Source of the DNA: an uncultured virus (IMG/VR IMGVR_UViG_3300020577_001549)
Taxonomy: Duplodnaviria > Heunggongvirae > Uroviricota > Caudoviricetes
Strand: one strand, 5' to 3'
IMG/VR virus record: IMGVR_UViG_3300020577_001549
Length of the DNA stretch: 64,000 nucleotides
The notes under the pieces are model-generated. The model had not been told where the DNA came from. It worked only from the letters and a program-made list of their open reading frames with translations, and searched no databases. Positions 1 through 64,000 of the stretch are shown in pieces. A program made the position numbers and the translations under genes. The number at the start of each line of letters is the position of its first letter. Position 1 is the first letter of the stretch.

Positions 1-560
1 ACGACGGTGGATTCCAGCGGCAACGTCATTTCGTACACAGAGCCAGAGGGACCCCCGCCAGTCGAGCCCACACCCGAGGAGCCAACCGATCAAGGCCCCG
101 GCACCGGCACGCCAGTCGAGCCCCCACCAGAGGAGCCAACCGATCAGGGCCCCGGCACCGGTACGCCAGTCGAGCCCCCACCCGAGGAGCCCACACCCGA
201 GGAGCCTACGCCAGTCGAGCCCACACCCGAAACGCCGCCTTCTTGGGTGCCAAACGGGGACGGCACGTACACGCACACCGATGCTGACGGTAGCACGACG
301 ACGGTGGATTCCAGCGGCAACGTCATTTCGTACACAGAGCCAGAGGGACCCCCGCCAGTCGAGCCCACACCCGAAGAGCCGACCGATCAGGGCCCCGGCA
401 CCGGCACGCCAGTCGAGCCCACACCCGAAGAGCCGACCGATCAAGGCCCCGGCACTGGCACGCCAGTCGAGCCCACACCCGAAGAGCCGACCGATCAAGG
501 CCCCGGCACGCCAGTCGAGCCCACACCCGAGGAGCCGACCGATCAAGGCCCCGGCACTGG
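1..560 (+). repeat. Coding tandem repeats (about 54-bp units plus a 297-bp-offset duplication)
   Basis: acgacggtggattccagcggcaacgtcatttcgtacacagagccagagggacccccgccagtcgagcccacacccga at 1 and 298; repeated gagccgaccgatcaaggccccggcac units. Confidence 0.9.
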
Positions 561-1134
561 CACGGGTACGGGCGGGTTCCAAGCCCCACCCGGCTGGACG
601 CCAAACCAAGACGGCACATACACGTTCCGTGGGGAAGACGGCAGCAGCATCACGATTGACGGGAATGGAAATGTTGTCGGGCACACAGATGCCCCTGCGG
701 GGAACCTGCCGGGCGAAACCCCAACGACGCCAACGACGCCAACGACGCCAACGACGCCAACGACGCCAACGACGCCAACCGTCCCAACGACGCCAACCGT
801 CCCAACGACGCCAACCGTCCCAACGACGCCAACCGTCCCAACGACGCCAACGACGCCAACGACGCCAACGACGCCAACGACGCCAACTCCTGCGCGGAGT
901 CCTGACTTGACCAGCCTGCTGTCTTTGCTTGGGCTTGGTATGGGCGGTGGTGGGGGCGGGACTCAGGCTACCCAAACCACACCTGCAGACGTACAATTGA
1001 TGGAAGAAATCTTTGGTACGAACCTGTTCTCCAAAGACCCCGGCGGAATTTCAGTGGCCGATGCCGCTGCTGGGAAACGAAACTTTAACGACGGCGGGTC
1101 AATTGACGACCTGCTGCAGCTCTTGAGGGGTTGA
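1..1134 (+). CDS. Pro/Thr/Glu-rich repeat protein, probable internal virion/ejection protein (5' truncated)
   Basis: Frame is open from base 1; EPTDQGPGTGTPVEPTPE and PTT/PTV repeats; ends 1 nt before the next gene; C-terminal FNDGG motif. Confidence 0.7.
   Translation, partial: TTVDSSGNVISYTEPEGPPPVEPTPEEPTDQGPGTGTPVEPPPEEPTDQGPGTGTPVEPPPEEPTPEEPTPVEPTPETPPSWVPNGDGTYTHTDADGSTTTVDSSGNVISYTEPEGPPPVEPTPEEPTDQGPGTGTPVEPTPEEPTDQGPGTGTPVEPTPEEPTDQGPGTPVEPTPEEPTDQGPGTGTGTGGFQAPPGWTPNQDGTYTFRGEDGSSITIDGNGNVVGHTDAPAGNLPGETPTTPTTPTTPTTPTTPTTPTVPTTPTVPTTPTVPTTPTVPTTPTTPTTPTTPTTPTPARSPDLTSLLSLLGLGMGGGGGGTQATQTTPADVQLMEEIFGTNLFSKDPGGISVADAAAGKRNFNDGGSIDDLLQLLRG
721..887 (+). repeat. 9/18-bp coding VNTR: ccaacgacg and ccaacgacgccaaccgtc
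   Basis: Directly visible tandem array encoding PTT/PTV. Confidence 0.95.
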
Positions 1135-1135
1135 T

Positions 1136-2839
1136 ATGGACGAAGAAACAACGTACGACGGCGACAACATTGATGCGGGTGGTGGCTGGAACCCCGGCGA
1201 CACCCCCGCGAGCGCCCCCCAAGACGACTACGATTTTTGGCAGTCTATTGGCATTAACCCCGACACCACGATGGAGAACTGGACTTCTCCGTCCAATGCC
1301 GAGATTGAAGCCGCGTTGCAGGGAAACTCCACCCTGTCCGGCATGCTGTCCATGTACGGTACAAAAGCGTTGGATTTGCTCAAGACCGGCGGCAAATACG
1401 ACCCGGCCAAGATCGCCCCGCTGCTGGGCGGTTTGTATTCAGCTTCGCAGTCCAACAACCGTACGCAGCCATCTGGATACCAAGGCAAAATCCCCAAATA
1501 CACCGCCACGCGCCAAGCGCCCAGTGCTGGTGGGCTGCTCAGCGGCAACGTCGCGTTCAAAACTGCCGACGGTACAGTGGTCAACCCCAACAGCCTAGCC
1601 CCTGCCACTGCGGTGGCCCCCGAGGCAGGCATGGCCATGGGCGGCTCTTTGAGCTCGGGCGGCTTCGTGATTCCAGCTGATGTGGTGTCCCATTTCGGCA
1701 ACGGCAGCAGCGACGCGGGCCTCAAACTCCTGCAACAACACATGGGCGCTCAGCCCATCAAAGGCCAAGGCGACGGCATGAGCGATTCGATCAAAACTAC
1801 CATCGACGGACGGCAGCCCGCCCGCGTGGCCAACGAGGAAGCGCACTTGAGCAAGCCACAAGTAGATGCCATGGGCGGCGCACAAAAGCTGTACGCCATG
1901 ATGGACCGTATTCGCCAAGCCCGCACGGGCTCCAAAGACCAAGGCAAACAGGTCAACCCGGCCAAGTTCCTGCCCGGCGGCGCGGGTACAGCCCGCATGG
2001 CTACCGGCGGCGCAGTGCCGGGGTTCCCCGACGGCGGGTCCGTCCCCGTAGGCACAACTGGCACGGAGTCCAACCTGTCCAACTGGGCGGGCGATTACGT
2101 CACCAACATGCTGGGCAAAGGCCAAGCGCTGTCCGAGATGCCGTACGAGCAGTACCAAGGCCCCCTGACGGCTGGTGCTTCTGGTTTGCAGAACAAGGTT
2201 TCGGCCGGTTTGGGTGGCTTGACTTTCCCCGGCACGCTGGGCCAAAGTTTCAGCGCAACAACGGCTCCCACCATCGGTGCAGGTGGCCAGCCCATGGGCG
2301 GCAGCGGCATCGCCTCGAACTACATGAACCCGTACCTGTCGTCTGTGCTGAACCCACAGCTCGACGAGATGCGTCGTCAAGCGCAGATCAACAACTTGGC
2401 TGGCCTTGGCAGCTTTACGAAATCCGGTGCGTTTGGCGGCGGTCGTCAGGCCATCATGGAATCCGAGAACGCCCGCAACCTGATGCAAGAGCAGAACAAG
2501 GCCATTGGCCAAGGCTACTCGAACGCATACGACCGGGGCTTGCAGCAGTTCAACACTGAGCAAGGGCAAGCCAAAGACTTGGCAGGCCTCATGGCCCAGC
2601 AAGGCGCGGTTGACCGCGGCATCACTGGCGAAGGCATCGCCGCCCAGCAAAAGCAGTTTGAAGAGGCCCGCCTCAACCCGTACAAGATGGTGCAGTTCCA
2701 GCAATCGCTGCTCAGCGGCCTGCCGTTGAATGCGCAGACATACAACCAAGCGCCAACGGACAACTTGACGCAGTTTTCCAACGCGGCTACCACCATCAAC
2801 AACCTGCTCAAGACCCTCGGCCAGACCACCCCCAAATAA
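1136..2839 (+). CDS. Probable internal virion (DNA ejection/pilot-like) protein
   Basis: 567 aa, G/Q/A-rich; YMNPY and GAFGGGRQA segments; located in the ejection-protein cluster. Confidence 0.6.
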   Translation: MDEETTYDGDNIDAGGGWNPGDTPASAPQDDYDFWQSIGINPDTTMENWTSPSNAEIEAALQGNSTLSGMLSMYGTKALDLLKTGGKYDPAKIAPLLGGLYSASQSNNRTQPSGYQGKIPKYTATRQAPSAGGLLSGNVAFKTADGTVVNPNSLAPATAVAPEAGMAMGGSLSSGGFVIPADVVSHFGNGSSDAGLKLLQQHMGAQPIKGQGDGMSDSIKTTIDGRQPARVANEEAHLSKPQVDAMGGAQKLYAMMDRIRQARTGSKDQGKQVNPAKFLPGGAGTARMATGGAVPGFPDGGSVPVGTTGTESNLSNWAGDYVTNMLGKGQALSEMPYEQYQGPLTAGASGLQNKVSAGLGGLTFPGTLGQSFSATTAPTIGAGGQPMGGSGIASNYMNPYLSSVLNPQLDEMRRQAQINNLAGLGSFTKSGAFGGGRQAIMESENARNLMQEQNKAIGQGYSNAYDRGLQQFNTEQGQAKDLAGLMAQQGAVDRGITGEGIAAQQKQFEEARLNPYKMVQFQQSLLSGLPLNAQTYNQAPTDNLTQFSNAATTINNLLKTLGQTTPK

Positions 2840-2848
2840 GGACGCACC

Positions 2849-4651
2849 ATGCAACAACCCAGCGCCCAAGGCATCGCTTCCCTGTACATGGGCAACCCAC
2901 AGCCCTTGCAGCAGCAAATCCAAAAAGAGCAGCAGGCCAAACCCGGCTTGCCGCCTGACTTGCAGAAGATGCTCGCCCTGCAGATCGTGACCAACGAGAA
3001 AGACGCCGCTGCGGCGCAGATGGCCATGCAGCAGCTCAAGCAGATGAGCGGGCCCACCGGCCAGATGCCCACTGTGATGCAGACGTTGGAACAGCAAGCC
3101 CAGCAGAAACTGCAGGGCCAGCAGCAACCGCCTATGGGCGGCATGATGCCCCAAGGGCAGGCTCCGCAAGGTCAAGGTATCGACCAACTCCCCGCCGAAT
3201 TCCAGATGGCCGGTGGTGGCCTCGTTTCATTCAGCGGTGAAGAGCGCAGCGACGTGCCGTATGAAACCGCATACGACCGGATGAACCGCAAAAACCGGGA
3301 ATCGGACACTGGCTCGTCAGACGAGCCCATGGACCCACAAGCCAAAGCGGATCGCGAAAAACTCAAGCGCATTTGGGCCGCGATCAAAGGAAGCAGCGAA
3401 GATGCTGGCCGCGCGATTGCTGACGTTGCCACCGCTGTACCGCGTGGGTTGGTCGGTGCCTATGACACTGCAGTGGTCCGCCCCATGCGTGCCGCCGGGG
3501 TCAACGCCGCGTACTTGTCGCCCAAAGTTACCCCCGAAGGGGCCAATCCCGAGAGCATGACTCCTTTTTCGGACATCAAAACTGCTCGGGAAGCTGCTGA
3601 TGGCTCAAGGGCCCAAGCCGCAACGACTGCAAGCAACCGTGAAGCGCTCAACCGTGCGGATGCCGGGATGCGTAGCGCCCCCTCAGAAGCCCCAGCCAAC
3701 GATCTGGCCGCACTCGCACGCCAGAAACAGCAAGCTGCGGCCCCTCGCCCACCTGCTCCTGTGGCTCCCCGCCCAGCGGCACCCATGGCTCCCCCTCCAG
3801 TTCAAGCTGCTGCTCCTGCGGAAAGCGAAGCGATGGGTATCACAAAGGCAATGATGCGTGCTGATCCTGCAGCGGCCAAAGATGCGGCAAAGGCCGAGTT
3901 TGACAAGGATGTGGGCCCCGGCGATACCTCCCAGTACGACCGCTTGCTCGCGGAGCTGGAGAACCGCAAGCAGGCGCTGAACCCCAAGCAAGGCTACGAA
4001 GGTTTGATGGAAGCGCTCAGCGACATCAGCCGTGCTGGCCAAGACCCCCGCAATCGCGGGCGCGGCTCATTTGCGTCCGGCGCAGCCGGTGCGCTGCTTG
4101 GTGCCGACCGGGCCAAGGAAAACCAGTTGCAGCAGTTCGAGCTGTCCAAGCAGGCCATTGAGGTTTCGCAGAAGAAGCTGGACACCGTGCGTGCGTACGC
4201 AGAAAAGCGGTACGGTATTGGCAAAGCCGCGTTCGATCAGGTGTACAAAGACCGCCACGACGCCGCCAAGGAAGTCGTCAAGGACGAATCTGCGGCCCGC
4301 AAGCTGGCCCAAGAAGAAACGCTCAAGATGCTGGAAATGAAGCAGCAGGCGACGCTGAGCCGCGAAAGAATGCGGTCCGACGAAAAGATCGCGGGCATGC
4401 GCGGGGATGCCGGTGTGGAGCGCTTGAAGTTGGACACTATCAAAGCGCAGATTGCCGCGATTGATAAGGATTTGGCCCCCCTGCTGAAAACCCCATCCAC
4501 CGACAACAAGGCCAAAGCCGTGCCATTGCAGGCGAAAAAAGCCGCGCTGATGAAGCAGCTGAACGATACAATCCTCGGAGCCCCCGACGCAGAAAGCCTC
4601 GGCGGAACCACCCGTATGCGATTCGATGCGCAGGGGAACCAAATCAAATGA
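2849..4651 (+). CDS. Probable internal virion protein (Q-rich, coiled-coil)
   Basis: 600 aa; RBS AAGGA upstream; context. Confidence 0.6.
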   Translation: MQQPSAQGIASLYMGNPQPLQQQIQKEQQAKPGLPPDLQKMLALQIVTNEKDAAAAQMAMQQLKQMSGPTGQMPTVMQTLEQQAQQKLQGQQQPPMGGMMPQGQAPQGQGIDQLPAEFQMAGGGLVSFSGEERSDVPYETAYDRMNRKNRESDTGSSDEPMDPQAKADREKLKRIWAAIKGSSEDAGRAIADVATAVPRGLVGAYDTAVVRPMRAAGVNAAYLSPKVTPEGANPESMTPFSDIKTAREAADGSRAQAATTASNREALNRADAGMRSAPSEAPANDLAALARQKQQAAAPRPPAPVAPRPAAPMAPPPVQAAAPAESEAMGITKAMMRADPAAAKDAAKAEFDKDVGPGDTSQYDRLLAELENRKQALNPKQGYEGLMEALSDISRAGQDPRNRGRGSFASGAAGALLGADRAKENQLQQFELSKQAIEVSQKKLDTVRAYAEKRYGIGKAAFDQVYKDRHDAAKEVVKDESAARKLAQEETLKMLEMKQQATLSRERMRSDEKIAGMRGDAGVERLKLDTIKAQIAAIDKDLAPLLKTPSTDNKAKAVPLQAKKAALMKQLNDTILGAPDAESLGGTTRMRFDAQGNQIK

Positions 4652-4659
4652 GGTAGCGT

Positions 4660-7600
4660 ATGGCGATTGAAGCAGAACTGGCTGATGGACGAGTCCTTGA
4701 GTTCCCTGATGGCACCGACCCCAGCGTAATCCAAGCCACAGTCAAGCGAGTTCTAGCTTCAAGTGAGCCAACCAAGAAGTCCACCGTTGGCAGTGAACTC
4801 AAGCGCGGGGCGCAGCAGGTTGCGTCAAGCATGCAGACTGCCTATGGGGCGCTGACTGGCTCCCCCGAAGAGGCCGCTCGCTCAGGTATTGAGCGCAGCA
4901 ATGCCATCAACCAGATCGCTGGTGAAGGCGTGGGCTTCGAGCCAGTCAAGAAGGCGTACCAAGAAAAAGGCCTGATGTCCGCAGCGGGCGAAGCCCTTGG
5001 CCAAATCCCCCGGGCGCTTGCCGGGCAAGGTGCCAACCTTGCAACGATGGCTGGTGGCGCTCGACTTGGCGCGATGGCCGGCTCTGCAATTGCCCCCGGT
5101 GTCGGCACCGTGGTGGGTGGTGCCCTTGGCGCTGGCGCGGCCATGCTGCCGCAATTTTTTGGCTCCAACGTGGAGCGCCAAGCCTCCGAGCAGATGGAGA
5201 AGGGCGAGCCAGTCAAGATCGACCGCACCAAGGCCGGTGTTGCCGCCGCAGGTCAAGCCGCGCTGGAAGGCGCAGGTTCTGCATTCACACTTGGCAAAGG
5301 CGTTGTGAAGGGCGTGCTTGGTATCGTTGATGATGCCGCGATCACAACCGCAAAGGCTGCCCAGCAGTTGGAAGCCACCGCTCGCCGCTCCCTGACCGGA
5401 ACCGTTGCACGCGGCGCTGGTCGTGGGGTTGTTGGTGAGATGCCTGTCGAAGTTGCCCAGCAGGTCATTGAGCGTGCCCAAGCGGGGCTGGACCTGACAT
5501 CCCCCGAAGCCTTGAAAGAATACGGCGAAGCCGCGTACCAAGCCGGTTTGGTTGGTGGCCCACTGGGCGGCGCTGGCAATGTCGTCACGCGCGGCCAAGC
5601 CCAAGAAAAGATCGCCCAGCGCGATGCAAATGTCAAAGCAAAAGCTGCGGCCGAGGCGCAAGCCGCCGAAGAAGCCAAGGCCAACTCAGAGCCCAAGCTG
5701 CCGCTGGTGACAGCCCCCGGGGTGCAGGGTGAGATGTTCACCCCCGATGAAACGGGCAAGCCGGTGCCCTCACCTGCCGCTGGGGCAGAAGCCACGGTGC
5801 CTGAGTTGATGGCTGAGCGAGACGCGCTTCGCGCCAAAGAACAGACACCGGAGGTGCAGGCCCGGCTAGACGAAATCACGCAAAAGTTGGTGCAAACGGA
5901 AGGCCAGCAAGACCTTGGCCTCGACTACCAGCGCGAGTACGCTGACATGGCCAAAGAGCGCGAGCGCCTGAAACAGCAGGAGCCGACGCCCGAGGTGCAA
6001 GCTCGACTCGAAGAGCTCGACCAGCAGATGGCGCTCTACAACCAGAGCGACATTGAGAGCATGCGGGCGCAGCAGGAATCCGAAGCCGCGCAGGTCAAAG
6101 CCGAAGCCACCGCCCGCAAGAAATTCCCTGCATTGGCCAACGCCCCTGATCTGGCCACGCAGTCAGATGAGGTCAAGGCCCGCACGCAGAGTGAGCTGTT
6201 CCCCGATGAAGACCTCGGCACCAAGCCAGCGGCGGAACCAATCGCGGAGCCCACCCTGCGCTCCGCCAAAGAGAAAGCGCCCCTGCAGTACAAGCTGCCG
6301 CTGCGCCAAGTGCAAGAGGGCCGCACCCCCAACCGCGAACTGACGATCCCAGCACGCCCCGGCGAGCTGACGATGGATGACGTCAAGAACACCGGTATTC
6401 CATTGCGAGTTGGTATGGACGGTTGGTTCCAACAGAACGTGGTGGGTAAGACCTCTGATGAGGTCCGCGCGTTGGTGAAGCGCCAGCCCGAGCTGGCCAA
6501 GGGCCCAGCGCCCCGGGCCAAAATCCTGCGGGAGTTGATGGCCCCCGCACCAGCCAAATTTGAGGAAGCCCCCAATGTCGAGCCGACCCCTACCCCGACG
6601 ACTGCAGTTGAGCAGCCCGCTCAGCCCGGAGCAAGTGAGCCAAGCGTGGGAGTTCCTAGTGAGCCTGCCACACCCAAGCGATCCACTCTTCGACTGCGAC
6701 CCGCCAGCCCCACCCCAGCACCTGTCACACCTGACGGACGCGGACTGGTATCTGCTGGACAGCCTGCTGTGCAGGGAGATGCGACTGAAACAACTCAGCC
6801 CGCTGCAGTAGAAACCGAGACAGCCGACGAAGAAGCCGCCCGCAAGGCAGAAGCCGAAGACATGAAGCGCCGCCTTGAGGCGTTGGAGAAGGCCGCGCAG
6901 AAGCCAGCGGCCCCCAAAGAGGTGAAGCCGCCCGCACCTGCGGCCAAGAAAGAAAAACCCGCCCCTGTGGATGAGGACGCCATTGCGCCCATCCAAGATC
7001 GGCCCAACCCCTTTGACATCATCGCCAAATACAAGCAGGTCAAAGCCGATGCGGAGGCCGCTGTCAAGAACAAGCCGAAAGCTGAAATCTCCCACGCGGA
7101 AAAATCCACATTGGCCGAGGCCGCACTGCAAGAGCGGGTTGCACAGGGCGACGTGCGCGGGGCCTTGCAGGCGATTTTGGCTTCTCCCAAAGAGTTGTAC
7201 AACGACCTTGACCGCGCCGTGGCGCGTCGTATCCTGCTGAGCAACAAGCTGCCCACCGTGCAAGTTGTTGAGGAAGGTTCGCTGGGCAAGTCCGACGACG
7301 GAAAAGTTGTTGCTGGCCAGTACGATGCGGTGAACGACACCATTTCGCTGGCTGACGGGTACGTTGGTGCCCACACTCTGTTGCATGAACTCGTTCACGG
7401 GTTTACCCACCGGGCGATTGAAGCGCACATTGCGGGCAAAACCAACAACGCTGGGGTCCGCGCTCTGCAAGAGTTGTACACCCATGTGGCCAAGGCGGAC
7501 CCGGAGGCGCTGAAAACCTACGGCATGACCAACCTCAGTGAGTTTGCGGCCGAGGCCATGTCGAACAAGAATTTCCAAGCCGTCTTGCAGAAGATTCCAT

Positions 7601-10413
7601 ACCGCCGCACCAATGCGTTCACGGAGTTCGCCAAGCGTGTTTTGCAGGTGTTGGGTCTTGCCCCGACGGATACACACACGGCGCTGGCCACCGCGATGAT
7701 TTCTGTGGACTCCATCATGACTGCCGGACGTCAACTGCAAGTGGCGGAGACTGGCACTGGGGTAGCCACTGCCAAGAACAACCCAATGGCCGTCGCTCCC
7801 AGCACGCGCACCCTAATCGACTCCATGGGGGAGCTGGAGCGCGAAGAAAAGTCCGGCCTCACCCGCCTGATCGAAGGGTTCAAAGCCCAGCCCGAGCTGA
7901 GCTACGCCACCAAGTTCCGCACGCAGACTGCTGATGCGGCTGCCACGATTGAGCACCGCTTGCGCGAAAAGTTCGATGGCGCTGTGCGCGACTCGCTGGG
8001 CAAGTTCAACCCCATGGGCCTGTACCGCCAAGCCCAAGACCACGCCAAGCTGCTGCTCGAATACTTCCAGCAGGGGTCGTTGGTTAAGGACCAGACAACA
8101 GGGTTGTGGCGTGTGGATACCGTCAAAGGCGTGCGTCCACCGGCAGAAGTCTACGCCATGATCGACAAGTACGCCGCCAAGAATGGCCAGACCCGTGAGG
8201 AAGCCACCAAAGATGCCAGCCGCATTTTGGAAGGTGTGCGTCTGGACGAGATGCGCCGGTCGAACCAGCAGGACGGCACCAAGTTCCTGATTCACCTCAA
8301 AGATGCAGAGATTGACCAGCTGGTGCGCGAGTACAAAGCCCAGCCTGACCTGCAGGCCATGAGCAAGATGATGGACGAAGCCCGAAAAGCCATGGTGGAC
8401 AACATGGTGGCGGTGGGGCGACTGACCAAAGAAACCGGGGACGCATGGAAAGACGCCATCGGCTACGTCCCGTTCGACCGTCTGGAAGACGAGAACTTCG
8501 CTGCAGCTTTCAGCAAGGTCAAGAAGATCAGCAACAAGGGTTTGGCCCAAGTCGGCAAGCTGCCAGAACTGGTGGGCTCCGAGCAGCGCCCAGTGGGCAA
8601 CGTGTTCGACAACTACCTGAACACCCTCGGCTGGATGGTTGGCCAGACCATGAAAACAGACGCCTCAGTGCAAACCCTGCGGTCACTGGAGAATGTGCAG
8701 GCGGGCCCGAAGGCCAAGTTCTTGGGGCGCAGCAACCAGAGCAAGCCCAACACCGTCGGCATGTACGTCGATGGGGAGATGATGTACTGGGAGCTGCCAT
8801 CCAAGTACGATGTGCTGGCGTTCAAAGACCTGAACCCGCCCAAGGCTGGCTGGATACGCAATCTCGGCGCGTTCTCCAACGTGCTGCGCAAGTCGGTCAC
8901 GGTGCTGCCACCGTTCGCCCTCAAGCAGGTCACTGACGACGTGCAACGTGCCATCCTGACCTCCGGTGTGAAGAGCCCCGGGGCGCTCCTGCGCATGAGC
9001 TTGGCCAACTTCGGCTCCATGGCTTATGCCGAGCTGCGCGGCATCCAGCACCCCGCTGTGAAAGAGTTTGGGGCCTTGGGCTTGACCGGTGAATACGACT
9101 TCCAAGCTGGCAAGCCCGCCACATCTTTGCTCAAAGACCTTGGGTACAAGAAGCGTGGCAAGTTCGAGACAATCTTGCACCGGCTGGACGGCATCACCCG
9201 GGCCTCTGACTTGGCGGTCCGCAAGGCCATCTACGACCAGACCATGGAGGAGTCGAACAAAGACCAGCTGCTGGCCCAGACCCGCGCCCGCGAGTTCATC
9301 AACTTCCGCCGCCGGGGCGCAAGCCAGGTTGTTGGAGACATGGTCACCACCATCCCGTTCTTCAACGCCTACATCCAAGGTATGGATGTGCTGTACCGTG
9401 CCGCTTCTGGCAAGGACTCCAGCTCCTCTGTGGATCGCGCCCATGCCCGTCGCCTGTTCTGGAGCCGCGCCATCACAGTCACGATGCTGGCCTCGCTGTA
9501 CGCGCTGGGCAAAGATGATGACGACGAGGAATACAAAGAGATGGACCTGCGCACGCGGGACGGCAACTGGATTCTGCCCGGTGGCTACAAGATTCCTGTG
9601 CCGGGCGAATTGGGTGCCATCTTCAAGGTGATCCCCGAGCGCGTGGTGGAATACATGAAGCGCCAAGGCACACCTGAAGAGCAAGATGCGTGGGAAGCCA
9701 CCCGCACGGCCCTGACCTACATCTTCGAGCAGTACGTGGGCCGCGTGACGCCAATCCCGCAAGCGGTAAAACCGCTGTTTGAAGCATGGGCCAACAAATC
9801 GTTCCTGACTGGCCGGCCACTTGAGGGTTTCCACCACCAGCAGATGGACCCGAACATGAAGCGCACCGACCAGACTTCCGAGCTGGCCATTGCCATTTCT
9901 GACTTCGCCAAAGACATGCTCAAAACGCAGGTTTCCCCCATCATGATCGACAACGCGCTGCGCGGGTACTTTGGCTCGACCGCTGCGCTGCTGACGGCCA
10001 CGACCGACTCCCTGCTGAACCCAACGCGAGTGGACCGCCCACTGCACAAGTGGGCCCTGCTCAGCAACTACCTGTACGACCCCGTGGGCAACCGCCGCAT
10101 GACGGAGTTCTACGAGGAGCGCGAGAAGGTCAGCAAGGCTGGGGCCACGCTGCGCGAGCTGATGAGGACTGACATGGACCGGGCCGAGGCCTACGCCAAC
10201 GAGCACGCCGACGAGCTGCAGCTGGAGGGCGCGATCAACGCCACCTTGCAGCAACTGGAAGACACCCGCGCGTACCGCAAGCACCTCAACAGTCCTGATG
10301 GGGCCAAAGAGATGTCGGCCGAAGAACGCGAAGCCGCCCTCAAAGAGGTCAAGCAGATGGAGCTGGCGTATGTGAGCTGGGTGCGCGAGGCCAAGGCCGC
10401 GCTGCGTCAGTAA
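4660..10413 (+). CDS. Large polyvalent/ejection protein with zincin-like metallopeptidase motif and C-terminal LPD38-like domain
   Basis: 1917 aa; HELVH at 7384-7398 plus downstream EFAAEA; C-terminal NWILPGG-KIPVPGELG and PLFEAWANKSFLTGRP resemble LPD38; RBS GAGG. Confidence 0.7.
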   Translation: MAIEAELADGRVLEFPDGTDPSVIQATVKRVLASSEPTKKSTVGSELKRGAQQVASSMQTAYGALTGSPEEAARSGIERSNAINQIAGEGVGFEPVKKAYQEKGLMSAAGEALGQIPRALAGQGANLATMAGGARLGAMAGSAIAPGVGTVVGGALGAGAAMLPQFFGSNVERQASEQMEKGEPVKIDRTKAGVAAAGQAALEGAGSAFTLGKGVVKGVLGIVDDAAITTAKAAQQLEATARRSLTGTVARGAGRGVVGEMPVEVAQQVIERAQAGLDLTSPEALKEYGEAAYQAGLVGGPLGGAGNVVTRGQAQEKIAQRDANVKAKAAAEAQAAEEAKANSEPKLPLVTAPGVQGEMFTPDETGKPVPSPAAGAEATVPELMAERDALRAKEQTPEVQARLDEITQKLVQTEGQQDLGLDYQREYADMAKERERLKQQEPTPEVQARLEELDQQMALYNQSDIESMRAQQESEAAQVKAEATARKKFPALANAPDLATQSDEVKARTQSELFPDEDLGTKPAAEPIAEPTLRSAKEKAPLQYKLPLRQVQEGRTPNRELTIPARPGELTMDDVKNTGIPLRVGMDGWFQQNVVGKTSDEVRALVKRQPELAKGPAPRAKILRELMAPAPAKFEEAPNVEPTPTPTTAVEQPAQPGASEPSVGVPSEPATPKRSTLRLRPASPTPAPVTPDGRGLVSAGQPAVQGDATETTQPAAVETETADEEAARKAEAEDMKRRLEALEKAAQKPAAPKEVKPPAPAAKKEKPAPVDEDAIAPIQDRPNPFDIIAKYKQVKADAEAAVKNKPKAEISHAEKSTLAEAALQERVAQGDVRGALQAILASPKELYNDLDRAVARRILLSNKLPTVQVVEEGSLGKSDDGKVVAGQYDAVNDTISLADGYVGAHTLLHELVHGFTHRAIEAHIAGKTNNAGVRALQELYTHVAKADPEALKTYGMTNLSEFAAEAMSNKNFQAVLQKIPYRRTNAFTEFAKRVLQVLGLAPTDTHTALATAMISVDSIMTAGRQLQVAETGTGVATAKNNPMAVAPSTRTLIDSMGELEREEKSGLTRLIEGFKAQPELSYATKFRTQTADAAATIEHRLREKFDGAVRDSLGKFNPMGLYRQAQDHAKLLLEYFQQGSLVKDQTTGLWRVDTVKGVRPPAEVYAMIDKYAAKNGQTREEATKDASRILEGVRLDEMRRSNQQDGTKFLIHLKDAEIDQLVREYKAQPDLQAMSKMMDEARKAMVDNMVAVGRLTKETGDAWKDAIGYVPFDRLEDENFAAAFSKVKKISNKGLAQVGKLPELVGSEQRPVGNVFDNYLNTLGWMVGQTMKTDASVQTLRSLENVQAGPKAKFLGRSNQSKPNTVGMYVDGEMMYWELPSKYDVLAFKDLNPPKAGWIRNLGAFSNVLRKSVTVLPPFALKQVTDDVQRAILTSGVKSPGALLRMSLANFGSMAYAELRGIQHPAVKEFGALGLTGEYDFQAGKPATSLLKDLGYKKRGKFETILHRLDGITRASDLAVRKAIYDQTMEESNKDQLLAQTRAREFINFRRRGASQVVGDMVTTIPFFNAYIQGMDVLYRAASGKDSSSSVDRAHARRLFWSRAITVTMLASLYALGKDDDDEEYKEMDLRTRDGNWILPGGYKIPVPGELGAIFKVIPERVVEYMKRQGTPEEQDAWEATRTALTYIFEQYVGRVTPIPQAVKPLFEAWANKSFLTGRPLEGFHHQQMDPNMKRTDQTSELAIAISDFAKDMLKTQVSPIMIDNALRGYFGSTAALLTATTDSLLNPTRVDRPLHKWALLSNYLYDPVGNRRMTEFYEEREKVSKAGATLRELMRTDMDRAEAYANEHADELQLEGAINATLQQLEDTRAYRKHLNSPDGAKEMSAEEREAALKEVKQMELAYVSWVREAKAALRQ
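6575..6811 (+). CDS. Candidate overprinted small protein (78 aa) in an alternative frame of the giant gene
   Basis: GAGGA 8 nt upstream of ATG 6575; helical-looking product (EQVSQAWEFLVSL, DADWYLLDSLLCREM); the host frame here is a low-complexity linker. Confidence 0.45.
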   Translation: MSSRPLPRRLQLSSPLSPEQVSQAWEFLVSLPHPSDPLFDCDPPAPPQHLSHLTDADWYLLDSLLCREMRLKQLSPLQ

Positions 10414-10667
10414 ACCCGCCAGACCCGGACGCCGTAGCGTCCGTACTCACAGCGGTTGCGCACCTGCAGCTGTATTCCCAAATACCGGGCGTACGGCTGC
10501 AGGGCTTCAAACGCTTGCTTCTTGGTGGCGGTGGTGGGTAGGAAAAATGAAGCGCCCACAGACAGGCGGCTCCAGTCAACGAAGTAGTCCACCCCGAACA
10601 GGGTGAACTGCCTCACATCGTCAACCGGCTTGGGAACCGGCTTACTTCTCCTCGAACGTCTCTGCAT
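10407..10667 (-). CDS. Small putative DNA-binding protein
   Basis: LSVGASFF...GVRVWRV pattern common in small phage proteins; start inferred at ATG 10667 overlapping the primase stop. Confidence 0.6.
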   Translation of the reverse strand: MQRRSRRSKPVPKPVDDVRQFTLFGVDYFVDWSRLSVGASFFLPTTATKKQAFEALQPYARYLGIQLQVRNRCEYGRYGVRVWRVY

Positions 10668-13470
10668 CGATACCCAGTGCGTTGCCATCAAACACGTAGC
10701 ACCGGACAGGCAGACCTTGCAGGTTGCCCACCGCGCCAGCGCCAAGGCGGATCGGGTGTGACTTGCCGTCGTACTTCATGAGCTTGATGGCATGCAGGCG
10801 CTGAATGCTGTCCCGCACGTCCACCTGCCGCATGGAGAAGAACTTGCGGAACTCCTGCACGGTGATGGCCAGTTCGTGGGTCATCGGGTCGTAGCGCATG
10901 AGCAGCTTGTTCCGTGGCGACATGGCGGGGCGCTCGGGCACGCCGTTTACGCTGGCCATCGGGGCCACCAGTGCGTTGTTGACGTTCTCGTTGACGAACG
11001 CGGCCAGTGTCTCCTGCGCGATCACAGTGGGGTCCCCAATGTCCGCCTTGGTGGCGGTCCGGTTCTGCTCGACCAGCGCCAGCGCGAATTCGTACACGCG
11101 GTTGATCGTGATGTCATGAAGCCCGAGGCGCTGAGAAATCAGGGCCCCCACGAACGCGCAGGTCAAGATCGCGGAGTAGAAGCGGTCGGCCTGATCCAGA
11201 TGCAAGGCACCATCGATCTTGGTCTGCATCTTACCCAGCAACGACTTGACCTCGGCCATGTGCGACAGCACGTACTCGATGTAGATCGGGCCCGCCACGC
11301 CGAAGTTGGAGCTCAGCTTGGTGAACACGCTGTCGATTTCCTGTTTGGAGGCCCCCGTGTACTTTGGCACTGCAATCTCCAGCACGCGGCGCAGTTCGCC
11401 GTCGGCGGTGCTCTTGTACTGTTGCAGCACGTCAGTCACCGAAGCGTTGCCCGAGGTCAGGGTGATGTTGCACCACGTTGTGTGGTTCGCACGCATCTTG
11501 TTGGTCTGTGACTCCATGCGGTGCTTGCCCCGGCCAGAGGTGCAGCCGTAGGCCATGTCCGACAGGATTTCGGCCTTCTCGTTGGTGATCTCGTCAATCG
11601 TGTAGATCAGGCTGTTCATCATGCCCAGCCGGTGCATCTTGGAGGCGTATGAGTCCTCCTTCTTCATCAGCAGGTCGTCAGGGTGCCCAAAGATCGAGTT
11701 GGCCACCATCTGCGCCGTGGTCTTGCCGGAGCCCGAACCGTTGTGCTTGAGGTGGACCATCGCGCCCTTGACGGCATTGCCGTCCATGAGCTTCAACAGC
11801 GGGGAGCCAAAGCCAAAGAACAGGGCCAGCGCATGCGGCTCCAGCCCCGCGCGGTCGTAGAAATTGGCGATGCTCTTCCACTCGTCGAGTGAGCCAGTGG
11901 GTTTGAAGTGGGCAGCCAGCTCGCGTGTGCCGCTGGCGGGCGGGGCCAGCTTGACACCGGTTGAGGTGTACTCGACCTCGCCCAACACGAAGCCCAGCAT
12001 GTCCGGGGTCCACCCCATCTGGTTGCGGGTGCGGTTTGCAGCATATTGCGATTGCAGCTTGCGGATTGCAGAAGCAAAGTAGGCCATGAGAAGTTCCAGT
12101 TTTTTGCCGTATGCGATGACGCCGTTGCGCACGAGCACATCGCGCAGTTTGTCAGTAGCGAAAAGCGAAGTGACTGGGGTGTAGAAGCGGCGCACGCCAT
12201 CCTTGCGCATGTGCAAGTTGATCCCCACCATTTCACCATCACCCGAGCCGGTTTCGTCCGAGTCGTAGAAGCGCTCTGTCAGGTAGAGGTCGTCAGGGTA
12301 AATTTCAACTTCAATGTCGTCGCCGTCCTTGTTGCGGTCCCTGCGGAACACGCCGCCGTTGGCCCCACGGAAGTACGGGAAGGGGTAGGCTGGGATGGTC
12401 AGCGACATGGCGGGAGACTCGTCGTCTTCCTCTTTCTCGACCACGTACTGATCGTCCGTGACCTGTGCCTCCTCCACGACTTTGCCGATCAAGATCGGGC
12501 TGCTGATCAGCTGCGTGCAGCCGCGGCAGCCTTCGTGATAGTTGTCCTTGTACCACTGGCAAGTGTACGGGCCCTTGGTTTCAGCGGCCTTGGCTTCCGT
12601 GTTCGCCGGGGTGTAGTCGGGGTGGGCTTGCGACAGCTTGTGAATGGCCGTGGCACCGTCCTCACACCGGACGGCAATTGACAGGGCGGCACGCCACAGG
12701 GGCTCTTCCAGATTGGCGGCGTCCACGATCGCATGCTTGATCTGGTTGCATCCGGTGCCATTCACGCTGCGCGTCACCACGCGGGAGAACATGCACTTAG
12801 GGTAATCCCCACCAGCCACGTCACGGGTCGAGTCGTCCATGCCGTACTGTTTGGCCGCTGACAGGTCAACGGGTGCAGGGGGTAGGAGCTCGATGAACGC
12901 TTTAAGGTCAGTCGGCTGGCCTTGTGCAACGATCTGGACTGGGCGGCGCTGGCCACCCTTGAAGTTGTTGGTGCCGGGTATGCGCAGGATACGCGCCGCG
13001 TCAGCGGTTATCGCTGGGTCGGCATGCAGGTTGTGCTGGACGCACAAACGCTTGAGTGATTTCGCATGGGGTGTCCAGTTGGCAACCGCCACGTCTTCTG
13101 TGAGTGGCCAGTACACATGCAGGCCACCGCCTGAGTTGACCACGGTCGGGCTTGGGAGCCCTGTGTCTTTGATGAAAATGGAGAGTGCCTGTGCGGCGGC
13201 TGGCTGGTCGGCATAGGGTTTACCTGTACCGCAGTCCAGATCGAGAAAGAACGCACGCAGGAACGTGGCATTGGCCACTGTGCGGCCGGAGTCGTCGTTG
13301 AATGTGGCCAATGCGAAGTACGCATCAACCCCGGAAGCATCAAGCCCACTTCCAACTGCATCAACATCAGCAATCGTGGCTTGAAACGATTGCTTGACCA
13401 CACCAGACCTGATCCCCACCGTGCAGTACATGCCCTGTGTGGGCAGAACGGATTCGAGAAAGTCAGTCAC
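10642..13470 (-). CDS. Primase-helicase (N-terminal primase-polymerase-like domain, DUF927-type P-loop helicase)
   Basis: FFLDLD, NSGGGLHVYW and DAARILRIPGT primase motifs; Walker A GSGSGKTT and Walker B YTIDE. Confidence 0.85.
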   Translation of the reverse strand: MTDFLESVLPTQGMYCTVGIRSGVVKQSFQATIADVDAVGSGLDASGVDAYFALATFNDDSGRTVANATFLRAFFLDLDCGTGKPYADQPAAAQALSIFIKDTGLPSPTVVNSGGGLHVYWPLTEDVAVANWTPHAKSLKRLCVQHNLHADPAITADAARILRIPGTNNFKGGQRRPVQIVAQGQPTDLKAFIELLPPAPVDLSAAKQYGMDDSTRDVAGGDYPKCMFSRVVTRSVNGTGCNQIKHAIVDAANLEEPLWRAALSIAVRCEDGATAIHKLSQAHPDYTPANTEAKAAETKGPYTCQWYKDNYHEGCRGCTQLISSPILIGKVVEEAQVTDDQYVVEKEEDDESPAMSLTIPAYPFPYFRGANGGVFRRDRNKDGDDIEVEIYPDDLYLTERFYDSDETGSGDGEMVGINLHMRKDGVRRFYTPVTSLFATDKLRDVLVRNGVIAYGKKLELLMAYFASAIRKLQSQYAANRTRNQMGWTPDMLGFVLGEVEYTSTGVKLAPPASGTRELAAHFKPTGSLDEWKSIANFYDRAGLEPHALALFFGFGSPLLKLMDGNAVKGAMVHLKHNGSGSGKTTAQMVANSIFGHPDDLLMKKEDSYASKMHRLGMMNSLIYTIDEITNEKAEILSDMAYGCTSGRGKHRMESQTNKMRANHTTWCNITLTSGNASVTDVLQQYKSTADGELRRVLEIAVPKYTGASKQEIDSVFTKLSSNFGVAGPIYIEYVLSHMAEVKSLLGKMQTKIDGALHLDQADRFYSAILTCAFVGALISQRLGLHDITINRVYEFALALVEQNRTATKADIGDPTVIAQETLAAFVNENVNNALVAPMASVNGVPERPAMSPRNKLLMRYDPMTHELAITVQEFRKFFSMRQVDVRDSIQRLHAIKLMKYDGKSHPIRLGAGAVGNLQGLPVRCYVFDGNALGIDAETFEEK

Positions 13471-13494
13471 AAAACCTCGCGGATAACTGGGATG

Positions 13495-13526
13495 AAAAAA
13501 GGGGCGGCAGGAGAACCCGCCGCCCC
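13495..13526 (-). terminator. Intrinsic terminator upstream of the primase gene
   Basis: ggggcggc/gccgcccc stem followed by T6 on the minus strand. Confidence 0.7.
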
Positions 13527-13537
13527 GCTGGGCGCGA

Positions 13538-13786
13538 TCACTTGCGCTTGGACAAGCGCCGTGTGATCTTTGGGATCAACGCCAGATACCGAGGGTTTGG
13601 TGATGTCTTCCCCGTCATCCAGTTGTAGACAGTCGCGCGGGTCACACCGATCAGCTCTGCCACTTCCGTGACAGGGATGTTCTTCTCGATGCACACATCA
13701 GCCAGCGCCAGCACGGCGGGCTTCTGGTCGGCTTCTTCCACCTTGCGGATGAAGAGGGAGTCATACCCCCGGGCTCTGTCATTCAT
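13538..13786 (-). CDS. Cro/XRE-like helix-turn-helix protein
   Basis: VTEVAELIGVTRATVYNWMTGKTSP HTH signature. Confidence 0.8.
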   Translation of the reverse strand: MNDRARGYDSLFIRKVEEADQKPAVLALADVCIEKNIPVTEVAELIGVTRATVYNWMTGKTSPNPRYLALIPKITRRLSKRK

Positions 13787-14693
13787 CGTCGGTGGCCCAT
13801 GCTTCCAACACATCAGATACCGACTTGGTTGCTGCCGGTGTCACAGCAGGCTTGCTCTTCGCTTCACGCTTGGTAGGCTCGGCCACGTCTTCGGCTTGCA
13901 GCTTGGTGGAGGCGGCGTCGTCCTTGGCGGGGATCGCAGCATCCTTGAACGCTGCGGGCAGCGCGGCGGGCTTGTTGTCGGTCTTGCTGGGCACCATCTT
14001 GAACTCGATGGCCTGTGCGGCATCTTCGGTCAAGCTCTGAGCCTTGGCAGCTTCCCACTCCTCACGCTCCAGCGGGCGCACGGCGCGGAACTTCAAGACC
14101 GGCACAGCTTCGGCAGTGTCGAAGCGGGCTTCGGTCACCACACCAGTGATTGGGATGCCGTGGCCAGACAGGAACTTGCCGTAGGCTTGCAGGGGCATCT
14201 TCTCACCTTCCGCGCGGCCGAAGTACGACTTGGCGGGCACCGACAGGCGGTAGATGTTGCCGGAGATGTCGTTTTCCAACGCCACGGCCAGACGCTTGCT
14301 GTAACGGCATGCGCGGGACTTGCCTTCACCGGAGCCTTCGATGTTCTGAGGGCAGGTGGCACAGGTCTTGCCTTGTGGGTTGGGCACTTCTTCGTTGGGC
14401 ACAGTGCCTTCGGCAGACCAGCATGTGGGTTTGACGTCCTTGCCTTCTTCGTACTTGTCCGCGTAGAACGTGCGGGACACACCCTTACCAGCAGAAATCA
14501 CCACGATGTTCATCGCGCGTTCTTCGTTCTTGGCAACTTCTTCACCACCGACCACCATGCGCCATACGCCGCCTTTGATCGAGATTTGTTTGCCGCCGGA
14601 CGAGCCAGCGATTTCTTTGGTGGTTGCGTCAGATGCCTCACGCAAGTAGTCGGGGATGACGGAGCCGGATTTGAAAAGAGTCATGTTGCTCAT
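13779..14693 (-). CDS. Putative single-stranded DNA-binding/replication protein
   Basis: 304 aa in the replication cluster; Cys cluster; flexible tail ending in acidic WATDDE; RBS AGGA. Confidence 0.55.
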   Translation of the reverse strand: MSNMTLFKSGSVIPDYLREASDATTKEIAGSSGGKQISIKGGVWRMVVGGEEVAKNEERAMNIVVISAGKGVSRTFYADKYEEGKDVKPTCWSAEGTVPNEEVPNPQGKTCATCPQNIEGSGEGKSRACRYSKRLAVALENDISGNIYRLSVPAKSYFGRAEGEKMPLQAYGKFLSGHGIPITGVVTEARFDTAEAVPVLKFRAVRPLEREEWEAAKAQSLTEDAAQAIEFKMVPSKTDNKPAALPAAFKDAAIPAKDDAASTKLQAEDVAEPTKREAKSKPAVTPAATKSVSDVLEAWATDDE

Positions 14694-14712
14694 GTTGATT
14701 TCCTAGTTTGGT

Positions 14713-15099
14713 TTAACGTGCTCGGGTGACAGTGATGGCGTAGCGCGAGTCTACGTTCATGCCCTCGGGCATTTTGTCAGGGTTGGCCTGCAAGAATTCC
14801 TTGAAGGTGGTCTGACTTACGCGACGTTCCAGAAGTTCTGGCGCATCGTGTTCTTTGATGAAACGGTACATGCTATCCCAATCGGAAGTCCAGTACCGAG
14901 TCTTGACGGACCGTCGGAACGACCCGGATTGTGTTTTGCCGCCGTCTTGGCCTGTGGTCTTGCACAGCTCCAGCAGCTCTGTTTCGATGGTTTGCAGTTG
15001 TTCGTCGAGGGCGGCGATCTCTGCTTCCAGCTCTTTGGTTTTTGCGGCCTTGGCGTCACGAATTTTCACGTAGACCTTGACCAGCGTATCTGCGTCCAT
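14713..15099 (-). CDS. Phage replication-region coiled-coil protein
   Basis: 128 aa; N-terminal coiled coil; DWDSMYRFI motif. Confidence 0.7.
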   Translation of the reverse strand: MDADTLVKVYVKIRDAKAAKTKELEAEIAALDEQLQTIETELLELCKTTGQDGGKTQSGSFRRSVKTRYWTSDWDSMYRFIKEHDAPELLERRVSQTTFKEFLQANPDKMPEGMNVDSRYAITVTRAR

Positions 15100-15100
15100 G

Positions 15101-15268
15101 TTACTCGCGCTCCTTGTAGCCTTCTGGTGCAGTTAGGTTGACTGCGGATTCTTCATTGTCCATAGCGCGTACGAGCATAGACACGGCGTGTCGCAGTGAC
15201 TCGACTTGCACCCGAAGGCACAGAATTACGTCCTTCTGGTATTCAATTATTTCTTTGGTGTTGTCCAT
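15101..15268 (-). CDS. Hypothetical protein (55 aa)
   Basis: MDNTKEIIEYQKD... read manually; fills the gap between the promoter and the next gene. Confidence 0.6.
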   Translation of the reverse strand: MDNTKEIIEYQKDVILCLRVQVESLRHAVSMLVRAMDNEESAVNLTAPEGYKERE

Positions 15269-15303
15269 GGGGTTTCCGTTTGATTTACGTTGAACGAAAT
15301 TAA

Positions 15304-15331
15304 ATTATACAGTGTCAAATCTTCATGTCAA
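15304..15331 (-). promoter_or_regulatory. Sigma70-type promoter for replication genes
   Basis: TTGACA-16 nt-TATAAT on the minus strand. Confidence 0.75.
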
Positions 15332-16874
15332 TCTCCTGTTTGTACAAATCGACCAGAGCTTGGTGAAGATCGACCTTGCTCTGCAGCAATGAATACATGC
15401 GGCGCTCAACGGGGCTGCCTTGCAGGTGAGTGACGGTGACACAGTTCTTCTGCCCCGCGCGGTGCGCTCGGGCATTGGCTTGAATGTAAATCTCCGTGGA
15501 TGATACCGGCCCCCACCAGACAACTTGGTTGGCTCGGGTTAGGGTAATCCCGTGGGCCGTGGCTTGCGGCACCATGATCAAAATGCGGGGGTCGTCCTCT
15601 GTCTGGAAGGCCTTGATGATTTCCGCCCGCTTGGTCGCCGCCACGCCGCCGTGGATGGTTGCAGTGGTGTAGCCCGCCTTGATCACGCGGTCGTCCAGCA
15701 TCTCCAGCGTGTGGCGGTATGGCACAAACACCAGCACCTTCTCGTTGGTGCCAGCGATCACATCCAGCAGCTCATTCACGCGGTTGTCCACATCGAACTC
15801 AACCACGTCTCTGTCGTCCGTGTACACAGCCCCCTGCGAGATTTGCAGCAGCTTGTTGAGCATGGATGCAGCGTTGACCGCAGTGACCTCTGAGCCGGCC
15901 GCAATGACGGCCATCTGTTTTCGGATCGCCTCGTAGTATTTGGACTGCTGCGGTGTCAGCGGCACCTCGCGGGTGGAGTACAGCATGTCCGGCAGGTCGA
16001 GGCATTCCTCTTTGGTGAACCGGATGGCTGGCTGCAAGACCTGATGCACGATGGTCTGCGCATCGTTGCGTGGGGCCCACCGGTACTGCGAGAGCTTGAT
16101 CATCACGCGGTCGCGGAACGCGCCGAAGAACTTGGGCACCGCATCGGGGTTGACCAACTTGGCCAAGCCGTACGCATCGAGTGGCGACTGCGATGCCGGT
16201 GTGCCGGTCATCATCCACAGGCGGGTAGTGGGCTTGACCAGTGCGGCCAAGCACTTCCATCGTTCGGTCTGCACGGTCTTGATGGCGTTGGCCTCGTCCA
16301 CGATGATCAGATCGAACCCACCATTCACCAACTCGTTGGTGACAACTTTCACGCCGTCGAAGTTGATGATGACGAACTCGTACTTGCCAGCGATCACGGC
16401 TTGGCGTTGGGTGCGGGTGCCTTGTGCGATGGCCACCGTGCGGTGCATCACAGTCTTGAACAAGTCCGAGCGCCACGCCGTCTCCATGATCGACACAGGG
16501 CACACGATCAGCACTCTGGTGACCTTGCCTTGGCTCATGAGGTAGTCCGCCGCCCACGCCGCAGCAGAGGTCTTGCCTGTGCCTGCTTCGTTAAACACAA
16601 AGCAACGCGGGTTGAGCGTCAGGAACTCGGCAGTGGTGCGTTGGTGGTCGAACGGGGAGAACATGCCCGGCCACTTATATCGGCCCCGGATGGGGCTTGG
16701 CACATCTTTGATGCCCATGTTGCGAAGCAGTTGCACTTCGTCGAAGCCCCAATTGACCAGCAGCTGGTCAACGTCTCCGTTTGATGCAATGACTTTGCTC
16801 TTGGGGATGATCGCAGTGATCTGCCCCGCCTTGCGCGTGTTGAACAGCAACGCCTTGTCTTGAATGACTTGCAT
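15315..16874 (-). CDS. SNF2-family (SF2) helicase
   Basis: EAGTGKT, IIVDEA, MTGTP and QANARAHRAGQ motifs. Confidence 0.9.
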   Translation of the reverse strand: MQVIQDKALLFNTRKAGQITAIIPKSKVIASNGDVDQLLVNWGFDEVQLLRNMGIKDVPSPIRGRYKWPGMFSPFDHQRTTAEFLTLNPRCFVFNEAGTGKTSAAAWAADYLMSQGKVTRVLIVCPVSIMETAWRSDLFKTVMHRTVAIAQGTRTQRQAVIAGKYEFVIINFDGVKVVTNELVNGGFDLIIVDEANAIKTVQTERWKCLAALVKPTTRLWMMTGTPASQSPLDAYGLAKLVNPDAVPKFFGAFRDRVMIKLSQYRWAPRNDAQTIVHQVLQPAIRFTKEECLDLPDMLYSTREVPLTPQQSKYYEAIRKQMAVIAAGSEVTAVNAASMLNKLLQISQGAVYTDDRDVVEFDVDNRVNELLDVIAGTNEKVLVFVPYRHTLEMLDDRVIKAGYTTATIHGGVAATKRAEIIKAFQTEDDPRILIMVPQATAHGITLTRANQVVWWGPVSSTEIYIQANARAHRAGQKNCVTVTHLQGSPVERRMYSLLQSKVDLHQALVDLYKQEIDMKI

Positions 16875-16911
16875 GGTTGAGTTGATAGACAGTGAATTGA
16901 ATGACAGACGG

Positions 16912-16944
16912 AAAAAGTGGCCCGGTAGCGGAACTACCGGGCCA
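16912..16944 (-). terminator. Intrinsic terminator-like hairpin upstream of the helicase gene
   Basis: tggcccggtag/ctaccgggcca 11-bp stem followed by CTTTTT on the minus strand. Confidence 0.65.
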
Positions 16945-16997
16945 AACCCATAGGAGAATTACCATGTCGGACCCTCATCCGACACCACAATCGTAGC

Positions 16998-17282
16998 TTA
17001 CTTTTTGCGCTCGCGCTTGGAAGTTTGAGACTTCATGGCACCTGTTTTTGTGCGTGCGAAGCTGGTGTTTTCGGTCTGCGGTGCGGCCCGCAGATTGCCC
17101 ATCTTGGACGTACCGCCCTTTGACAATGCCTTCTTGTGGTCAACGTCCACAGTCGAGGGCAAGTCGCCGTTGGCCTTCTCAAATTCACGCCGCGCCTTGT
17201 TGCGCTCCGAGCGTGCTTTGATTTGAGCCGGGGTGCCTTGGTACTTGGCGTACTCGGCGGCGTAGTCGCGTGCTTTAGCCAT
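16998..17282 (-). CDS. HNH endonuclease-like protein
   Basis: DVDHKKALSKGG...NLR...N motif; start at MAKARDY. Confidence 0.75.
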   Translation of the reverse strand: MAKARDYAAEYAKYQGTPAQIKARSERNKARREFEKANGDLPSTVDVDHKKALSKGGTSKMGNLRAAPQTENTSFARTKTGAMKSQTSKRERKK

Positions 17283-17937
17283 GATGAAACTCGCAAGAAG
17301 AAACGGGACAGAATTTGCAAAGGGCGGATGAGCGAGGGTTCCACACCCCCACCTCCGCGGCCTTCTCGATTGCCCCGGCTCTGCCTGCCCACTTGGACAG
17401 AATCTCGGGGAGCTGAGCACGAGTGTACTCAGCCTTGATGATGTCGCCAACCACCACGAACAGGAGTGCGCCTTTGACCTTCTCGACTGTTGGGTGGTGC
17501 AGCATGACCATTGCAGCCATGAGCTCAAGCTGCGCGGTGTCTGCGTACCGGCTGGACTTGCCGGTCTTGTAGTCGCCTACGAGAGCTGTCTTGCCTGATT
17601 TGCTGATCGCAAGGTAGTCCGGGATGCCTCGGAACCAAACGTCCTTGTCAAAGAAGCCACACGGGCTAAAGTCAACTCGGATCGCCATTTTCTCCTCGCA
17701 GCGGATGTCACCGGGGTGGGCAGCGAGAGGTTCCACGAATGGCAGGTAGTGCGCAAAACTCTCAGGGAGTGGGGTGCGTAATTTGATGAAGTCTTCAAAG
17801 GCTTTGTGTACTGCGGTTCCATAGAGGGTAGCTGTTGTGTCTTGTGATTTGTATCTTTTGAGGATGCGAACTTCGTGGTAACGACGGCCACAGCCCTCGT
17901 AATCTTTGACGGATGAATAGGAGTGTGCGAGTGCCAT
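17275..17937 (-). CDS. PD-(D/E)XK Cas4/RecB-like exonuclease
   Basis: RGIPD...DYKTGK, QLELMA; N-terminal Cys plus CKFCPVSSC Fe-S ligands. Confidence 0.85.
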   Translation of the reverse strand: MALAHSYSSVKDYEGCGRRYHEVRILKRYKSQDTTATLYGTAVHKAFEDFIKLRTPLPESFAHYLPFVEPLAAHPGDIRCEEKMAIRVDFSPCGFFDKDVWFRGIPDYLAISKSGKTALVGDYKTGKSSRYADTAQLELMAAMVMLHHPTVEKVKGALLFVVVGDIIKAEYTRAQLPEILSKWAGRAGAIEKAAEVGVWNPRSSALCKFCPVSSCEFHHG

Positions 17938-17978
17938 AGAAGTGAACTGGTGGTTTGTTTGAACCACCAGTTTACCAG

Positions 17979-19877
17979 TCAACAGTCGCCGTAGGAAGCG
18001 CCCATGCCGGATTCACAGGACAGGGGCAAGCCCACCGCCCACTTGGGATTCCAACTCATGCACTCTTCCAGATAGGCTTGGGCCTCGGCGGCTTCTTCCT
18101 CTTTGGCAATGATGGCCACGGCGTCATGCACCGTCAGCACGACCTTGTACCGCTTGGACACGCGCAGCATCTGCTCGGCCACCACCTGACGCGCCACAGC
18201 TTGGCAGATGTTCTCCACGACCTTCCCGCCGTAGATGCGGACTGGCAGCCCCTTGGAGGTGTAGACCAGCTCGTCCTTGCCTGTCTCGTCGTTGGCGACT
18301 CGGCGCAGGTCGGGGTACTGGATGTGCAGACCGTTTGGCAGTGTCAAACCCTTGCCGGGGATCGCTTTGATCAGACCGATCGCATCCACCTGCATGGACT
18401 GGCCAGTCAGTAGTGCGTTCAGTGCGTCGCCCGCACGCTTCCAGAAGTCCGCGATCTTGAACGACGACGAGCGGTATGCGTCGATGATGCGCTTGGCTTC
18501 ATCCAGCGACACCGTGACACCCGCTTGGGTCTTGAGGAACGCTTGCAGCTTGACGTGGCCAACGCCATACCCTGCGCCCAGCACCACGGTCTTGCCCACC
18601 TGCCGCTGGCTACCAGAGCCGGACGTTACGTCCTCCACCGGTATGCCGTAAATCTTCGAGGCCATGAGCTTGTACACGTCTTGCTTGTCACGGAACGCTT
18701 GCACCAGATCGGCCTGTCCGGCCAGCCACGCCAGCACGCGGGCTTCGATCTGCGCAGAGTCACAGTCGATCACCACGTAGCCCTTGGGGGCCTTGATGGC
18801 CTTTTTGATCTTGCCTGCGTTGGCCCCGCGCGATGGCAGGTTCTGCAGGTTCACTGAATCTTGGCCAGACCAACGACCAGAATGAGCACCGTAGTAACGC
18901 AGAGGAACCGGAAACTTGCCGCGAGTAGCCATCCCAATAAAACGCTCCGTACGAGTTTCCTCCAGTGTGGTTTTATTCCCGAGTCGGGCAGCCACGAGCG
19001 CTTGCACTCTTTCATCTTCGTGTTCCTCAAGCGCCTTGAACGCCTCGTCTGTTTTGGCAAATGCCCATGCAGTCTTCTTGGTAGCCGCGCTGATCTTGGT
19101 GGGTGGGGCGACGCCCAGTGACTCCAGCGCCTTGGCGAACTTGTCGTTAGACATGAGCAGCTTCTTGATGCCCGCCGTGCCTTCGGTGTAGATCGCATGC
19201 ACGTAGTCGGGGTCCGCGTCCTTGAGCATGTGGTCGCGCACAGTCTCCAGCAAAGTCAGCTTGTTTTCCTTGACAGTCTCCAAGTGGGCGACCAGTTGAG
19301 CGGCGTCCAGCTCCAGCACGGGCTCGATGAACATGCGCAGCGTGAGGTCCAGCAGTTTTAGCTCTTGCTTGGGGAAGCCCATGGACATGTACTGCATGAA
19401 GATGTCGTACGTCAGGTCCACGTCGTTGTTGCAATACTCGCCATACTTGGCCAGCTCGTACGGCGTGAAGTCCTTGTAGTGCATGCCCTTGGCGTTGTTC
19501 ACCTCGTCGCCCTTGACCCCGGCTCCCATGCGTTCGGCTTGGGCTTTGAGGCTGTGCGAGCGGTCATGCGGATACAGCGCACGGGACATGCCCATGATGT
19601 CGATCCACGCCATTGGGTTGATGCCGTAGTGCCACGCCATGATGGCTCCGTCGAACGCAGTGTTCTGCGCAACGACCACGGCCTCAGACCAGTCGATGGA
19701 TGCCAGCGTAGCCTCCACGCTCGGCTTTGGCACCCACGTAGTCGGCCCGTTGTTGATCTTGTACGAGAAGCCGATGGTTTCCCACTGCGGCCCCCGCACG
19801 TACTCTTCGGTCGTGAGCTTGGAGAAGCCGTAGTCCGAACTGTAAAAAGTTTCAAAATCGATGGTGACGATTATCAT
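17979..19877 (-). CDS. DNA polymerase family A with 3'-5' exonuclease
   Basis: IDFET exo I, NTAFD, YCNNDV; motif A DSAQIEAR, motif B RQVGKTVVLGAGYG, motif C VHD. Confidence 0.95.
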   Translation of the reverse strand: MIIVTIDFETFYSSDYGFSKLTTEEYVRGPQWETIGFSYKINNGPTTWVPKPSVEATLASIDWSEAVVVAQNTAFDGAIMAWHYGINPMAWIDIMGMSRALYPHDRSHSLKAQAERMGAGVKGDEVNNAKGMHYKDFTPYELAKYGEYCNNDVDLTYDIFMQYMSMGFPKQELKLLDLTLRMFIEPVLELDAAQLVAHLETVKENKLTLLETVRDHMLKDADPDYVHAIYTEGTAGIKKLLMSNDKFAKALESLGVAPPTKISAATKKTAWAFAKTDEAFKALEEHEDERVQALVAARLGNKTTLEETRTERFIGMATRGKFPVPLRYYGAHSGRWSGQDSVNLQNLPSRGANAGKIKKAIKAPKGYVVIDCDSAQIEARVLAWLAGQADLVQAFRDKQDVYKLMASKIYGIPVEDVTSGSGSQRQVGKTVVLGAGYGVGHVKLQAFLKTQAGVTVSLDEAKRIIDAYRSSSFKIADFWKRAGDALNALLTGQSMQVDAIGLIKAIPGKGLTLPNGLHIQYPDLRRVANDETGKDELVYTSKGLPVRIYGGKVVENICQAVARQVVAEQMLRVSKRYKVVLTVHDAVAIIAKEEEAAEAQAYLEECMSWNPKWAVGLPLSCESGMGASYGDC

Positions 19878-20281
19878 TTGGGGAGTCCCCCGTGTGGGTA
19901 CTTGAGATGGTGGTCGTCCTTCATCTCCATGGCTCGCAGGTAGGCCTCGTAGTCAATCGCGCCCTGCGCTAATGAGGCCGTGGGCAACCCCAAACGGCTG
20001 ATTTCAACCCGCTTGCGGTCCTGCTCAGGGTCCATGATCCTCGTGATCACATGCTCGGCCAGCAGCGCCTCACGGATGTACTTCTCGAACGCATCGCACA
20101 GGGCCCGGGCGTCGCGCTCCGTGAGTAGCATGTAGGTTTCGTTGGCCCCCTTACTGCGGGAGAGCGCTTGAGTCATGATGGTGTACCACTTGGCCCCGCT
20201 ACCCCAAAACTCTTTTGGGTGCGTCTGCATCCGTTCGATCAGCATCTTCGCTCCGTCGGAGCAGTTCAGTTCCTGTGTCAT
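19874..20281 (-). CDS. Hypothetical protein
   Basis: GGAG RBS; 4-bp overlap with the polymerase start. Confidence 0.7.
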   Translation of the reverse strand: MTQELNCSDGAKMLIERMQTHPKEFWGSGAKWYTIMTQALSRSKGANETYMLLTERDARALCDAFEKYIREALLAEHVITRIMDPEQDRKRVEISRLGLPTASLAQGAIDYEAYLRAMEMKDDHHLKYPHGGLPK

Positions 20282-20319
20282 CGTTTCTCCAATCAAGGTT
20301 TTTCTGTTTGGCGCGGCGC

Positions 20320-20703
20320 TCACGGCGCTTTAGGTTTGCGTTTAACCGGCGCTCTTGTTCCGCCGTCATCTTCGGTGAGTGGCTTTGTATGAAGGTGGTA
20401 ATTGGATCGGGCGAATTGTGGGTCATCGAGCATCACCTCCAGCACGCTCAGGTTCGTTTCGTTGACGACCATGGCAAGGCCACCGGCTTCGTCAATTCTT
20501 TTAAGGTTCAAAGTTTGCAGGTCGGTGGGCTTGTTGTTGCCCGCCTTGGCCTCGATGCCGATGAACCGTCCTTTGAGACAAGCCAGAATGTCTGGCGTGC
20601 CGTTGTTGGCAGAGATGCCGCCGATGTAGTTGACCGCGTAGGCCCCACGCGCTTTGAGCATCGCGTGGATTTTGGCCTTGACCTTGGACTCAGGCGTTGC
20701 CAC
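20320..20703 (-). CDS. VRR-NUC domain nuclease (resolvase-like)
   Basis: TPESKVK, GTPDI, FIGIEAKA, PTDLQ motifs; GTG start inferred. Confidence 0.85.
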   Translation of the reverse strand: MATPESKVKAKIHAMLKARGAYAVNYIGGISANNGTPDILACLKGRFIGIEAKAGNNKPTDLQTLNLKRIDEAGGLAMVVNETNLSVLEVMLDDPQFARSNYHLHTKPLTEDDGGTRAPVKRKPKAP

Positions 20704-20941
20704 GCAGTACCTCGGCAAGCTTCATCTTGTAATGCTGGAATTTGCCAGCGTCGTCGCTGTCCTTCTTGCCAGCACGCATGCCGTACTTCACGCAGTTGCC
20801 CTTCAAGAACCCGATGAACTCCTCGCGGGTCAAGACTGCTTCCATCACGGCCCATGGCTGCACGCCCATGTCCTTGTAGTGCTGGCCACCGATTTGCAAC
20901 TCGTCAGCGGTTGCGTGCATTGTGACTTTGTGTTCGCTCAT
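20690..20941 (-). CDS. DUF3310 / T7 gp1.7-like nucleotide kinase family protein
   Basis: GGQHY, GFLKGNCVKY-RAGKK, DAGK-HY motifs. Confidence 0.8.
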   Translation of the reverse strand: MSEHKVTMHATADELQIGGQHYKDMGVQPWAVMEAVLTREEFIGFLKGNCVKYGMRAGKKDSDDAGKFQHYKMKLAEVLRGNA

Positions 20942-21192
20942 GGGTTTTCCTTTTTGACAGTGAACATTTTGCCCTTGCCGTGGTTGGCCACGGTGTGTGG
21001 GGCGGTGCTTTTCTTTGAGTCTTTGCCGTAGGAGTAGATGCTGCTGCTGGCAGTCATGTCCTTGGATCGCTCTGGGATGGGTGTCGGTTTGACGCACAGG
21101 ATGCCCAGCGAGTTCTCGCGCCAGTTGAAGGCGTTGTGCATGGATTTGGGGGTGCCATCAGGCCACTTGTGGATCATCGAGAAACCTTTCAA
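20938..21192 (-). CDS. Hypothetical protein
   Basis: Coupled ORF in the operon. Confidence 0.55.
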   Translation of the reverse strand: MKGFSMIHKWPDGTPKSMHNAFNWRENSLGILCVKPTPIPERSKDMTASSSIYSYGKDSKKSTAPHTVANHGKGKMFTVKKENP

Positions 21193-21652
21193 TTATGGGA
21201 CGCATCTTTTTCTGACGCAGATTTTCTAACACATCTTGCATGGCAAACTCCAGCTCCCGCACGGTTGCGGCTTCGAGCTGCGCGTCATGCACCTGCATGC
21301 CAAGGTTCAGGGCTTTGAGTTCTTCACCGCGCACAATGAACTTGTTGCCGTTTGCCACACCCCTGCGGGCCAGCTCCAGCAGCTTGTCTTGCGCGTCTTG
21401 AATCTCAGGCAGCCAGTCCTCGCCTTTACCGCGCTTGGCCAACGCCTCGGCCACGTTCATGGCGTCGATGATGGCATCAATGTCGCGGCGTGTGGCTTCG
21501 CCTTTGCGCAGGTTGTTCATCGAGTCGTAGTTGCGAATCTTGAGCGTAGTGCCCGCACCGATTTCATCGACTTTTTTCATGCCCGCTCTGACCCACGACA
21601 TGGTGTCGATGATGACACCTTTGGGCCTGTACTTGCTGCGTTTTCTGGTCAT
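21158..21652 (-). CDS. Hypothetical protein
   Basis: 164 aa, coupled ORF. Confidence 0.7.
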   Translation of the reverse strand: MTRKRSKYRPKGVIIDTMSWVRAGMKKVDEIGAGTTLKIRNYDSMNNLRKGEATRRDIDAIIDAMNVAEALAKRGKGEDWLPEIQDAQDKLLELARRGVANGNKFIVRGEELKALNLGMQVHDAQLEAATVRELEFAMQDVLENLRQKKMRPIIERFLDDPQVA

Positions 21653-21891
21653 ACGAATCCAAGTTCTTTTTTGAAGGCTGACAAGCCCAATATCATGTCA
21701 TGTGCTTGCGCATAGTCAAGGCACACGTAGTAGTCCTGCCGAATGGTATCGGTGGTAGGGAACTTGGCAATGAACCCATTGCCGGTGTCAGTGACCTCGC
21801 ACAGCGCGGCGTTTTTGACGTGTGGGGAGTAACCTTCGCCAGCATGCACAAAGGACGTTTCCCCGACGCGGGTGACGAGTTCGATGGTCAT
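21649..21891 (-). CDS. Hypothetical protein
   Basis: ATGA overlaps on both sides. Confidence 0.65.
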   Translation of the reverse strand: MTIELVTRVGETSFVHAGEGYSPHVKNAALCEVTDTGNGFIAKFPTTDTIRQDYYVCLDYAQAHDMILGLSAFKKELGFV

Positions 21892-22181
21892 CGTTTATCC
21901 AACCAGACCGTGTGGGTCTTTGCTTTGGGGTTCATCTGTTGGCGGAACGTGTACTCGCCCACGATTGCCTTGTTGCGCTCGTAGCGAGCGTACGCTTTTT
22001 TGAGCGCGGACACTTCATCTGTCGGCAGGACGACTGCCACATCATTGAGCAGCATGTGATCGAAGTTCTTGTCGTACTTGGTTTCGCCCTTGCTGTGCTT
22101 GGGTGTCTGCGGTTTGGGCACGTAGGTGAACTCCCCCTCGGGTGGCTTGGGCATCACCCATGCAGTTTTCGGCTCAGTCAT
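21888..22181 (-). CDS. Hypothetical protein
   Basis: Start MTEPKTAW with GAGGA upstream; ATGA overlap. Confidence 0.65.
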   Translation of the reverse strand: MTEPKTAWVMPKPPEGEFTYVPKPQTPKHSKGETKYDKNFDHMLLNDVAVVLPTDEVSALKKAYARYERNKAIVGEYTFRQQMNPKAKTHTVWLDKR

Positions 22182-22276
22182 AGCGGGGCGTCCTCGTGGT
22201 TGTTTGGGTTGAATGGAATGGGCTTGTGGCCCTTGTCTTGTGGCGGTGGGCCGCCGATGGGGAATGGCCACGTCAT
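22178..22276 (-). CDS. 32-aa peptide (MTWPFP...)
   Basis: GGAGGA RBS; ATGA overlaps on both sides. Confidence 0.55.
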   Translation of the reverse strand: MTWPFPIGGPPPQDKGHKPIPFNPNNHEDAPL

Positions 22277-22443
22277 TCGTCCTCCTCCTCGGCGTCCATG
22301 TGGTCGTGGATCACTTGCACTTTGGCCAGCTCCAGCACGCCAATCGCTGTCGCCACCGGCATGGACTCGCTGTACTTGTAGACCACGGCCAGCACCTCGT
22401 CCAGCATACCCTCGGCCAGCTTCATTGGGTTCAGGTTGTTCAT
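22273..22443 (-). CDS. Hypothetical protein
   Basis: AAGGAG RBS; acidic C-terminus. Confidence 0.6.
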   Translation of the reverse strand: MNNLNPMKLAEGMLDEVLAVVYKYSESMPVATAIGVLELAKVQVIHDHMDAEEEDE

Positions 22444-22712
22444 GTGTTCTTCTCCTTGATTTTGGCTTCGATGGCTCGGTACATTGCGCCAAGGCCACGC
22501 ATTACTTTGCCGCGCCATTGGAATTTCTTTCGGCTCGGCCAGTAGTCGAGGCGTTCGCCGTTGATGCTTCGTGACCAGTGGTAAGGCGTGTGCTTTGTCC
22601 ATTCTCCAGCATCGTCGGTCATGGCCTGCTTGAGAAATCGCTCGCGGTCGGCGTCAAACTTGGTTCGGCTGTGCTTTTTCAGCGCGTCCCAGATTGGATC
22701 GCGGTCGGTCAT
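22440..22712 (-). CDS. Hypothetical protein
   Basis: HW...LDYWPSRKKF motif; coupled ORF. Confidence 0.7.
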   Translation of the reverse strand: MTDRDPIWDALKKHSRTKFDADRERFLKQAMTDDAGEWTKHTPYHWSRSINGERLDYWPSRKKFQWRGKVMRGLGAMYRAIEAKIKEKNT

Positions 22713-22948
22713 GCGTCCCCCTTGATGCCGTGGGCGGCTTCGATGGCTCGGGTGATTTGGAGCATTTCCGATAAATACGGCCAGCGTGTGTTTGTCCCGA
22801 TGGCTTTCGCAATCTCCTCATCCGTCAGCGGCTTGCGCTGTGCTGGTGGGGTGGTATAGAGGGCATCAATTGCGTCGTTCCAACCACGGTTGTACAGACG
22901 CACTTCCATGGAATCGCAATCGCGTTCTGGTTTTTTATCCGGCGTCAT
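22709..22948 (-). CDS. Hypothetical modular protein ending AAHGIK
   Basis: LYTTPPAQRKPLTDEEI...ARAIEAAHGIK-type modules. Confidence 0.65.
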   Translation of the reverse strand: MTPDKKPERDCDSMEVRLYNRGWNDAIDALYTTPPAQRKPLTDEEIAKAIGTNTRWPYLSEMLQITRAIEAAHGIKGDA

Positions 22949-23039
22949 TTTTGTTCCTTTCTCCAGCCATGTAGCCGAGTACAAACGCCACTACTGCCAC
23001 GAAAAGCAAATAGGCAATATGGTCATGCGTCCAGCTCAT
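22935..23039 (-). CDS. Small membrane peptide
   Basis: MSWTHDHIAYLLFVAVVAFVLGY...; AAGGAG RBS. Confidence 0.5.
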   Translation of the reverse strand: MSWTHDHIAYLLFVAVVAFVLGYMAGERNKNDAG

Positions 23040-23320
23040 GCGTTCTTCTCCTTGATGCCGTGGGCGGCTTTCATTTCGCTCAGGTGGCGGCTTGTTTCTC
23101 TTTCGATGTGGTGCTGGACCCGCTTAATGGCTTGCGCTGTTTCGTAGTCAAGATCAAACCCCCACGCAGTTTCATCCTCTTCCAAATTGCGGGGGTTGCC
23201 TTCATGCATACACGACCCGCAAGGTGCCGACAGGTGGCACGCGCAATTCCCATCTCCATAAATAGCGTAGAAATCATCTGCCAGTTCTTGCGCCCATGGT
23301 TTGAGTTGTCGTTCTGTCAT
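23036..23320 (-). CDS. Hypothetical Cys/His (Zn-binding) protein ending AAHGIK
   Basis: CACHLSAPCGSC motif. Confidence 0.7.
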   Translation of the reverse strand: MTERQLKPWAQELADDFYAIYGDGNCACHLSAPCGSCMHEGNPRNLEEDETAWGFDLDYETAQAIKRVQHHIERETSRHLSEMKAAHGIKEKNA

Positions 23321-23323
23321 GTA

Positions 23324-23638
23324 TTACTCCTTGATGCCGTGGGCGGCTTTCAGTTTGCGCAGCAACTCGACTCGCTCCATATCCCATGCCTTTTGTTTGT
23401 CCGCCATTGCGCGGTTGCCGATGCTGTCGCACCGCAATGCGTGATCAAGTTGAACTTCGATCATCCCGTCTATCAATTCAAGTTCGCGGGCCGTCAGCGG
23501 TTCCTGCTGCTGTGCTGGCTTACGCAAGTATTCACGGGCAGCTTCAATGGCTACCTTGCTAAACTGAATTGGTCTTGTCTGCTCAGTGTGATATTCCAGC
23601 GCACTCAGCAGGTCTTCAATAAGTTCTCGGTCGGTCAT
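23324..23638 (-). CDS. Hypothetical modular protein ending AAHGIKE
   Basis: AAGGAG RBS; PAQQQEP linker. Confidence 0.65.
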   Translation of the reverse strand: MTDRELIEDLLSALEYHTEQTRPIQFSKVAIEAAREYLRKPAQQQEPLTARELELIDGMIEVQLDHALRCDSIGNRAMADKQKAWDMERVELLRKLKAAHGIKE

Positions 23639-24063
23639 TGTGGCTCCTTGTGAATCCAAACTTCTACGCCCGTGTCCGGAGTTTTGTAATCCAGCTCGGG
23701 GTTGCACCAGCAAGGCGACCCGTCAGTAATGTGATCTCGCTGCTGTGCTGGCTGTGGTGATGTGTAGAGCATCCACCTTTCTTCAGGGTCGGTCTTGTCA
23801 AAACCATCTTTGTCTGTGTGCATCCAAGCACAGTGCGCTTTCATCCAAACCAAATACACCGGCTCCTGCTGCTGTGCTGGCTGTGCTGCCTTCAGACCAT
23901 CGTTGTACCCAGCCACATAGTTTGGTGAATACTTCAGACCATCCTTGCTGCGTGTTTTGGGATCAATCTGCTGTGCTGGCTGCTCTGTACCCCGTTGCAT
24001 GATTTCAGGGAATCGTTCCCACATCATTTCAAGCAAGTGCTTGTCTGTAATTGGTGCTCTCAT
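23635..24063 (-). CDS. Hypothetical modular protein with PAQQ linkers
   Basis: Three PAQQ repeats; C-terminal CWCNP. Confidence 0.65.
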   Translation of the reverse strand: MRAPITDKHLLEMMWERFPEIMQRGTEQPAQQIDPKTRSKDGLKYSPNYVAGYNDGLKAAQPAQQQEPVYLVWMKAHCAWMHTDKDGFDKTDPEERWMLYTSPQPAQQRDHITDGSPCWCNPELDYKTPDTGVEVWIHKEPQ

Positions 24064-24215
24064 GCTGTCACCTCGCGCATCTCCCAGCCCATCTTGAAAT
24101 AATTCCAGCGGGTCTGGAGTGACGGATTCAGGTATTTGCCTTTGTCGGATTGGCTGAAGTCCGTATGGCCTTTGGTGCGCATAATGGCTTCAAATACTTG
24201 CTGCGTCTTGGTCAT
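24060..24215 (-). CDS. Hypothetical protein (51 aa)
   Basis: MTKTQQVFEAIM... read manually; ATGA overlaps. Confidence 0.6.
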   Translation of the reverse strand: MTKTQQVFEAIMRTKGHTDFSQSDKGKYLNPSLQTRWNYFKMGWEMREVTA

Positions 24216-24445
24216 AGCCCCACCTGCTTCAACGCGGCTTGCAGCCCCGCCAGTCCACCGACACGTTGGTCGTCGATGAAGATTTGAGGCATCTGGCGAA
24301 TGTCGGGGTGCCGCAGATTGAACGCCATGAGCTCGCTTGGGTCATCGACGTTGCGCTCGACGTAGCTGAGCTTTTTGCTTTGCAGGAGTTGCTTGGCGTG
24401 CTCGCAGTTGGGGCACGCGCTCTTGGTGTACATGACGATTTTCAT
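24212..24445 (-). CDS. Glutaredoxin
   Basis: CPNC active site; MPQIFI, VGG motifs. Confidence 0.9.
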   Translation of the reverse strand: MKIVMYTKSACPNCEHAKQLLQSKKLSYVERNVDDPSELMAFNLRHPDIRQMPQIFIDDQRVGGLAGLQAALKQVGL

Positions 24446-24568
24446 TTGGTGTCTTTCAAAAAGGTGAAGATGTGTGCACTGCACCGAGCACACACATAGA
24501 TGTGCATGTCGGGTGAGCGGTAGGGGTGGCCAAACTCAGTGGGCTCCCAGCGATGTTTGCAGTCCATG

Positions 24569-25027
24569 TCAGCCCCCGAAAATGGTTTTGAGTTCGTCGT
24601 ACATCTCACGCGCTTGCATGACGTTCATCTTGGCGATCATGGCCTTCACATCGGCGTCTACCGGCGGCGCTGGGAGCGTTGCGGGTGCTACAACCACTGG
24701 GGCTTCGGTTCGCACAACTCGCTCAGGCTTGGGGGTAGTGCGCTTGAGCGGCGCGTACTCTTGCTGGTTGGCGTACAGCAGACCGTTGGACTCCCTCACG
24801 TTGCCGTTGATGACGAATGTGGAAAGCAACGACGTGGACGACGATTGTTTAACGCCCAGCCCCGCCAGTGCGGCCACAGCTTGCGCTCGTGTCGTGCCCG
24901 GGTTGTCGCGGACGTACTCGAATGTGCGGCGTGTTGAGTTGGTCGTGACGTTGTGCCCGTTGATGATAGTTGTGGGGGTTTCCCACGACTGCAGGACTTT
25001 GGCCATTTCAGATTTGAGATCAGGCAT
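24569..25027 (-). CDS. Putative winged-helix DNA-binding protein
   Basis: FEYVRDNPGTTRAQ pattern; AAGGAG RBS. Confidence 0.55.
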   Translation of the reverse strand: MPDLKSEMAKVLQSWETPTTIINGHNVTTNSTRRTFEYVRDNPGTTRAQAVAALAGLGVKQSSSTSLLSTFVINGNVRESNGLLYANQQEYAPLKRTTPKPERVVRTEAPVVVAPATLPAPPVDADVKAMIAKMNVMQAREMYDELKTIFGG

Positions 25028-25553
25028 TTGCGAGCTCCTTGGATTGTGTTTTGTCTTTTGGCCAGCCGGCTCTTGCGAAGTCGGCCACGATGTTGGCAAC
25101 GGCGGGCAGCGTGCGGATAGCCGCAGGGGTGTCTTCTGGCAGGTACTTCTCAAACTCAGGCAGCAGCTCGGCCAGCGCCTTGCGCGTCGTGCATGACATG
25201 GCAGCGGACATCAGCTTCGCCTCCAAGTCCTTGCACATCTCGTTGTGCGCCTTTTGCTTTTCCGTAAGCGCGTCAACCGCTTTGCGCACGGCTGGGGACA
25301 TCTCGTAGCTCGCGCCACGCGGCGCGAACACATCCACGCTTGAAAATGGCGAGTGGTAGAAGTAGTGGCTGGTCGTTCGGAGGCAAAACCGCAGGTCTTT
25401 GTGCCGGGCCAGCGGCTGCACTTCGGCGGGCAGTTGCATGATGGATTCTTCGATGACCAGCTTGTGGGCCTGCGCTTCAAAGTTCTCGGGTTTTGGCACG
25501 TCCTGCATGGCGGCGCGGACAAATGCTTCGCGGATGTATTTGGTGAGTTTCAT
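25020..25553 (-). CDS. Nmad5-like (nucleotide-modification-associated) protein
   Basis: MKLTKYIR N-terminus and TTRKALAELLPE...YLP C-terminal motif. Confidence 0.6.
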   Translation of the reverse strand: MKLTKYIREAFVRAAMQDVPKPENFEAQAHKLVIEESIMQLPAEVQPLARHKDLRFCLRTTSHYFYHSPFSSVDVFAPRGASYEMSPAVRKAVDALTEKQKAHNEMCKDLEAKLMSAAMSCTTRKALAELLPEFEKYLPEDTPAAIRTLPAVANIVADFARAGWPKDKTQSKELANA

Positions 25554-25564
25554 TTCTTTTAACC

Positions 25565-26056
25565 TTAAAACAATTCGCCTTGGGCGGGTTTGAGGAGAGC
25601 AGCGAGGTTGGGGGGTGTCCAGCCTTCGGGTTTGAGAATCTTGCCGTCTTCGCGGCGGCGCACAGCGCCCGTCACAGGGTCGATCTTGGCCATGTTGGAA
25701 CGCACGACTTCTGCCCAGCCTTCGTTCATGGGCCAGCCGCGTGACAGGCCGTAGCCGATCAGCACCACGATCTGATCAAGCACCGCATCGAACTCGTCCA
25801 CTTCGTTGTCCGCCAGCTTTGCATCCAGCATTTCCGTGCGCTCTTCATCAATCAGCTCACGGTACATCTCGGCTTGCGCCGGGTTTGGTTTGTTCGTTGT
25901 CTGCCCACACGCACGCATGAAGAGGGCTTGCTCCTCAAATGCGGTCATGGGCTGGCTCTGCTTCATGTCCAAGCGTTCGCTCAGTGCTTTGATGATGCCG
26001 CCTTGGCCGTCGGCCTCGCGGATGAGTTCGTTGTCAGTCAAGTTGTCGTAATTCAT
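25565..26056 (-). CDS. MazG-like all-alpha NTP pyrophosphohydrolase
   Basis: LIDEERTE, DAVLD, EVVRSNMAK, REDGKILKPEGW. Confidence 0.85.
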   Translation of the reverse strand: MNYDNLTDNELIREADGQGGIIKALSERLDMKQSQPMTAFEEQALFMRACGQTTNKPNPAQAEMYRELIDEERTEMLDAKLADNEVDEFDAVLDQIVVLIGYGLSRGWPMNEGWAEVVRSNMAKIDPVTGAVRRREDGKILKPEGWTPPNLAALLKPAQGELF

Positions 26057-26307
26057 GTGAGCTCCAAAAAGTCGTTGAGGTTGTTGTTGAGGTCGGTGGT
26101 GAACCAGACGATGGCATCTGGCGGTGGTGCGTAGATTCGTTTGAGGTGGCCCCCAACGACTGCCGTATCAAGGATCGGCTTAAGCCATTCAGGCTCCGCG
26201 CCAAGATGCCCTCGGGTGATGGTTTCGTTGCCGTCGTGCCAGCACTTGAGGGAGAACATGCCGTCACGCTCCTCGTATCTGTATTCGCGTTCATGTGTTT
26301 GTAGCAT
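26053..26307 (-). CDS. Hypothetical protein
   Basis: Coupled ORF; start inferred. Confidence 0.55.
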   Translation of the reverse strand: MLQTHEREYRYEERDGMFSLKCWHDGNETITRGHLGAEPEWLKPILDTAVVGGHLKRIYAPPPDAIVWFTTDLNNNLNDFLELT

Positions 26308-27274
26308 TATGAGTTTGTGTTTGTGGTTCCATTGCCGCCAGTCGTCCTTGTTGAGTAGGTCCCTCAGTGGCTTCAGCGTCAGCCCCCCAGTCGAAGGCGT
26401 CGAGGATGGCGTCAACTTTTTGCTTGGTCTGGACTCGTGTGCTGTGTTCATCGCGCAGTTCTTTTGGTGTTACACCAGAGAGTAATTCCTCAACCTTACG
26501 CGCGGCTTGCGTCAGCGCAGGATCGTTCGTGACGTTCAGAGAACGGAGCAGGTCACACAGGTCGAGCGCACCAGTGACCATCGTGTCGTGGAATTTGCGG
26601 CCCTTGCCATCCTCCTCGATCACCAGACGGTCAGACAAGCGCAACAAGGCGGCGTGCAAGCGACTCCACGCATCTTGGTTGGCCTGTGCCAGCTTGGCCT
26701 CCATGCGGCGCTCGTACTGCGCGATCAGCTCACGCTGGACCTCACGCTCCACATCGAGGCGGAAGTCGCCAGCGGTGGGCAGCGGCGTGAAGCTCGACTC
26801 CATACGGAAGCGCCGCGCCACCTGTGCGCGGGTCAGGTACTCGTTGCGGTCGAACAGCGTGCCAAGCTGGAACGCGGCGGATGCCACCAGCGTGTCGTAC
26901 TTGTCGAGGAAGATGTCAACCAGTCGGTCGAACTCGTTGCGGTAGCGGCCCATGACCTGTTGGTACTCCAGCAGTGTGGCAGTGGGCAGCAGTCGTGCGC
27001 CTTGGTCATTCCACGGCAGCGTCAGGCGGTAGTGCTCGGCACGCACACGCGCTTGGAACTTGGTCAACGCATCGAGCTCTTTGCACTCAGCGAACAGGTT
27101 CTTGTACACGGACGCGGCCTTCTTGGAGCCTGACCCTTTGGCAGTGGTGACTTCGCCTTGCGTGGCCTTGTCCTGCTTGCGGCCGGAGTACACAGAGATG
27201 TGCAGGTCCACCATCATGGATGCACGGGCAACACCGGCAATGGTGTCGGGCTTGGTTTCAGTCATGTAGTTCAT
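26291..27274 (-). CDS. DUF3150-like protein
   Basis: TLPWNDQGARLLP, LGTLFDRNEY, LNVTNDP motifs; co-occurs with AAA and vWA genes. Confidence 0.6.
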   Translation of the reverse strand: MNYMTETKPDTIAGVARASMMVDLHISVYSGRKQDKATQGEVTTAKGSGSKKAASVYKNLFAECKELDALTKFQARVRAEHYRLTLPWNDQGARLLPTATLLEYQQVMGRYRNEFDRLVDIFLDKYDTLVASAAFQLGTLFDRNEYLTRAQVARRFRMESSFTPLPTAGDFRLDVEREVQRELIAQYERRMEAKLAQANQDAWSRLHAALLRLSDRLVIEEDGKGRKFHDTMVTGALDLCDLLRSLNVTNDPALTQAARKVEELLSGVTPKELRDEHSTRVQTKQKVDAILDAFDWGADAEATEGPTQQGRLAAMEPQTQTHNATNT

Positions 27275-27285
27275 TTCTTTTAACC

Positions 27286-27555
27286 TTAAAAGTTTGGTTC
27301 GTCTTTGTTGATCATCGCTGTCAGTTTGATGGCCTCCACAAAGTCGTCGGCCACACACTGGATACTCAGCCACTCATGCGGCTGCTTGACTTCAATGGTG
27401 GGGACATACGACTTCTGGTAGCCCTGCGAGCCTTTGCCGGTGCCCACATGGTGTTCACCAAGCTGCTCCGCGTCCTGCACGACGGTCATCAGCGTGTCCA
27501 GTTGTTGTTGAGTCAGCAGAAGCATTCTGCCGCCTATCGAAATTTGAAATCTCAT
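27286..27555 (-). CDS. Hypothetical protein
   Basis: GAGGAG RBS; stop codon lies inside a palindrome copy. Confidence 0.65.
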   Translation of the reverse strand: MRFQISIGGRMLLLTQQQLDTLMTVVQDAEQLGEHHVGTGKGSQGYQKSYVPTIEVKQPHEWLSIQCVADDFVEAIKLTAMINKDEPNF

Positions 27556-28199
27556 GCTTCGCACTCCTCGGCTTCAAGTTCAAAAGTTACGTCATTGCAT
27601 TCGCACGACTCGATGAACGATTCCTCGCTCGTCAGGTGCTCGTACTCATCCCGCAGATCGCGGTAGAGTTGGTGGGATATGTTGTCCACATACGCTTGCA
27701 GTTCGCGCTCAATGTCAGAGGCATCCAACTGCGCTTGCACCAGTTCATCCCACGCCTCTTGGTCGAGGTGCCGGAAGATTCCAGACGGGCTCGTGTTGCC
27801 AGAGAGGCCGTAGTAGTCCATGTTCACTGACGCCCCGCACGATCTGTGGTTTGTCTCAATCTTCACTTGGCACCCGTAGTCCTGCACCGCAAGGTACAGG
27901 GCTGGGTACTTCTCAGCAAAGGTCGGCGTGTCATCGGTCAGTGGGCCGTCCTTGCAAGCCGCCATCCACTCGTCCAGAGTGGCGTACCCACTGAACGTGG
28001 CGTAGTCGCCTTGGCTGTACGACAAGCGGAAATGAAGGCTGTCAACGCGCACACCGGCGGGCTTGAGCTGTTCCTTCAATTGTTCCTCCACGTAGTCCCA
28101 CCAGTCGTAGTCGCAGGCGTACTCACACCATTTTGAATACTCCTTCTGGAACTTGGCCGGGTCGGCGGTTTGAAGCTCTTGGGCGGTAACGACTCGCAT
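27552..28199 (-). CDS. Acidic/aromatic phage early protein
   Basis: YSQGD-A-F and LYRDLRDEYEHLTSEE motifs; AAGGAG RBS. Confidence 0.7.
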   Translation of the reverse strand: MRVVTAQELQTADPAKFQKEYSKWCEYACDYDWWDYVEEQLKEQLKPAGVRVDSLHFRLSYSQGDYATFSGYATLDEWMAACKDGPLTDDTPTFAEKYPALYLAVQDYGCQVKIETNHRSCGASVNMDYYGLSGNTSPSGIFRHLDQEAWDELVQAQLDASDIERELQAYVDNISHQLYRDLRDEYEHLTSEESFIESCECNDVTFELEAEECEA

Positions 28200-28431
28200 C
28201 GTCGTACTCCTTAAAGTGAATGTTGATGTGGACCATGGCGATGGCCTTGGCGGCTTCCAATTCATTGATGCCAGTAGCTATGTGTTCGCCAGCTTTGTTG
28301 GCCTTGTACACGCTCACCTGCCACCCGCTGAAGTGGGATATGCGAGCGAGCGTCATTTCGCGCGTCCTGTGGGTGAAGATGTAGACGTCAAAGCCTTCTT
28401 CTCGCCACTCGAAGTCTTCGATGCGGTTCAT
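28123..28431 (-). CDS. Hypothetical protein (W...LEAAK paralog family)
   Basis: FEW N-terminus, ELEAAKAIA helix. Confidence 0.6.
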   Translation of the reverse strand: MNRIEDFEWREEGFDVYIFTHRTREMTLARISHFSGWQVSVYKANKAGEHIATGINELEAAKAIAMVHINIHFKEYDDASRYRPRASNRRPGQVPEGVFKMV

Positions 28432-28826
28432 ACATTGCAGTCAACCGACCGGCTCACGTGCAAGTAATACTGATTGTTCTCACCAGTGCGGCGTTGCTCG
28501 GTGTCGTCATCGTCTTCTCCGATACGGATGTACTCGGTGCAGTACCCCTCAATCTCGTGGTGGAACGCCTGCATCATCTTGTGGAACAACTTCACATCGG
28601 CGTAGCTCTCGTACCACTTCACATCAGGGAGGTCGAACTTCAACACACGGTCCGAGTCCATCCACGTCATGAACCCCGCAAACCCCTCGACCCCTGCTGT
28701 GCCCTCAACCGTGGACTTGAACGTCGTGGCCATCAACACTTTGAGCTGGTCATACAACTCCTGCAACCGGGCAGTGTCCTCGGCGTCTGGGTACACCAGC
28801 GCCATTACGTGTGATCTGTATCCCAT
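28428..28826 (-). CDS. Hypothetical protein (MGYRS...VKWY...RIGED)
   Basis: Conserved-looking motifs; GGAG RBS. Confidence 0.7.
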   Translation of the reverse strand: MGYRSHVMALVYPDAEDTARLQELYDQLKVLMATTFKSTVEGTAGVEGFAGFMTWMDSDRVLKFDLPDVKWYESYADVKLFHKMMQAFHHEIEGYCTEYIRIGEDDDDTEQRRTGENNQYYLHVSRSVDCNV

Positions 28827-28827
28827 G

Positions 28828-29136
28828 TCATTTCTCCGTCAAGACCAGCACTGTGCTGATCGCATCAATCAAAGCCTCGCCCGGCTGGACGATGTACACC
28901 TCATGCCGGTGATCGTCAGGCCCATTGGGGTTGTACTTGTGCTTGGTGAACTGGATGTAGCTGCCGTTCATCGCCTCACAGACCACGAACGTCTTGGTCA
29001 GAGTGCGGTTGTCCCGCTCGATCTCTCCATGTGGTGAGGTTACGCGGTTCACACGCTGATCCTTCGTGTACTCCTCCAACGAGTTCATCAGGTCACGGCC
29101 AAGCAAAAGTCGGCACATCAAATTTTTCAATCCCAT
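28828..29136 (-). CDS. Hypothetical protein
   Basis: Coupled ORF. Confidence 0.65.
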   Translation of the reverse strand: MGLKNLMCRLLLGRDLMNSLEEYTKDQRVNRVTSPHGEIERDNRTLTKTFVVCEAMNGSYIQFTKHKYNPNGPDDHRHEVYIVQPGEALIDAISTVLVLTEK

Positions 29137-29264
29137 TACGCTCTCCAAACAAAAATATCAAACATCACAACGACCAAGCAGGTGGCGAACACCACTGCCT
29201 CGATCACGTCAACCCACGACTTGCGCCGTGTGGGTACAGGCTTCGCAGGGCCTGTGTACTTCAC
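29136..29264 (-). CDS. Small membrane peptide (42 aa)
   Basis: GTG start; hydrophobic VIEAVVFATCLVVVMFDIFVW. Confidence 0.5.
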   Translation of the reverse strand: MKYTGPAKPVPTRRKSWVDVIEAVVFATCLVVVMFDIFVWRA

Positions 29265-29584
29265 TTGAATCCGTCCCATATATTGTTCCTTTCTTCCGGT
29301 GTTGCGGACATCCATGCCACGGTGAATCGCTTGCGCATTTCACGCATACCAGCCAGTCGGCTTTTGAACGCCATGCCGTCAAGCTCGCGCCAGTACGGGT
29401 GGTCATCAAACTCATGGGTGTGGGTACGCCACACAGCTGTATGCGCCCCGCGTCTGATGTACCCAACGTAGCTGTACGGTCTACCCCCATCTGGCGCGGG
29501 GTCGCCAAACGCCCAGAGTTCTTTCGTGAGAACTTCTGGGCCAAGGACTATTTTTGACGGGTCATCTTTCCATTCGAGTTTCAT
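29261..29584 (-). CDS. Hypothetical protein (MKLEW...)
   Basis: Coupled ORF. Confidence 0.65.
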   Translation of the reverse strand: MKLEWKDDPSKIVLGPEVLTKELWAFGDPAPDGGRPYSYVGYIRRGAHTAVWRTHTHEFDDHPYWRELDGMAFKSRLAGMREMRKRFTVAWMSATPEERNNIWDGFK

Positions 29585-29835
29585 TTGTACCCTTCTTGCA
29601 TTACGGCCCGGGCCATGATGCGGCCCACTGATTTCGCGTCTTCGAGTGTGTCAAAGACGGCGTGCGGTTCCCAAGTGTTTCGCCATAGGTCGAGGTAAAA
29701 CTTGTTGTCCTCCTTGGTTGTGATCCACGCCCATGGGGCTCTGGCTTTGCTTGTGTCGCACAACGTCCACGAACGCCAACCGTCGTTGCTGAAGTCAGTC
29801 TGTGGGCGGCACCATTCGGCTTCGAGATCGTCCAT
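29581..29835 (-). CDS. Hypothetical protein (W...TLEDAK paralog family)
   Basis: FDTLEDAK motif. Confidence 0.65.
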   Translation of the reverse strand: MDDLEAEWCRPQTDFSNDGWRSWTLCDTSKARAPWAWITTKEDNKFYLDLWRNTWEPHAVFDTLEDAKSVGRIMARAVMQEGYK

Positions 29836-29854
29836 AGTTTTAACCTTAAAAGAT

Positions 29855-31045
29855 TCACACCTCGACCTTGATGGTTGTGCCCCATGGGGATTGCAAGTCA
29901 GAGGTCACGGCCCACAGCGTGGGCACATCAGAGCGGCCCCAGCTTCCGACGTAGCCGTCAGTGAATTGCACGATGGCTTGTGGGTTGATGTGCTTGCCGC
30001 GCAGGTAGTCGAACAGCACAGCGCCGTCAGTGCCGCCACCACCCTTGATCTTGAGGGCTTGCACTGCGAATTGACCATCCTCGAATATTTGGTGGCCAGC
30101 AATGTCAGTGTCCCAATAGATCACATGCACTTTGCTTGGCTTGACGTCTTCGATGATAGTTTTGATCTCGGACACGAACCGTGTCATTTCGTTGCCGCCG
30201 AAGATCGAGCCCGATGTGTCGAAGCCGATCACCAGCTCAGTCATCGTGGTGCCCACCATTGTCGGCATGTAAATGTCCATGCCGAGGTAGCGGCGGTTGG
30301 GCTTGCGCCACGAGGACTCATCACGGCCAGAGCAAGTCTCAGTGATGAACTCGCGCAGCACTTGCTTCCAGTCGATGGCGGGGGCCAGCAGGTCACCGAA
30401 GATACCGTCCTCGGCACCCGCACCCTTACCGGCCAGCTTCTTGCGCAACATCTCGCCTTGGCGAATGGCGCGTTGAATCTCGTTGGCTTGCTCTTGCTCT
30501 GCGGCAGGGTCGCCGTTGGATTCGTTGCCGTCCCAATCGTGCTCGTCAAGGCCACCTCCACCTTGGCCAGCTTCACCTCGGCCGTCTCCGCCACCGCCGT
30601 CTTGCTGCATCTGTTGCTTGAGGTCAGCGTAGATCATCTGCACAGACCAGCCACGATACTTGGGGTCGGGCTGCACGCCGAGCTTTGGCATCTTGATGAA
30701 GCCGTCGCCAGCGTCAGTGTCTTGTAGGTGCAGGTTCACGAAGAAGTCAGCAGCGACGTTGGCAAGGCGAGGATTCTCCTCGTGCAGGGCACGCCATACG
30801 ACCATGTGCCGATACGCTTTGTGCGTTGCTTCGTGCAGGACGAGGAAGCGCAACTCGGGGTCGGTGCTCATGTTCTCCTCGATGAACTTGGGGTTGTAGC
30901 GCACATCCCAGCCGTCTGTTGCGGCGGTAGGCACAGAGTCATCGACGATCACTTTGCCACAGGCAAGGACGCCAGAAAAGGCACAGAACTTCTTGTGCTG
31001 CATGATGGCAATGTGTGCCTTCTTGATACGGTCAGCGACATTCAT
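29855..31045 (-). CDS. Metallopeptidase plus vWA-like domain protein (DUF2201-type)
   Basis: PTAATDG, HEATH (HExxH), MIDAS DTSGS, GGGGTD, FTDGY. Confidence 0.9.
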   Translation of the reverse strand: MNVADRIKKAHIAIMQHKKFCAFSGVLACGKVIVDDSVPTAATDGWDVRYNPKFIEENMSTDPELRFLVLHEATHKAYRHMVVWRALHEENPRLANVAADFFVNLHLQDTDAGDGFIKMPKLGVQPDPKYRGWSVQMIYADLKQQMQQDGGGGDGRGEAGQGGGGLDEHDWDGNESNGDPAAEQEQANEIQRAIRQGEMLRKKLAGKGAGAEDGIFGDLLAPAIDWKQVLREFITETCSGRDESSWRKPNRRYLGMDIYMPTMVGTTMTELVIGFDTSGSIFGGNEMTRFVSEIKTIIEDVKPSKVHVIYWDTDIAGHQIFEDGQFAVQALKIKGGGGTDGAVLFDYLRGKHINPQAIVQFTDGYVGSWGRSDVPTLWAVTSDLQSPWGTTIKVEV

Positions 31046-31069
31046 GGTGGTTCTCCAAAAGTTTTAAGG

Positions 31070-31624
31070 TTAAAAGTTGATGCGGAAGGGTTTGATGCTG
31101 TCGAGCCTGTCGGCCAGCGCGTTGTGCTCGTTGACCAGCTCCGGTGACCGACATGCTGACACGAGTTCCGCGATCTGTTTGTGGATGGTCGGTTGGTAGA
31201 TGCTCATGTGGATGCGGTGACGCTCGTTGAGAGCCGCAAGGATGCGGTCGTATCGCTCGTGGGTGAACTTGGCACTGCTGGAGTCAACATTGGCCAGCTC
31301 AACCATGCGTGCCGCGCAGATCAGCTCAGTGATTTGCTCACGCGCACTTGCTGTCAGCACACAAGGGGCAAACCCCACACCCCAGCTTGTCCATGTAGCC
31401 CATGCTTTGTGTGTGCTGTCGTCCAGCACTTGCTCAGCCAGCACTTGCTCAGCCAGTAGGCGAGATTGGCTACGGTAGCCTCCATGCAGAACGCCATTGC
31501 GCAGCATCTTCTGCGCTACGCTCTTGACGCGCTTGGAAATTTTTGTTGGGTCGATGGTGGCGGTCACTTGCAATCCGGGCAGGTGCCGAATCTTGCGAAC
31601 CATGTCAAATGCGTTGCTACTCAT
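31070..31624 (-). CDS. Hypothetical protein
   Basis: 184 aa; short tandem LAEQV duplication; stop inside a palindrome copy. Confidence 0.65.
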   Translation of the reverse strand: MSSNAFDMVRKIRHLPGLQVTATIDPTKISKRVKSVAQKMLRNGVLHGGYRSQSRLLAEQVLAEQVLDDSTHKAWATWTSWGVGFAPCVLTASAREQITELICAARMVELANVDSSSAKFTHERYDRILAALNERHRIHMSIYQPTIHKQIAELVSACRSPELVNEHNALADRLDSIKPFRINF

Positions 31625-31635
31625 GATAGTTGCCT

Positions 31636-31815
31636 TTACCGGCAGTTGTTGTAGATGGGGCGCTTGACCAAGAGGGCGTTCTGCACCTTCTCCATGTCTC
31701 GCGTGTTAACGAAGTTCTTGTTGGGGTTGTAGGCGCGGCCAATGCGATTGGGGTGCCAGTCCTTCTTGATCTTGATGATGTTCTTACCGTTGGATTGTTG
31801 TTCGATGATTAGCAT
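31636..31815 (-). CDS. Hypothetical protein
   Basis: GAGG RBS; RIGRAY...MEKVQNALL. Confidence 0.6.
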   Translation of the reverse strand: MLIIEQQSNGKNIIKIKKDWHPNRIGRAYNPNKNFVNTRDMEKVQNALLVKRPIYNNCR

Positions 31816-31964
31816 GTGATACCTCTTTGGTTCATTACGTCGAGCGCGATTTGCGCATAGGTGGTGCGGCGTGCAAGCGATTCTTTGGCGTACACGTTTC
31901 GCAGTTGGTCGTCCGTGCATTGCTCGCAATAGAGACGGAACTCGGCCTTGTCTTTCTTGGTCAT
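31809..31964 (-). CDS. Hypothetical protein (51 aa)
   Basis: MTKKDKAEF... read manually; GAGGAG RBS. Confidence 0.55.
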   Translation of the reverse strand: MTKKDKAEFRLYCEQCTDDQLRNVYAKESLARRTTYAQIALDVMNQRGITC

Positions 31965-32341
31965 TTCAGCTCCTCGGGTACGTCAACGTCATTGCCCAGC
32001 TTGCTGGCCACGTAGCAGCGCATTGCTGCGATAAGTGGTGTGGGGCCATCGGCAAACATGGCATCGTCATAGCCAGTATTGTCAGCGCACCATTTTTTGA
32101 TTTTGCCTTTCACATTACGTTCGGGCCATGTATTGATGCCTTCTCGATCAATGATCGGCCCGCCTTCTGACCAGTTGGTTGAGCTACGCGTCCAATGGAC
32201 ATCCCCGTCTCGCATATCCATGAAGTGCTTCGCACCTGCGGCAGTCGCCCAATACTCGGGCTGCTCATCAAAGTACCCTTGACACTTAGCCACCGCCCAG
32301 TCAAGGGCGGCGCGGGTCATTTCATTGGTTTGAATTTTCAT
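31961..32341 (-). CDS. NinX/DUF2591-like protein
   Basis: ALDWAVA, STNWSEGGPIIDRE, GPTPLIAAMRCYV. Confidence 0.75.
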   Translation of the reverse strand: MKIQTNEMTRAALDWAVAKCQGYFDEQPEYWATAAGAKHFMDMRDGDVHWTRSSTNWSEGGPIIDREGINTWPERNVKGKIKKWCADNTGYDDAMFADGPTPLIAAMRCYVASKLGNDVDVPEELK

Positions 32342-32490
32342 TTCGTAATCCTCAGTTTCATGCAGTACATGGCCGCGTACAGCCTCGCGCATTGCTCGAA
32401 CTTCACCACGTCAGTGACAAGAGCGAGTGGCATCATGGCCTCCATTTCTTGCAGGGCCTTGTTGATGTTGGGCATTCTGGTGTCGATCAT
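32338..32490 (-). CDS. Hypothetical protein (50 aa)
   Basis: GGAGG RBS; ATGA overlaps. Confidence 0.5.
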   Translation of the reverse strand: MIDTRMPNINKALQEMEAMMPLALVTDVVKFEQCARLYAAMYCMKLRITK

Positions 32491-32723
32491 GGATGCCTCC
32501 GCACAACTTCCCAGCCATTTTCCTCAAGCGTCTGCCGCATGGCGTCTTGCATGAGCCCAGCGCCCTTGTCCATGCCCGCCCTGTACGCGAGCATGTCGAT
32601 GCAGAACGTCATCATCACGATGTAGGCAAACACCCACAGGTTGGGTTCAGGAAGGAAGGTGAAGTACACCCACGTCAAGCCGACGTAGGCGGACACGACG
32701 AACAGATCAAGTTGAAATTTCAT
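32487..32723 (-). CDS. Small two-TM membrane protein
   Basis: Two hydrophobic segments. Confidence 0.65.
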   Translation of the reverse strand: MKFQLDLFVVSAYVGLTWVYFTFLPEPNLWVFAYIVMMTFCIDMLAYRAGMDKGAGLMQDAMRQTLEENGWEVVRRHP

Positions 32724-32952
32724 ACGGATACCCTAAGAGTTTCATGAGGCCGATGACCTCGGATTTGGCGATGTTGTATGCGATGATCTCGTCTGTGGTG
32801 TACGAGATATAGTTGTTTGCGTCTCTTGGGTGAAACCAATACACGCGCAGTGCCCAGCGCCACGGTGCCCACCACAATCGGATGGGCGTGGCGGCGTAGA
32901 TGTCATGCGACATGGGGAACATGTACATGTCCCCCGAGCGAAGCGGTTTCAA
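32707..32952 (-). CDS. Hypothetical protein
   Basis: Fills the gap; start uncertain. Confidence 0.55.
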   Translation of the reverse strand: MKPLRSGDMYMFPMSHDIYAATPIRLWWAPWRWALRVYWFHPRDANNYISYTTDEIIAYNIAKSEVIGLMKLLGYPYEIST

Positions 32953-32961
32953 CTTTTAACC

Positions 32962-34029
32962 TTAAAAGTATTTGCCCAGCTTGGCGGCTGCCGCTGTGAA
33001 CTTGCGGTTACTGCACGCCATCGACACCTTGGCTTTGTTGGATGCCAGTGCAGTGATGAACAGCGCGTAGGCCTCGAACGATGACTCGCTCACACGATCA
33101 GCGTAGGTCATGACAGGGTCGAGGTTGCCAGCATCGACACGGCCAGCCAGCATGAAGGCGAGGATGAACAGTGAGCCGACGCTGGTGGGCACCTTGGTCT
33201 TGGTTGGGTCTTTGACGATTGTCTCGAACAGCGGCAACTGGTCGGCCAGATGCACCAGAGCCTCCATGTCACGAGCAGCAGACTCGCCCAACGTGCCAGC
33301 CAGTGCTGGCAGCAAGGCAGTGCCGAGCACGTCACGATTGGACACGATGTTCGATGCCTTGGCCAAAGAGCGAGGCGAGCAGAAGGCACGCACGTTGCCG
33401 GTCAATGGGTTGAAGATGTAGGGGTTCTTGTCGCCTTTGGCGAGGTCAGCGTACGAGTCGAACACCTGTGGGTACTGCTTGGCGAAGGCCATCACCTCGG
33501 GGGCGATGTTGGCACCCGATGCCCACGACAGCCACTCGTCGCTGGTTGGGTTGGCCACAGTCACGACGGTCATACGGTTGAACGCATGGGCAGGGATGTT
33601 GTCACCCACGCCGTCCGTTTCAAGGTTGGTTGTGCCGAACACAATCGAGCCGGTGGGCAGGGGTACGTCACCGATGCGGTGTTCGAGGATGACAGGCAAC
33701 AGCATGTTGAGCACAGGGCGGCTAGCTTTGCCCAGCTCGTCGAGCATCAGCACGACAGGGCGGGTCTGGTCACGGCCCACACCGAAGCGCACGTTGGGTG
33801 CGTAGCTGGTGGTCATTGCGTCCTTGTCGATGACAGGCATACCCAAGTCACCGAGGTCAAGGTTGGCCACGTCGATGTAGCACACTTGGTAGTCAGGCAG
33901 TTCACGCTCAAGCGTCTGCAAGATAGAGGACTTGCCGATGCCGGGCTGGCCGCGCAAGAGCAGAGTGTTGGTGGTGCCGATGTTGCGGATCAAAGTTGCG
34001 GCTTGGGTCAGGTTGATAGACAGAGACAT
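32962..34029 (-). CDS. MoxR/CbbQ-type AAA+ ATPase
   Basis: GQPGIGKS, LMLDE, SPRS sensor; partner vWA gene nearby. Confidence 0.9.
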   Translation of the reverse strand: MSLSINLTQAATLIRNIGTTNTLLLRGQPGIGKSSILQTLERELPDYQVCYIDVANLDLGDLGMPVIDKDAMTTSYAPNVRFGVGRDQTRPVVLMLDELGKASRPVLNMLLPVILEHRIGDVPLPTGSIVFGTTNLETDGVGDNIPAHAFNRMTVVTVANPTSDEWLSWASGANIAPEVMAFAKQYPQVFDSYADLAKGDKNPYIFNPLTGNVRAFCSPRSLAKASNIVSNRDVLGTALLPALAGTLGESAARDMEALVHLADQLPLFETIVKDPTKTKVPTSVGSLFILAFMLAGRVDAGNLDPVMTYADRVSESSFEAYALFITALASNKAKVSMACSNRKFTAAAAKLGKYF

Positions 34030-34081
34030 GATGATTTCCTATGAGAAGTTTTAAGATTAAAAGAATGGACTTGCGTCCGGC

Positions 34082-34813
34082 TTACAAGACAGTCACGTCG
34101 ATATTGACGATCTTTGTCATTGTTCTGGTGTGGCTTGCAATGAGTGCTTTCAATGCAGCCTTGTGATCTTCGTGTGTGGGCACCGCCTTGCTGCGGGCAG
34201 CCCATGTTTTGTACTTGGCGTGGGCTACGATGGCCGGCCAGTTGTGCGCCATGTGCTCGCTGCACATGGACTCGCGCTCTTTGGAAACCCAACCCTGCTC
34301 AGGTGTAGCCGCTTCGTAGAGCACGGGGAACACGCCGACGAAACCTGACTCCTTGATTTCCTTGCGGAACTCGGCAGTCTCCTCGCGGTCGGTGCGCTTG
34401 GCAGAGAACGAAATAGGATCGCCCCACATCGAGCCATCTGCGTCAAACATCATCTGGTCGTAGTACCGATACGTGTTGCCAGCGAGGTGGATTGCGGTCT
34501 GCGAGAACCCGCCGATGCGCTTGCTGTACAGGAACCCACGATGGCCGGTGAACCCCAGTGCAATGGTCATCGCCTTGCGAGTTGTTGGTGATGAGTGCCA
34601 TCCATTGGTGTCGAGCACGATGTGCCCATCTTCATAGGCACTGAGGATGTCAGTGCCGTGAAAGCGCACGATCATTTGCCCGCCGTTGCCTCGGATGACA
34701 CGGAAGTTTGTCTTGGCCCGGCGTGATGCGTCAGCCGGTGCATCGCCTTTGTTGCGGCCACGTTTGTAAGCGTAGCGGTCGAGGTGTTGTTTGAGCTTGA
34801 TGTAAGCGCTCAT
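34082..34813 (-). CDS. Hypothetical early protein (243 aa)
   Basis: HGTDI, LDTNGW-S-TT motif; AAGGAG RBS. Confidence 0.75.
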   Translation of the reverse strand: MSAYIKLKQHLDRYAYKRGRNKGDAPADASRRAKTNFRVIRGNGGQMIVRFHGTDILSAYEDGHIVLDTNGWHSSPTTRKAMTIALGFTGHRGFLYSKRIGGFSQTAIHLAGNTYRYYDQMMFDADGSMWGDPISFSAKRTDREETAEFRKEIKESGFVGVFPVLYEAATPEQGWVSKERESMCSEHMAHNWPAIVAHAKYKTWAARSKAVPTHEDHKAALKALIASHTRTMTKIVNIDVTVL

Positions 34814-35058
34814 GATAGTTCTCCTTGGGGTTTGTCAATCGTTGCGATGAGCTTGGCGGCTTCCACCATTGCTTGGATCATGATGTGCAGGTCTTGCAAT
34901 TCTTTATTGGCAGTCAGCAAGATGTTGACTGCGCTCTCTTTGGCCATGCCCTCAAATACGAGGGCTACGGCTTCGGGCTTGCGCTTGAGTAGCTTGCGAA
35001 TGACGGGCAGTGCCTGCCGTTCCTCGTATGTGAGGGCGATGTTAGGGGTAGGGGTCAT
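34810..35058 (-). CDS. Hypothetical protein
   Basis: ATGA overlaps. Confidence 0.6.
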   Translation of the reverse strand: MTPTPNIALTYEERQALPVIRKLLKRKPEAVALVFEGMAKESAVNILLTANKELQDLHIMIQAMVEAAKLIATIDKPQGELS

Positions 35059-35162
35059 ACGAAGTACCATCCTTTCGGTTTTCTGTTTCTCGGCCCGTTG
35101 AACTCGCATGTCTCACGGAACCCAGTGCGCGGGCATCGCCGCCAAATCGTGTAGGTCGTCAT
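35055..35162 (-). CDS. Hypothetical peptide (35 aa)
   Basis: MTTYTIWRRCPRTG... starting 2 nt after a palindrome copy. Confidence 0.45.
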   Translation of the reverse strand: MTTYTIWRRCPRTGFRETCEFNGPRNRKPKGWYFV

Positions 35163-35172
35163 ACTTTTAACC

Positions 35173-35376
35173 TTAAAGCTTTGCGCCGTACACTGAATGC
35201 ACGACAGGGCGTGTGGGTCTGTCTACTGTGCCCACCACTTGCGTGATGACGAAATCATCGGCGGGGCTCTTGGCGAACAGCTCCGTGAGCCGTCCCATGA
35301 TGGTGCCGTAGTCGCTTGCATAGCAGACAGCTTTGCCGCCTTGCAGCAGAATAAATTCTCCGTGTCTGTGGGTCAT
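35173..35376 (-). CDS. Hypothetical protein
   Basis: GGAGG RBS; stop inside a palindrome copy. Confidence 0.6.
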   Translation of the reverse strand: MTHRHGEFILLQGGKAVCYASDYGTIMGRLTELFAKSPADDFVITQVVGTVDRPTRPVVHSVYGAKL

Positions 35377-35585
35377 GTCAGCCCTCCTTTGTGTGATGAG
35401 TTGAGTCCCTTGAGTAGAGACAGGTCGGTGAACAGCATGTAGTTGCTCTTGGGAATAAGCGCCACGGTGTGCTTGACCTTCTTGGCTTGCTGCTCACCGC
35501 ACGTCAGGCATGTGCGATACCCGAGGCGGTAACGCTGGATGGGTATGTCCTCGATGTGGCATACGGGGCATGTTGGGTCAGTCAT
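35373..35585 (-). CDS. DksA/TraR-like C4 zinc-finger protein
   Basis: CPVC-x16-CLTC with IPIQR; GGAG RBS. Confidence 0.7.
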   Translation of the reverse strand: MTDPTCPVCHIEDIPIQRYRLGYRTCLTCGEQQAKKVKHTVALIPKSNYMLFTDLSLLKGLNSSHKGGLT

Positions 35586-35881
35586 TCTTGATTCTCCAGT
35601 TTGATTAAAAGAACGGCCATTCGCATGGCCTCGCGCACTGTGGCGAACGCAGCGGATTGGCCGGTCGCGATAGATCGATACACCCACCGATTCCCTTTCG
35701 AGGCCTTGTAGATGCGGGCAGCGACTTCCCACCCGTTTTGAACCCGGTGTTTTGCGCCGCTACGCAGCGTGATGTCTTTGGTCACCCAGCGGTACAGGAT
35801 GAAGCTTTCACCCCTTGCAGGGTTGGTGCGCCATTGGTACGCGCCTTGCTTCTTGGCTCGGGCAATGTCACGGCTACTCAT
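35582..35881 (-). CDS. Hypothetical protein (paralog family, FATVREAM)
   Basis: YQW near the N-terminus; C-terminal helix motif. Confidence 0.6.
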   Translation of the reverse strand: MSSRDIARAKKQGAYQWRTNPARGESFILYRWVTKDITLRSGAKHRVQNGWEVAARIYKASKGNRWVYRSIATGQSAAFATVREAMRMAVLLIKLENQE

Positions 35882-36149
35882 ACTCCACCCCACCACAGGC
35901 CAGCAACACTCTGCAAATACCCATGGCCTCGGCCAGTGTCTTGTGCGTGCTTAGCACGACGTGGTCCAAGTTGTACGGGTCTTCTACGAAGAAGTGAACC
36001 ACGCAGTATTCCGGCACGAACGCAAACCGCATCACGCAGTACCGAAAGTAGAGCAAATGCGGGTGGCTGACAATCTCAGAGGGAACCCACTGCACATGGT
36101 CATCGAACACACGGCGCTCGATGTTGTTTCTCACGAGTACGTCATTCAT
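35874..36149 (-). CDS. Hypothetical protein (paralog family, HKTLAEAM)
   Basis: VQW; C-terminal helix motif. Confidence 0.6.
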   Translation of the reverse strand: MNDVLVRNNIERRVFDDHVQWVPSEIVSHPHLLYFRYCVMRFAFVPEYCVVHFFVEDPYNLDHVVLSTHKTLAEAMGICRVLLACGGVEYE

Positions 36150-36423
36150 TGTTGTGCCTTATCATGATCAGAAGCCTTGCGGCGTCGAGTGCTTCGGGTA
36201 GTTTCAGGTCCTTGAGCGTCCCAAGGTACTCGGAATACCCGAAGCCCACCGCGTACTTCACTACCCACATGCGGCATCGGTGTTTGTTCTTGACCTTGCG
36301 TGCTGACCCCAGCACCCACGAAGAAGGCCCCGTGCGTAGCCCCTCGGTGTCCGTGTTGTATTTCCGCAGTACCCACCTTGCTGATTGGCCCCCTTCGGAG
36401 CGTTCCCATTGAATGTTGTCCAT
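36142..36423 (-). CDS. Hypothetical protein (paralog family, KLPEAL)
   Basis: MDNIQW start. Confidence 0.6.
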   Translation of the reverse strand: MDNIQWERSEGGQSARWVLRKYNTDTEGLRTGPSSWVLGSARKVKNKHRCRMWVVKYAVGFGYSEYLGTLKDLKLPEALDAARLLIMIRHNNE

Positions 36424-36454
36424 GACTATTCTTTTAAGCTTAAAAGTTTGCGGC

Positions 36455-36703
36455 TCATGATAGTTGTGCTCCTGCGAGTGTCTGCAACACCAGCTTGGCC
36501 TCGTCGAGTGTTGGCATGACGCACTGAAACGTGTTGTTGGTGAACCCGGCGCTGACCCTTTGCTCACACAGATACACGCTGTACCCACGGATGTTGTCGG
36601 TGTTGCCCAGCATGCTCACCATGCCAACGCGCCTGTTCCCCCGATACAGTGAGTGGGTGCGCGGGTGGTTGTAGTTTGGCTGTACCCATTCGAGTTCGCT
36701 CAT
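36455..36703 (-). CDS. Hypothetical protein (paralog family, PTLDEAK)
   Basis: MSELEW start. Confidence 0.65.
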   Translation of the reverse strand: MSELEWVQPNYNHPRTHSLYRGNRRVGMVSMLGNTDNIRGYSVYLCEQRVSAGFTNNTFQCVMPTLDEAKLVLQTLAGAQLS

Positions 36704-36984
36704 ACCCATTTCCCTTGTATTTGCAGCACCCCAATGAGTGGGAGTACTTTGCGCTCGACTGCCTTCTTGGCCTTGTCGAGGTCGTCCCACCGTTGGCGGT
36801 AGATGTAGGCCCTCGAAGGAATCAGGTCAACGAAAATCCAGTTGAGGATAACGAACCAGCGCCCTGTGTCTGCGATGTAGACCAGCGTGGCTACGTTGTC
36901 CCACCGGTCAAGCGATGCCCCTGCCGCACGCCACAATAAGTTGTGAACAGAGGATGACTCGCCCCATTTGAATTCAAGTTCCAT
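36700..36984 (-). CDS. Hypothetical protein (paralog family, DDLDKAK)
   Basis: MELEFKW start; AAGGA RBS. Confidence 0.65.
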   Translation of the reverse strand: MELEFKWGESSSVHNLLWRAAGASLDRWDNVATLVYIADTGRWFVILNWIFVDLIPSRAYIYRQRWDDLDKAKKAVERKVLPLIGVLQIQGKWV

Positions 36985-37390
36985 GATTGGTTTCCTTTAA
37001 GCTTAAAAGTTCAGCCCGCACATGACAGGCGGGCATGAGCAGTACGGCACGGTGATCGCCGCATGCGGCCAAGAGCTTGACTGCGTCCACCGGCATGAGC
37101 AGCACATCATGGCTGTCGTTCCATGCAACCAGTGCGGCGATAACGCCCCAAGCTGCGGCCCAAGCTCCGCCCTGATGTGCGTCCCAAACTGCGTCCCGAG
37201 CTGCGTCCCAAACTGCGTCCCGCGCGGTGTCCCGAGCGGTGTCCCGAGCGGTGTCCCGAGCTGCGCCCCAAGCTGCCTCCCAAGCTGCGGCCCGAGCTGC
37301 CTCCCAAGCCTGTGGGTGTGATGTGAGTGTGGCCAAAACCCAGTCGATGTGCTTGGCGTTGGGCAGGTGTGCCCATGCTGTGGTGGTCAT
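36974..37390 (-). CDS. AWDA/ARDA tetrapeptide-repeat protein
   Basis: 12-bp repeats at about 37150-37310. Confidence 0.75.
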   Translation of the reverse strand: MTTTAWAHLPNAKHIDWVLATLTSHPQAWEAARAAAWEAAWGAARDTARDTARDTARDAVWDAARDAVWDAHQGGAWAAAWGVIAALVAWNDSHDVLLMPVDAVKLLAACGDHRAVLLMPACHVRAELLSLKETNHGT

Positions 37391-37638
37391 GGTTGTTCCT
37401 CACTTCCAGTTTGCTTTAAGCTTAAAAGAATGATCACCTTGACTGCGGCTTTGGCCTCGTCCAGTGTGGTGATGCCTTCGAGCGGGGTGGCGTAGGAGAT
37501 CATCGACCGATCAAGCGAGTCGCCAATCTTGAAGCTGTACTTCCCGTATGAGCAGTACACCGCGCCCAGCGACGGCAGGTTGAGGTCACTGTATGCAACC
37601 CAGAGGCCGTTAACAAATCTCCAATGAAAGTCATTCAT
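37387..37638 (-). CDS. Hypothetical protein (paralog family, TTLDEAK); first gene behind the early promoter leader
   Basis: MNDFHW start; AAGGGGAG RBS. Confidence 0.7.
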   Translation of the reverse strand: MNDFHWRFVNGLWVAYSDLNLPSLGAVYCSYGKYSFKIGDSLDRSMISYATPLEGITTLDEAKAAVKVIILLSLKQTGSEEQP

Positions 37639-37639
37639 A

Positions 37640-38139
37640 AATATCTCCCCTTATATACATTCAATAGTACATGGATGTCCATGTACTACAAGATATATAC
37701 ATATCTTTGGACTGCGATAGCGTGTGTCAGACTGGCATATCCCGGCTGTGCCGGTTCCAGTGCTCAAGCGTTCATCATGATTTCTCAGAGAGGACCGCAC
37801 GCATTTAGGCAGTGTGCCTGTGCATTGCATGGTGCTTTCTTCTTCGGTGGCGCTGGCCACACTACTCATACTCCACACCATGCCAAGGGCTGAACCTTGA
37901 CGCCTTCTCGTCTGTGGGAAGTGATCACATATCTATGTCGGGGGCCACAAGGGAAACCCCACGGTCTAGCCTAATTCCTACTACACGACTTTTGCATTGT
38001 TGCAACGGCGGCTTGATCGATGCCAAGAGTTTTAAGGTTAAAAGTTCTTGGTTAATCTTACGTGTCTATGAATTGTTAAAGAGCGAGAGCGCCACATGAA
38101 TAAGGGTCGCTGTGAGTTGGAGACGATTCTCAACTCGAT
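37640..38139 (-). ncRNA. Candidate structured leader / non-coding RNA (about 500 nt)
   Basis: Lies between a near-consensus promoter and the first gene; many hairpins; no convincing ORF. Confidence 0.4.
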
Positions 38140-38145
38140 ATATGT

Positions 38146-38174
38146 ATTGTACCACATAATAGGTATTGTGTCAA
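38146..38174 (-). promoter_or_regulatory. Strong sigma70 early promoter
   Basis: TTGACA-17 nt-TACAAT with extended TG. Confidence 0.85.
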
Positions 38175-38191
38175 GCCTTTTCTATACGTTC

Positions 38192-38218
38192 TGGGGGGCA
38201 CGTTGGCCCCCCATTTTT
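38192..38218 (+). terminator. Intrinsic terminator-like hairpin (U-tract on the + strand)
   Basis: tggggggc/gcccccca stem followed by ttttt. Confidence 0.5.
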
Positions 38219-38505
38219 CAGCCGTTTGCGATCTTCATGATGTCCTCGGGTGTCATCCCATGGAACTCAGCCAGCTTCTCCACGTCCCGGCCGAGGGCCA
38301 CGAACTCTTTGATGCGGGCGTTTCGTGCCTCGATGTCTGTCTTGAGGTAGGCAGTCAGCGCGTCGTGCAGGGCTTGGTCCAGTGATCCGCCTTTGGCCTT
38401 GAGGTCGTTGACCACTTTGATCGGCAGGACCAGCTCGACGGTGTGCATGGCTGGTGTGTGTGGCTTGGCCGGTGTGGCGCTGCGCAGTGGGGGTGTGGGC
38501 CGCAT
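38218..38505 (-). CDS. Putative small DNA-binding protein (RHH/HTH-like)
   Basis: LDQALHDALTAYL and VEKLAEFHGMTPEDI; GGGGGA RBS. Confidence 0.55.
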   Translation of the reverse strand: MRPTPPLRSATPAKPHTPAMHTVELVLPIKVVNDLKAKGGSLDQALHDALTAYLKTDIEARNARIKEFVALGRDVEKLAEFHGMTPEDIMKIANG

Positions 38506-38519
38506 GATAGTTCCCCCTC

Positions 38520-39428
38520 TCAGAACCCGAACTCAGGGTCGTACACATCGCGCTCTTTGGCCGTGCGGGTGTCCACTGGCGGAGCGTCTGCCTGTGCTGC
38601 CTTGGCAGCCTCCAGCGTGGGCATCACGAAGCGTGGCTTGGCCGGAACATTTAAGCTTAAAACTTCTGAGGGTTCGTCCGGTGTGGTGCCGTAGTTCTCG
38701 TACGCCGTGAACGCTGCATAGATACTGGTGGCCTTCTCTGACTTGGACGAGTGCGCGGTAACGAGGCCAGAGTACGCTGCATAGGCAGCCTGCACCCTGT
38801 CTGCATCGAGGTTGTACTTCTGGGCAGCGTCAGCGGCGCTCATTCCCACCAGCATTTCCAGCATGGCATCCCCGATGGCCGTGTGACGTTTGAACTGCTC
38901 GCGTGCCTCCACCTGCTCAGGGGTTTCGGGGTGGGCCACAAGGTTGCGGGTGGGTTTGGCCTTGGGTGTGGGGGCCTCGGTGGTGTCTGTGGTGTCGGTA
39001 TCGGGTTTGGGGCGTCGGCCACCCTCGCCGCGTGCAGCACGCTCGTGTGCAATGATCTGCCCGACACGCACCAACGACAAGTTGAACAGGATGGCCACCT
39101 GTGAATAGGTCTTGCGCTGATGGGTCACAGCGGCATAAATGGCAGCGTCGCGCTCGGTGTTTACCTTGGGCCGACCGACAGGTGCGGGTGCGGCAGGGGC
39201 GTTGAGGGTGCGTTGGGCATGGAAGATGGCCTCTCGCAGGGCTTTTGCAGTGGTGGTATCTGATGCGTGGGCCAACGATTGCAGGGCGGAGTAGGCCTCT
39301 TTCCCCATACCACTATATAGCTTGAGGGCCAGTGTGGTGGCATGTTCGATGGTGCCTTCGTGCCATTCGGTCAGCTTTTGGGCTGCGGCGGCAGGGATTT
39401 CGATGGTTACGGTGCGGAGTTCTGACAT
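38520..39428 (-). CDS. Multi-HTH putative transcriptional regulator
   Basis: GRPK, ERDAAI...TYSQVAILFNLSLVRVGQII HTH; second GMSAADAAQKYNL HTH; GAGG RBS. Confidence 0.65.
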   Translation of the reverse strand: MSELRTVTIEIPAAAAQKLTEWHEGTIEHATTLALKLYSGMGKEAYSALQSLAHASDTTTAKALREAIFHAQRTLNAPAAPAPVGRPKVNTERDAAIYAAVTHQRKTYSQVAILFNLSLVRVGQIIAHERAARGEGGRRPKPDTDTTDTTEAPTPKAKPTRNLVAHPETPEQVEAREQFKRHTAIGDAMLEMLVGMSAADAAQKYNLDADRVQAAYAAYSGLVTAHSSKSEKATSIYAAFTAYENYGTTPDEPSEVLSLNVPAKPRFVMPTLEAAKAAQADAPPVDTRTAKERDVYDPEFGF

Positions 39429-39519
39429 GATAGTACCTCGGGTGGTTGTGGTGGTATGCCGTTTGAAGGGCGGATTGGAGTGTACCACAAGTGCTATGGG
39501 ATGAAGTTTTAACCTTAAA

Positions 39520-40035
39520 AGATTGGTGAAATCATTGGGGGATGAGGGGTAAATGAGTGGTGGTATTGGATGGGGACGTTACAGGTTACAAAAGATTTTT
39601 TGATGTTACAAAATGAACAATGGGGATGTAGTAGGTATTGTGCGCCCAGTAAAGACGCGGGTTGGCGGGGCGATGGCGTACCTATTATAGATTGGGGTTA
39701 CAGATGCTACAAAGGGGGGTTTACAAACCTGAGACCCCAAAAGGGCACAAACTTTTAAGATTAAAACAATGCAAGCACCCGCCAAAGCCTCGACCAAATC
39801 CCCCAGCTTTCATGATCCCCCAAAAGCCTGTACATCTGTAACGCTCTTTAATAATAATAATATATACTATATACTCTCTCTCTCTCTCTCGTGCATTTGT
39901 ACACTGCAGTATTAGCCTGAAGATATCTAATTATCTTTAACTTTCTCGTTACGGCGTACACACCCCGATTTCCCCCTGTTTGTAACGTGTTACCAAAGCC
40001 AGATACTACCCATAGAATCTTTTAACCTTAAAACT
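39520..40035. other. AT-rich non-coding region with GTTACA repeats; candidate replication origin
   Basis: GTTACA at 39578, 39585, 39605, 39697; TGTAAC at 39837, 39981; AT-rich core with (ATA)n and (CT)n. Confidence 0.45.
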
Positions 40036-40199
40036 TCGGAGCCGCCTCGCCGCGCACGCCCGGTGCCTGCTGCTCATGCCGCCCTCCCGTGCCCTCGCTC
40101 TCGCGTGCGGGCTCGCGCACTCGCCCTCGCTCTCCCACACGGTCGCACTACTATCACGCGCCCCGCGCGGTGGCGGGGCTAGGCGGAAAAGTACAGACG

Positions 40200-40223
40200 A
40201 AAAAAAGCCCGCCGAAGCGGGCT
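40200..40223 (-). terminator. Intrinsic terminator
   Basis: AGCCCGC-TTCG-GCGGGCT followed by a T tract. Confidence 0.85.
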
Positions 40224-40235
40224 GGGGGGTGCGGG

Positions 40236-40430
40236 TCAGTGTATGTCAACATCATAGGCCACCAACACCACGCCTTCGGGGCCACGCCCCTCAGAGTCCC
40301 ATCGGGCCGCCACATCCTCGTCAACATAATCAATGGCCTCATCTTGGCTATCGAACGCGAGTTCCACGCCTTGCAAGTCAGCCATAAATTCCCCAGTGGT
40401 GCGGTCCATCCAAGTGTAAATCGTTTTCAT
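40236..40430 (-). CDS. Small acidic hypothetical protein
   Basis: AAGGA RBS; FDSQDEAIDY motif. Confidence 0.65.
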   Translation of the reverse strand: MKTIYTWMDRTTGEFMADLQGVELAFDSQDEAIDYVDEDVAARWDSEGRGPEGVVLVAYDVDIH

Positions 40431-40454
40431 TTTGTGTTCCTTTAAGGTTAAAGA

Positions 40455-40476
40455 GGACAACCCCTAGGGGTTGTCC
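40455..40476. repeat. Perfect 22-bp palindrome GGACAACCCCTAGGGGTTGTCC
   Basis: Intergenic; adjacent to the palindrome copy at 40440. Confidence 0.8.
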
Positions 40477-40484
40477 AATGTGGT

Positions 40485-41021
40485 TTACTTCTTAGCCAAG
40501 ACGGTTTCTTGGAAGTTGTCCAGGCGGTCGAGGCAAAGGTCAAGCATATCGGCCGCAAACTCAGTCAAACCCAACAAACGGGCCTGTGCAAGTGCCTTGG
40601 TTAAGGTTTTGTCCAAGTCCGTGCGGGTAGTGCTACTCACGCCCCCTGTCACTGGTGGCTTACCATTGCCGGTGGATTCACCCTCCGGCTTGTCTTTTTT
40701 GTTGTTAAGGTCACGCTGGAAGGGGATACCCTGCTCAAACGCAATCCAAAAGGCAGACTGGTAACTGGCGGCACTGGACTTGCTTACAAAACCGGCTTCG
40801 GTGATGGCGTCAAACATGGCTTTGATCTGACCGCGTGCAGGGTTTGTCTTTGCGTTGCCTTTGAGGAATTCAGCCTTTGGCTTGTCGCACGCAATCCACA
40901 TTGCGTCAAGGGCTTGATTGATAGCCTTGTCTTGGATGGCGCGAGCCTTTGCGACGGCTTTGGCTTCGCCCTCGAAGGACTTAATAACGCTGGTGATGAG
41001 GGTCTGATTGATAACGGACAT
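40485..41021 (-). CDS. Hypothetical early protein
   Basis: AAGGA RBS; own promoter. Confidence 0.75.
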   Translation of the reverse strand: MSVINQTLITSVIKSFEGEAKAVAKARAIQDKAINQALDAMWIACDKPKAEFLKGNAKTNPARGQIKAMFDAITEAGFVSKSSAASYQSAFWIAFEQGIPFQRDLNNKKDKPEGESTGNGKPPVTGGVSSTTRTDLDKTLTKALAQARLLGLTEFAADMLDLCLDRLDNFQETVLAKK

Positions 41022-41068
41022 GATGTTTTCCTTTAGGTTGTATCGCAACACAGTGCTGCGATGGATGA

Positions 41069-41097
41069 ATTATGCGCCTACTCATACATAATGTCAA
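41069..41097 (-). promoter_or_regulatory. Sigma70 early promoter
   Basis: TTGACA-17 nt-CATAAT. Confidence 0.8.
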
Positions 41098-41351
41098 CCC
41101 CTTACCTATACATTCAAGGTTAAAAGTTCCGGCCCCCTCGACCCCACCACACCCCGACCCCCACTTGTGGCAATGGGACTCCGCCCATCCGCTTACGCTG
41201 AGCGCAACATCCGCGACCGCCTCTAAAAATCCAAACTATATATAATTAACCCCCACCCCCTTATATACAGAAACACCCCCGTCAAAAAATAAAACCCCAT
41301 CCTCAAAAATTACAATACAATCCGCCCATCATCAGGAGCGCTTTTTCCTCC

Positions 41352-41903
41352 ATGGCCTACCAGACCACCATCGATTTCAACATCCCGATTGCGGATTTCT
41401 CGCCAACGTTCGAGTCCCTTGAGACCCGAGTGGCTGCCGCCATGGCTGCGATCGTGGATACCGACAGCCTGCCAGACCCTGCAGACGTCACCGAAGAAGA
41501 CAAAGACACGGCCCGGGCCATCTTTTCTGGCCACCAGCTGGCCTCCGACCAAGACCTTTCCTCCCCACCGGTGGTTGTGTACCTGCAATCGCTCCTGAAC
41601 GAGTACGACAAGGTCGTGATCAAGTCGGCCGCGCAGCTGCGAACCTTCGTCACCAACAAGCTCATCGCGGAAACGGCCAATGCCGACCCCCGCATCCGCC
41701 TGAAATCACTCGAACTGCTGGGCAAAGTGTCCGACGTGGGGCTGTTCACGGACAAAACCGAGATCACGATGCGCCACAAGCCCACCGAAGAGCTCGAGCA
41801 GCTGCTGCGCGAGCGCCTGACCAAGGTGATTGAGGCCGAAGCGACGCCAACTGTGCGCCCACCCATTGCCGACATCTCTGTTGACGACGTGGAAACCCAC
41901 TAA
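41352..41903 (+). CDS. Probable terminase small subunit
   Basis: Immediately upstream of the large subunit; RLKSLELLGK...GLFTDK motif. Confidence 0.7.
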   Translation: MAYQTTIDFNIPIADFSPTFESLETRVAAAMAAIVDTDSLPDPADVTEEDKDTARAIFSGHQLASDQDLSSPPVVVYLQSLLNEYDKVVIKSAAQLRTFVTNKLIAETANADPRIRLKSLELLGKVSDVGLFTDKTEITMRHKPTEELEQLLRERLTKVIEAEATPTVRPPIADISVDDVETH

Positions 41904-41905
41904 AA

Positions 41906-43423
41906 ATGCAGCTCACCCCCGAAATCGTCGAAAAACTGGTGAAAAACATGCCTCACGAGGAGGCTGCCGAGCTTTTGGCCATGTTTGACGAGCTCGAGGA
42001 CCGGAAATTGGTGCAGGCGGCGCAAAATGACTTCTTGGCGTTCATCGCCGCGGTCGATAAGGCCTACAAATTCGGTGCCCACCTCAAAAGGCTGGGCCAC
42101 CTCCTCATGGATGTGGAGGAGAACATCAAAAACCGCATTGCCGTGAGCATGGCACCGCGTATGGGCAAGTCCCAGATGATCTCCATCTACTACCCCGCTT
42201 GGTATCTCGGCCGGCACCCGGATCACAAGGTCATCGTGGCGTCTCACACCTCCGATCTGGCGGTGGTGATGGCGCGAAAGGTGCGAAACCTGATCCACTC
42301 GCCTGCCTACGCCCGGATTTTCCCGGACACCAAGATCGCACCAGATGCCAAAGCCGCGGCCCAGTGGAACACCACTGCCGGCGGTGAGTATTTTGCGATC
42401 GGTGTTGGCGGCGCGTTGGCCGGCCGAGGTGCCCACCTGATCATTGCCGACGATCCGCTGTCGGAGCAGGACATCAAAGCGGGCAACACCAACTCACTGG
42501 ACACCGTGTACGAGTGGTTCAGCGCCGGTCTGCGCACTCGCTTGATGCCGGACGGGAAAATCTGCGTGCTGCACACGCGCTGGCACCAGCGGGACCTCAT
42601 CGGGCGGCTGCTCAAAGACAGCGCCATGAACGAGGGCGGCGACAAGTACGAGGCGTTCGAGTTCCCTGCCATCCTGAACGAGGGCACCGAGAACGAGAAA
42701 TCGATCTGGCCAGAGCAGTGGACGCTTGAGTCGCTTCAGCAAACACGGGCGTCGATGCACCACATCATGTGGCAGTGGTATGCCCAGTACCAGCAGAACC
42801 CAACGGCTGCCGCAGCTGCCATCATCAAGCGCGACTGGATCAAGTGGTGGAAAAAAGACACGCCCCCGCCCTGCGAATTCATCGTGCAGGCGTTCGATAC
42901 GGCGCTCACCACCAAGGAGCGATCGGACTTTTCGGTGTGCCACACGTGGGGAGTCTGGTACAGCGAGGAGGACGGCACCATGAACGCCATCCTGCTGAAC
43001 AAGGTCAAGGGCAAGTACGAGTTCCCCGAGCTCAAGACCATGGCCCACGAGCAGTACACCGAGTGGCAGCCCGACAGCGTGATCGTGGAGGCCAAGGCCA
43101 GCGGCCAGCCGCTGATCGACGAGATGCGCCGATCGGGCATCTTCGTGCAGGACTTCAGCCCGGGCAAGGGCCAAGACAAGATCGCACGCCTGAACGCGGT
43201 GGCGGACATGTACGCCTCGGGGCATGTGTGGTTCCCAGAAACCAGCTGGGCCTCCCAGACGGTCGAGGAGATTTTGGCGTTCCCTGCCGGTGAGCACGAC
43301 GACGAGGTGGACGCCATGACGCTGGCGCTGCAGCGCATCCGCAAAGGTGGCCTGTTGCAGCTTCGCACGGACCACGAGGATAATGACGTCTTCCACCGGG
43401 CCCGCCGGGCAGCGTACTACTGA
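41906..43423 (+). CDS. terL: Terminase large subunit
   Basis: APRMGKS Walker A, IIADDP, TRWH-DL, YQQNP, AFDTA, HDDEVDA nuclease motifs. Confidence 0.95.
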   Translation: MQLTPEIVEKLVKNMPHEEAAELLAMFDELEDRKLVQAAQNDFLAFIAAVDKAYKFGAHLKRLGHLLMDVEENIKNRIAVSMAPRMGKSQMISIYYPAWYLGRHPDHKVIVASHTSDLAVVMARKVRNLIHSPAYARIFPDTKIAPDAKAAAQWNTTAGGEYFAIGVGGALAGRGAHLIIADDPLSEQDIKAGNTNSLDTVYEWFSAGLRTRLMPDGKICVLHTRWHQRDLIGRLLKDSAMNEGGDKYEAFEFPAILNEGTENEKSIWPEQWTLESLQQTRASMHHIMWQWYAQYQQNPTAAAAAIIKRDWIKWWKKDTPPPCEFIVQAFDTALTTKERSDFSVCHTWGVWYSEEDGTMNAILLNKVKGKYEFPELKTMAHEQYTEWQPDSVIVEAKASGQPLIDEMRRSGIFVQDFSPGKGQDKIARLNAVADMYASGHVWFPETSWASQTVEEILAFPAGEHDDEVDAMTLALQRIRKGGLLQLRTDHEDNDVFHRARRAAYY

Positions 43424-43434
43424 AGGATTTTCCC

Positions 43435-46032
43435 ATGGCATCGAACAGCATCACTCCATCCCTGTCCCAAGCGCCGCGCGGGCTGGACGCCCTTGAGGGG
43501 GTTACCCCCGATGACACCCCAGCCATCGAGATCGAAATCGAAGACCCCGAAGCGGTCAAGGTGGGCATCGACGGCATGGAGATCGACATGCTGGAGGTTG
43601 ACGCCGAGGAAGGCTTCAGCGACAACTTGGCCGAGTACATGGACGAAGGACAGCTGTCCACGCTGGCCGGTGAGCTGCTTGAGTTGGTAGACGCTGACAT
43701 CACGTCCCGCCGGGACTGGGTGGACATGTACGTGCGCGGCCTTGAGGTGCTGGGCATGAAGTACGAGGAGCGTACGGAGCCATGGGAAGGTGCCTGCGGC
43801 GTCTACTCCACGGTGCTGACCGAAGCGGCCATCCGCTTCCAGAGCGAGACGATCATCGAGACGTTCCCCGCGGCCGGCCCAGTCAAGACCGAAATCATCG
43901 GCGCGATCGACAAGCTCAAGGAAGAAGCGGCCGAGCGCGTGCGCGAAGACATGAACTACAAGCTCACCGAGGAGATGCCCGAGTATCGCCCCGAGCACGA
44001 GCGCATGCTGTACAACTTGGGCTTGGCCGGTGCCGCGTTCAAGAAGGTCTACAAAGACCCAGCCCTCGGCCGCCAGACCTCAGTGTTCATCGGCGCTGAA
44101 GACCTGATCATTCCCTACGGCGCGTCCAGCGCCCGCACGGCCGAGCGCGTCACCCACACGATGCGCAAGACCAAAAACGACATCCGCAAACTGCAGGTGG
44201 CCGGGTTCTACCGCGACGTGGAGTTGGGTGACCCAGTCACGTTCCACACCGACATCGAGAAGAAAAAGGCCGAAGACCAAGGGTATACCCTGACGGACGA
44301 CGACCGCTACCAGATTCTGGAAATCTGCGTGGACTGGGACATGCCCGGCTACGAGGACGAGAACGGCATCGCCCGCCCGTACGTGGTCACCATCGACCGC
44401 TCCACACAGAAGGTGCTGGCCGTCTACCGCAACTGGGACGAGGACGACGAGCTCAAACTCAAGAACCAGCACTTCGTGCAGTACACCTACGTGCCCGGGT
44501 TCGGTGTGTATGGCCTTGGCCTGATCCACATCATCGGTGGCTACGCCCGCGCGGGCACCTCGATCATCCGCCAGCTGGTGGACGCCGGCACGCTGAGCAA
44601 CCTGCCCGGCGGCTTGAAGGCTCGGGGCCTGCGCATCAAAGGCGACGACACCCCGATCGCCCCCGGCGAGTTCCGTGACGTGGACATTGCCAGCGGTTCG
44701 GTGCGCGACAACATCATGCCGCTGCCGTACAAGGAGCCAAGCCAAGTCCTGATGGCCCTGCTGAACCAGATCACCGACGAAGCCCGTCGTCTGGGCTCGG
44801 TGGCGGACATGAACATCAGCGACATGAGCGCCAACGCGCCGGTCGGCACCACACTGGCGCTGCTGGAGCGCCAGCTCAAGACCATGTCGGCCGTGCAGGC
44901 CCGGGTCCACTACAGCATGAAAGAGGAGTTCAAGCTCCTCAAACGCATCATCCGCGACAACACCCCCGGCGAGTACGAGTACGTGCCCACTGGTGGCAAC
45001 CCCAAGGCGAAGAAGGCCGACTACGACATGGTGGAAGTGATTCCAGTGTCGGACCCCAACAGCTCGACCATGGCCCAGCGGATCATGCAGTACCAAGCGG
45101 CCATCCAGTTGGCCCAAGGTGCTCCGCAGATTTACGACCTGCCACAGCTGCACCGCCAGATGTTGGAAGTGCTGGGCATCAAGAACGCCGAGAAGCTGGT
45201 GCCAACCGAGGACGACCAGAAGCCGCGCGACCCCGTGTCGGAGAACATGGGCCTGCTCACCGGCAAACCCACCAAGGCGTTCCTGTACCAAGACCACGAC
45301 GCACACATCGCCGTCCACACGTCCATGCTGCAGGACCCCAAGGTGATGGGCCAGATGGGTCAGAACCCACAGGCGCAGCAGATGCAGGCAGCCATCATGG
45401 CCCACATTGCCGAGCACGTCGCGTTCCAGTACCGCTCACAGCTCCAAGAGCGCCTTGGCGCTACGCTGCCCGAGCCAGATGCCGAGATTCCGAAAGAGCT
45501 CGAGGTCCAGCTGTCGCGCGTTGTCGCGCAGGCGTCGGCCCAGCTGCTCAAGATTCACCAAGGCGAAGCCGCTCAGGCCCAAGCCCAGCAGCAGGCCCAA
45601 GACCCGATCATCCAGATGCAACAGGCCGAGCTGCAGATCAAGAAGCAGGAAGCCGACATCAAGGCGCTCAAGGTCAAAGGGGACTTGCAGATCAAAGCGG
45701 AAGAGCTGGCGCTCAAGGCGCAAGACAGCGCCGCCGCGCGAGGCGAAGACCCAGCCATGGCTGCCGCGCGACTCCAGCAGGAGATTGCCCAAGCCCAAGA
45801 GATGCACGCACTGGAGATGGCGGCAAAGCAGGCTGAGCTGCAGCAAGCCCAAGCCCAGCAGCAGCAGGCCATGATGATGCAGCAACAAGCGCATGCGCAG
45901 AAGATGGCCCACGGCGGCGAGGTCCACCGTCAGAAGCTGACCCACGCCGAGATGCAAGCGGAACTCGCGGCGCAGCAAGCCCGGAATCAACCCAAGCCGA
46001 CTGCGACACCGTCGGGTAGCAAAGGAGAGTGA
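43435..46032 (+). CDS. Portal protein
   Basis: 865 aa directly after terL; long Q-rich C-terminal coiled coil (P22-like barrel). Confidence 0.85.
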   Translation: MASNSITPSLSQAPRGLDALEGVTPDDTPAIEIEIEDPEAVKVGIDGMEIDMLEVDAEEGFSDNLAEYMDEGQLSTLAGELLELVDADITSRRDWVDMYVRGLEVLGMKYEERTEPWEGACGVYSTVLTEAAIRFQSETIIETFPAAGPVKTEIIGAIDKLKEEAAERVREDMNYKLTEEMPEYRPEHERMLYNLGLAGAAFKKVYKDPALGRQTSVFIGAEDLIIPYGASSARTAERVTHTMRKTKNDIRKLQVAGFYRDVELGDPVTFHTDIEKKKAEDQGYTLTDDDRYQILEICVDWDMPGYEDENGIARPYVVTIDRSTQKVLAVYRNWDEDDELKLKNQHFVQYTYVPGFGVYGLGLIHIIGGYARAGTSIIRQLVDAGTLSNLPGGLKARGLRIKGDDTPIAPGEFRDVDIASGSVRDNIMPLPYKEPSQVLMALLNQITDEARRLGSVADMNISDMSANAPVGTTLALLERQLKTMSAVQARVHYSMKEEFKLLKRIIRDNTPGEYEYVPTGGNPKAKKADYDMVEVIPVSDPNSSTMAQRIMQYQAAIQLAQGAPQIYDLPQLHRQMLEVLGIKNAEKLVPTEDDQKPRDPVSENMGLLTGKPTKAFLYQDHDAHIAVHTSMLQDPKVMGQMGQNPQAQQMQAAIMAHIAEHVAFQYRSQLQERLGATLPEPDAEIPKELEVQLSRVVAQASAQLLKIHQGEAAQAQAQQQAQDPIIQMQQAELQIKKQEADIKALKVKGDLQIKAEELALKAQDSAAARGEDPAMAAARLQQEIAQAQEMHALEMAAKQAELQQAQAQQQQAMMMQQQAHAQKMAHGGEVHRQKLTHAEMQAELAAQQARNQPKPTATPSGSKGE

Positions 46033-46229
46033 TGAGTAACACTGTGATGGACCTCCTTCAGCGCAAGCTGAAGGAGCAAGAAGAAAGTCATGTTCAAGCT
46101 TTGGCGGGGGGCGCGGTCGCGGACTACGCTGCCTACCGAGAGTTGTGCGGAGTGATCCGAGGTCTGCAGACCGCACAACGTGAAGTTGCCGACCTCGTGC
46201 GTAGATTGAAAGACGAAGACAATGACTGA
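46029..46229 (+). CDS. Small head-associated protein
   Basis: DYAAYRELCGVIRGL motif; follows the portal gene. Confidence 0.7.
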   Translation: MMSNTVMDLLQRKLKEQEESHVQALAGGAVADYAAYRELCGVIRGLQTAQREVADLVRRLKDEDND

Positions 46230-46626
46230 ATTTGACGTTTCGGCAGTTGACCTGTCGGGGGTGCTCAACAAAACGGCCGAGGAAAAGGCCAAGCAGATTC
46301 CCGATCCAGCGACGTTCCACTTGCTCTGCATGCTGCCCAAGGCAGAAGAAGAGTTCAGTGAAACCGGCATCCTGAAGTCCGCCACGGCCATGCACCACGA
46401 GGAGCTTCTGTCCCCCGTGCTGTTTGTGGTCAAGATGGGCCCGGATGCGTACAAGGACGAGAAGCGATTCCCGAGCGGCGCAAGCTGCAAGGTGGGCGAT
46501 TTCGTTCTGGTCCGCCCCAACACAGGCACCCGAATGAAGATTCACGGCACCGAATGGCGCTTGATCAACGACGACTCTGTCGAGGCCGTTGTGCAAGACC
46601 CACGCGGCATCCAGCGCCCCAACTGA
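46222..46626 (+). CDS. GroES-like co-chaperonin
   Basis: TGILK mobile loop, VVKMGPDAY, CKVGDFV, RLINDDSVEAVV. Confidence 0.8.
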   Translation: MTEFDVSAVDLSGVLNKTAEEKAKQIPDPATFHLLCMLPKAEEEFSETGILKSATAMHHEELLSPVLFVVKMGPDAYKDEKRFPSGASCKVGDFVLVRPNTGTRMKIHGTEWRLINDDSVEAVVQDPRGIQRPN

Positions 46627-46636
46627 GGAGTTCACC

Positions 46637-47584
46637 ATGACCATGGAAAAAACTGAATTCGAGTTCCCCGACGAGGTCGAGGAAAAGAACCCCCGCGCGG
46701 GCGGCAAAGTGGTTGAGCCTGAGACGGACATCGAAGTTGTCGATGACACCCCCGAGCAGGACCGCGGCCGCAAGCCCATGGACGAGCCCCCCAAGGACGT
46801 GACCGACGAAGAGCTGTCCAAGTACGACGAGAGCGTGCAAAAGCGGATCAAGCACTTCACCAAGGGTTACCACGAAGAGCGCCGGGCCAAAGAAGCCGCC
46901 GAGCGCCAGCGTGAAGAAGCCTTGGCGTTCGCGCAAAAGGTGGCCGAAGAGAACAAGAAGCTCAAGGGCTCCCTGTCCCAAGGTCAGAACGCGCTGCTCG
47001 AACAGGCCAAGAAAAACGTCGCGCACGAGCTCGATCAGGCCAAGGCCAAGTACAAAGCTGCGTACGAGTCTGGTGACTCTGACGCGCTGGTGGATGCCCA
47101 AGAAGCGCTCACAAGCGTGAAAATGAAGGCAGAACGGGTGAATAATTTCAAACCCGCACCTGTACAAGAAGAAAAATATGAGGTACAAACTACCTCACAG
47201 GCTACTCAGGCCCCGAAAGTGGACCCTGAACTGGCGAGTTGGCAGGAACGCAACTCGTGGTTTGGGGCCAACAAGCGGATGACAGCGTACGCGCTGGGAG
47301 TCCACGAGGACCTGATTGGCGAAGGAATTCCTGCAGGCAGCAAAGAATACTACCGTCGTATCGATGCTGAAATGCAGGAGCGCTTTTCGGACGTGTTTGG
47401 GTCCGACAAGACGGGGGATGCGCAAACTTCTCCGGCCAAAAAGACAAACGTCGTCGCTCCCGCAACTCGCAGCGCTGCGCCTCGCAAGGTCGTGCTGACG
47501 AAGTCGCAGGTCGAAATCGCCAAGCGGCTTGGTGTTCCTCTGGAACTCTATGCACGTAAGGTTGCGGAAGAAATGAGGAAATGA
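46637..47584 (+). CDS. Capsid scaffolding protein
   Basis: Acidic N-terminus, coiled coil, C-terminal IAKRLGVPLELYA; GAGGAG RBS. Confidence 0.75.
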   Translation: MTMEKTEFEFPDEVEEKNPRAGGKVVEPETDIEVVDDTPEQDRGRKPMDEPPKDVTDEELSKYDESVQKRIKHFTKGYHEERRAKEAAERQREEALAFAQKVAEENKKLKGSLSQGQNALLEQAKKNVAHELDQAKAKYKAAYESGDSDALVDAQEALTSVKMKAERVNNFKPAPVQEEKYEVQTTSQATQAPKVDPELASWQERNSWFGANKRMTAYALGVHEDLIGEGIPAGSKEYYRRIDAEMQERFSDVFGSDKTGDAQTSPAKKTNVVAPATRSAAPRKVVLTKSQVEIAKRLGVPLELYARKVAEEMRK

Positions 47585-48045
47585 ACATGGAACAGACTGT
47601 TGACAACCGCGCACCACGCGCAACCAAGAACCGCGAAGCTGACGCACGCCCCACCAAATGGACGCCGCCTCAGTTGTTGCCTGACCCCACACCGGAGCCG
47701 GGCTACGCATTTCGTTGGGTACGTGTGAGCATGTTGGGCAAGGACGACCCCACGAACATTTCCGGCAAATTGCGTGAAGGCTGGGAACCTGTCAAGGCTT
47801 CTGACCACCCTGAGATTCGCTTGTTCGGTTCTGGTGGAAACCATATCCCGGACAGCATTGAAGTTGGTGGCCTGTTGCTCTGCAAAACCCCGGTGGAGTT
47901 TGTCGAACAGCGTGATGCGTATTACCAGCAACAAGCTGATGCGCAGATGCAATCGGTGGACAACACCTTCATGCGCGAGAATGACGCTCGGATGCCGCTT
48001 TTCAAAGAGCGTTCGTCTAAAGTCACTTTCGGCAAAGGCGTTTAA
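47581..48045 (+). CDS. Head-region protein
   Basis: PGYAFRWVR, EGWEPV, VGGLLLCK motifs. Confidence 0.75.
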   Translation: MNMEQTVDNRAPRATKNREADARPTKWTPPQLLPDPTPEPGYAFRWVRVSMLGKDDPTNISGKLREGWEPVKASDHPEIRLFGSGGNHIPDSIEVGGLLLCKTPVEFVEQRDAYYQQQADAQMQSVDNTFMRENDARMPLFKERSSKVTFGKGV

Positions 48046-48064
48046 CTTTTTCAAGGAGTCATAA

Positions 48065-48907
48065 ATGGCTTATCCCGCAGTCTCGGCCCCATACGGCCTT
48101 GAGCCGATCAATCTGATCGGCGGGCAAGTGTTTTCGGGTTCTACCCGCAGCTTGCCCATCCAATACGGCTACGGCACGAACATCTTCAATGGTGATTTCG
48201 TGGTTCTGTCGCGTGGTTTCATCACCCGCGCCTCCGTGTCCACTGGTACTGGTGCAAACCAAGTTACCGGCATCTTCTTGGGCGTGTCCTACACCAACCC
48301 ATTGACCAAGCAGAAGCAGTTCTCGCAATACTGGCCCGCGTCTACGCTGGCTGGCGATGCGATGGCCATTGTTTGTGACGATCCTGACACCGTGTTCAAG
48401 GCTGTTGTTTGCTCTTCGGGCACAACCGTGGCTTCTGGCGCTCTGTCGATGATTGGCACCAACCTGTCGATGATCAACAACACCGGCAATGCCAACACTG
48501 GCAACTCTGCCAACGCTGTTTTGGCTCCCACAGCCACTCCCGTCAGCACGATCCTCCCAGCTCGTTGCGTCGGTGTCGTGCCTGATACAGCCATCTCCAC
48601 GTCGGCAACTGGCAGCTCGTCTACCACCACCATCACACTGACCGGCTCGGGCTTGCCCATCGCCATCCCAGTGGGTACGGATGTGGCATACATCGCCGCC
48701 AACGGTCAGTTGATCGAAACCGGTTCGTTCGTGACAGCAGCAGCTGCCGCTGGCGCAACTTCGGTGACCATCAACGCACAGCCCAACATCCTTGGTTCTG
48801 GCGCTGACATCCCGTCGTCCTCCACCATCGTGTTCACTCAGTACCCAGAAATTCTGGTGAAGATGAACCTGTTGGTGCATGGCTACTACAGCTCCACCAC
48901 CGCCTGA
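48065..48907 (+). CDS. Probable capsid decoration/minor capsid protein
   Basis: Beta-rich protein directly before the MCP; AAGGAG RBS. Confidence 0.6.
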   Translation: MAYPAVSAPYGLEPINLIGGQVFSGSTRSLPIQYGYGTNIFNGDFVVLSRGFITRASVSTGTGANQVTGIFLGVSYTNPLTKQKQFSQYWPASTLAGDAMAIVCDDPDTVFKAVVCSSGTTVASGALSMIGTNLSMINNTGNANTGNSANAVLAPTATPVSTILPARCVGVVPDTAISTSATGSSSTTTITLTGSGLPIAIPVGTDVAYIAANGQLIETGSFVTAAAAAGATSVTINAQPNILGSGADIPSSSTIVFTQYPEILVKMNLLVHGYYSSTTA

Positions 48908-48922
48908 TAAGGAGTACGAATC

Positions 48923-49834
48923 ATGGCAATTTCACGCGCACAACTGCTCAAAGAACTCCTGCCCGGCCTGAACGCCTTGTTCGGTCTGGAATATGCCCGC
49001 TACGGCGAAGAGCACAAGGAAATCTACGACACCGAGACATCGGAGCGTAGCTTTGAAGAAGAAACCAAGCTGTCGGGCTTCTCCGCCGCTCCTGTCAAAA
49101 ACGAAGGCCAAGCCATCGCTTATGACAACGCGCAAGAAGCATGGACCGCACGTTACAACCACGAAACCATCGCCATGGGCTTCTCCATCACGGAAGAAGC
49201 AGTGGAAGACAACCTGTACGACAGCTTGTCCAGCCGCTACACCAAGGCTCTGGCTCGTGGCATGGCCTACACCAAACAGGTGAAAGCTGCGTCGATCCTG
49301 AACAACGGCTTCAGCTCTGCCTACACCTACGGTGACGGCCAAGCTCTGTTCTCCACTGCTCACCCTCTGGTGAACGGCGGCACGAACAGCAACCGCCCAG
49401 CTACCGCTGCCGACCTGAACGAAACATCGTTGGAAAACGCTGTCATTCAGATCGCTGGTTGGACTGATGAGCGTGGTCTGTTGATCGCTGCCAAGCCCAA
49501 GAAGCTGATCGTTCCCCCAGCCTTGATGTTCGTTGCCACTCGTTTGTTGGAAACCAGCCTGCGCGTTGGCACCACCGACAACGACATCAACGCCATCAAG
49601 AACAACGGTTCGATCCCCGAGGGTTACACCGTGAACCACTTCTTGACCGACGCCAACGGCTGGTTCCTGACCACCGATGTGCCCAACGGCTTGAAGCACT
49701 TCGTCCGCACCCCCCTCCAGAATTCCATGGATGGTGATTTTGATACGGGGAACGTGCGTTACAAGGCCCGCGAGCGTTACAGCTTCGGCGTGTCCGACCC
49801 GCTCGGCATCTACGGAAGCCCCGGTAGCTCCTAA
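48923..49834 (+). CDS. Major capsid protein
   Basis: AISRAQLLKELLPGL, GDGQALFSTAHP, PKKLIVPPAL, ERYSFG; TAAGGAG RBS; strong codon bias. Confidence 0.9.
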   Translation: MAISRAQLLKELLPGLNALFGLEYARYGEEHKEIYDTETSERSFEEETKLSGFSAAPVKNEGQAIAYDNAQEAWTARYNHETIAMGFSITEEAVEDNLYDSLSSRYTKALARGMAYTKQVKAASILNNGFSSAYTYGDGQALFSTAHPLVNGGTNSNRPATAADLNETSLENAVIQIAGWTDERGLLIAAKPKKLIVPPALMFVATRLLETSLRVGTTDNDINAIKNNGSIPEGYTVNHFLTDANGWFLTTDVPNGLKHFVRTPLQNSMDGDFDTGNVRYKARERYSFGVSDPLGIYGSPGSS

Positions 49835-49853
49835 AATTAGGACTTCCGGTTAC

Positions 49854-49879
49854 AAAAAGGGCCCTTCGGGGCCCTTTTT
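49854..49879 (+). terminator. Bidirectional intrinsic terminator after the MCP
   Basis: AAAAAGGGCCC-TTCG-GGGCCCTTTTT. Confidence 0.9.
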
Positions 49880-50019
49880 CTTTGGGCGCGGCGCAGCCCC
49901 CTATCTTCCCGGTATCGAAATCCAGCGGCACCAGATTCTGAATCCTCAGAAATAATTTGTAGGTCTCCATCCATTGTCGGAATGGAAAGCCAAAATGTTG
50001 GCGGCACGCCAGAAAAAAG

Positions 50020-50048
50020 TTGTGCCTACCTTGGCCCAATGATATAGT
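50020..50048 (+). promoter_or_regulatory. Putative sigma70 promoter
   Basis: TTGTGC-17 nt-TATAGT with extended TG. Confidence 0.5.
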
Positions 50049-50055
50049 GGGCCAT

Positions 50056-50128
50056 CCGGGAATCCCGGTACGCCAAACTGACCCGGCAGACATCATGCTG
50101 ATTGACGTACCAACAACTGCATGAAGGA
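50056..50128 (+). ncRNA. Candidate pseudoknotted 5' leader RNA
   Basis: Three interleaved helices ending at the RBS (see findings). Confidence 0.4.
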
Positions 50129-50135
50129 AATCATC

Positions 50136-50600
50136 ATGGGAATCGCTTCTCACCTCGGCCCTTGGCTCTTGGGCACCGTCAAAGACACCACCGGCACCGC
50201 TGCTGGCACCGTTCGCAACATGGGCGCAACCATCGTTGCCCAGACCTTCAGCTTGACCGCTGCACAGGTGGCCACCGGTAGCATCTCCGCAGGTTTCATT
50301 CCCGCGGGCGCACTGGTCACTTCTGTCCAGATTCTGACCACCACGTTGTTTGCTTCGGCCACTACGTTGAAGGTCACGATCGCTGGCGTCGATGTGAACA
50401 CCGCCTCGACCATCACGGCAGCCGGCACGATCGCAGTGTCTCCTGCAGCCACGTTCACCCCAACGCAAGCCAACGTCGGTTCCACCGATGCGGCCGTCAC
50501 GTTCACGACCACTGGCTCGTCTGCTACGGGCGCGGTCACAGTCATTGTTGCGTACATCATGCGCAACAGCGACGGCACCAGCACCCCAGCTTCTGCTTAA
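50136..50600 (+). CDS. Virion structural protein (T/A-rich beta protein)
   Basis: AAGGA RBS; IPAGA-V motif. Confidence 0.7.
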   Translation: MGIASHLGPWLLGTVKDTTGTAAGTVRNMGATIVAQTFSLTAAQVATGSISAGFIPAGALVTSVQILTTTLFASATTLKVTIAGVDVNTASTITAAGTIAVSPAATFTPTQANVGSTDAAVTFTTTGSSATGAVTVIVAYIMRNSDGTSTPASA

Positions 50601-50607
50601 TTGATTT

Positions 50608-50625
50608 CGGGGGCTTCGGCCCCCG
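50608..50625 (+). other. GC hairpin with TTCG loop
   Basis: cgggggc-ttcg-gcccccg with no U-tract. Confidence 0.6.
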
Positions 50626-50642
50626 CTCTATAGGAGACAGAT

Positions 50643-50933
50643 ATGGGAATGCAAGGTGACGTGCGGGCCAAGCACACCAATACTTCGGCCACCATTTACG
50701 CAGACCGGACGCGGGTCAAAGGGTTTTCCATTTGCGCAACAGCGAGTACCGCGGGCACCCTGCTGTTGAAAGACGGCGGGTCCAGTGGCACAACGCTGAT
50801 CGAGATTGACATCCCGTCGAACTCAAACCCCAACTCGTTTTATGTGGCCATCCCACAAGAAGGCGTGCTGTTCTCGACGGACGTGTACGCAACGCTGACA
50901 AACATTGCGTCTGTCACGATCTTTTACGGGTAA
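50643..50933 (+). CDS. Small virion structural protein
   Basis: AGGAG RBS; IPQEGVLF motif. Confidence 0.7.
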   Translation: MGMQGDVRAKHTNTSATIYADRTRVKGFSICATASTAGTLLLKDGGSSGTTLIEIDIPSNSNPNSFYVAIPQEGVLFSTDVYATLTNIASVTIFYG

Positions 50934-50956
50934 ACCCCTAACACAGCAGAGTACCT

Positions 50957-51202
50957 ATGGCTGACGTTGATACCGCCCGCGAATTGGCAACACACGCCGC
51001 TGACATTGCGCACCTGCAGTCCGACATGGACAAGCTGGTGGAGAGTGTCGCTGCGATGCAAAAAACCCTTTCCGAGATTGACAAAACACTGTCTGAGGCC
51101 AAGGGTGGCTGGAAGATGTTGATGATGTTGGGCGGTGCCGGCGGCGTCCTCGGCTCTGTGGTTACGCAGGTCATCCACAACATGCCGACGTGGGGCAAGT
51201 GA
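50957..51202 (+). CDS. Coiled-coil protein with a C-terminal TM segment (holin-like)
   Basis: Heptads followed by GGWKMLMMLGGAGGVLG. Confidence 0.55.
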   Translation: MADVDTARELATHAADIAHLQSDMDKLVESVAAMQKTLSEIDKTLSEAKGGWKMLMMLGGAGGVLGSVVTQVIHNMPTWGK

Positions 51203-51543
51203 TGCCAAGCACCAGCAAAAAACAGCACAACTTCATGGCCGCTGTCGCGCATAACCCCGCTTTCGCAAAGAAGGCGGGCGTGCCACAATCAGTAGGTCAA
51301 GACTTCTCAAATGCGGACAAGGGCCGCAAATTCTCCAAAGGTGGCGATATGAAACATGATGACATGAAAATGGACAAGTCCATGATGCAGAAGGCCGTGA
51401 ACAAACACGAGAGCCGCCTGCACAAAGGCCAACCGGTGACCAAGCTGGCCAAGGGTGGCGTGACACGCGCGGATGGCTGCGTGTCCAAAGGCCACACCAA
51501 AGGCAAGCAGATCACGATGGCACGCGGCGGCAGCTGCATGTAA
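51202..51543 (+). CDS. Small basic protein
   Basis: MPSTSKKQHNFMAAVAHNP; three xxxGG motifs. Confidence 0.7.
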   Translation: MPSTSKKQHNFMAAVAHNPAFAKKAGVPQSVGQDFSNADKGRKFSKGGDMKHDDMKMDKSMMQKAVNKHESRLHKGQPVTKLAKGGVTRADGCVSKGHTKGKQITMARGGSCM

Positions 51544-51546
51544 GCC

Positions 51547-51822
51547 ATGCTGGCCAGCCGTGGGATGGGGGCCATCTCCCCCAACAAAATGCCCAAAGGC
51601 AAGCGCACCGCTCGCCGGGATGACACCGACTTCACGCAGTACGCTGAAGGCGGGGGCGTCAATGCGGCCGGTAACTACACCAAACCCGATCTGCGCAAGC
51701 GCATCGTGTCGCAGGTGAAGGCCGACGCAACGCACGGCACCAAGGCTGGTCAGTGGTCGGCCCGCAAGGCACAGCTTGTGGCCAAGAAGTACAAGGCCGC
51801 TGGCGGCGGGTATCGGGATTGA
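51547..51822 (+). CDS. Small basic protein
   Basis: GQWSARKAQLVAKKYK-AGGGY motif. Confidence 0.75.
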   Translation: MLASRGMGAISPNKMPKGKRTARRDDTDFTQYAEGGGVNAAGNYTKPDLRKRIVSQVKADATHGTKAGQWSARKAQLVAKKYKAAGGGYRD

Positions 51823-51823
51823 G

Positions 51824-52057
51824 ATGAAAGCCCCGCAGAAATCGCTCAAGGACTGGGGTGACCAGAAATGGCGCACCAAGTCTGGCAAGCCGTCAAGCAA
51901 GACGGGGGAGCGGTATTTGCCTGAAGCCGCCATAAAATCTCTGTCGCCGGACGAATACGCCGCGACAACCCGAGCCAAGCGAGCGGGCAAAGCGGCTGGC
52001 AAACAGTTCGTCAAACAGCCATCCAAAGTGGCAGCTAAAACAGCGAGGTATCGGTAA
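51824..52057 (+). CDS. Small basic protein (DUF5872-like)
   Basis: SLKDW-QKWRTKSGK, ERYLP. Confidence 0.7.
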   Translation: MKAPQKSLKDWGDQKWRTKSGKPSSKTGERYLPEAAIKSLSPDEYAATTRAKRAGKAAGKQFVKQPSKVAAKTARYR

Positions 52058-52311
52058 TGGCTAAATCACCTGCATGGCAGCGCAAAGAGGGCAAGTCCGA
52101 AAAAGGGGGCTTGAACGCGAAAGGCCGCGCCTCGTACAACAAAGCAAATCCGGGTAAACCCGGATTGAAGGCCCCCCAACCCGAAGGTGGCCCGCGCAAA
52201 GACTCCTTCTGTGCCCGCATGGAAGGTATGAAAGCCAAACTGACTGGCGAGAAAGCCAAAAAAGACCCAAACTCACGCATCAACAAATCGTTGAGAGCGT
52301 GGAAATGCTGA
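52057..52311 (+). CDS. Small basic protein (DUF6321-like)
   Basis: GGLNAKGRASY, SFCARM, SLRAWKC. Confidence 0.75.
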   Translation: MAKSPAWQRKEGKSEKGGLNAKGRASYNKANPGKPGLKAPQPEGGPRKDSFCARMEGMKAKLTGEKAKKDPNSRINKSLRAWKC

Positions 52312-52322
52312 AGGACTGACCC

Positions 52323-52499
52323 ATGAACCTCGAAACCGTACGCAAATGCGCTGACATGACCGCTCAAGTGCAGATGAACGCCTTTGGTCACGTCACCAAA
52401 GACGTGCAGGACCTGCTCGACGAGCTGAACACACCTGCGCCCGTGGCTGAAGAAGCCCCGGCTGCCAAACCCAAAGCCAAGGCGAAAGCCGCGGAGTAA
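52323..52499 (+). CDS. Hypothetical protein (58 aa)
   Basis: AAGGA RBS; read manually. Confidence 0.6.
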   Translation: MNLETVRKCADMTAQVQMNAFGHVTKDVQDLLDELNTPAPVAEEAPAAKPKAKAKAAE

Positions 52500-52502
52500 G
52501 CC

Positions 52503-53207
52503 ATGACAACTTCCGGCACCACTGCCTTCAACATGGACCTCACCGAATTGGTGGAGGAGGCGTTCGAGCGCTGTGGTGCGGAGTTGCGTTCTGGCTACGA
52601 TCTGCGCACCGCTCGGCGGTCTTTGAACCTGCTGTTCGCTGATTGGGCCAACCGCGGCATCAACATGTGGACTTTCGAGCAGGGTACGATCCCTCTGGTC
52701 GCTGGGACAGCCACCTACGACCTCCCAGCCGACACCGTGGACCTGATGGAGCACGTCATCCGTACGGGCGCAGGGTCGGCTTCCACGCAAGCAGACCTCA
52801 ACATCACGCGCATCAGCGTCTCGACCTATGCCACGATACCCAACAAGCTCCAGCAGGCTCGCCCGATTCAAGTCTGGATTGAACGTCTGCAAGCCGGTCC
52901 TCGAATCACTGTATGGCCGGTTCCTGACAACACTACAACTTACACTTTCGTGTATTGGCGGCTTCGTCGGATTGATGATGCTGGTGGTGGTGTCAACACG
53001 ATGGACGTCCCCTTTCGCTTCCTGAACGCCATGGTGGCGGGCTTGGCCTACTACTTGGCCATGAAGCTGCCCAACGGTGTCCAGCGCCTCGAAATGCTCA
53101 AGGCGCAGTACGATGAGGCTTGGGACTTGGCCAGCTCGGAAGACCGCGAAAAAGCGGCTGTCCGGTTTGTGCCTCGCCACAACTTCATCGGCAACGGGGG
53201 GTACTGA
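52503..53207 (+). CDS. Probable head-tail adaptor/connector protein
   Basis: EEAFERCG, SLNLLFADWANRG, WPVPD, GLAYYLA. Confidence 0.7.
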   Translation: MTTSGTTAFNMDLTELVEEAFERCGAELRSGYDLRTARRSLNLLFADWANRGINMWTFEQGTIPLVAGTATYDLPADTVDLMEHVIRTGAGSASTQADLNITRISVSTYATIPNKLQQARPIQVWIERLQAGPRITVWPVPDNTTTYTFVYWRLRRIDDAGGGVNTMDVPFRFLNAMVAGLAYYLAMKLPNGVQRLEMLKAQYDEAWDLASSEDREKAAVRFVPRHNFIGNGGY

Positions 53208-53590
53208 TGCCGAACCGGTTTGCGTCGGGCCCACGGGCCATTGCGATGTGCGACATTTGCGGTTTTCAGTTCAAGCTGAAAGAACTGCGCACGCAGATCG
53301 TCAAGACCAAACCGGTGAACGATCGCGTCTGCAAAGAGTGCTGGTCGCCCGACCATCCCCAGCTCCAGCTGGGCATGTACCCGGTCGATGATCCACAGGC
53401 GTTGCGCAACCCACGGCGCGACACGACGTACGTCACTGCGGGCACAAACTCCGGCGGCAACCCATCGGGCGGCAGTCGGGACATCCAGTGGGGCTGGGCA
53501 CCGGTTGGTGGAGCCAGCAGCTTTGATGCCGTGTTGACCCCCAATTACTTGGTGGCCACGACATTTGTTGGTACAGTAACAACTTCTTAA
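53207..53590 (+). CDS. Zn-finger-containing virion-region protein
   Basis: CDIC...CKEC, DPQALRNPR. Confidence 0.7.
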   Translation: MPNRFASGPRAIAMCDICGFQFKLKELRTQIVKTKPVNDRVCKECWSPDHPQLQLGMYPVDDPQALRNPRRDTTYVTAGTNSGGNPSGGSRDIQWGWAPVGGASSFDAVLTPNYLVATTFVGTVTTS

Positions 53591-53600
53591 GGAGCCGACC

Positions 53601-53786
53601 ATGGCATTCACAAAATCTGCAGACGGCGTTGCCAAAAAAGGCAAGACCTCGGTCAACGTTATGGCCAATGATGGCCCCAAAGTCGCCCCCAAAACAGCGG
53701 GCAAGAAAAGCTCCGGCGTGACCAGCGAGGCCATGATGAAAGTCGGCCGCAATGTGGCCCGCGCCAACAACCAAAAGCGAGGCTGA
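53601..53786 (+). CDS. Small basic protein
   Basis: TAAGGAG RBS; ADGVAKKGKT. Confidence 0.7.
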   Translation: MAFTKSADGVAKKGKTSVNVMANDGPKVAPKTAGKKSSGVTSEAMMKVGRNVARANNQKRG

Positions 53787-53788
53787 TC

Positions 53789-54055
53789 ATGGCCAAATTT
53801 AGCCAAAAAATGGGCGGCAAAGAGGTTGGCGCTGCCAGCGTCTACGCCAAGCCCCACACCATGTCGGGTAAAACCGTAACAGCTTCGACCAACCCCGGCA
53901 AAGCGCCGAACCGCAGCAAAGCGGATACGGTTGATGCGTCCGTGGGCAACATCAGCAAGTCGGCCGGCAACGAGCCGACCAAGACCAGCGGCATCAAGGT
54001 GCGCGGCACTGGCGCGGCCACCAAAGGCTTGATGGCCCGCGGCCCCATGGCGTAA
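53789..54055 (+). CDS. Small basic protein
   Basis: C-terminal RGTGAATKG. Confidence 0.7.
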   Translation: MAKFSQKMGGKEVGAASVYAKPHTMSGKTVTASTNPGKAPNRSKADTVDASVGNISKSAGNEPTKTSGIKVRGTGAATKGLMARGPMA

Positions 54056-54065
54056 GGACTGAATC

Positions 54066-54722
54066 ATGGCGATGACCTATGCCCAGCTCGTGACGGCGGT
54101 TCAAGACTACTGTGAGAACACGTTTCCCACGGTGGACATGAACACGTTCATCCAGCAGGCGGAACAGCGCATCTACAACACGGTGCAGCTGGCGAGTCTT
54201 CGCAAAAACATGACCGGTGTGCTGTCCGCAAACAACAAGTACCTGTCGGCCCCCAACGATTTTCTGTCAGCGTACTCGCTGGCCGTCATCGACACCAACG
54301 GGGACTACCTGTACCTGCTGAACAAGGACGTGAACTTCATCCGTGAAGCCTACCCGTCGTCCACCGCCACCGGGCTGCCCAAGCACTACGCCATCTTTGG
54401 CCCGCAGAGTTCGGACGCCAAGGAGCTGTCGTTCATCTTGGGCCCAACGCCCGATCTGAGCTATTCCGTCGAGCTGCATTTCTACTACTACCCCGAGTCC
54501 ATCGTGACGGCTGGCCAGACTTGGCTGGGCGACAACTTCGATTCCGCGCTGCTCAACGGCACCATGGTCGAAGCGATCCGGTTCATGAAGGGTGAGCAGG
54601 ACATGGTTCAGCTGTACCAAGCTATGTACGAGCAGTCGATTGCTCTGCTGAAGAACTTGGGTGACGGCAAGCAACGGATGGATGCCTACCGTGACGGCCA
54701 AGTCAGAACGGGGGTTGCATGA
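54066..54722 (+). CDS. Probable tail adaptor (tail tubular A-like)
   Basis: FIQQAEQRI, GLPKHYA, LGPTPD, WLGDN. Confidence 0.7.
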   Translation: MAMTYAQLVTAVQDYCENTFPTVDMNTFIQQAEQRIYNTVQLASLRKNMTGVLSANNKYLSAPNDFLSAYSLAVIDTNGDYLYLLNKDVNFIREAYPSSTATGLPKHYAIFGPQSSDAKELSFILGPTPDLSYSVELHFYYYPESIVTAGQTWLGDNFDSALLNGTMVEAIRFMKGEQDMVQLYQAMYEQSIALLKNLGDGKQRMDAYRDGQVRTGVA

Positions 54723-55135
54723 GCAGCATCGTCCAGACACAGACGACCAGCTTCAAAAAGGAGCTGTACCAAGCGATCCACGACCTGTCCACCGACACGT
54801 TGATGATCGCCCTGTACACGGCCAACGCGGACTTGAATGCCGCCACCACCGCGTACAGCACCGCCGACGAAGTCTCTGGTGGCGGGTACACCGCCGGGGG
54901 TGTTGCGCTGACCGGTGTGACCATCAACTCTGACGGGTACACGGCCTACGTCAACTTCAACAACGTGAGCTTTGGCGCATCTGTGACAGCCCGGTGTGCG
55001 CTGATCTACAATTTGAGCAAAGCCAGCCGTTCGATCGCAGTGCTGGATTTTGGGTCCGACAAGACCTCGACCAGCTTTTCCATCACCATGCCAGCGAACA
55101 CCGCCACTGCAGCGCTGATTCGCAGTTCAATCTGA
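54719..55135 (+). CDS. Tail-associated structural protein
   Basis: IALYT, GGGYTAGG, ALIYN, VLDFG. Confidence 0.7.
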   Translation: MSSIVQTQTTSFKKELYQAIHDLSTDTLMIALYTANADLNAATTAYSTADEVSGGGYTAGGVALTGVTINSDGYTAYVNFNNVSFGASVTARCALIYNLSKASRSIAVLDFGSDKTSTSFSITMPANTATAALIRSSI

Positions 55136-55144
55136 GGAGCAACC

Positions 55145-55723
55145 ATGTCTCTTGAAAAAATCAAAACTTCCGACACCATGGCCAGCGGCTTGATCGCGGG
55201 CACACGCTCGGGCGAAGACGCGGTGGCCCTTGGGTACTTCACCGTGCAGTGCTTCGACAAGGACGGCAACCTGAAGTGGGAAACGCAAAACCACAACCTT
55301 GTGGTGAACCAAGGCCTGCAGTACATGTGCGGCACAGCGCTGACAAGCGTGTCTCAGCTCACCAGCTGGTACATTGGCTTGTATGGCGCTGGCGCGTCGA
55401 ACACCCCGGCCGCTGGCGACACCATGGCTTCGCACGCTGGCTGGACAGAGATCGTGCCGTACAGCAACGCCGCACGCCCGGCCTGCACCTTTGCGACAGC
55501 AACAACCGCAAACCCTTCGGTGGCCACCAACTCAGCATCGCCAGCAGCGTTTTCCATCAACGCAACCGCCACGGTGGGCGGAGCATTCTTGGTGAGCAAC
55601 AGCACAAAATCCGGCACCACCGGCACCTTGTTCTCGGCTGCGGACTTCTCATCCCCCGGCGACCGGAACGTGGCGTCTGGCGACACGCTGAACGTCACCT
55701 ACACACTCAGCTTGGCTGGTTGA
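55145..55723 (+). CDS. Tail-associated structural protein
   Basis: NLVVNQG, GTLFSA, GDTLNVTY. Confidence 0.7.
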   Translation: MSLEKIKTSDTMASGLIAGTRSGEDAVALGYFTVQCFDKDGNLKWETQNHNLVVNQGLQYMCGTALTSVSQLTSWYIGLYGAGASNTPAAGDTMASHAGWTEIVPYSNAARPACTFATATTANPSVATNSASPAAFSINATATVGGAFLVSNSTKSGTTGTLFSAADFSSPGDRNVASGDTLNVTYTLSLAG

Positions 55724-55746
55724 TCGCCATCGGCTTTGGAGCGTCC

Positions 55747-55914
55747 ATGAAAATCGACTTTCAGTTTGAAACGCCGCATGGCATCTTCCGTGATGCCTTG
55801 CATCTGGCGGACGACCACACGTTTACGGAAGAAGAGATTCAAGCCATGAAGCAGCAGCGCCTTGACAAATGGGTTGCCCTCATCACTGCGCCGCCTGTTG
55901 ATGAGGTAGCGTAA
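55747..55914 (+). CDS. Small protein preceding the tail fibre
   Basis: GGAG RBS; TAATG coupling to the next gene. Confidence 0.6.
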   Translation: MKIDFQFETPHGIFRDALHLADDHTFTEEEIQAMKQQRLDKWVALITAPPVDEVA

Positions 55915-58900
55915 TGGCCGATCGGTTCTGGGTTGGTGGGACGGGGACATGGAGTTCGGTTTCCACAACCAACTGGTCCGCAAGCTCTGGCGGGCCTAGT
56001 GGCGCTTCGGCCCCAACAGCGACCGATAGTGTGTTTTTTGACCAAGCCGGGTCGTACACAGTAAACTTCTCAGGCACGATTGCATGCGACAATTTCACCG
56101 TTTCTGCTGGCACGGTGACGTTTGCCTCAACCGGGACCTTGACGGTTAACGGCAACTGGAACACAAACGCAACAGTCGCTTTTACGCAGACAAACGCAAT
56201 CGTGCTCGGTGCCACAACGGCAAAAACCGTCACAACAAATGGCGGCGTACTGGGGCCATTGACGTTTTCAGGGAGCGGCGGAAGCTGGGCGTTGCAAGAC
56301 GCCTTGAACGCCACCGCAACTCCGGCGTCAACAACAGTCACCCTTACTCAGGGGACGCTTGATCTAAACGGCAATACGTTCACATGCGGGCGGTTTGTAA
56401 GCTCCAATACGAACACGCGCACAATTGCGTTTGGGTCAAGCAACATTGTCCTTACGGGCAACGGTACGATCTGGAATTTGAGCACCGTCACAGGATTGAC
56501 AATCACCGGCACTCCGGTGGTCAACATAACCAACAGCACGGCCACGGCAACAACGGTTACTCCGGGCGCTTTGTCTGAGGCGATGGCTTGCAGTTTTGTA
56601 TTCAGCGGCACAGGAGCAGCCACGTACACGTTCTTGACGACCGGGACACACAATGCAAAAGATGTGACGTTTACGAGCACTTTTGGTGGGACTTGGGGGT
56701 CCACTGTTGCCGGATCGGTGTACGGAGAATTTCTATTTCAACCGTCTTCGGGTTTGAGTTTTACCGGGGCAATCGCCTTCCGGGGCACCAATGCTTCCAA
56801 CAACATCACATCAAACGACACAGCGTTTTCCGCCGGGGTTACATTCAACGGCGTTGGAAAAACTTGGACGCTCCAAAACGCCTTTAGCGTAACCTCAACC
56901 GCACTCACAAACGGCACCCTAAATTTAAATGGGTACTCGTGGACCGCCACGACATTTTCGACCGTTGCCGGGGTAAAAAACTTGACGTTCAATGGCGGCT
57001 CGGTGGTGGTAACTACCAATTCATCGACGGCGTTCAACAACGCGGCACCAACAGGGTTTACAACGACCGCAGGCACTGCAAACGGTGTCATTTCGTTGAC
57101 CTCTAGTTTCCAAAAAACCTTTGTTGGCGGGGGCTCAACATACGCGGCAACGATTAACCAAGGTGGTGCTGGCGCATTGTTGATCTCCGGCTCAAACACG
57201 TTGGTTGGAATCTCTAACACCTATTCAGTTTCCGGGGCTACAACGATCTCTTTTACGTCTGGCATCACGACAACCGTTTCAGGCTTTTCGGCTGACGGTG
57301 CCCTCGGTAAAGTGCTGACCCTTAACACCACCACGCCGGGTGCTCGGGCTACGATTGCGCTGTCTGGTGGCGGAACCGTGATAGGTAACGATTACCTGAA
57401 CTGGAGGGACCTTAACTTCACCCCATTTGTGACCGACGGCACCGCTGCGTACAACTGGTACGCTGGGGTCAACTCCACAAGCTCTGGCAATTCAACTGGC
57501 ATTGTTGCGCTTGCGGCCGGGTACAAGGCGTACCACATAACATCTGGCACAACATGGACGGTTCCATCCGACTGGAATAACGCAGACAACACCATTTATC
57601 TTGTTGGTGGCGGTGGGGGCGGCGGAGGGGGGCGGGCGACAAGCACGACCAACAAAGCCGCAGGCGGTGGCGGCGGTGGCGGCGGGTTCACGGCAATCTC
57701 AAACTATTTTTTAAGTGGGAGCGTCGGGTACGCGATTGGTGCTGGGGGTACTTCAGGGGCCGGTGGTGGCGGTGCTGGCGGTATGGGGGGGACTACTAGC
57801 TTCGACGTCTTTTCCGCCGTTGGTGGGCTAGGTGGGTCCACCACAGTAATCCCAACCTCCGTAGGTGGCGCAGGGGGTGGTGGCAGTACATATACCGGCG
57901 GCACCGGCGGCGCGGGAGCAACCACAACCACCCTTAGCGTAGGTTGCGGCGCAGGAGGCGGGGGCGGCGCGGCTGGCCCTCTCGGCAACGGCGGCAACGG
58001 TGGAAACGGGGCTACCGGGGGCGCATCTACCACCCCGGGTGGTGGCGGAGGCGGCAACGGCGGCGGGACTGCGGGCAGCAATGCAGTTGCCTCTACATCT
58101 GGCGGAGCTGGCGGCAACAACGCTGCGGGTGTCGGCGGAGGCGCAACCAGAACAACCACGGGGGCAAACGTCGGAACCGTGGGCGGCGGCGGTAGCGGCG
58201 GCTTTAACGGCGATGCGGGCGCGGGTAGTGCTGGGATTGAGATTTTTCAGGCAACAGGCTCCGGCGGCGGAGTTGGCGGGGCTTCACTTGGGGTTTCGGT
58301 TGCTGGCGTCAATGGTGCCGGGGGTAACGGCGGATATGTATCAACGGGCACAACCACATCTTCCGGCGGTGCTGGCGGCGCTGGGTTCATCTTCATTGTT
58401 TATTTGTCGTCGGGGGGCTCCGGCGTTTCAGGCAGCTTCTCCGACTCGGCCACAGGCTCTGATGTTTTCTCGGCCGCAATCGCATTCCGCTCGGTTTTTT
58501 CCGATCTCGCTACTGCCGCTGAAGCGTGGGCCGTGCAAGCAAACCTGAACGCAATTGCTGAAGAGACTGCGGCCGGCACAGACCTGCTTGGCCAATCCCA
58601 AATCGCATACCCAAGCGTTGACGAGTCCGTTTCTGGCAGCGATGCGGCCACGGTGCTTGCCGACCTTCATGTGCTGCTCTATGAGACAGCCAGCGCATCA
58701 GACGCTGTTGCTGGGTTTGCCGCCATACAGGTGAGCGTGTCCGAAACCGCAACCAGCAGCGACACCCAGCAAGGCGTTGTGATTTTTGTCGGGGACATTT
58801 CCGAGCTGGCCTCCAGCACTGACGTTGTGGCCAGCATTGTCAGCTTCGCCTCACAGGTGCTCGAAACCACGACCACCACAGACGTTACGCTGGTTGCCCC

Positions 58901-59141
58901 AAGCGCATTCTCGATTGTGGTTGCCGAGGCAGTGACAGCATTGAGCGAGCTATTCCCCAAGGGCACTTTCAACGTCAGCTTGTCGGAAACCGCCACTGCA
59001 TTAGACGCAATGGTTGGCGCATACCTGTGGAACCCGATTGATGACAGCCAAACAGCGAACTGGCAAAATGTAAGCAACCCGCAGTCGTCCAGCTGGACCG
59101 ATGTGCCCAATTCTCAGTCTCCGGGCTGGACCGATATTTAA
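55914..59141 (+). CDS. Tail fibre/spike-like protein (beta-helix-like repeats, glycine-rich domain, ETA-repeat C-terminus)
   Basis: 1075 aa, G/T/S-rich; poly-Gly tracts; terminal W repeats. Confidence 0.7.
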   Translation: MADRFWVGGTGTWSSVSTTNWSASSGGPSGASAPTATDSVFFDQAGSYTVNFSGTIACDNFTVSAGTVTFASTGTLTVNGNWNTNATVAFTQTNAIVLGATTAKTVTTNGGVLGPLTFSGSGGSWALQDALNATATPASTTVTLTQGTLDLNGNTFTCGRFVSSNTNTRTIAFGSSNIVLTGNGTIWNLSTVTGLTITGTPVVNITNSTATATTVTPGALSEAMACSFVFSGTGAATYTFLTTGTHNAKDVTFTSTFGGTWGSTVAGSVYGEFLFQPSSGLSFTGAIAFRGTNASNNITSNDTAFSAGVTFNGVGKTWTLQNAFSVTSTALTNGTLNLNGYSWTATTFSTVAGVKNLTFNGGSVVVTTNSSTAFNNAAPTGFTTTAGTANGVISLTSSFQKTFVGGGSTYAATINQGGAGALLISGSNTLVGISNTYSVSGATTISFTSGITTTVSGFSADGALGKVLTLNTTTPGARATIALSGGGTVIGNDYLNWRDLNFTPFVTDGTAAYNWYAGVNSTSSGNSTGIVALAAGYKAYHITSGTTWTVPSDWNNADNTIYLVGGGGGGGGGRATSTTNKAAGGGGGGGGFTAISNYFLSGSVGYAIGAGGTSGAGGGGAGGMGGTTSFDVFSAVGGLGGSTTVIPTSVGGAGGGGSTYTGGTGGAGATTTTLSVGCGAGGGGGAAGPLGNGGNGGNGATGGASTTPGGGGGGNGGGTAGSNAVASTSGGAGGNNAAGVGGGATRTTTGANVGTVGGGGSGGFNGDAGAGSAGIEIFQATGSGGGVGGASLGVSVAGVNGAGGNGGYVSTGTTTSSGGAGGAGFIFIVYLSSGGSGVSGSFSDSATGSDVFSAAIAFRSVFSDLATAAEAWAVQANLNAIAEETAAGTDLLGQSQIAYPSVDESVSGSDAATVLADLHVLLYETASASDAVAGFAAIQVSVSETATSSDTQQGVVIFVGDISELASSTDVVASIVSFASQVLETTTTTDVTLVAPSAFSIVVAEAVTALSELFPKGTFNVSLSETATALDAMVGAYLWNPIDDSQTANWQNVSNPQSSSWTDVPNSQSPGWTDI

Positions 59142-59150
59142 GGACAAACC

Positions 59151-59984
59151 ATGTCAAGCACTTTCTCCAGCCTCAAGTTTGAGCTGATTGGCACCGGGGA
59201 CCAGTCTGGTACTTGGGGCTCAACCACCAACACCAACATCGGCACTGCCATCGAGCAGGCCATCGCTGGCATGGCCACTTTGACCGCCGGCAACTTCACT
59301 GCCAACGTGGCCACCCTGACGCTGACGGACACCAACGCCGCTCAGAACGCCCGCGCACTGGCGCTCGTGGTGGCCAACGGCTCGCTGTCGGCCGCAGGCA
59401 CGATCAACGTCCCCGCCGTCCAAAAGCCCTACATCATCATCAACAACGATGTTTGGGACGTCACAGTCAAGGTGTCTGGCCTGACTGGTGTGCTGGTGCC
59501 CGCTGGCAAGCGCACGGTGGTGTACAACAACGGCACCGATGTGGGTGAAGAGATCAGCTACCTGACCGCCTTGGCACTGGGCACACCTCTGCCAGCCAGC
59601 AGCGGCGGCACCGGGGGCGCATCCCTTGCGGTGGCGCAGATCGTCACATACACGGGCGCGGAAACCCTGACCAACAAGACGTTCACCGGCTACACGGAAA
59701 CCGTCTACGCCATCACTGACGGTGGGTCGGTGGTCATCAACCCCGCCAACGGCACGATCCAGACATGGACGCTGGGCGCAAACCGCTCTCCTTCGATCAC
59801 GATGAGCGCAGGCCAAAGCCTGACATTGATGGTCGATGACGGCACCGCCTACGCGGTCACATGGCCATCGGTCACGTGGGTTGGCGGCACCGCCCCCACG
59901 CTGCCTACCACCGGCTACGGCGTGATTGTGCTGTGGAAGGTCGGGACAACGGTGTACGGCAACTACGTTGGGAAGGTGGCCTGA
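59151..59984 (+). CDS. Tail fibre-related protein
   Basis: GDQSGTWGSTTNTN N-terminus; ETLTNKT; WPSVTWVGGTAPTL. Confidence 0.7.
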   Translation: MSSTFSSLKFELIGTGDQSGTWGSTTNTNIGTAIEQAIAGMATLTAGNFTANVATLTLTDTNAAQNARALALVVANGSLSAAGTINVPAVQKPYIIINNDVWDVTVKVSGLTGVLVPAGKRTVVYNNGTDVGEEISYLTALALGTPLPASSGGTGGASLAVAQIVTYTGAETLTNKTFTGYTETVYAITDGGSVVINPANGTIQTWTLGANRSPSITMSAGQSLTLMVDDGTAYAVTWPSVTWVGGTAPTLPTTGYGVIVLWKVGTTVYGNYVGKVA

Positions 59985-60622
59985 TGTTGCTCGCAACCAA
60001 ACTCATGGGGTCGAGCCGGGCGCTGACGTTTGTGGCATCGGCCACGGGCGTAACCAGCATTGCCAGCATGCCTGCGCATCAAGCGGGCGATCTCTTGGTG
60101 GCGTTCTCGGCACTCAACAGCGGCGGCGTGTCTGGCCAAAAGCCAACGCTTCCGTCTGGTTGGACATCGTTTTCAAGCAACTCAAGCAGCGGCTCGCTCA
60201 GTGTTGGCACCCAAGGCGGGTACAAAATTGCCACATCCGATGCGGAAACATCGGGTACATGGACTGGGGCGGAGGGGTTGATCCTTTGCGTTTATCGCAA
60301 TTCGTCTGGACTGGGGACCACAAACACCACCGGGTACACCGCATCGTCGTTGTCCGTCATCTATGCGTCCATGGCTACGTTTCAGGTGGCCAGCGGAACC
60401 TCATTTGCCGTGGGTTTGGTGGCCACCGAAACGGCGTCCACCGTCGCCATCAACACCGCGCCAACCGGAATGGTGAACCGCAACTACGTGGCCAACGCCA
60501 ACCTGTCAATGGCTTTTCATGACACCAATCAAGGCGTTACCAATTGGGGCACTCAAACGGCGTACATTGGGACCAACGTATCTGACCGGTGGGTGTCCCG
60601 GGTAGAACTCAAGCAAGCGTAA
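59984..60622 (+). CDS. Probable receptor-binding/tail tip protein
   Basis: QAGDLLV, PSGWT; TGATG coupling. Confidence 0.6.
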   Translation: MLLATKLMGSSRALTFVASATGVTSIASMPAHQAGDLLVAFSALNSGGVSGQKPTLPSGWTSFSSNSSSGSLSVGTQGGYKIATSDAETSGTWTGAEGLILCVYRNSSGLGTTNTTGYTASSLSVIYASMATFQVASGTSFAVGLVATETASTVAINTAPTGMVNRNYVANANLSMAFHDTNQGVTNWGTQTAYIGTNVSDRWVSRVELKQA

Positions 60623-60633
60623 AGGAGCGCCCC

Positions 60634-61038
60634 ATGATCGACGCACTTCTCAATGTGGGCGGGAAGCTCATCGACAAGCTCATCCCTGACCCCGAAGCCA
60701 AGGCCAGAGCGCAGCTTGAACTGGCGACGCTGGCGCAAAATGGCGAACTGGCGCAGATGGCCAACGACACCAAGCTGTTTGAGGTCGCGCAGACCAACAC
60801 CACAGACCGCTGGAAAGCAGACATGGTGTCTGACTCTTGGCTGTCCAAAAACATCCGCCCCATGGCCCTGATTGCCATCTTCACGGCGTATTTCGTGTTC
60901 ACCATGATGTCGGCGTTTGGATACAGTGCCCAAGAATCCTACGTCGAGCTGCTGGGCCAGTGGGGACAGATCATTTTTGTGGCCTACTTTGGGGGCCGCA
61001 CGATCGAAAAGTTGGCCGACATGAAGGGCCGTAAATGA
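60634..61038 (+). CDS. Holin (3TM holin-like)
   Basis: GKLIDKLIPDP, SWLSKNIRP, YFGGRT-EK; TM segments; next to the endolysin. Confidence 0.8.
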   Translation: MIDALLNVGGKLIDKLIPDPEAKARAQLELATLAQNGELAQMANDTKLFEVAQTNTTDRWKADMVSDSWLSKNIRPMALIAIFTAYFVFTMMSAFGYSAQESYVELLGQWGQIIFVAYFGGRTIEKLADMKGRK

Positions 61039-61553
61039 ACGGCAACTTCGACCGCGCTCTTGCAGACCTGCTGGCTCCTGATCGCGAAGGCGGGTTCAGC
61101 AACCACCCGGAAGACCCGGGCGGCATAACCAACCATGGTGTCACCAAAGCAACGTGGGAAGCGTGGGTTGGCCATGCGGTCAGTGAAAAGGCCATGCGGG
61201 CGTTGACCCATGCAGATGTGGCCCCGCTGTACCGCCGCAAGTATTGGGACGCCGCGCGGTGTGGGGAATTGCCTGATGGGGTTGACTACATCGTCTTTGA
61301 CACCGCCGTGAACAGCGGCGTTGGGCGGGCCATTAAATTCCTGCAGGGGTGCGTGGGTGTCGATATGGATGGTGCCTTCGGGCCCAAAACAATGGCCGCA
61401 GTCAAGGCCGCGGACAAGCAGCAACTGGTCGAGGACTACGCCAAGCGCCGCCTTTCGTTCTTGAGCGATCTGCGCACATGGGGTACATTCGGAAGGGGCT
61501 GGAGCCGCCGCGTGGCGGAGGTGCAGAAAACAGCCTCCGACATGCTCGCATGA
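61035..61553 (+). CDS. Endolysin, glycoside hydrolase family 108 with PG-binding domain
   Basis: EGGFSNHPEDPGG-TN-G, FDTAVNSG, DG-FGPKT, FGRGW-RR. Confidence 0.9.
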   Translation: MNGNFDRALADLLAPDREGGFSNHPEDPGGITNHGVTKATWEAWVGHAVSEKAMRALTHADVAPLYRRKYWDAARCGELPDGVDYIVFDTAVNSGVGRAIKFLQGCVGVDMDGAFGPKTMAAVKAADKQQLVEDYAKRRLSFLSDLRTWGTFGRGWSRRVAEVQKTASDMLA

Positions 61554-61561
61554 GGTAGGCT

Positions 61562-63679
61562 ATGCCACTGAAAAAACTCACCCTTAAAGCCGGTGTCAAC
61601 CGGGAAAACACACGCTACGCCAACGAAAACGGTTGGTACGAAAGCGAAAAAGTCCGATTTCGTCAGGGCACGCCTGAAAAGATTGGCGGGTGGAGCCGCA
61701 TCTCGGCCAACACATACCTTGGTGTGTGCCGCTCGTTGTGGAACTGGGTGACGTTGACTGGGTCCAACCTGCTGGGTGTGGGCACCAACACAAAGTTCTA
61801 CATCGAGGGCGGTGGCCCGTATGTGGACATCACGCCCATTCGTCGCACGGCTGCACTGAGCAACCCATTTGTGGCTACGGCATCAAGCGCCACCATCACC
61901 GTGACCGACGCGGGCCATGGCTGCATTTCTGGGGACTACGTCACCTTCACAGGGGCCGTAGGGCTGGGAGGCAACATCACCGCCGCCGTGCTGAATCAGG
62001 AATACCAGATCACGGTCACAGGGGTAAATACCTATACGTTCACCGCCACGGCCACCGCCAACGGGTCCGACACCGGGAACGGCGGCACCGGGGTGATCGC
62101 CCAATACCAGATCAACATTGGGTCTGTCGCGGCGACACCTACTTTGGGCTGGGGTGTGGGCACATGGGGGTCGGGAACGTGGGGGTACGGCTCGACCGCC
62201 GTGGACTCTTTGCGCCTGTGGACACAGACCAACTTTGGTGAAGACCTGATCTTTGCCCCTGTCGGCGGGGCCATCTACTACTGGGACGCCTCGATTGGGA
62301 CGTCCGCTCCAACCTTCACCGTGACCATCGCCGTCCCCGGCGTGATCACCACCGCGGTGTCTTTGGCCGACGGCACGGCTATCTCGTTGACCACCACCGG
62401 GGCGCTGCCTACCGGCCTGTCCGTGGGCACCATCTATTACGTGGTCAGTTCAAGCGGCACCAGCTTCTCGCTTGCAGCCACTTCGGGCGGCGCAGCCATC
62501 ACCACCAGCGGCACGCAGTCGGGCACGCACACCATCTCCACACGCGGTATTCCGGTGACCAGCATGAGCGGCGCATCCTCGGTCCCCACAGTCCAGAACG
62601 CCATCTTTGTGTCCGACACCAGCCGTTTTGTGTTCGCACTGGGCTGCAACGACTACGGCTCAACGACGCAAAACCCCATGCTGTTGCGCTGGTCGGATCA
62701 GGAGTCGGTGACGGAGTGGGCACCGGCAGCCACCAATCAGGCGGGCAGTTTGCTGTTCTCCCACGGCTCCAAGCTTGTCACGGCCATCCAAACCCGGCAG
62801 GAAATCGTGGTGTTCACCGACTCGTCGCTGTATTCCCTGCAATACCTCGGCGCACCCGCCGTCTGGGGCTCCCAGCTGCTCGGTGACAACATCTCGATCG
62901 CTGGCCTCAACGCGGCTGCTGTGGCGTCCGGTACTGTGTATTGGATGGGCGTGGACAAGTTCTACAAGTACGATGGCCGCGTTCAAACGCTGCGCTGTGA
63001 CCTGCGCCAGTACGTCTATGGCGACATCAACCTTGCGCAGTCCGAGCTGTTCTTTGCCAGCACCAACGAAGGCTTCAACGAAGTCTGGTTCTTCTATTGC
63101 AGCGCAAGCTCCAACGAGATCGACCGGTACGTGATCTTCAACTACGCCGAAAACAACGGCGAAGGCGTCTGGTACTACGGCAACATGGTCCGCACAGCGT
63201 GGCTCGACTCTGGCCTACGGGATTACCCTATGGCAGCCACTCTCGCGCAGAACATCGTGTACCACGAGCTTGGGCTGGACGACAACACCACCGGCACCGC
63301 GCAGCCCATCTACGCGCTGATCAGCTCCTCGGAGTTCGACATTGACGACGGAGACAAGTTCGGCTTCGTCTGGCGCATGCTGCCGGATGTGACATTCCGC
63401 GGGTCTTCAGCCCCCAGCCCCACGGGCACGCTGACGCTGATCCCCATGCAGAGCTCAGGCTCGGGGTACAACAACCCAACCTCGGTGGCAGGCAGCGACG
63501 CGGCCACGGTCACGCGCACGGCCACAGTGCCAATTGAGCAGTTCACCGGTCAGGTGTACGTGCGGGTGCGCGGGCGTCAGATGACCATCCAGTTTGAGTC
63601 GAACCAGCTGGGCTGTACGTGGCAGCTGGGCTACCCTCGAATCGACATCCGGCCCGACGGCCGCAGGGGCAACACATGA
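61562..63679 (+). CDS. Tail tubular B / DNA-stabilisation (nozzle)-like protein
   Basis: 705 aa, beta-propeller-like (LLRWSDQE, VYWMG, EVWFFY); RGRQ...G-PRIDI C-terminus. Confidence 0.7.
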   Translation: MPLKKLTLKAGVNRENTRYANENGWYESEKVRFRQGTPEKIGGWSRISANTYLGVCRSLWNWVTLTGSNLLGVGTNTKFYIEGGGPYVDITPIRRTAALSNPFVATASSATITVTDAGHGCISGDYVTFTGAVGLGGNITAAVLNQEYQITVTGVNTYTFTATATANGSDTGNGGTGVIAQYQINIGSVAATPTLGWGVGTWGSGTWGYGSTAVDSLRLWTQTNFGEDLIFAPVGGAIYYWDASIGTSAPTFTVTIAVPGVITTAVSLADGTAISLTTTGALPTGLSVGTIYYVVSSSGTSFSLAATSGGAAITTSGTQSGTHTISTRGIPVTSMSGASSVPTVQNAIFVSDTSRFVFALGCNDYGSTTQNPMLLRWSDQESVTEWAPAATNQAGSLLFSHGSKLVTAIQTRQEIVVFTDSSLYSLQYLGAPAVWGSQLLGDNISIAGLNAAAVASGTVYWMGVDKFYKYDGRVQTLRCDLRQYVYGDINLAQSELFFASTNEGFNEVWFFYCSASSNEIDRYVIFNYAENNGEGVWYYGNMVRTAWLDSGLRDYPMAATLAQNIVYHELGLDDNTTGTAQPIYALISSSEFDIDDGDKFGFVWRMLPDVTFRGSSAPSPTGTLTLIPMQSSGSGYNNPTSVAGSDAATVTRTATVPIEQFTGQVYVRVRGRQMTIQFESNQLGCTWQLGYPRIDIRPDGRRGNT

Positions 63680-64000
63680 CCCGCGTTGTCACATCAGAAA
63701 AAGCGCTCAGCCAAGTCACACCCCCCAACCTGCCGTTGGCACCGGAGGTGTACACACCGCGGTATCTGAACCAGCTCAACAACGTGCTGCGGCTGTACTT
63801 CACCCAGCTCAACAAGATCATTGGCCAGCTCAAAGCTGAGCCGAACTACACGGTGGCCACACTTCCCAGCGCCGTGACCATGGGCGTAGGCTCCCGGCTG
63901 TTTGTGACGGACGCCAGCGGCCCCACGTTTGGCGCGACTGTTGCCGGTGGTGGCGCGGTCGGTGTTCCGGTATATTCAGACGGAACAAATTGGAAGGTTG
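63676..64000 (+). CDS. Tail-associated protein (3' truncated)
   Basis: ATGA overlap; PNLPLAP-Y, LRLYF, YTVATLPSA, VPVYSDGTNW. Confidence 0.7.
   Translation, partial: MTRVVTSEKALSQVTPPNLPLAPEVYTPRYLNQLNNVLRLYFTQLNKIIGQLKAEPNYTVATLPSAVTMGVGSRLFVTDASGPTFGATVAGGGAVGVPVYSDGTNWKV

What the first reader, a model, noticed from the sequence alone, without database searches (positions are those of the whole stretch)
20499..41125. About 18 copies of an AT-rich palindrome (TTTTAA-NN-TTAAAA) marking gene junctions of the early region: candidate operator or cassette-site system
Seen in sequence: in a GC-rich genome the 14-bp dyad occurs exactly at 25557, 27278, 29838, 31062, 32954, 34049, 36432, 38030, 39507, 39753 and 40020, and with 1-2 mismatches at 20499, 35165, 36995, 37414, 38649, 40440 and 41112. 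I saw none in the structural blocks (1-10 kb, 41.3-64 kb). The arms are conserved while the central 2 nt vary (CC/GG/GC/GA). Five genes take their stop codon from the motif (ORFs ending at 25565, 27286, 31070, 32962, 35173; proteins end ...F* or L*). Eleven copies lie 1-23 nt upstream of the next start codon. Three are kept inside coding sequence as L-S-L-K/N codons (36995, 37414, 38649). One lies just upstream of the -35 of the 41069 promoter and one lies inside the early leader. Inference: this fits a binding site for a dimeric protein spread across a whole operon, functionally reminiscent of mycobacteriophage stoperators. Alternatively it could be a crossover site at which accessory gene cassettes are swapped. 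One orientation contains TAAGG (SD-like), but inverted and GC/GA-centred copies show that an RBS role alone does not explain it. The multi-HTH protein at 38520-39428, with a copy inside and one upstream, is the best candidate binder.
Basis: partly seen in the sequence, partly recalled or inferred. Interest (0 to 1): 0.82.

Follow-up and report, generated by a model that had tools for sequence, protein, structure and literature searches.

The report
Private palindrome tiling phage early genes
An uncultured freshwater phage carries about 18 copies of one short AT-rich palindrome only in its early-gene arm, and each related phage has its own mirror-symmetric version at the same places, which points to a fast-evolving DNA docking site whose reader protein is still unknown.

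Summary
TTTTAA-NN-TTAAAA occurs 11 times exactly (0 expected) and 19 times with up to 2 mismatches (0.35 expected). All copies lie at 20499-41125, the leftward early arm of a ~64-kb uncultured tailed phage.

The main new result is comparative. About 140 related metagenomic loci and 10 near-complete genomes each carry their own palindrome at the same junctions, for example TTCTAA..TTAGAA, TTATAA..TTATAA or TCTTAA..TTAAGA. Both arms change together, and copies within one genome are almost uniform (median purity 0.97).

One copy sits 12-16 nt upstream of the -35 box in 37 of 50 distinct early-promoter regions. An intragenic copy is rewritten by class at the cost of the protein sequence. RNA hairpins are negligible, and mismatches show no G-U bias.

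The best reading is a DNA-level dyad site for a dimeric, lineage-specific binding protein that controls the early arm (confidence 0.45). The multi-HTH protein, an XRE-like protein and the first early protein all fail covariation tests. Use as recombination joints is a secondary effect at most.

The closest published analogue is the 17-bp dyad repeat of Cluster O mycobacteriophages. This scan noted the same phenomenon in a related genome before (e1-5973259).

The parts
20499..20512 (.). Palindrome copy with 1 mismatch, inside ORF 20320-20718 (endonuclease-like)
25557..25570 (.). Exact copy. It holds the stop codon of 25565-26056 (MazG-like) and lies 3 nt before the ATG of 25020-25553.
27278..27291 (.). 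Exact copy. It holds the stop of ORF 27286-27564 and lies 3 nt before an ATG of the core gene 26291-27373.
29838..29851 (.). Exact copy just after the DUF2201 gene 29855-31045, 2 nt before the ATG of 29581-29835. At this same junction relatives carry their own class of palindrome.
31062..31075 (.). Exact copy. It holds the stop of 31070-31624 and lies 17 nt before the ATG of the DUF2201 gene, which has a separate GGAG.
32954..32967 (.). Exact copy. It holds the stop of the AAA ATPase gene 32962-34029. A strain-level replacement in run X3 starts inside this copy.
34049..34062 (.). Exact copy between 34082-34813 and the AAA ATPase gene, 20 nt before the ATG at 34029
35165..35178 (.). Copy with 1 mismatch. 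It holds the stop of 35173-35376 and lies 2 nt before an ATG.
36432..36445 (.). Exact copy, 8 nt before an ATG at 36423. Strain breakpoints in runs X3 and X7 lie at its edge (36447-36450).
36995..37008 (.). Copy with 1 mismatch, in the 3' end of 36974-37390 and 10 nt before the ATG of 36700-36984
37414..37427 (.). Copy with 1 mismatch, in the 3' end of 37387-37638 and 23 nt before the ATG of 36974-37390
38030..38043 (.). Exact copy in the leader about 100 nt downstream of the second consensus promoter
38649..38662 (.). Copy with 1 mismatch, inside the C-terminal part of the multi-HTH gene 38520-39428. In relative G006 a copy lies between this gene and the next.
39507..39520. Exact copy 78 nt upstream of the ATG of the multi-HTH gene. 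A TG-n-TACACT (extended -10-like) element follows 22 nt downstream; that is my reading of the sequence.
39753..39766 (.). Exact copy inside the conserved non-coding hub
40020..40033 (.). Exact copy inside the conserved non-coding hub, after a GC-rich run
40440..40453 (.). Copy with 2 differences from the pattern that compensate each other (CTTTAA-CC-TTAAAG, still a perfect palindrome). It lies 9 nt before the ATG of 40236-40430 and just after the hairpin 40455-40476.
41112..41125 (.). Degenerate copy (2 mismatches) 14 nt upstream of the -35 hexamer of the first early promoter. The equivalent place holds a class-matching palindrome in relatives.
41069..41097 (-). First early promoter, sigma-70 type (TTGACA-17-CATAAT, 11 of 12)
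38146..38174 (-). Second consensus sigma-70 type promoter (TTGACA-17-TACAAT with TG), preceded by the terminator-like hairpin 38192-38213
39430..40205 (-). Conserved non-coding hub between the terminator 40206-40223 and the multi-HTH gene. It holds a GC-rich run, three palindrome copies, TGTAAC/GTTAC-type repeats and a (GA)n/(TA)n AT-rich core. It is a candidate origin or control region.
38520..39428 (-). It has local HTH fold matches to sigma region 4, Mu C/Mor and KorA. It was tested and rejected as the class-specific reader.
40485..41021 (-). First early protein (178 aa, all-helical, no fold match). It is the only protein common to all classes whose divergence is linked to palindrome class in the sub-clade, but the mapping is not consistent.

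Best explanation
The 14-bp palindrome is the core of a dyad-symmetric site of about 22 bp (consensus AAAC-TTyTAA-SS-TTArAA-S-TTT). It works as double-stranded DNA and is bound by a dimeric, sequence-specific protein. That protein is most likely phage-encoded, and its specificity differs between lineages.

The sites sit upstream of the first early promoter, over or next to the promoter of the multi-HTH gene, in the leader of the second early promoter, and in nearly every real intergenic gap of the early arm. A bound protein there would most plausibly shut down or gate host-polymerase transcription of the whole early arm as infection proceeds. It could do so by operator occlusion at promoters and by roadblock or silencing at internal sites.

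Shown here:
- The copies are real and confined to the early arm.
- The symmetry is of the DNA type.
- Both arms switch together between relatives.
- Copies within one genome are near-uniform.
- The position at the early promoter is conserved.
- The DNA sequence is selected even inside a coding region.

Inferred only: that a protein binds, that it is phage-encoded, and that the effect is repression. Because the sites are short shared homologies, they also serve now and then as crossover points. I read that as a by-product.
For: 1. Enrichment and confinement. There are 11 exact copies against 0 expected and 19 near copies against 0.35 expected, all within 20499-41125. In 10 related near-complete genomes the top palindrome has 8-17 copies, all in one contiguous arm.

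2. Mirror-symmetric class switches. Relatives carry TTCTAA..TTAGAA, TCTTAA..TTAAGA, TTATAA..TTATAA, CGTAA..TTACG, TCTAAT-ATTAGA, or spacers of 3 or 4 at the same junctions. At the junction after the DUF2201 gene, L054 and L056 have near-identical coding flanks but TTATAA-CC-TTATAA versus TTCTAA-GC-TTAGAA.

3. Uniformity within a genome. In 82 loci with at least 6 copies the median purity is 0.97, and 73 of 82 are at 0.8 or higher. Neighbouring protein alleles are shuffled across classes.

4. Coupled arms. Among copies that differ from their genome's consensus in both arms, 14 are mirror-symmetric and 12 are not. My rough estimate for independent mutation is about 1 symmetric copy.

5. A DNA-level place. 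In 40 of 50 distinct early-promoter regions a palindrome (5+5 arms, at most 1 mismatch) ends within 34 nt upstream of the -35 box, and in 37 of them it ends 12-16 nt upstream. That stretch is not part of the early transcript.

6. Selection on the DNA inside a gene. In 11 of 35 unique members of the family of window gene 24569-25153 a copy lies in a linker. It reads K-T-L-K-V-K-T-S, K-S-Y-K-V-I-T-S or K-T-S-K-V-R-T-S according to the genome's class.

7. Against an RNA structure. The RNA minimum free energy is 0 to -2.1 kcal/mol in 7 of 7 copies folded. Single mismatches are no more often G-U compatible on the sense strand (30) than the mirror C-A/A-C type (43).

8. No orientation. The centre reads CC in 158 and GG in 143 of 606 copies on the sense strand.
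Against: No reader was found.

- In the sub-clade with three classes, 25 plus-strand protein families were tested column by column. The only class-specific columns were those encoded by the intragenic motif itself.
- Of 34 opposite-strand ORF families, one had two such columns. It is probably an antisense ORF over a motif, but I did not check it.
- The multi-HTH protein has the same helix (SEIRVHQIVA) in all three classes.
- The XRE-like helix is nearly invariant.
- The first early protein is class-linked in identity (79.5% within class versus 46.6% between classes). However, one protein type occurs with three different classes, and its model has no DNA-binding fold match.

Some genomes carry two classes: 6 of 82 loci have purity below 0.7, and L032 has one class in each half. 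Strict one-reader specificity is therefore not absolute.

The copies are tightly tied to start codons, with distance peaks at 3-5, 11 and 15-17 nt. The 5' flank AAAC follows the direction of transcription and not the orientation of the centre. An operator does not require either feature.

The replication and late regions of most relatives were not covered, so a reader encoded there would have been missed.
Confidence: 0.45

Rival explanations
1. The palindromes are primarily recombination joints. They would be short conserved linkers (stop codon, palindrome, ribosome-binding site) at which early-gene cassettes are inserted, deleted or swapped between co-infecting relatives. Their uniformity within a genome would come from copying and gene conversion, not from a reader protein.
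For: - Hybrid motifs (TTCTAA-CC-TTATAA) lie exactly where the gene downstream of DUF2201 is replaced in L022 and L023. Further hybrids occur in L013 and L023.
- Among class-A relatives a different gene follows the motif after DUF2201 in L003, L004, L005, L007, L064 and the window.
- Gene-order maps show a unit '[motif] f39' present in G006 and G010 and absent in G001.
- Contigs of other strains show replacements with one end in or at a motif: 32732/32964, 36196/36450 and 36447/36173.
- 26.1% of 839 blastn homology ends lie within 15 bp of a motif centre, against 2.5% at random.
- No co-varying reader protein was found.
Against: - The enrichment is confounded, because both homology ends and motifs sit at gene boundaries.
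- Other strain indels have no motif at their ends: 22448/23327, 32047/32148 and 35408/35461.
- In L137 the two classes are interleaved and all six copies listed are symmetric, so its crossovers lay elsewhere.
- Motifs flank conserved core genes at conserved places, and many variable genes are not bounded by them.
- Copies upstream of the early promoter, in the non-coding hub and inside a coding linker are kept and class-matched.
- The protein-family scans of the window's ORFs named no integrase or site-specific recombinase.
- Copying alone does not explain why the two arms stay mirror images.
Confidence: 0.15
2. The element acts in the mRNA. It would be an AU-rich translational enhancer or operator, or a nuclease processing site, placed just 5' of the ribosome-binding site wherever genes are not translationally coupled.
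For: - Copies sit at fixed short distances from start codons, with peaks at 3-5, 11 and 15-17 nt among 696 unique copies.
- In most classes the motif is followed by CTTTTGGAGAA-N5-ATG. In the window's class the AAGG of the motif itself lies 9-10 nt before the ATG.
- The 5' flank AAAC is on the sense strand whatever the orientation of the centre.
- Motifs occur at junctions with real gaps, while overlapping genes have none.
Against: - A class-matched copy lies upstream of the -35 box of the early promoter in 37 of 50 distinct regions, outside the early transcript.
- Copies also lie in a 700-bp non-coding hub far from any start.
- Hairpins are negligible, at 0 to -2.1 kcal/mol.
- There is no excess of G-U-compatible mismatches on the sense strand (30 versus 43).
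- The two halves of a DNA palindrome are different sequences as single-stranded RNA, so an RNA-binding dimer would not drive mirror-symmetric change (inference).
- The late genes have no copy.
Confidence: 0.12
3. The motif is a lineage-specific promoter, or a loading site, for an unrecognised phage RNA polymerase or polymerase-redirecting factor. The logic would resemble the private promoters of T7-like phages.
For: - One motif precedes each mini-operon of 1-4 tightly packed genes.
- The number of copies, the private sequence per lineage and the restriction to one temporal arm recall phage-polymerase promoters (recalled knowledge).
- After the terminator at 40206-40223, no consensus sigma-70 promoter was found on the early strand before the multi-HTH gene.
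Against: - The element is symmetric, with its centre in either orientation (CC 158 versus GG 143), so it carries little direction.
- No RNA polymerase was found in 50 proteins scanned with PHROGs or in 32 scanned with Pfam. The 1917-aa virion protein has no match to a solved polymerase.
- Two perfect host-type promoters already drive the arm.
- The start codon lies only 2-20 nt after many copies.
- A -10-like element follows the copy before the multi-HTH gene at distances that vary from 8 to 22 nt among relatives (my reading). That fits an operator better than a fixed promoter element.
Confidence: 0.08
4. The sites serve another DNA transaction. They could be loading or boundary sites of a clamp or partition-type protein (KorB/ParB-like or MatP-like logic), replication-linked sites around the candidate origin, or targets of a dimeric nuclease.
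For: - Three copies flank the conserved non-coding hub with its AT-rich core and iteron-like repeats.
- Restriction of the sites to one genome domain recalls domain-marking sites (recalled knowledge).
- Earlier notes of this scan on other phages tied similar palindromes to ParB/KorB-like proteins.
- The multi-HTH protein shows a local HTH match to KorA.
Against: - No ParB-type domain was found in the 32 proteins scanned with Pfam.
- The fold matches are weak (no E-value at or below 0.001).
- Most copies are far from the hub.
Confidence: 0.1

Closest known systems
17-bp dyad repeats of Cluster O mycobacteriophages (Corndog and relatives; PMC4351075, passages read)
   Same: Both have many copies of a short palindrome with invariant arms and a variable centre, in a phage that is not obviously temperate. 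In both, many copies are intergenic or near gene starts and some lie inside genes. Neither shows orientation with respect to transcription. The authors predict binding by a dimeric DNA-binding protein, and the function and reader are unknown.
   Different: The sequences are unrelated (the paper gives 5'-TGTTCGGNNNCCGAACA). The Cluster O repeats lie throughout the genome and are not closely tied to start codons. Here the copies are confined to the early arm and mostly lie 2-32 nt before a start. The passages I read describe no lineage-by-lineage rewriting of the arms. The hosts are unrelated.
Stoperators of Cluster A mycobacteriophages (PMC9283540 and PMC6550527; abstracts seen)
   Same: Both have a short site repeated many times across transcription units, in addition to promoter-proximal operators. 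In Cluster A the site lets one protein silence whole operons. The site-reader pair diverges between related phages.
   Different: Stoperators are asymmetric and are bound by a monomeric immunity repressor of temperate phages (abstract of PMC9283540). Here the site is symmetric, has no orientation bias, no repressor is identified, and no lysogeny genes were named in the scans.
PeSL (promoter-early stem-loop) cassettes of T4-type phages (PMC2839356; abstract and outline read)
   Same: Both are small conserved cassettes between non-essential early genes, and recombination at them contributes to gene shuffling.
   Different: A PeSL is a strong sigma-70-like promoter plus a terminator stem-loop. 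Here only 2 consensus promoters lie on the early strand, and the palindromes form no stable stem-loop.
Palindromic operator networks of plasmid global repressors (KorA/KorB of IncP plasmids) and the dyad sites of phage Mu Mor/C activators (recalled; structures listed)
   Same: Both involve 12-14-bp palindromes scattered over a replicon, some at promoters and some far from them. In the known cases they are read by dimeric HTH proteins. The HTH of the window's multi-HTH protein gives local fold matches to KorA, Mu C, Mor, ArdK and sigma region 4.
   Different: The fold matches are weak (best E 0.11, none at or below 0.001). The protein does not co-vary with the site class. No ParB-type partner was found.
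   Different: They are AI notes on other DNA and are not independent evidence. The present work adds the wobble test, the intragenic class rewriting, the promoter-position count and the exclusion of three candidate readers.

Membership tests
Stoperator system (Cluster A mycobacteriophages) | Asymmetric site bound by a monomeric repressor | tested here: not met
   The site is a perfect dyad; 352 of 630 scored copies match both arms of their genome's consensus. The family feature is taken from the abstract of PMC9283540.
Stoperator system (Cluster A mycobacteriophages) | Site orientation follows the direction of transcription | tested here: not met
   On the sense strand the centre reads CC in 158 and GG in 143 of 606 copies. 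The family feature is recalled.
Stoperator system (Cluster A mycobacteriophages) | An identified immunity repressor that co-varies with the site | tested here: not met
   No co-varying protein was found in 25 plus-strand families, and of 34 opposite-strand ORF families one with two class-specific columns was left unchecked. Three DNA-binding candidates were excluded.
Stoperator system (Cluster A mycobacteriophages) | Blocks transcription elongation when bound | not testable with these tools
   No RNA holder was listed.
Cluster O-type dyad repeats | Tens of copies of a palindrome with invariant arms and a variable centre in a non-temperate phage | tested here: met
   There are 11 exact and 7 near copies, with centres CC/GG/GC/GA. 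The family feature is taken from PMC4351075.
Cluster O-type dyad repeats | Shared sequence or shared ancestry with the Cluster O repeat | tested here: not met
   The arms differ (compare the motif quoted). The phage's relatives by terminase are aquatic phages at about 43% identity.
PeSL cassettes | Strong sigma-70 promoter plus terminator stem-loop in each cassette | tested here: not met
   Only 2 consensus promoters lie on the early strand in 24000-41400. Palindrome hairpins fold at 0 to -2.1 kcal/mol.
Shine-Dalgarno or start-associated sequence | Always just upstream of a start codon, directional, complementary to 16S rRNA | tested here: not met
   137 of 696 copies have no ATG within 60 nt. 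Copies also lie upstream of the promoter and in the non-coding hub. Both centre orientations occur. Most classes carry a separate GGAG.
Integron attC-type cassette sites | A tyrosine integrase and long imperfect palindromes that fold as single strands | tested here: not met
   The scans named no integrase. The element is 14-22 bp and has negligible folding energy.
Phage RNA polymerase promoters | A phage-encoded RNA polymerase and a directional promoter | tested here: not met
   No polymerase family hit was found. The element is symmetric. Transcript starts could not be tested.
KorA/KorB-type operator network | Dimeric HTH repressor, with a ParB-type partner, bound to dispersed palindromes | tested here: inconclusive
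   There are local HTH fold matches to KorA (probability 0.87, E 1.5), but no match has E at or below 0.001. No ParB domain was found in 32 proteins. The protein does not co-vary with the site.

The most novel reading that the evidence does not exclude
The palindromes are a private 'address code' for the early arm, read by a new kind of factor that ordinary covariation does not reveal. Candidates are the fold-less first early protein, a host-dependent complex, or a nucleic-acid-guided reader. Class switches would create regulatory incompatibility between co-infecting relatives. That would be an immunity-like or speciation-like barrier in strictly lytic phages, strong enough to rewrite coding sequence.
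Probability: 0.2. Interest if true: 0.8.

Novelty: new variant of a known kind. Interest (0 to 1): 0.6.

Why it matters
Repeated palindromes of unknown function have been reported in a few phage groups, with neither a mechanism nor evolutionary context. This clade of at least 140 metagenomic loci offers a natural experiment. The same junctions carry at least eight mirror-symmetric versions of one site, sometimes between genomes whose flanking genes are 98% identical. That makes the specificity code of the unknown reader directly testable by swapping one base pair per arm.

It would also show how lytic phages evolve regulatory incompatibility.

The three papers read on phage repeats and the listings of three further searches brought up no description of this clade's motif.

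Tried and rejected
- Near-identical DNA in cultured phages: none found. The first early protein has no tblastn match in 50,697 phage records.
- No whole genome is held for the window.
- RNA evidence: no RNA holder was listed, so transcript starts and ends could not be examined. The single read-laying run used DNA contigs only.
- Multi-HTH protein as reader: rejected.
- XRE/AlpA-like protein 13538-13813 as reader: rejected because its helix is nearly invariant.
- Winged-helix-like protein family of 24569-25153: its putative recognition stretch is identical in a TA-class and a TC-class genome (my reading).
- First early protein: class-linked in identity, but the mapping is inconsistent. Its model has pLDDT 80.3 and no fold match better than E 1.4. 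The Atlas gave only a 0.84 lead to DUF3102.
- Small class-specific 'ORFs' of 45-46 aa look like translations of conserved non-coding DNA that contains a motif.
- Rfam: nothing above threshold in 37800-41400. No tRNAs in the window.
- The 1917-aa virion protein has no match to a solved RNA polymerase.
- High-identity (85% or more) mosaic breakpoints against the window: only 3 ends, too few to test.
- Pelagibacter phage HTVC023P was fetched. Its layout is different and it was not analysed further.
- Complex prediction was not used, because no specific protein pair is claimed.

Full report
**What the window is.** It is an uncultured tailed phage genome of about 64 kb.
- Rightward structural and lysis genes include terminase large subunit 41906-43423, portal 43435-46032, major head protein 48923-49834, holin and endolysin 60589-61553, and a 1917-aa virion protein 4660-10413.
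- These flank a leftward block, 41051 down to 10642, of early and replication genes. That block holds an AAA ATPase 32962-34029, a DUF2201 protein 29855-31045, a MazG-like protein, DNA polymerase 17979-19877, helicase 15315-16874 and primase 10642-13470.
- No near-identical DNA exists among 50,697 phage records. By terminase, the nearest cultured phages are aquatic phages at about 43% identity.
- No RNA polymerase, integrase or ParB-type protein was named in the scans.

**The observation.** TTTTAANNTTAAAA occurs 11 times exactly, against none in 100 shuffles. It occurs 19 times with up to 2 mismatches, against a shuffle mean of 0.35.
- All hits lie between 20499 and 41125. I discount one of the 19 (39598).
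- Read on the gene strand, five ORFs end on the TAA of the motif.
- Twelve of the 18 copies lie 2-32 nt before a start codon.
- Three copies lie in a 700-bp non-coding stretch.
- One lies 14 nt upstream of the -35 hexamer of a consensus promoter (41097-41069), and one lies in the leader of a second consensus promoter (38174-38146).

**Relatives.** A search with the DUF2201 protein returned 67 metagenomic viral loci. A search with an alignment of the first early protein returned 75 loci, two of which had already been fetched. Ten near-complete relatives were fetched whole.
- The window's exact motif is present in only 14 of the first 67 loci.
- Nearly every other locus has its own palindrome as its most frequent word: TTCTAA-NN-TTAGAA, TCTTAA-NN-TTAAGA, TTATAA-NN-TTATAA, CGTAA-NN-TTACG, TCTAAT-ATTAGA, ACTAAT-ATTAGT, TCTAAG-C-CTTAGA or TTTTAAC-CA-GTTAAAA.
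- The inner TAA..TTA is constant. The outer positions differ, and always as mirror images.
- In each of the ten genomes the copies (8-17 with 5-bp arms) sit in one contiguous arm.
- Uniformity within a genome is high. In 82 loci with at least 6 copies the median share of the majority class is 0.97, and 73 of 82 are at 0.8 or more. A reversed-sequence control gave 49 hits in 141 loci, against 920 real hits in those 82 loci.

**Same junction, different class.** After the DUF2201 gene most relatives have: stop codon, AAAC, palindrome, CTTTTGGAGAA, five or six bases, ATG. The palindrome is in the class of that genome.
- L054 and L056 share 98% identical DUF2201 proteins and near-identical flanks. 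They carry TTATAA-CC-TTATAA and TTCTAA-GC-TTAGAA respectively.
- Over 606 unique copies with a 2-nt centre, the consensus extends to about 22 bp: AAAC-TTyTAA-SS-TTArAA-S-TTT.
- The centre is CC in 158, GG in 143, GC in 104 and TA in 101 copies on the sense strand, so the core has no orientation. The 5' AAAC does follow the direction of transcription.

**DNA or RNA?** Four results favour double-stranded DNA.
- Promoter position. In 40 of 50 distinct early-promoter regions a palindrome (5+5 arms, at most one mismatch) ends within 34 nt upstream of the -35 box. In 37 it ends 12-16 nt upstream (sequences). This lies outside the early transcript.
- Weak hairpins. RNA hairpins fold at 0 to -2.1 kcal/mol in all 7 copies tested. 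Six of the seven z-scores are near zero.
- No wobble bias. Among 134 copies with a single mismatch in one arm, G-U-compatible pairs on the sense strand number 30 and the mirror C-A/A-C type 43.
- Symmetry argument. The two halves of a DNA palindrome are different words as single-stranded RNA, so an RNA-binding dimer would not impose mirror symmetry (inference).

The arms also change together. Of the copies that differ from their genome's consensus in both arms, 14 are mirror-symmetric and 12 are not. My rough estimate for independent mutation is about one.

**Selection on the DNA inside a gene.** A column-by-class test in a sub-clade with three classes (CT, TC, TA) covered 25 plus-strand protein families. 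Only one family had class-specific columns.
- Those columns are encoded by a palindrome copy lying in a lysine-rich linker of the family of window gene 24569-25153.
- The DNA reads AAAAC-TCTTAA-GG-TTAAGA-CTTC, AAAAG-TTATAA-GG-TTATAA-CTTC or AAAAC-TTCTAA-GG-TTAGAA-CTTC. The peptide changes accordingly.
- Eleven of 35 unique family members carry this copy, and all eleven belong to the sub-clade. The window's own copy of the gene lacks it.

- Multi-HTH protein 38520-39428. It has an N-terminal strand-helix-helix pattern, which I read as possibly ribbon-helix-helix; the monomer model shows no strand there. It also has HTH units that give local fold matches to sigma region 4 (probability 1.00 over 44 columns), Mu C, Mor, KorA and ArdK. 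No match has an E-value at or below 0.001. In the sub-clade its HTH helix is SEIRVHQIVA (or SEIRIHQIV) in all 11 sequences of the three classes, and its two allele types occur with different classes. It is therefore not the class-specific reader. It could still read the invariant core.
- XRE/AlpA-like protein 13538-13813. It is present in all 11 genomes with a nearly invariant helix.
- First early protein 40485-41021. Its identity is strongly class-linked: 79.5% within class, 46.6% between classes, and at most 65% between classes. Core proteins are 85-90% identical between classes. In G007 it is 91-92% identical within the TA class and 41-61% to other classes. However, the same protein type occurs with TTTTAA, TCTTAA and TTCTAA classes. 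It has no class-specific columns, and its all-helical model (pLDDT 80.3) matches no solved fold.
- Opposite-strand ORF families (34, including the terminase and portal). Only one doubtful case appeared.
- Coverage gap. The replication and far late modules of the CT and TC classes were not available.

**Recombination.** Some evidence ties the motifs to gene flux.
- Hybrid motifs lie where the downstream gene is swapped in L022 and L023.
- A motif-bounded unit is present in two relatives and absent in a third.
- Strain-level replacements have an end in or at a motif at 32964 and 36447-36450. A cassette made of the motif at 40440 plus gene 40236-40460 is replaced by 17 letters in one run.

Against a primary role:
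- Other indels have no motif at their ends.
- In L137 the two classes are interleaved and all six copies listed are symmetric.
- The tenfold excess of homology ends near motifs (26.1% versus 2.5%) is confounded by gene boundaries.
- Only 3 high-identity ends were available for a clean test.

**Promoter reading.** One motif precedes each mini-operon of 1-4 packed genes, as phage-polymerase promoters do. Against this, the element is symmetric, no polymerase was found, and many start codons follow within 2-20 nt. The copy before the multi-HTH gene is followed by a -10-like element at distances from 8 to 22 nt in different relatives (my reading). That fits an operator overlapping a promoter better than a fixed promoter part.

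**Conclusion.** The palindrome is most likely a DNA docking site for a dimeric protein whose specificity is private to each lineage, used to control the early arm (confidence 0.45).

What remains unexplained is the lack of a co-varying protein, the existence of genomes with two classes (6 of 82 loci below 0.7 purity; L032 has one class per half), and the tight link to ribosome-binding sites.

The closest published case is the 17-bp dyad repeat of Cluster O mycobacteriophages. Its authors also predict a dimeric binder and do not know the function (PMC4351075, passages read). Stoperators (abstracts) and PeSLs (abstract) fail their defining features here.

It is not independent evidence.

Noticed in passing
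window 39430-40205: This is a conserved non-coding hub of about 700 bp between the terminator 40206-40223 and the multi-HTH gene. It holds a GC-rich GCGAG-type run, TGTAAC/GTTAC-type inverted repeats and a (GA)n/(TA)n AT-rich core near 39860-39905. The same layout recurs in all eight relatives of three palindrome classes that I printed. It looks like an origin of replication or a control hub.
   Followed up: partly
window 41130-41215: A conserved non-coding box (GGAGTCCCA ... GGGGTACGGTGGGGTC-like) lies upstream of the early-promoter palindrome, in the divergent region between the early and late genes. It is conserved in most of the loci printed. Its function is unknown.
   Followed up: no
L032:1-12407: This locus carries two palindrome systems: TTCTAA-N3-TTAGAA (8 copies), nearly all in the first 6 kb, and CGTAA-NN-TTACG (7 copies), mostly in the remaining half. 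It looks like a recombinant between phages of two classes.
   Followed up: partly
window 40228-40481: In one public run (X3) the small gene 40236-40460, with its motif and flanking hairpins, is replaced by 17 letters that form a small GC hairpin of their own.
   Followed up: no
window 38218-38505 and 38520-39428: These two adjacent genes are paralogues that share the N-terminal strand-helix-helix-like module. Related genomes carry one to two members of this fast-evolving family, and some members have two HTH units.
   Followed up: partly
window 29855-34029: An AAA_5-type ATPase and a DUF2201 protein (metallopeptidase-like plus VWA-like domain) lie about 1.9 kb apart in this stretch. They are among the most conserved early genes of the clade, at 85-98% identity across palindrome classes.
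   Followed up: no
window 4660-10413: This is a 1917-aa virion protein with an LPD38 domain at residues 1622-1786. It has no other family hit and no match to a solved structure.
   Followed up: partly
window 22067-23400: Contigs from four metagenome runs pile up here to a much higher summed depth than over the rest of the arm, with many joints and loose ends around 22440-22830. This suggests a segment shared with other, more abundant genomes, or a hypervariable spot.
   Followed up: no
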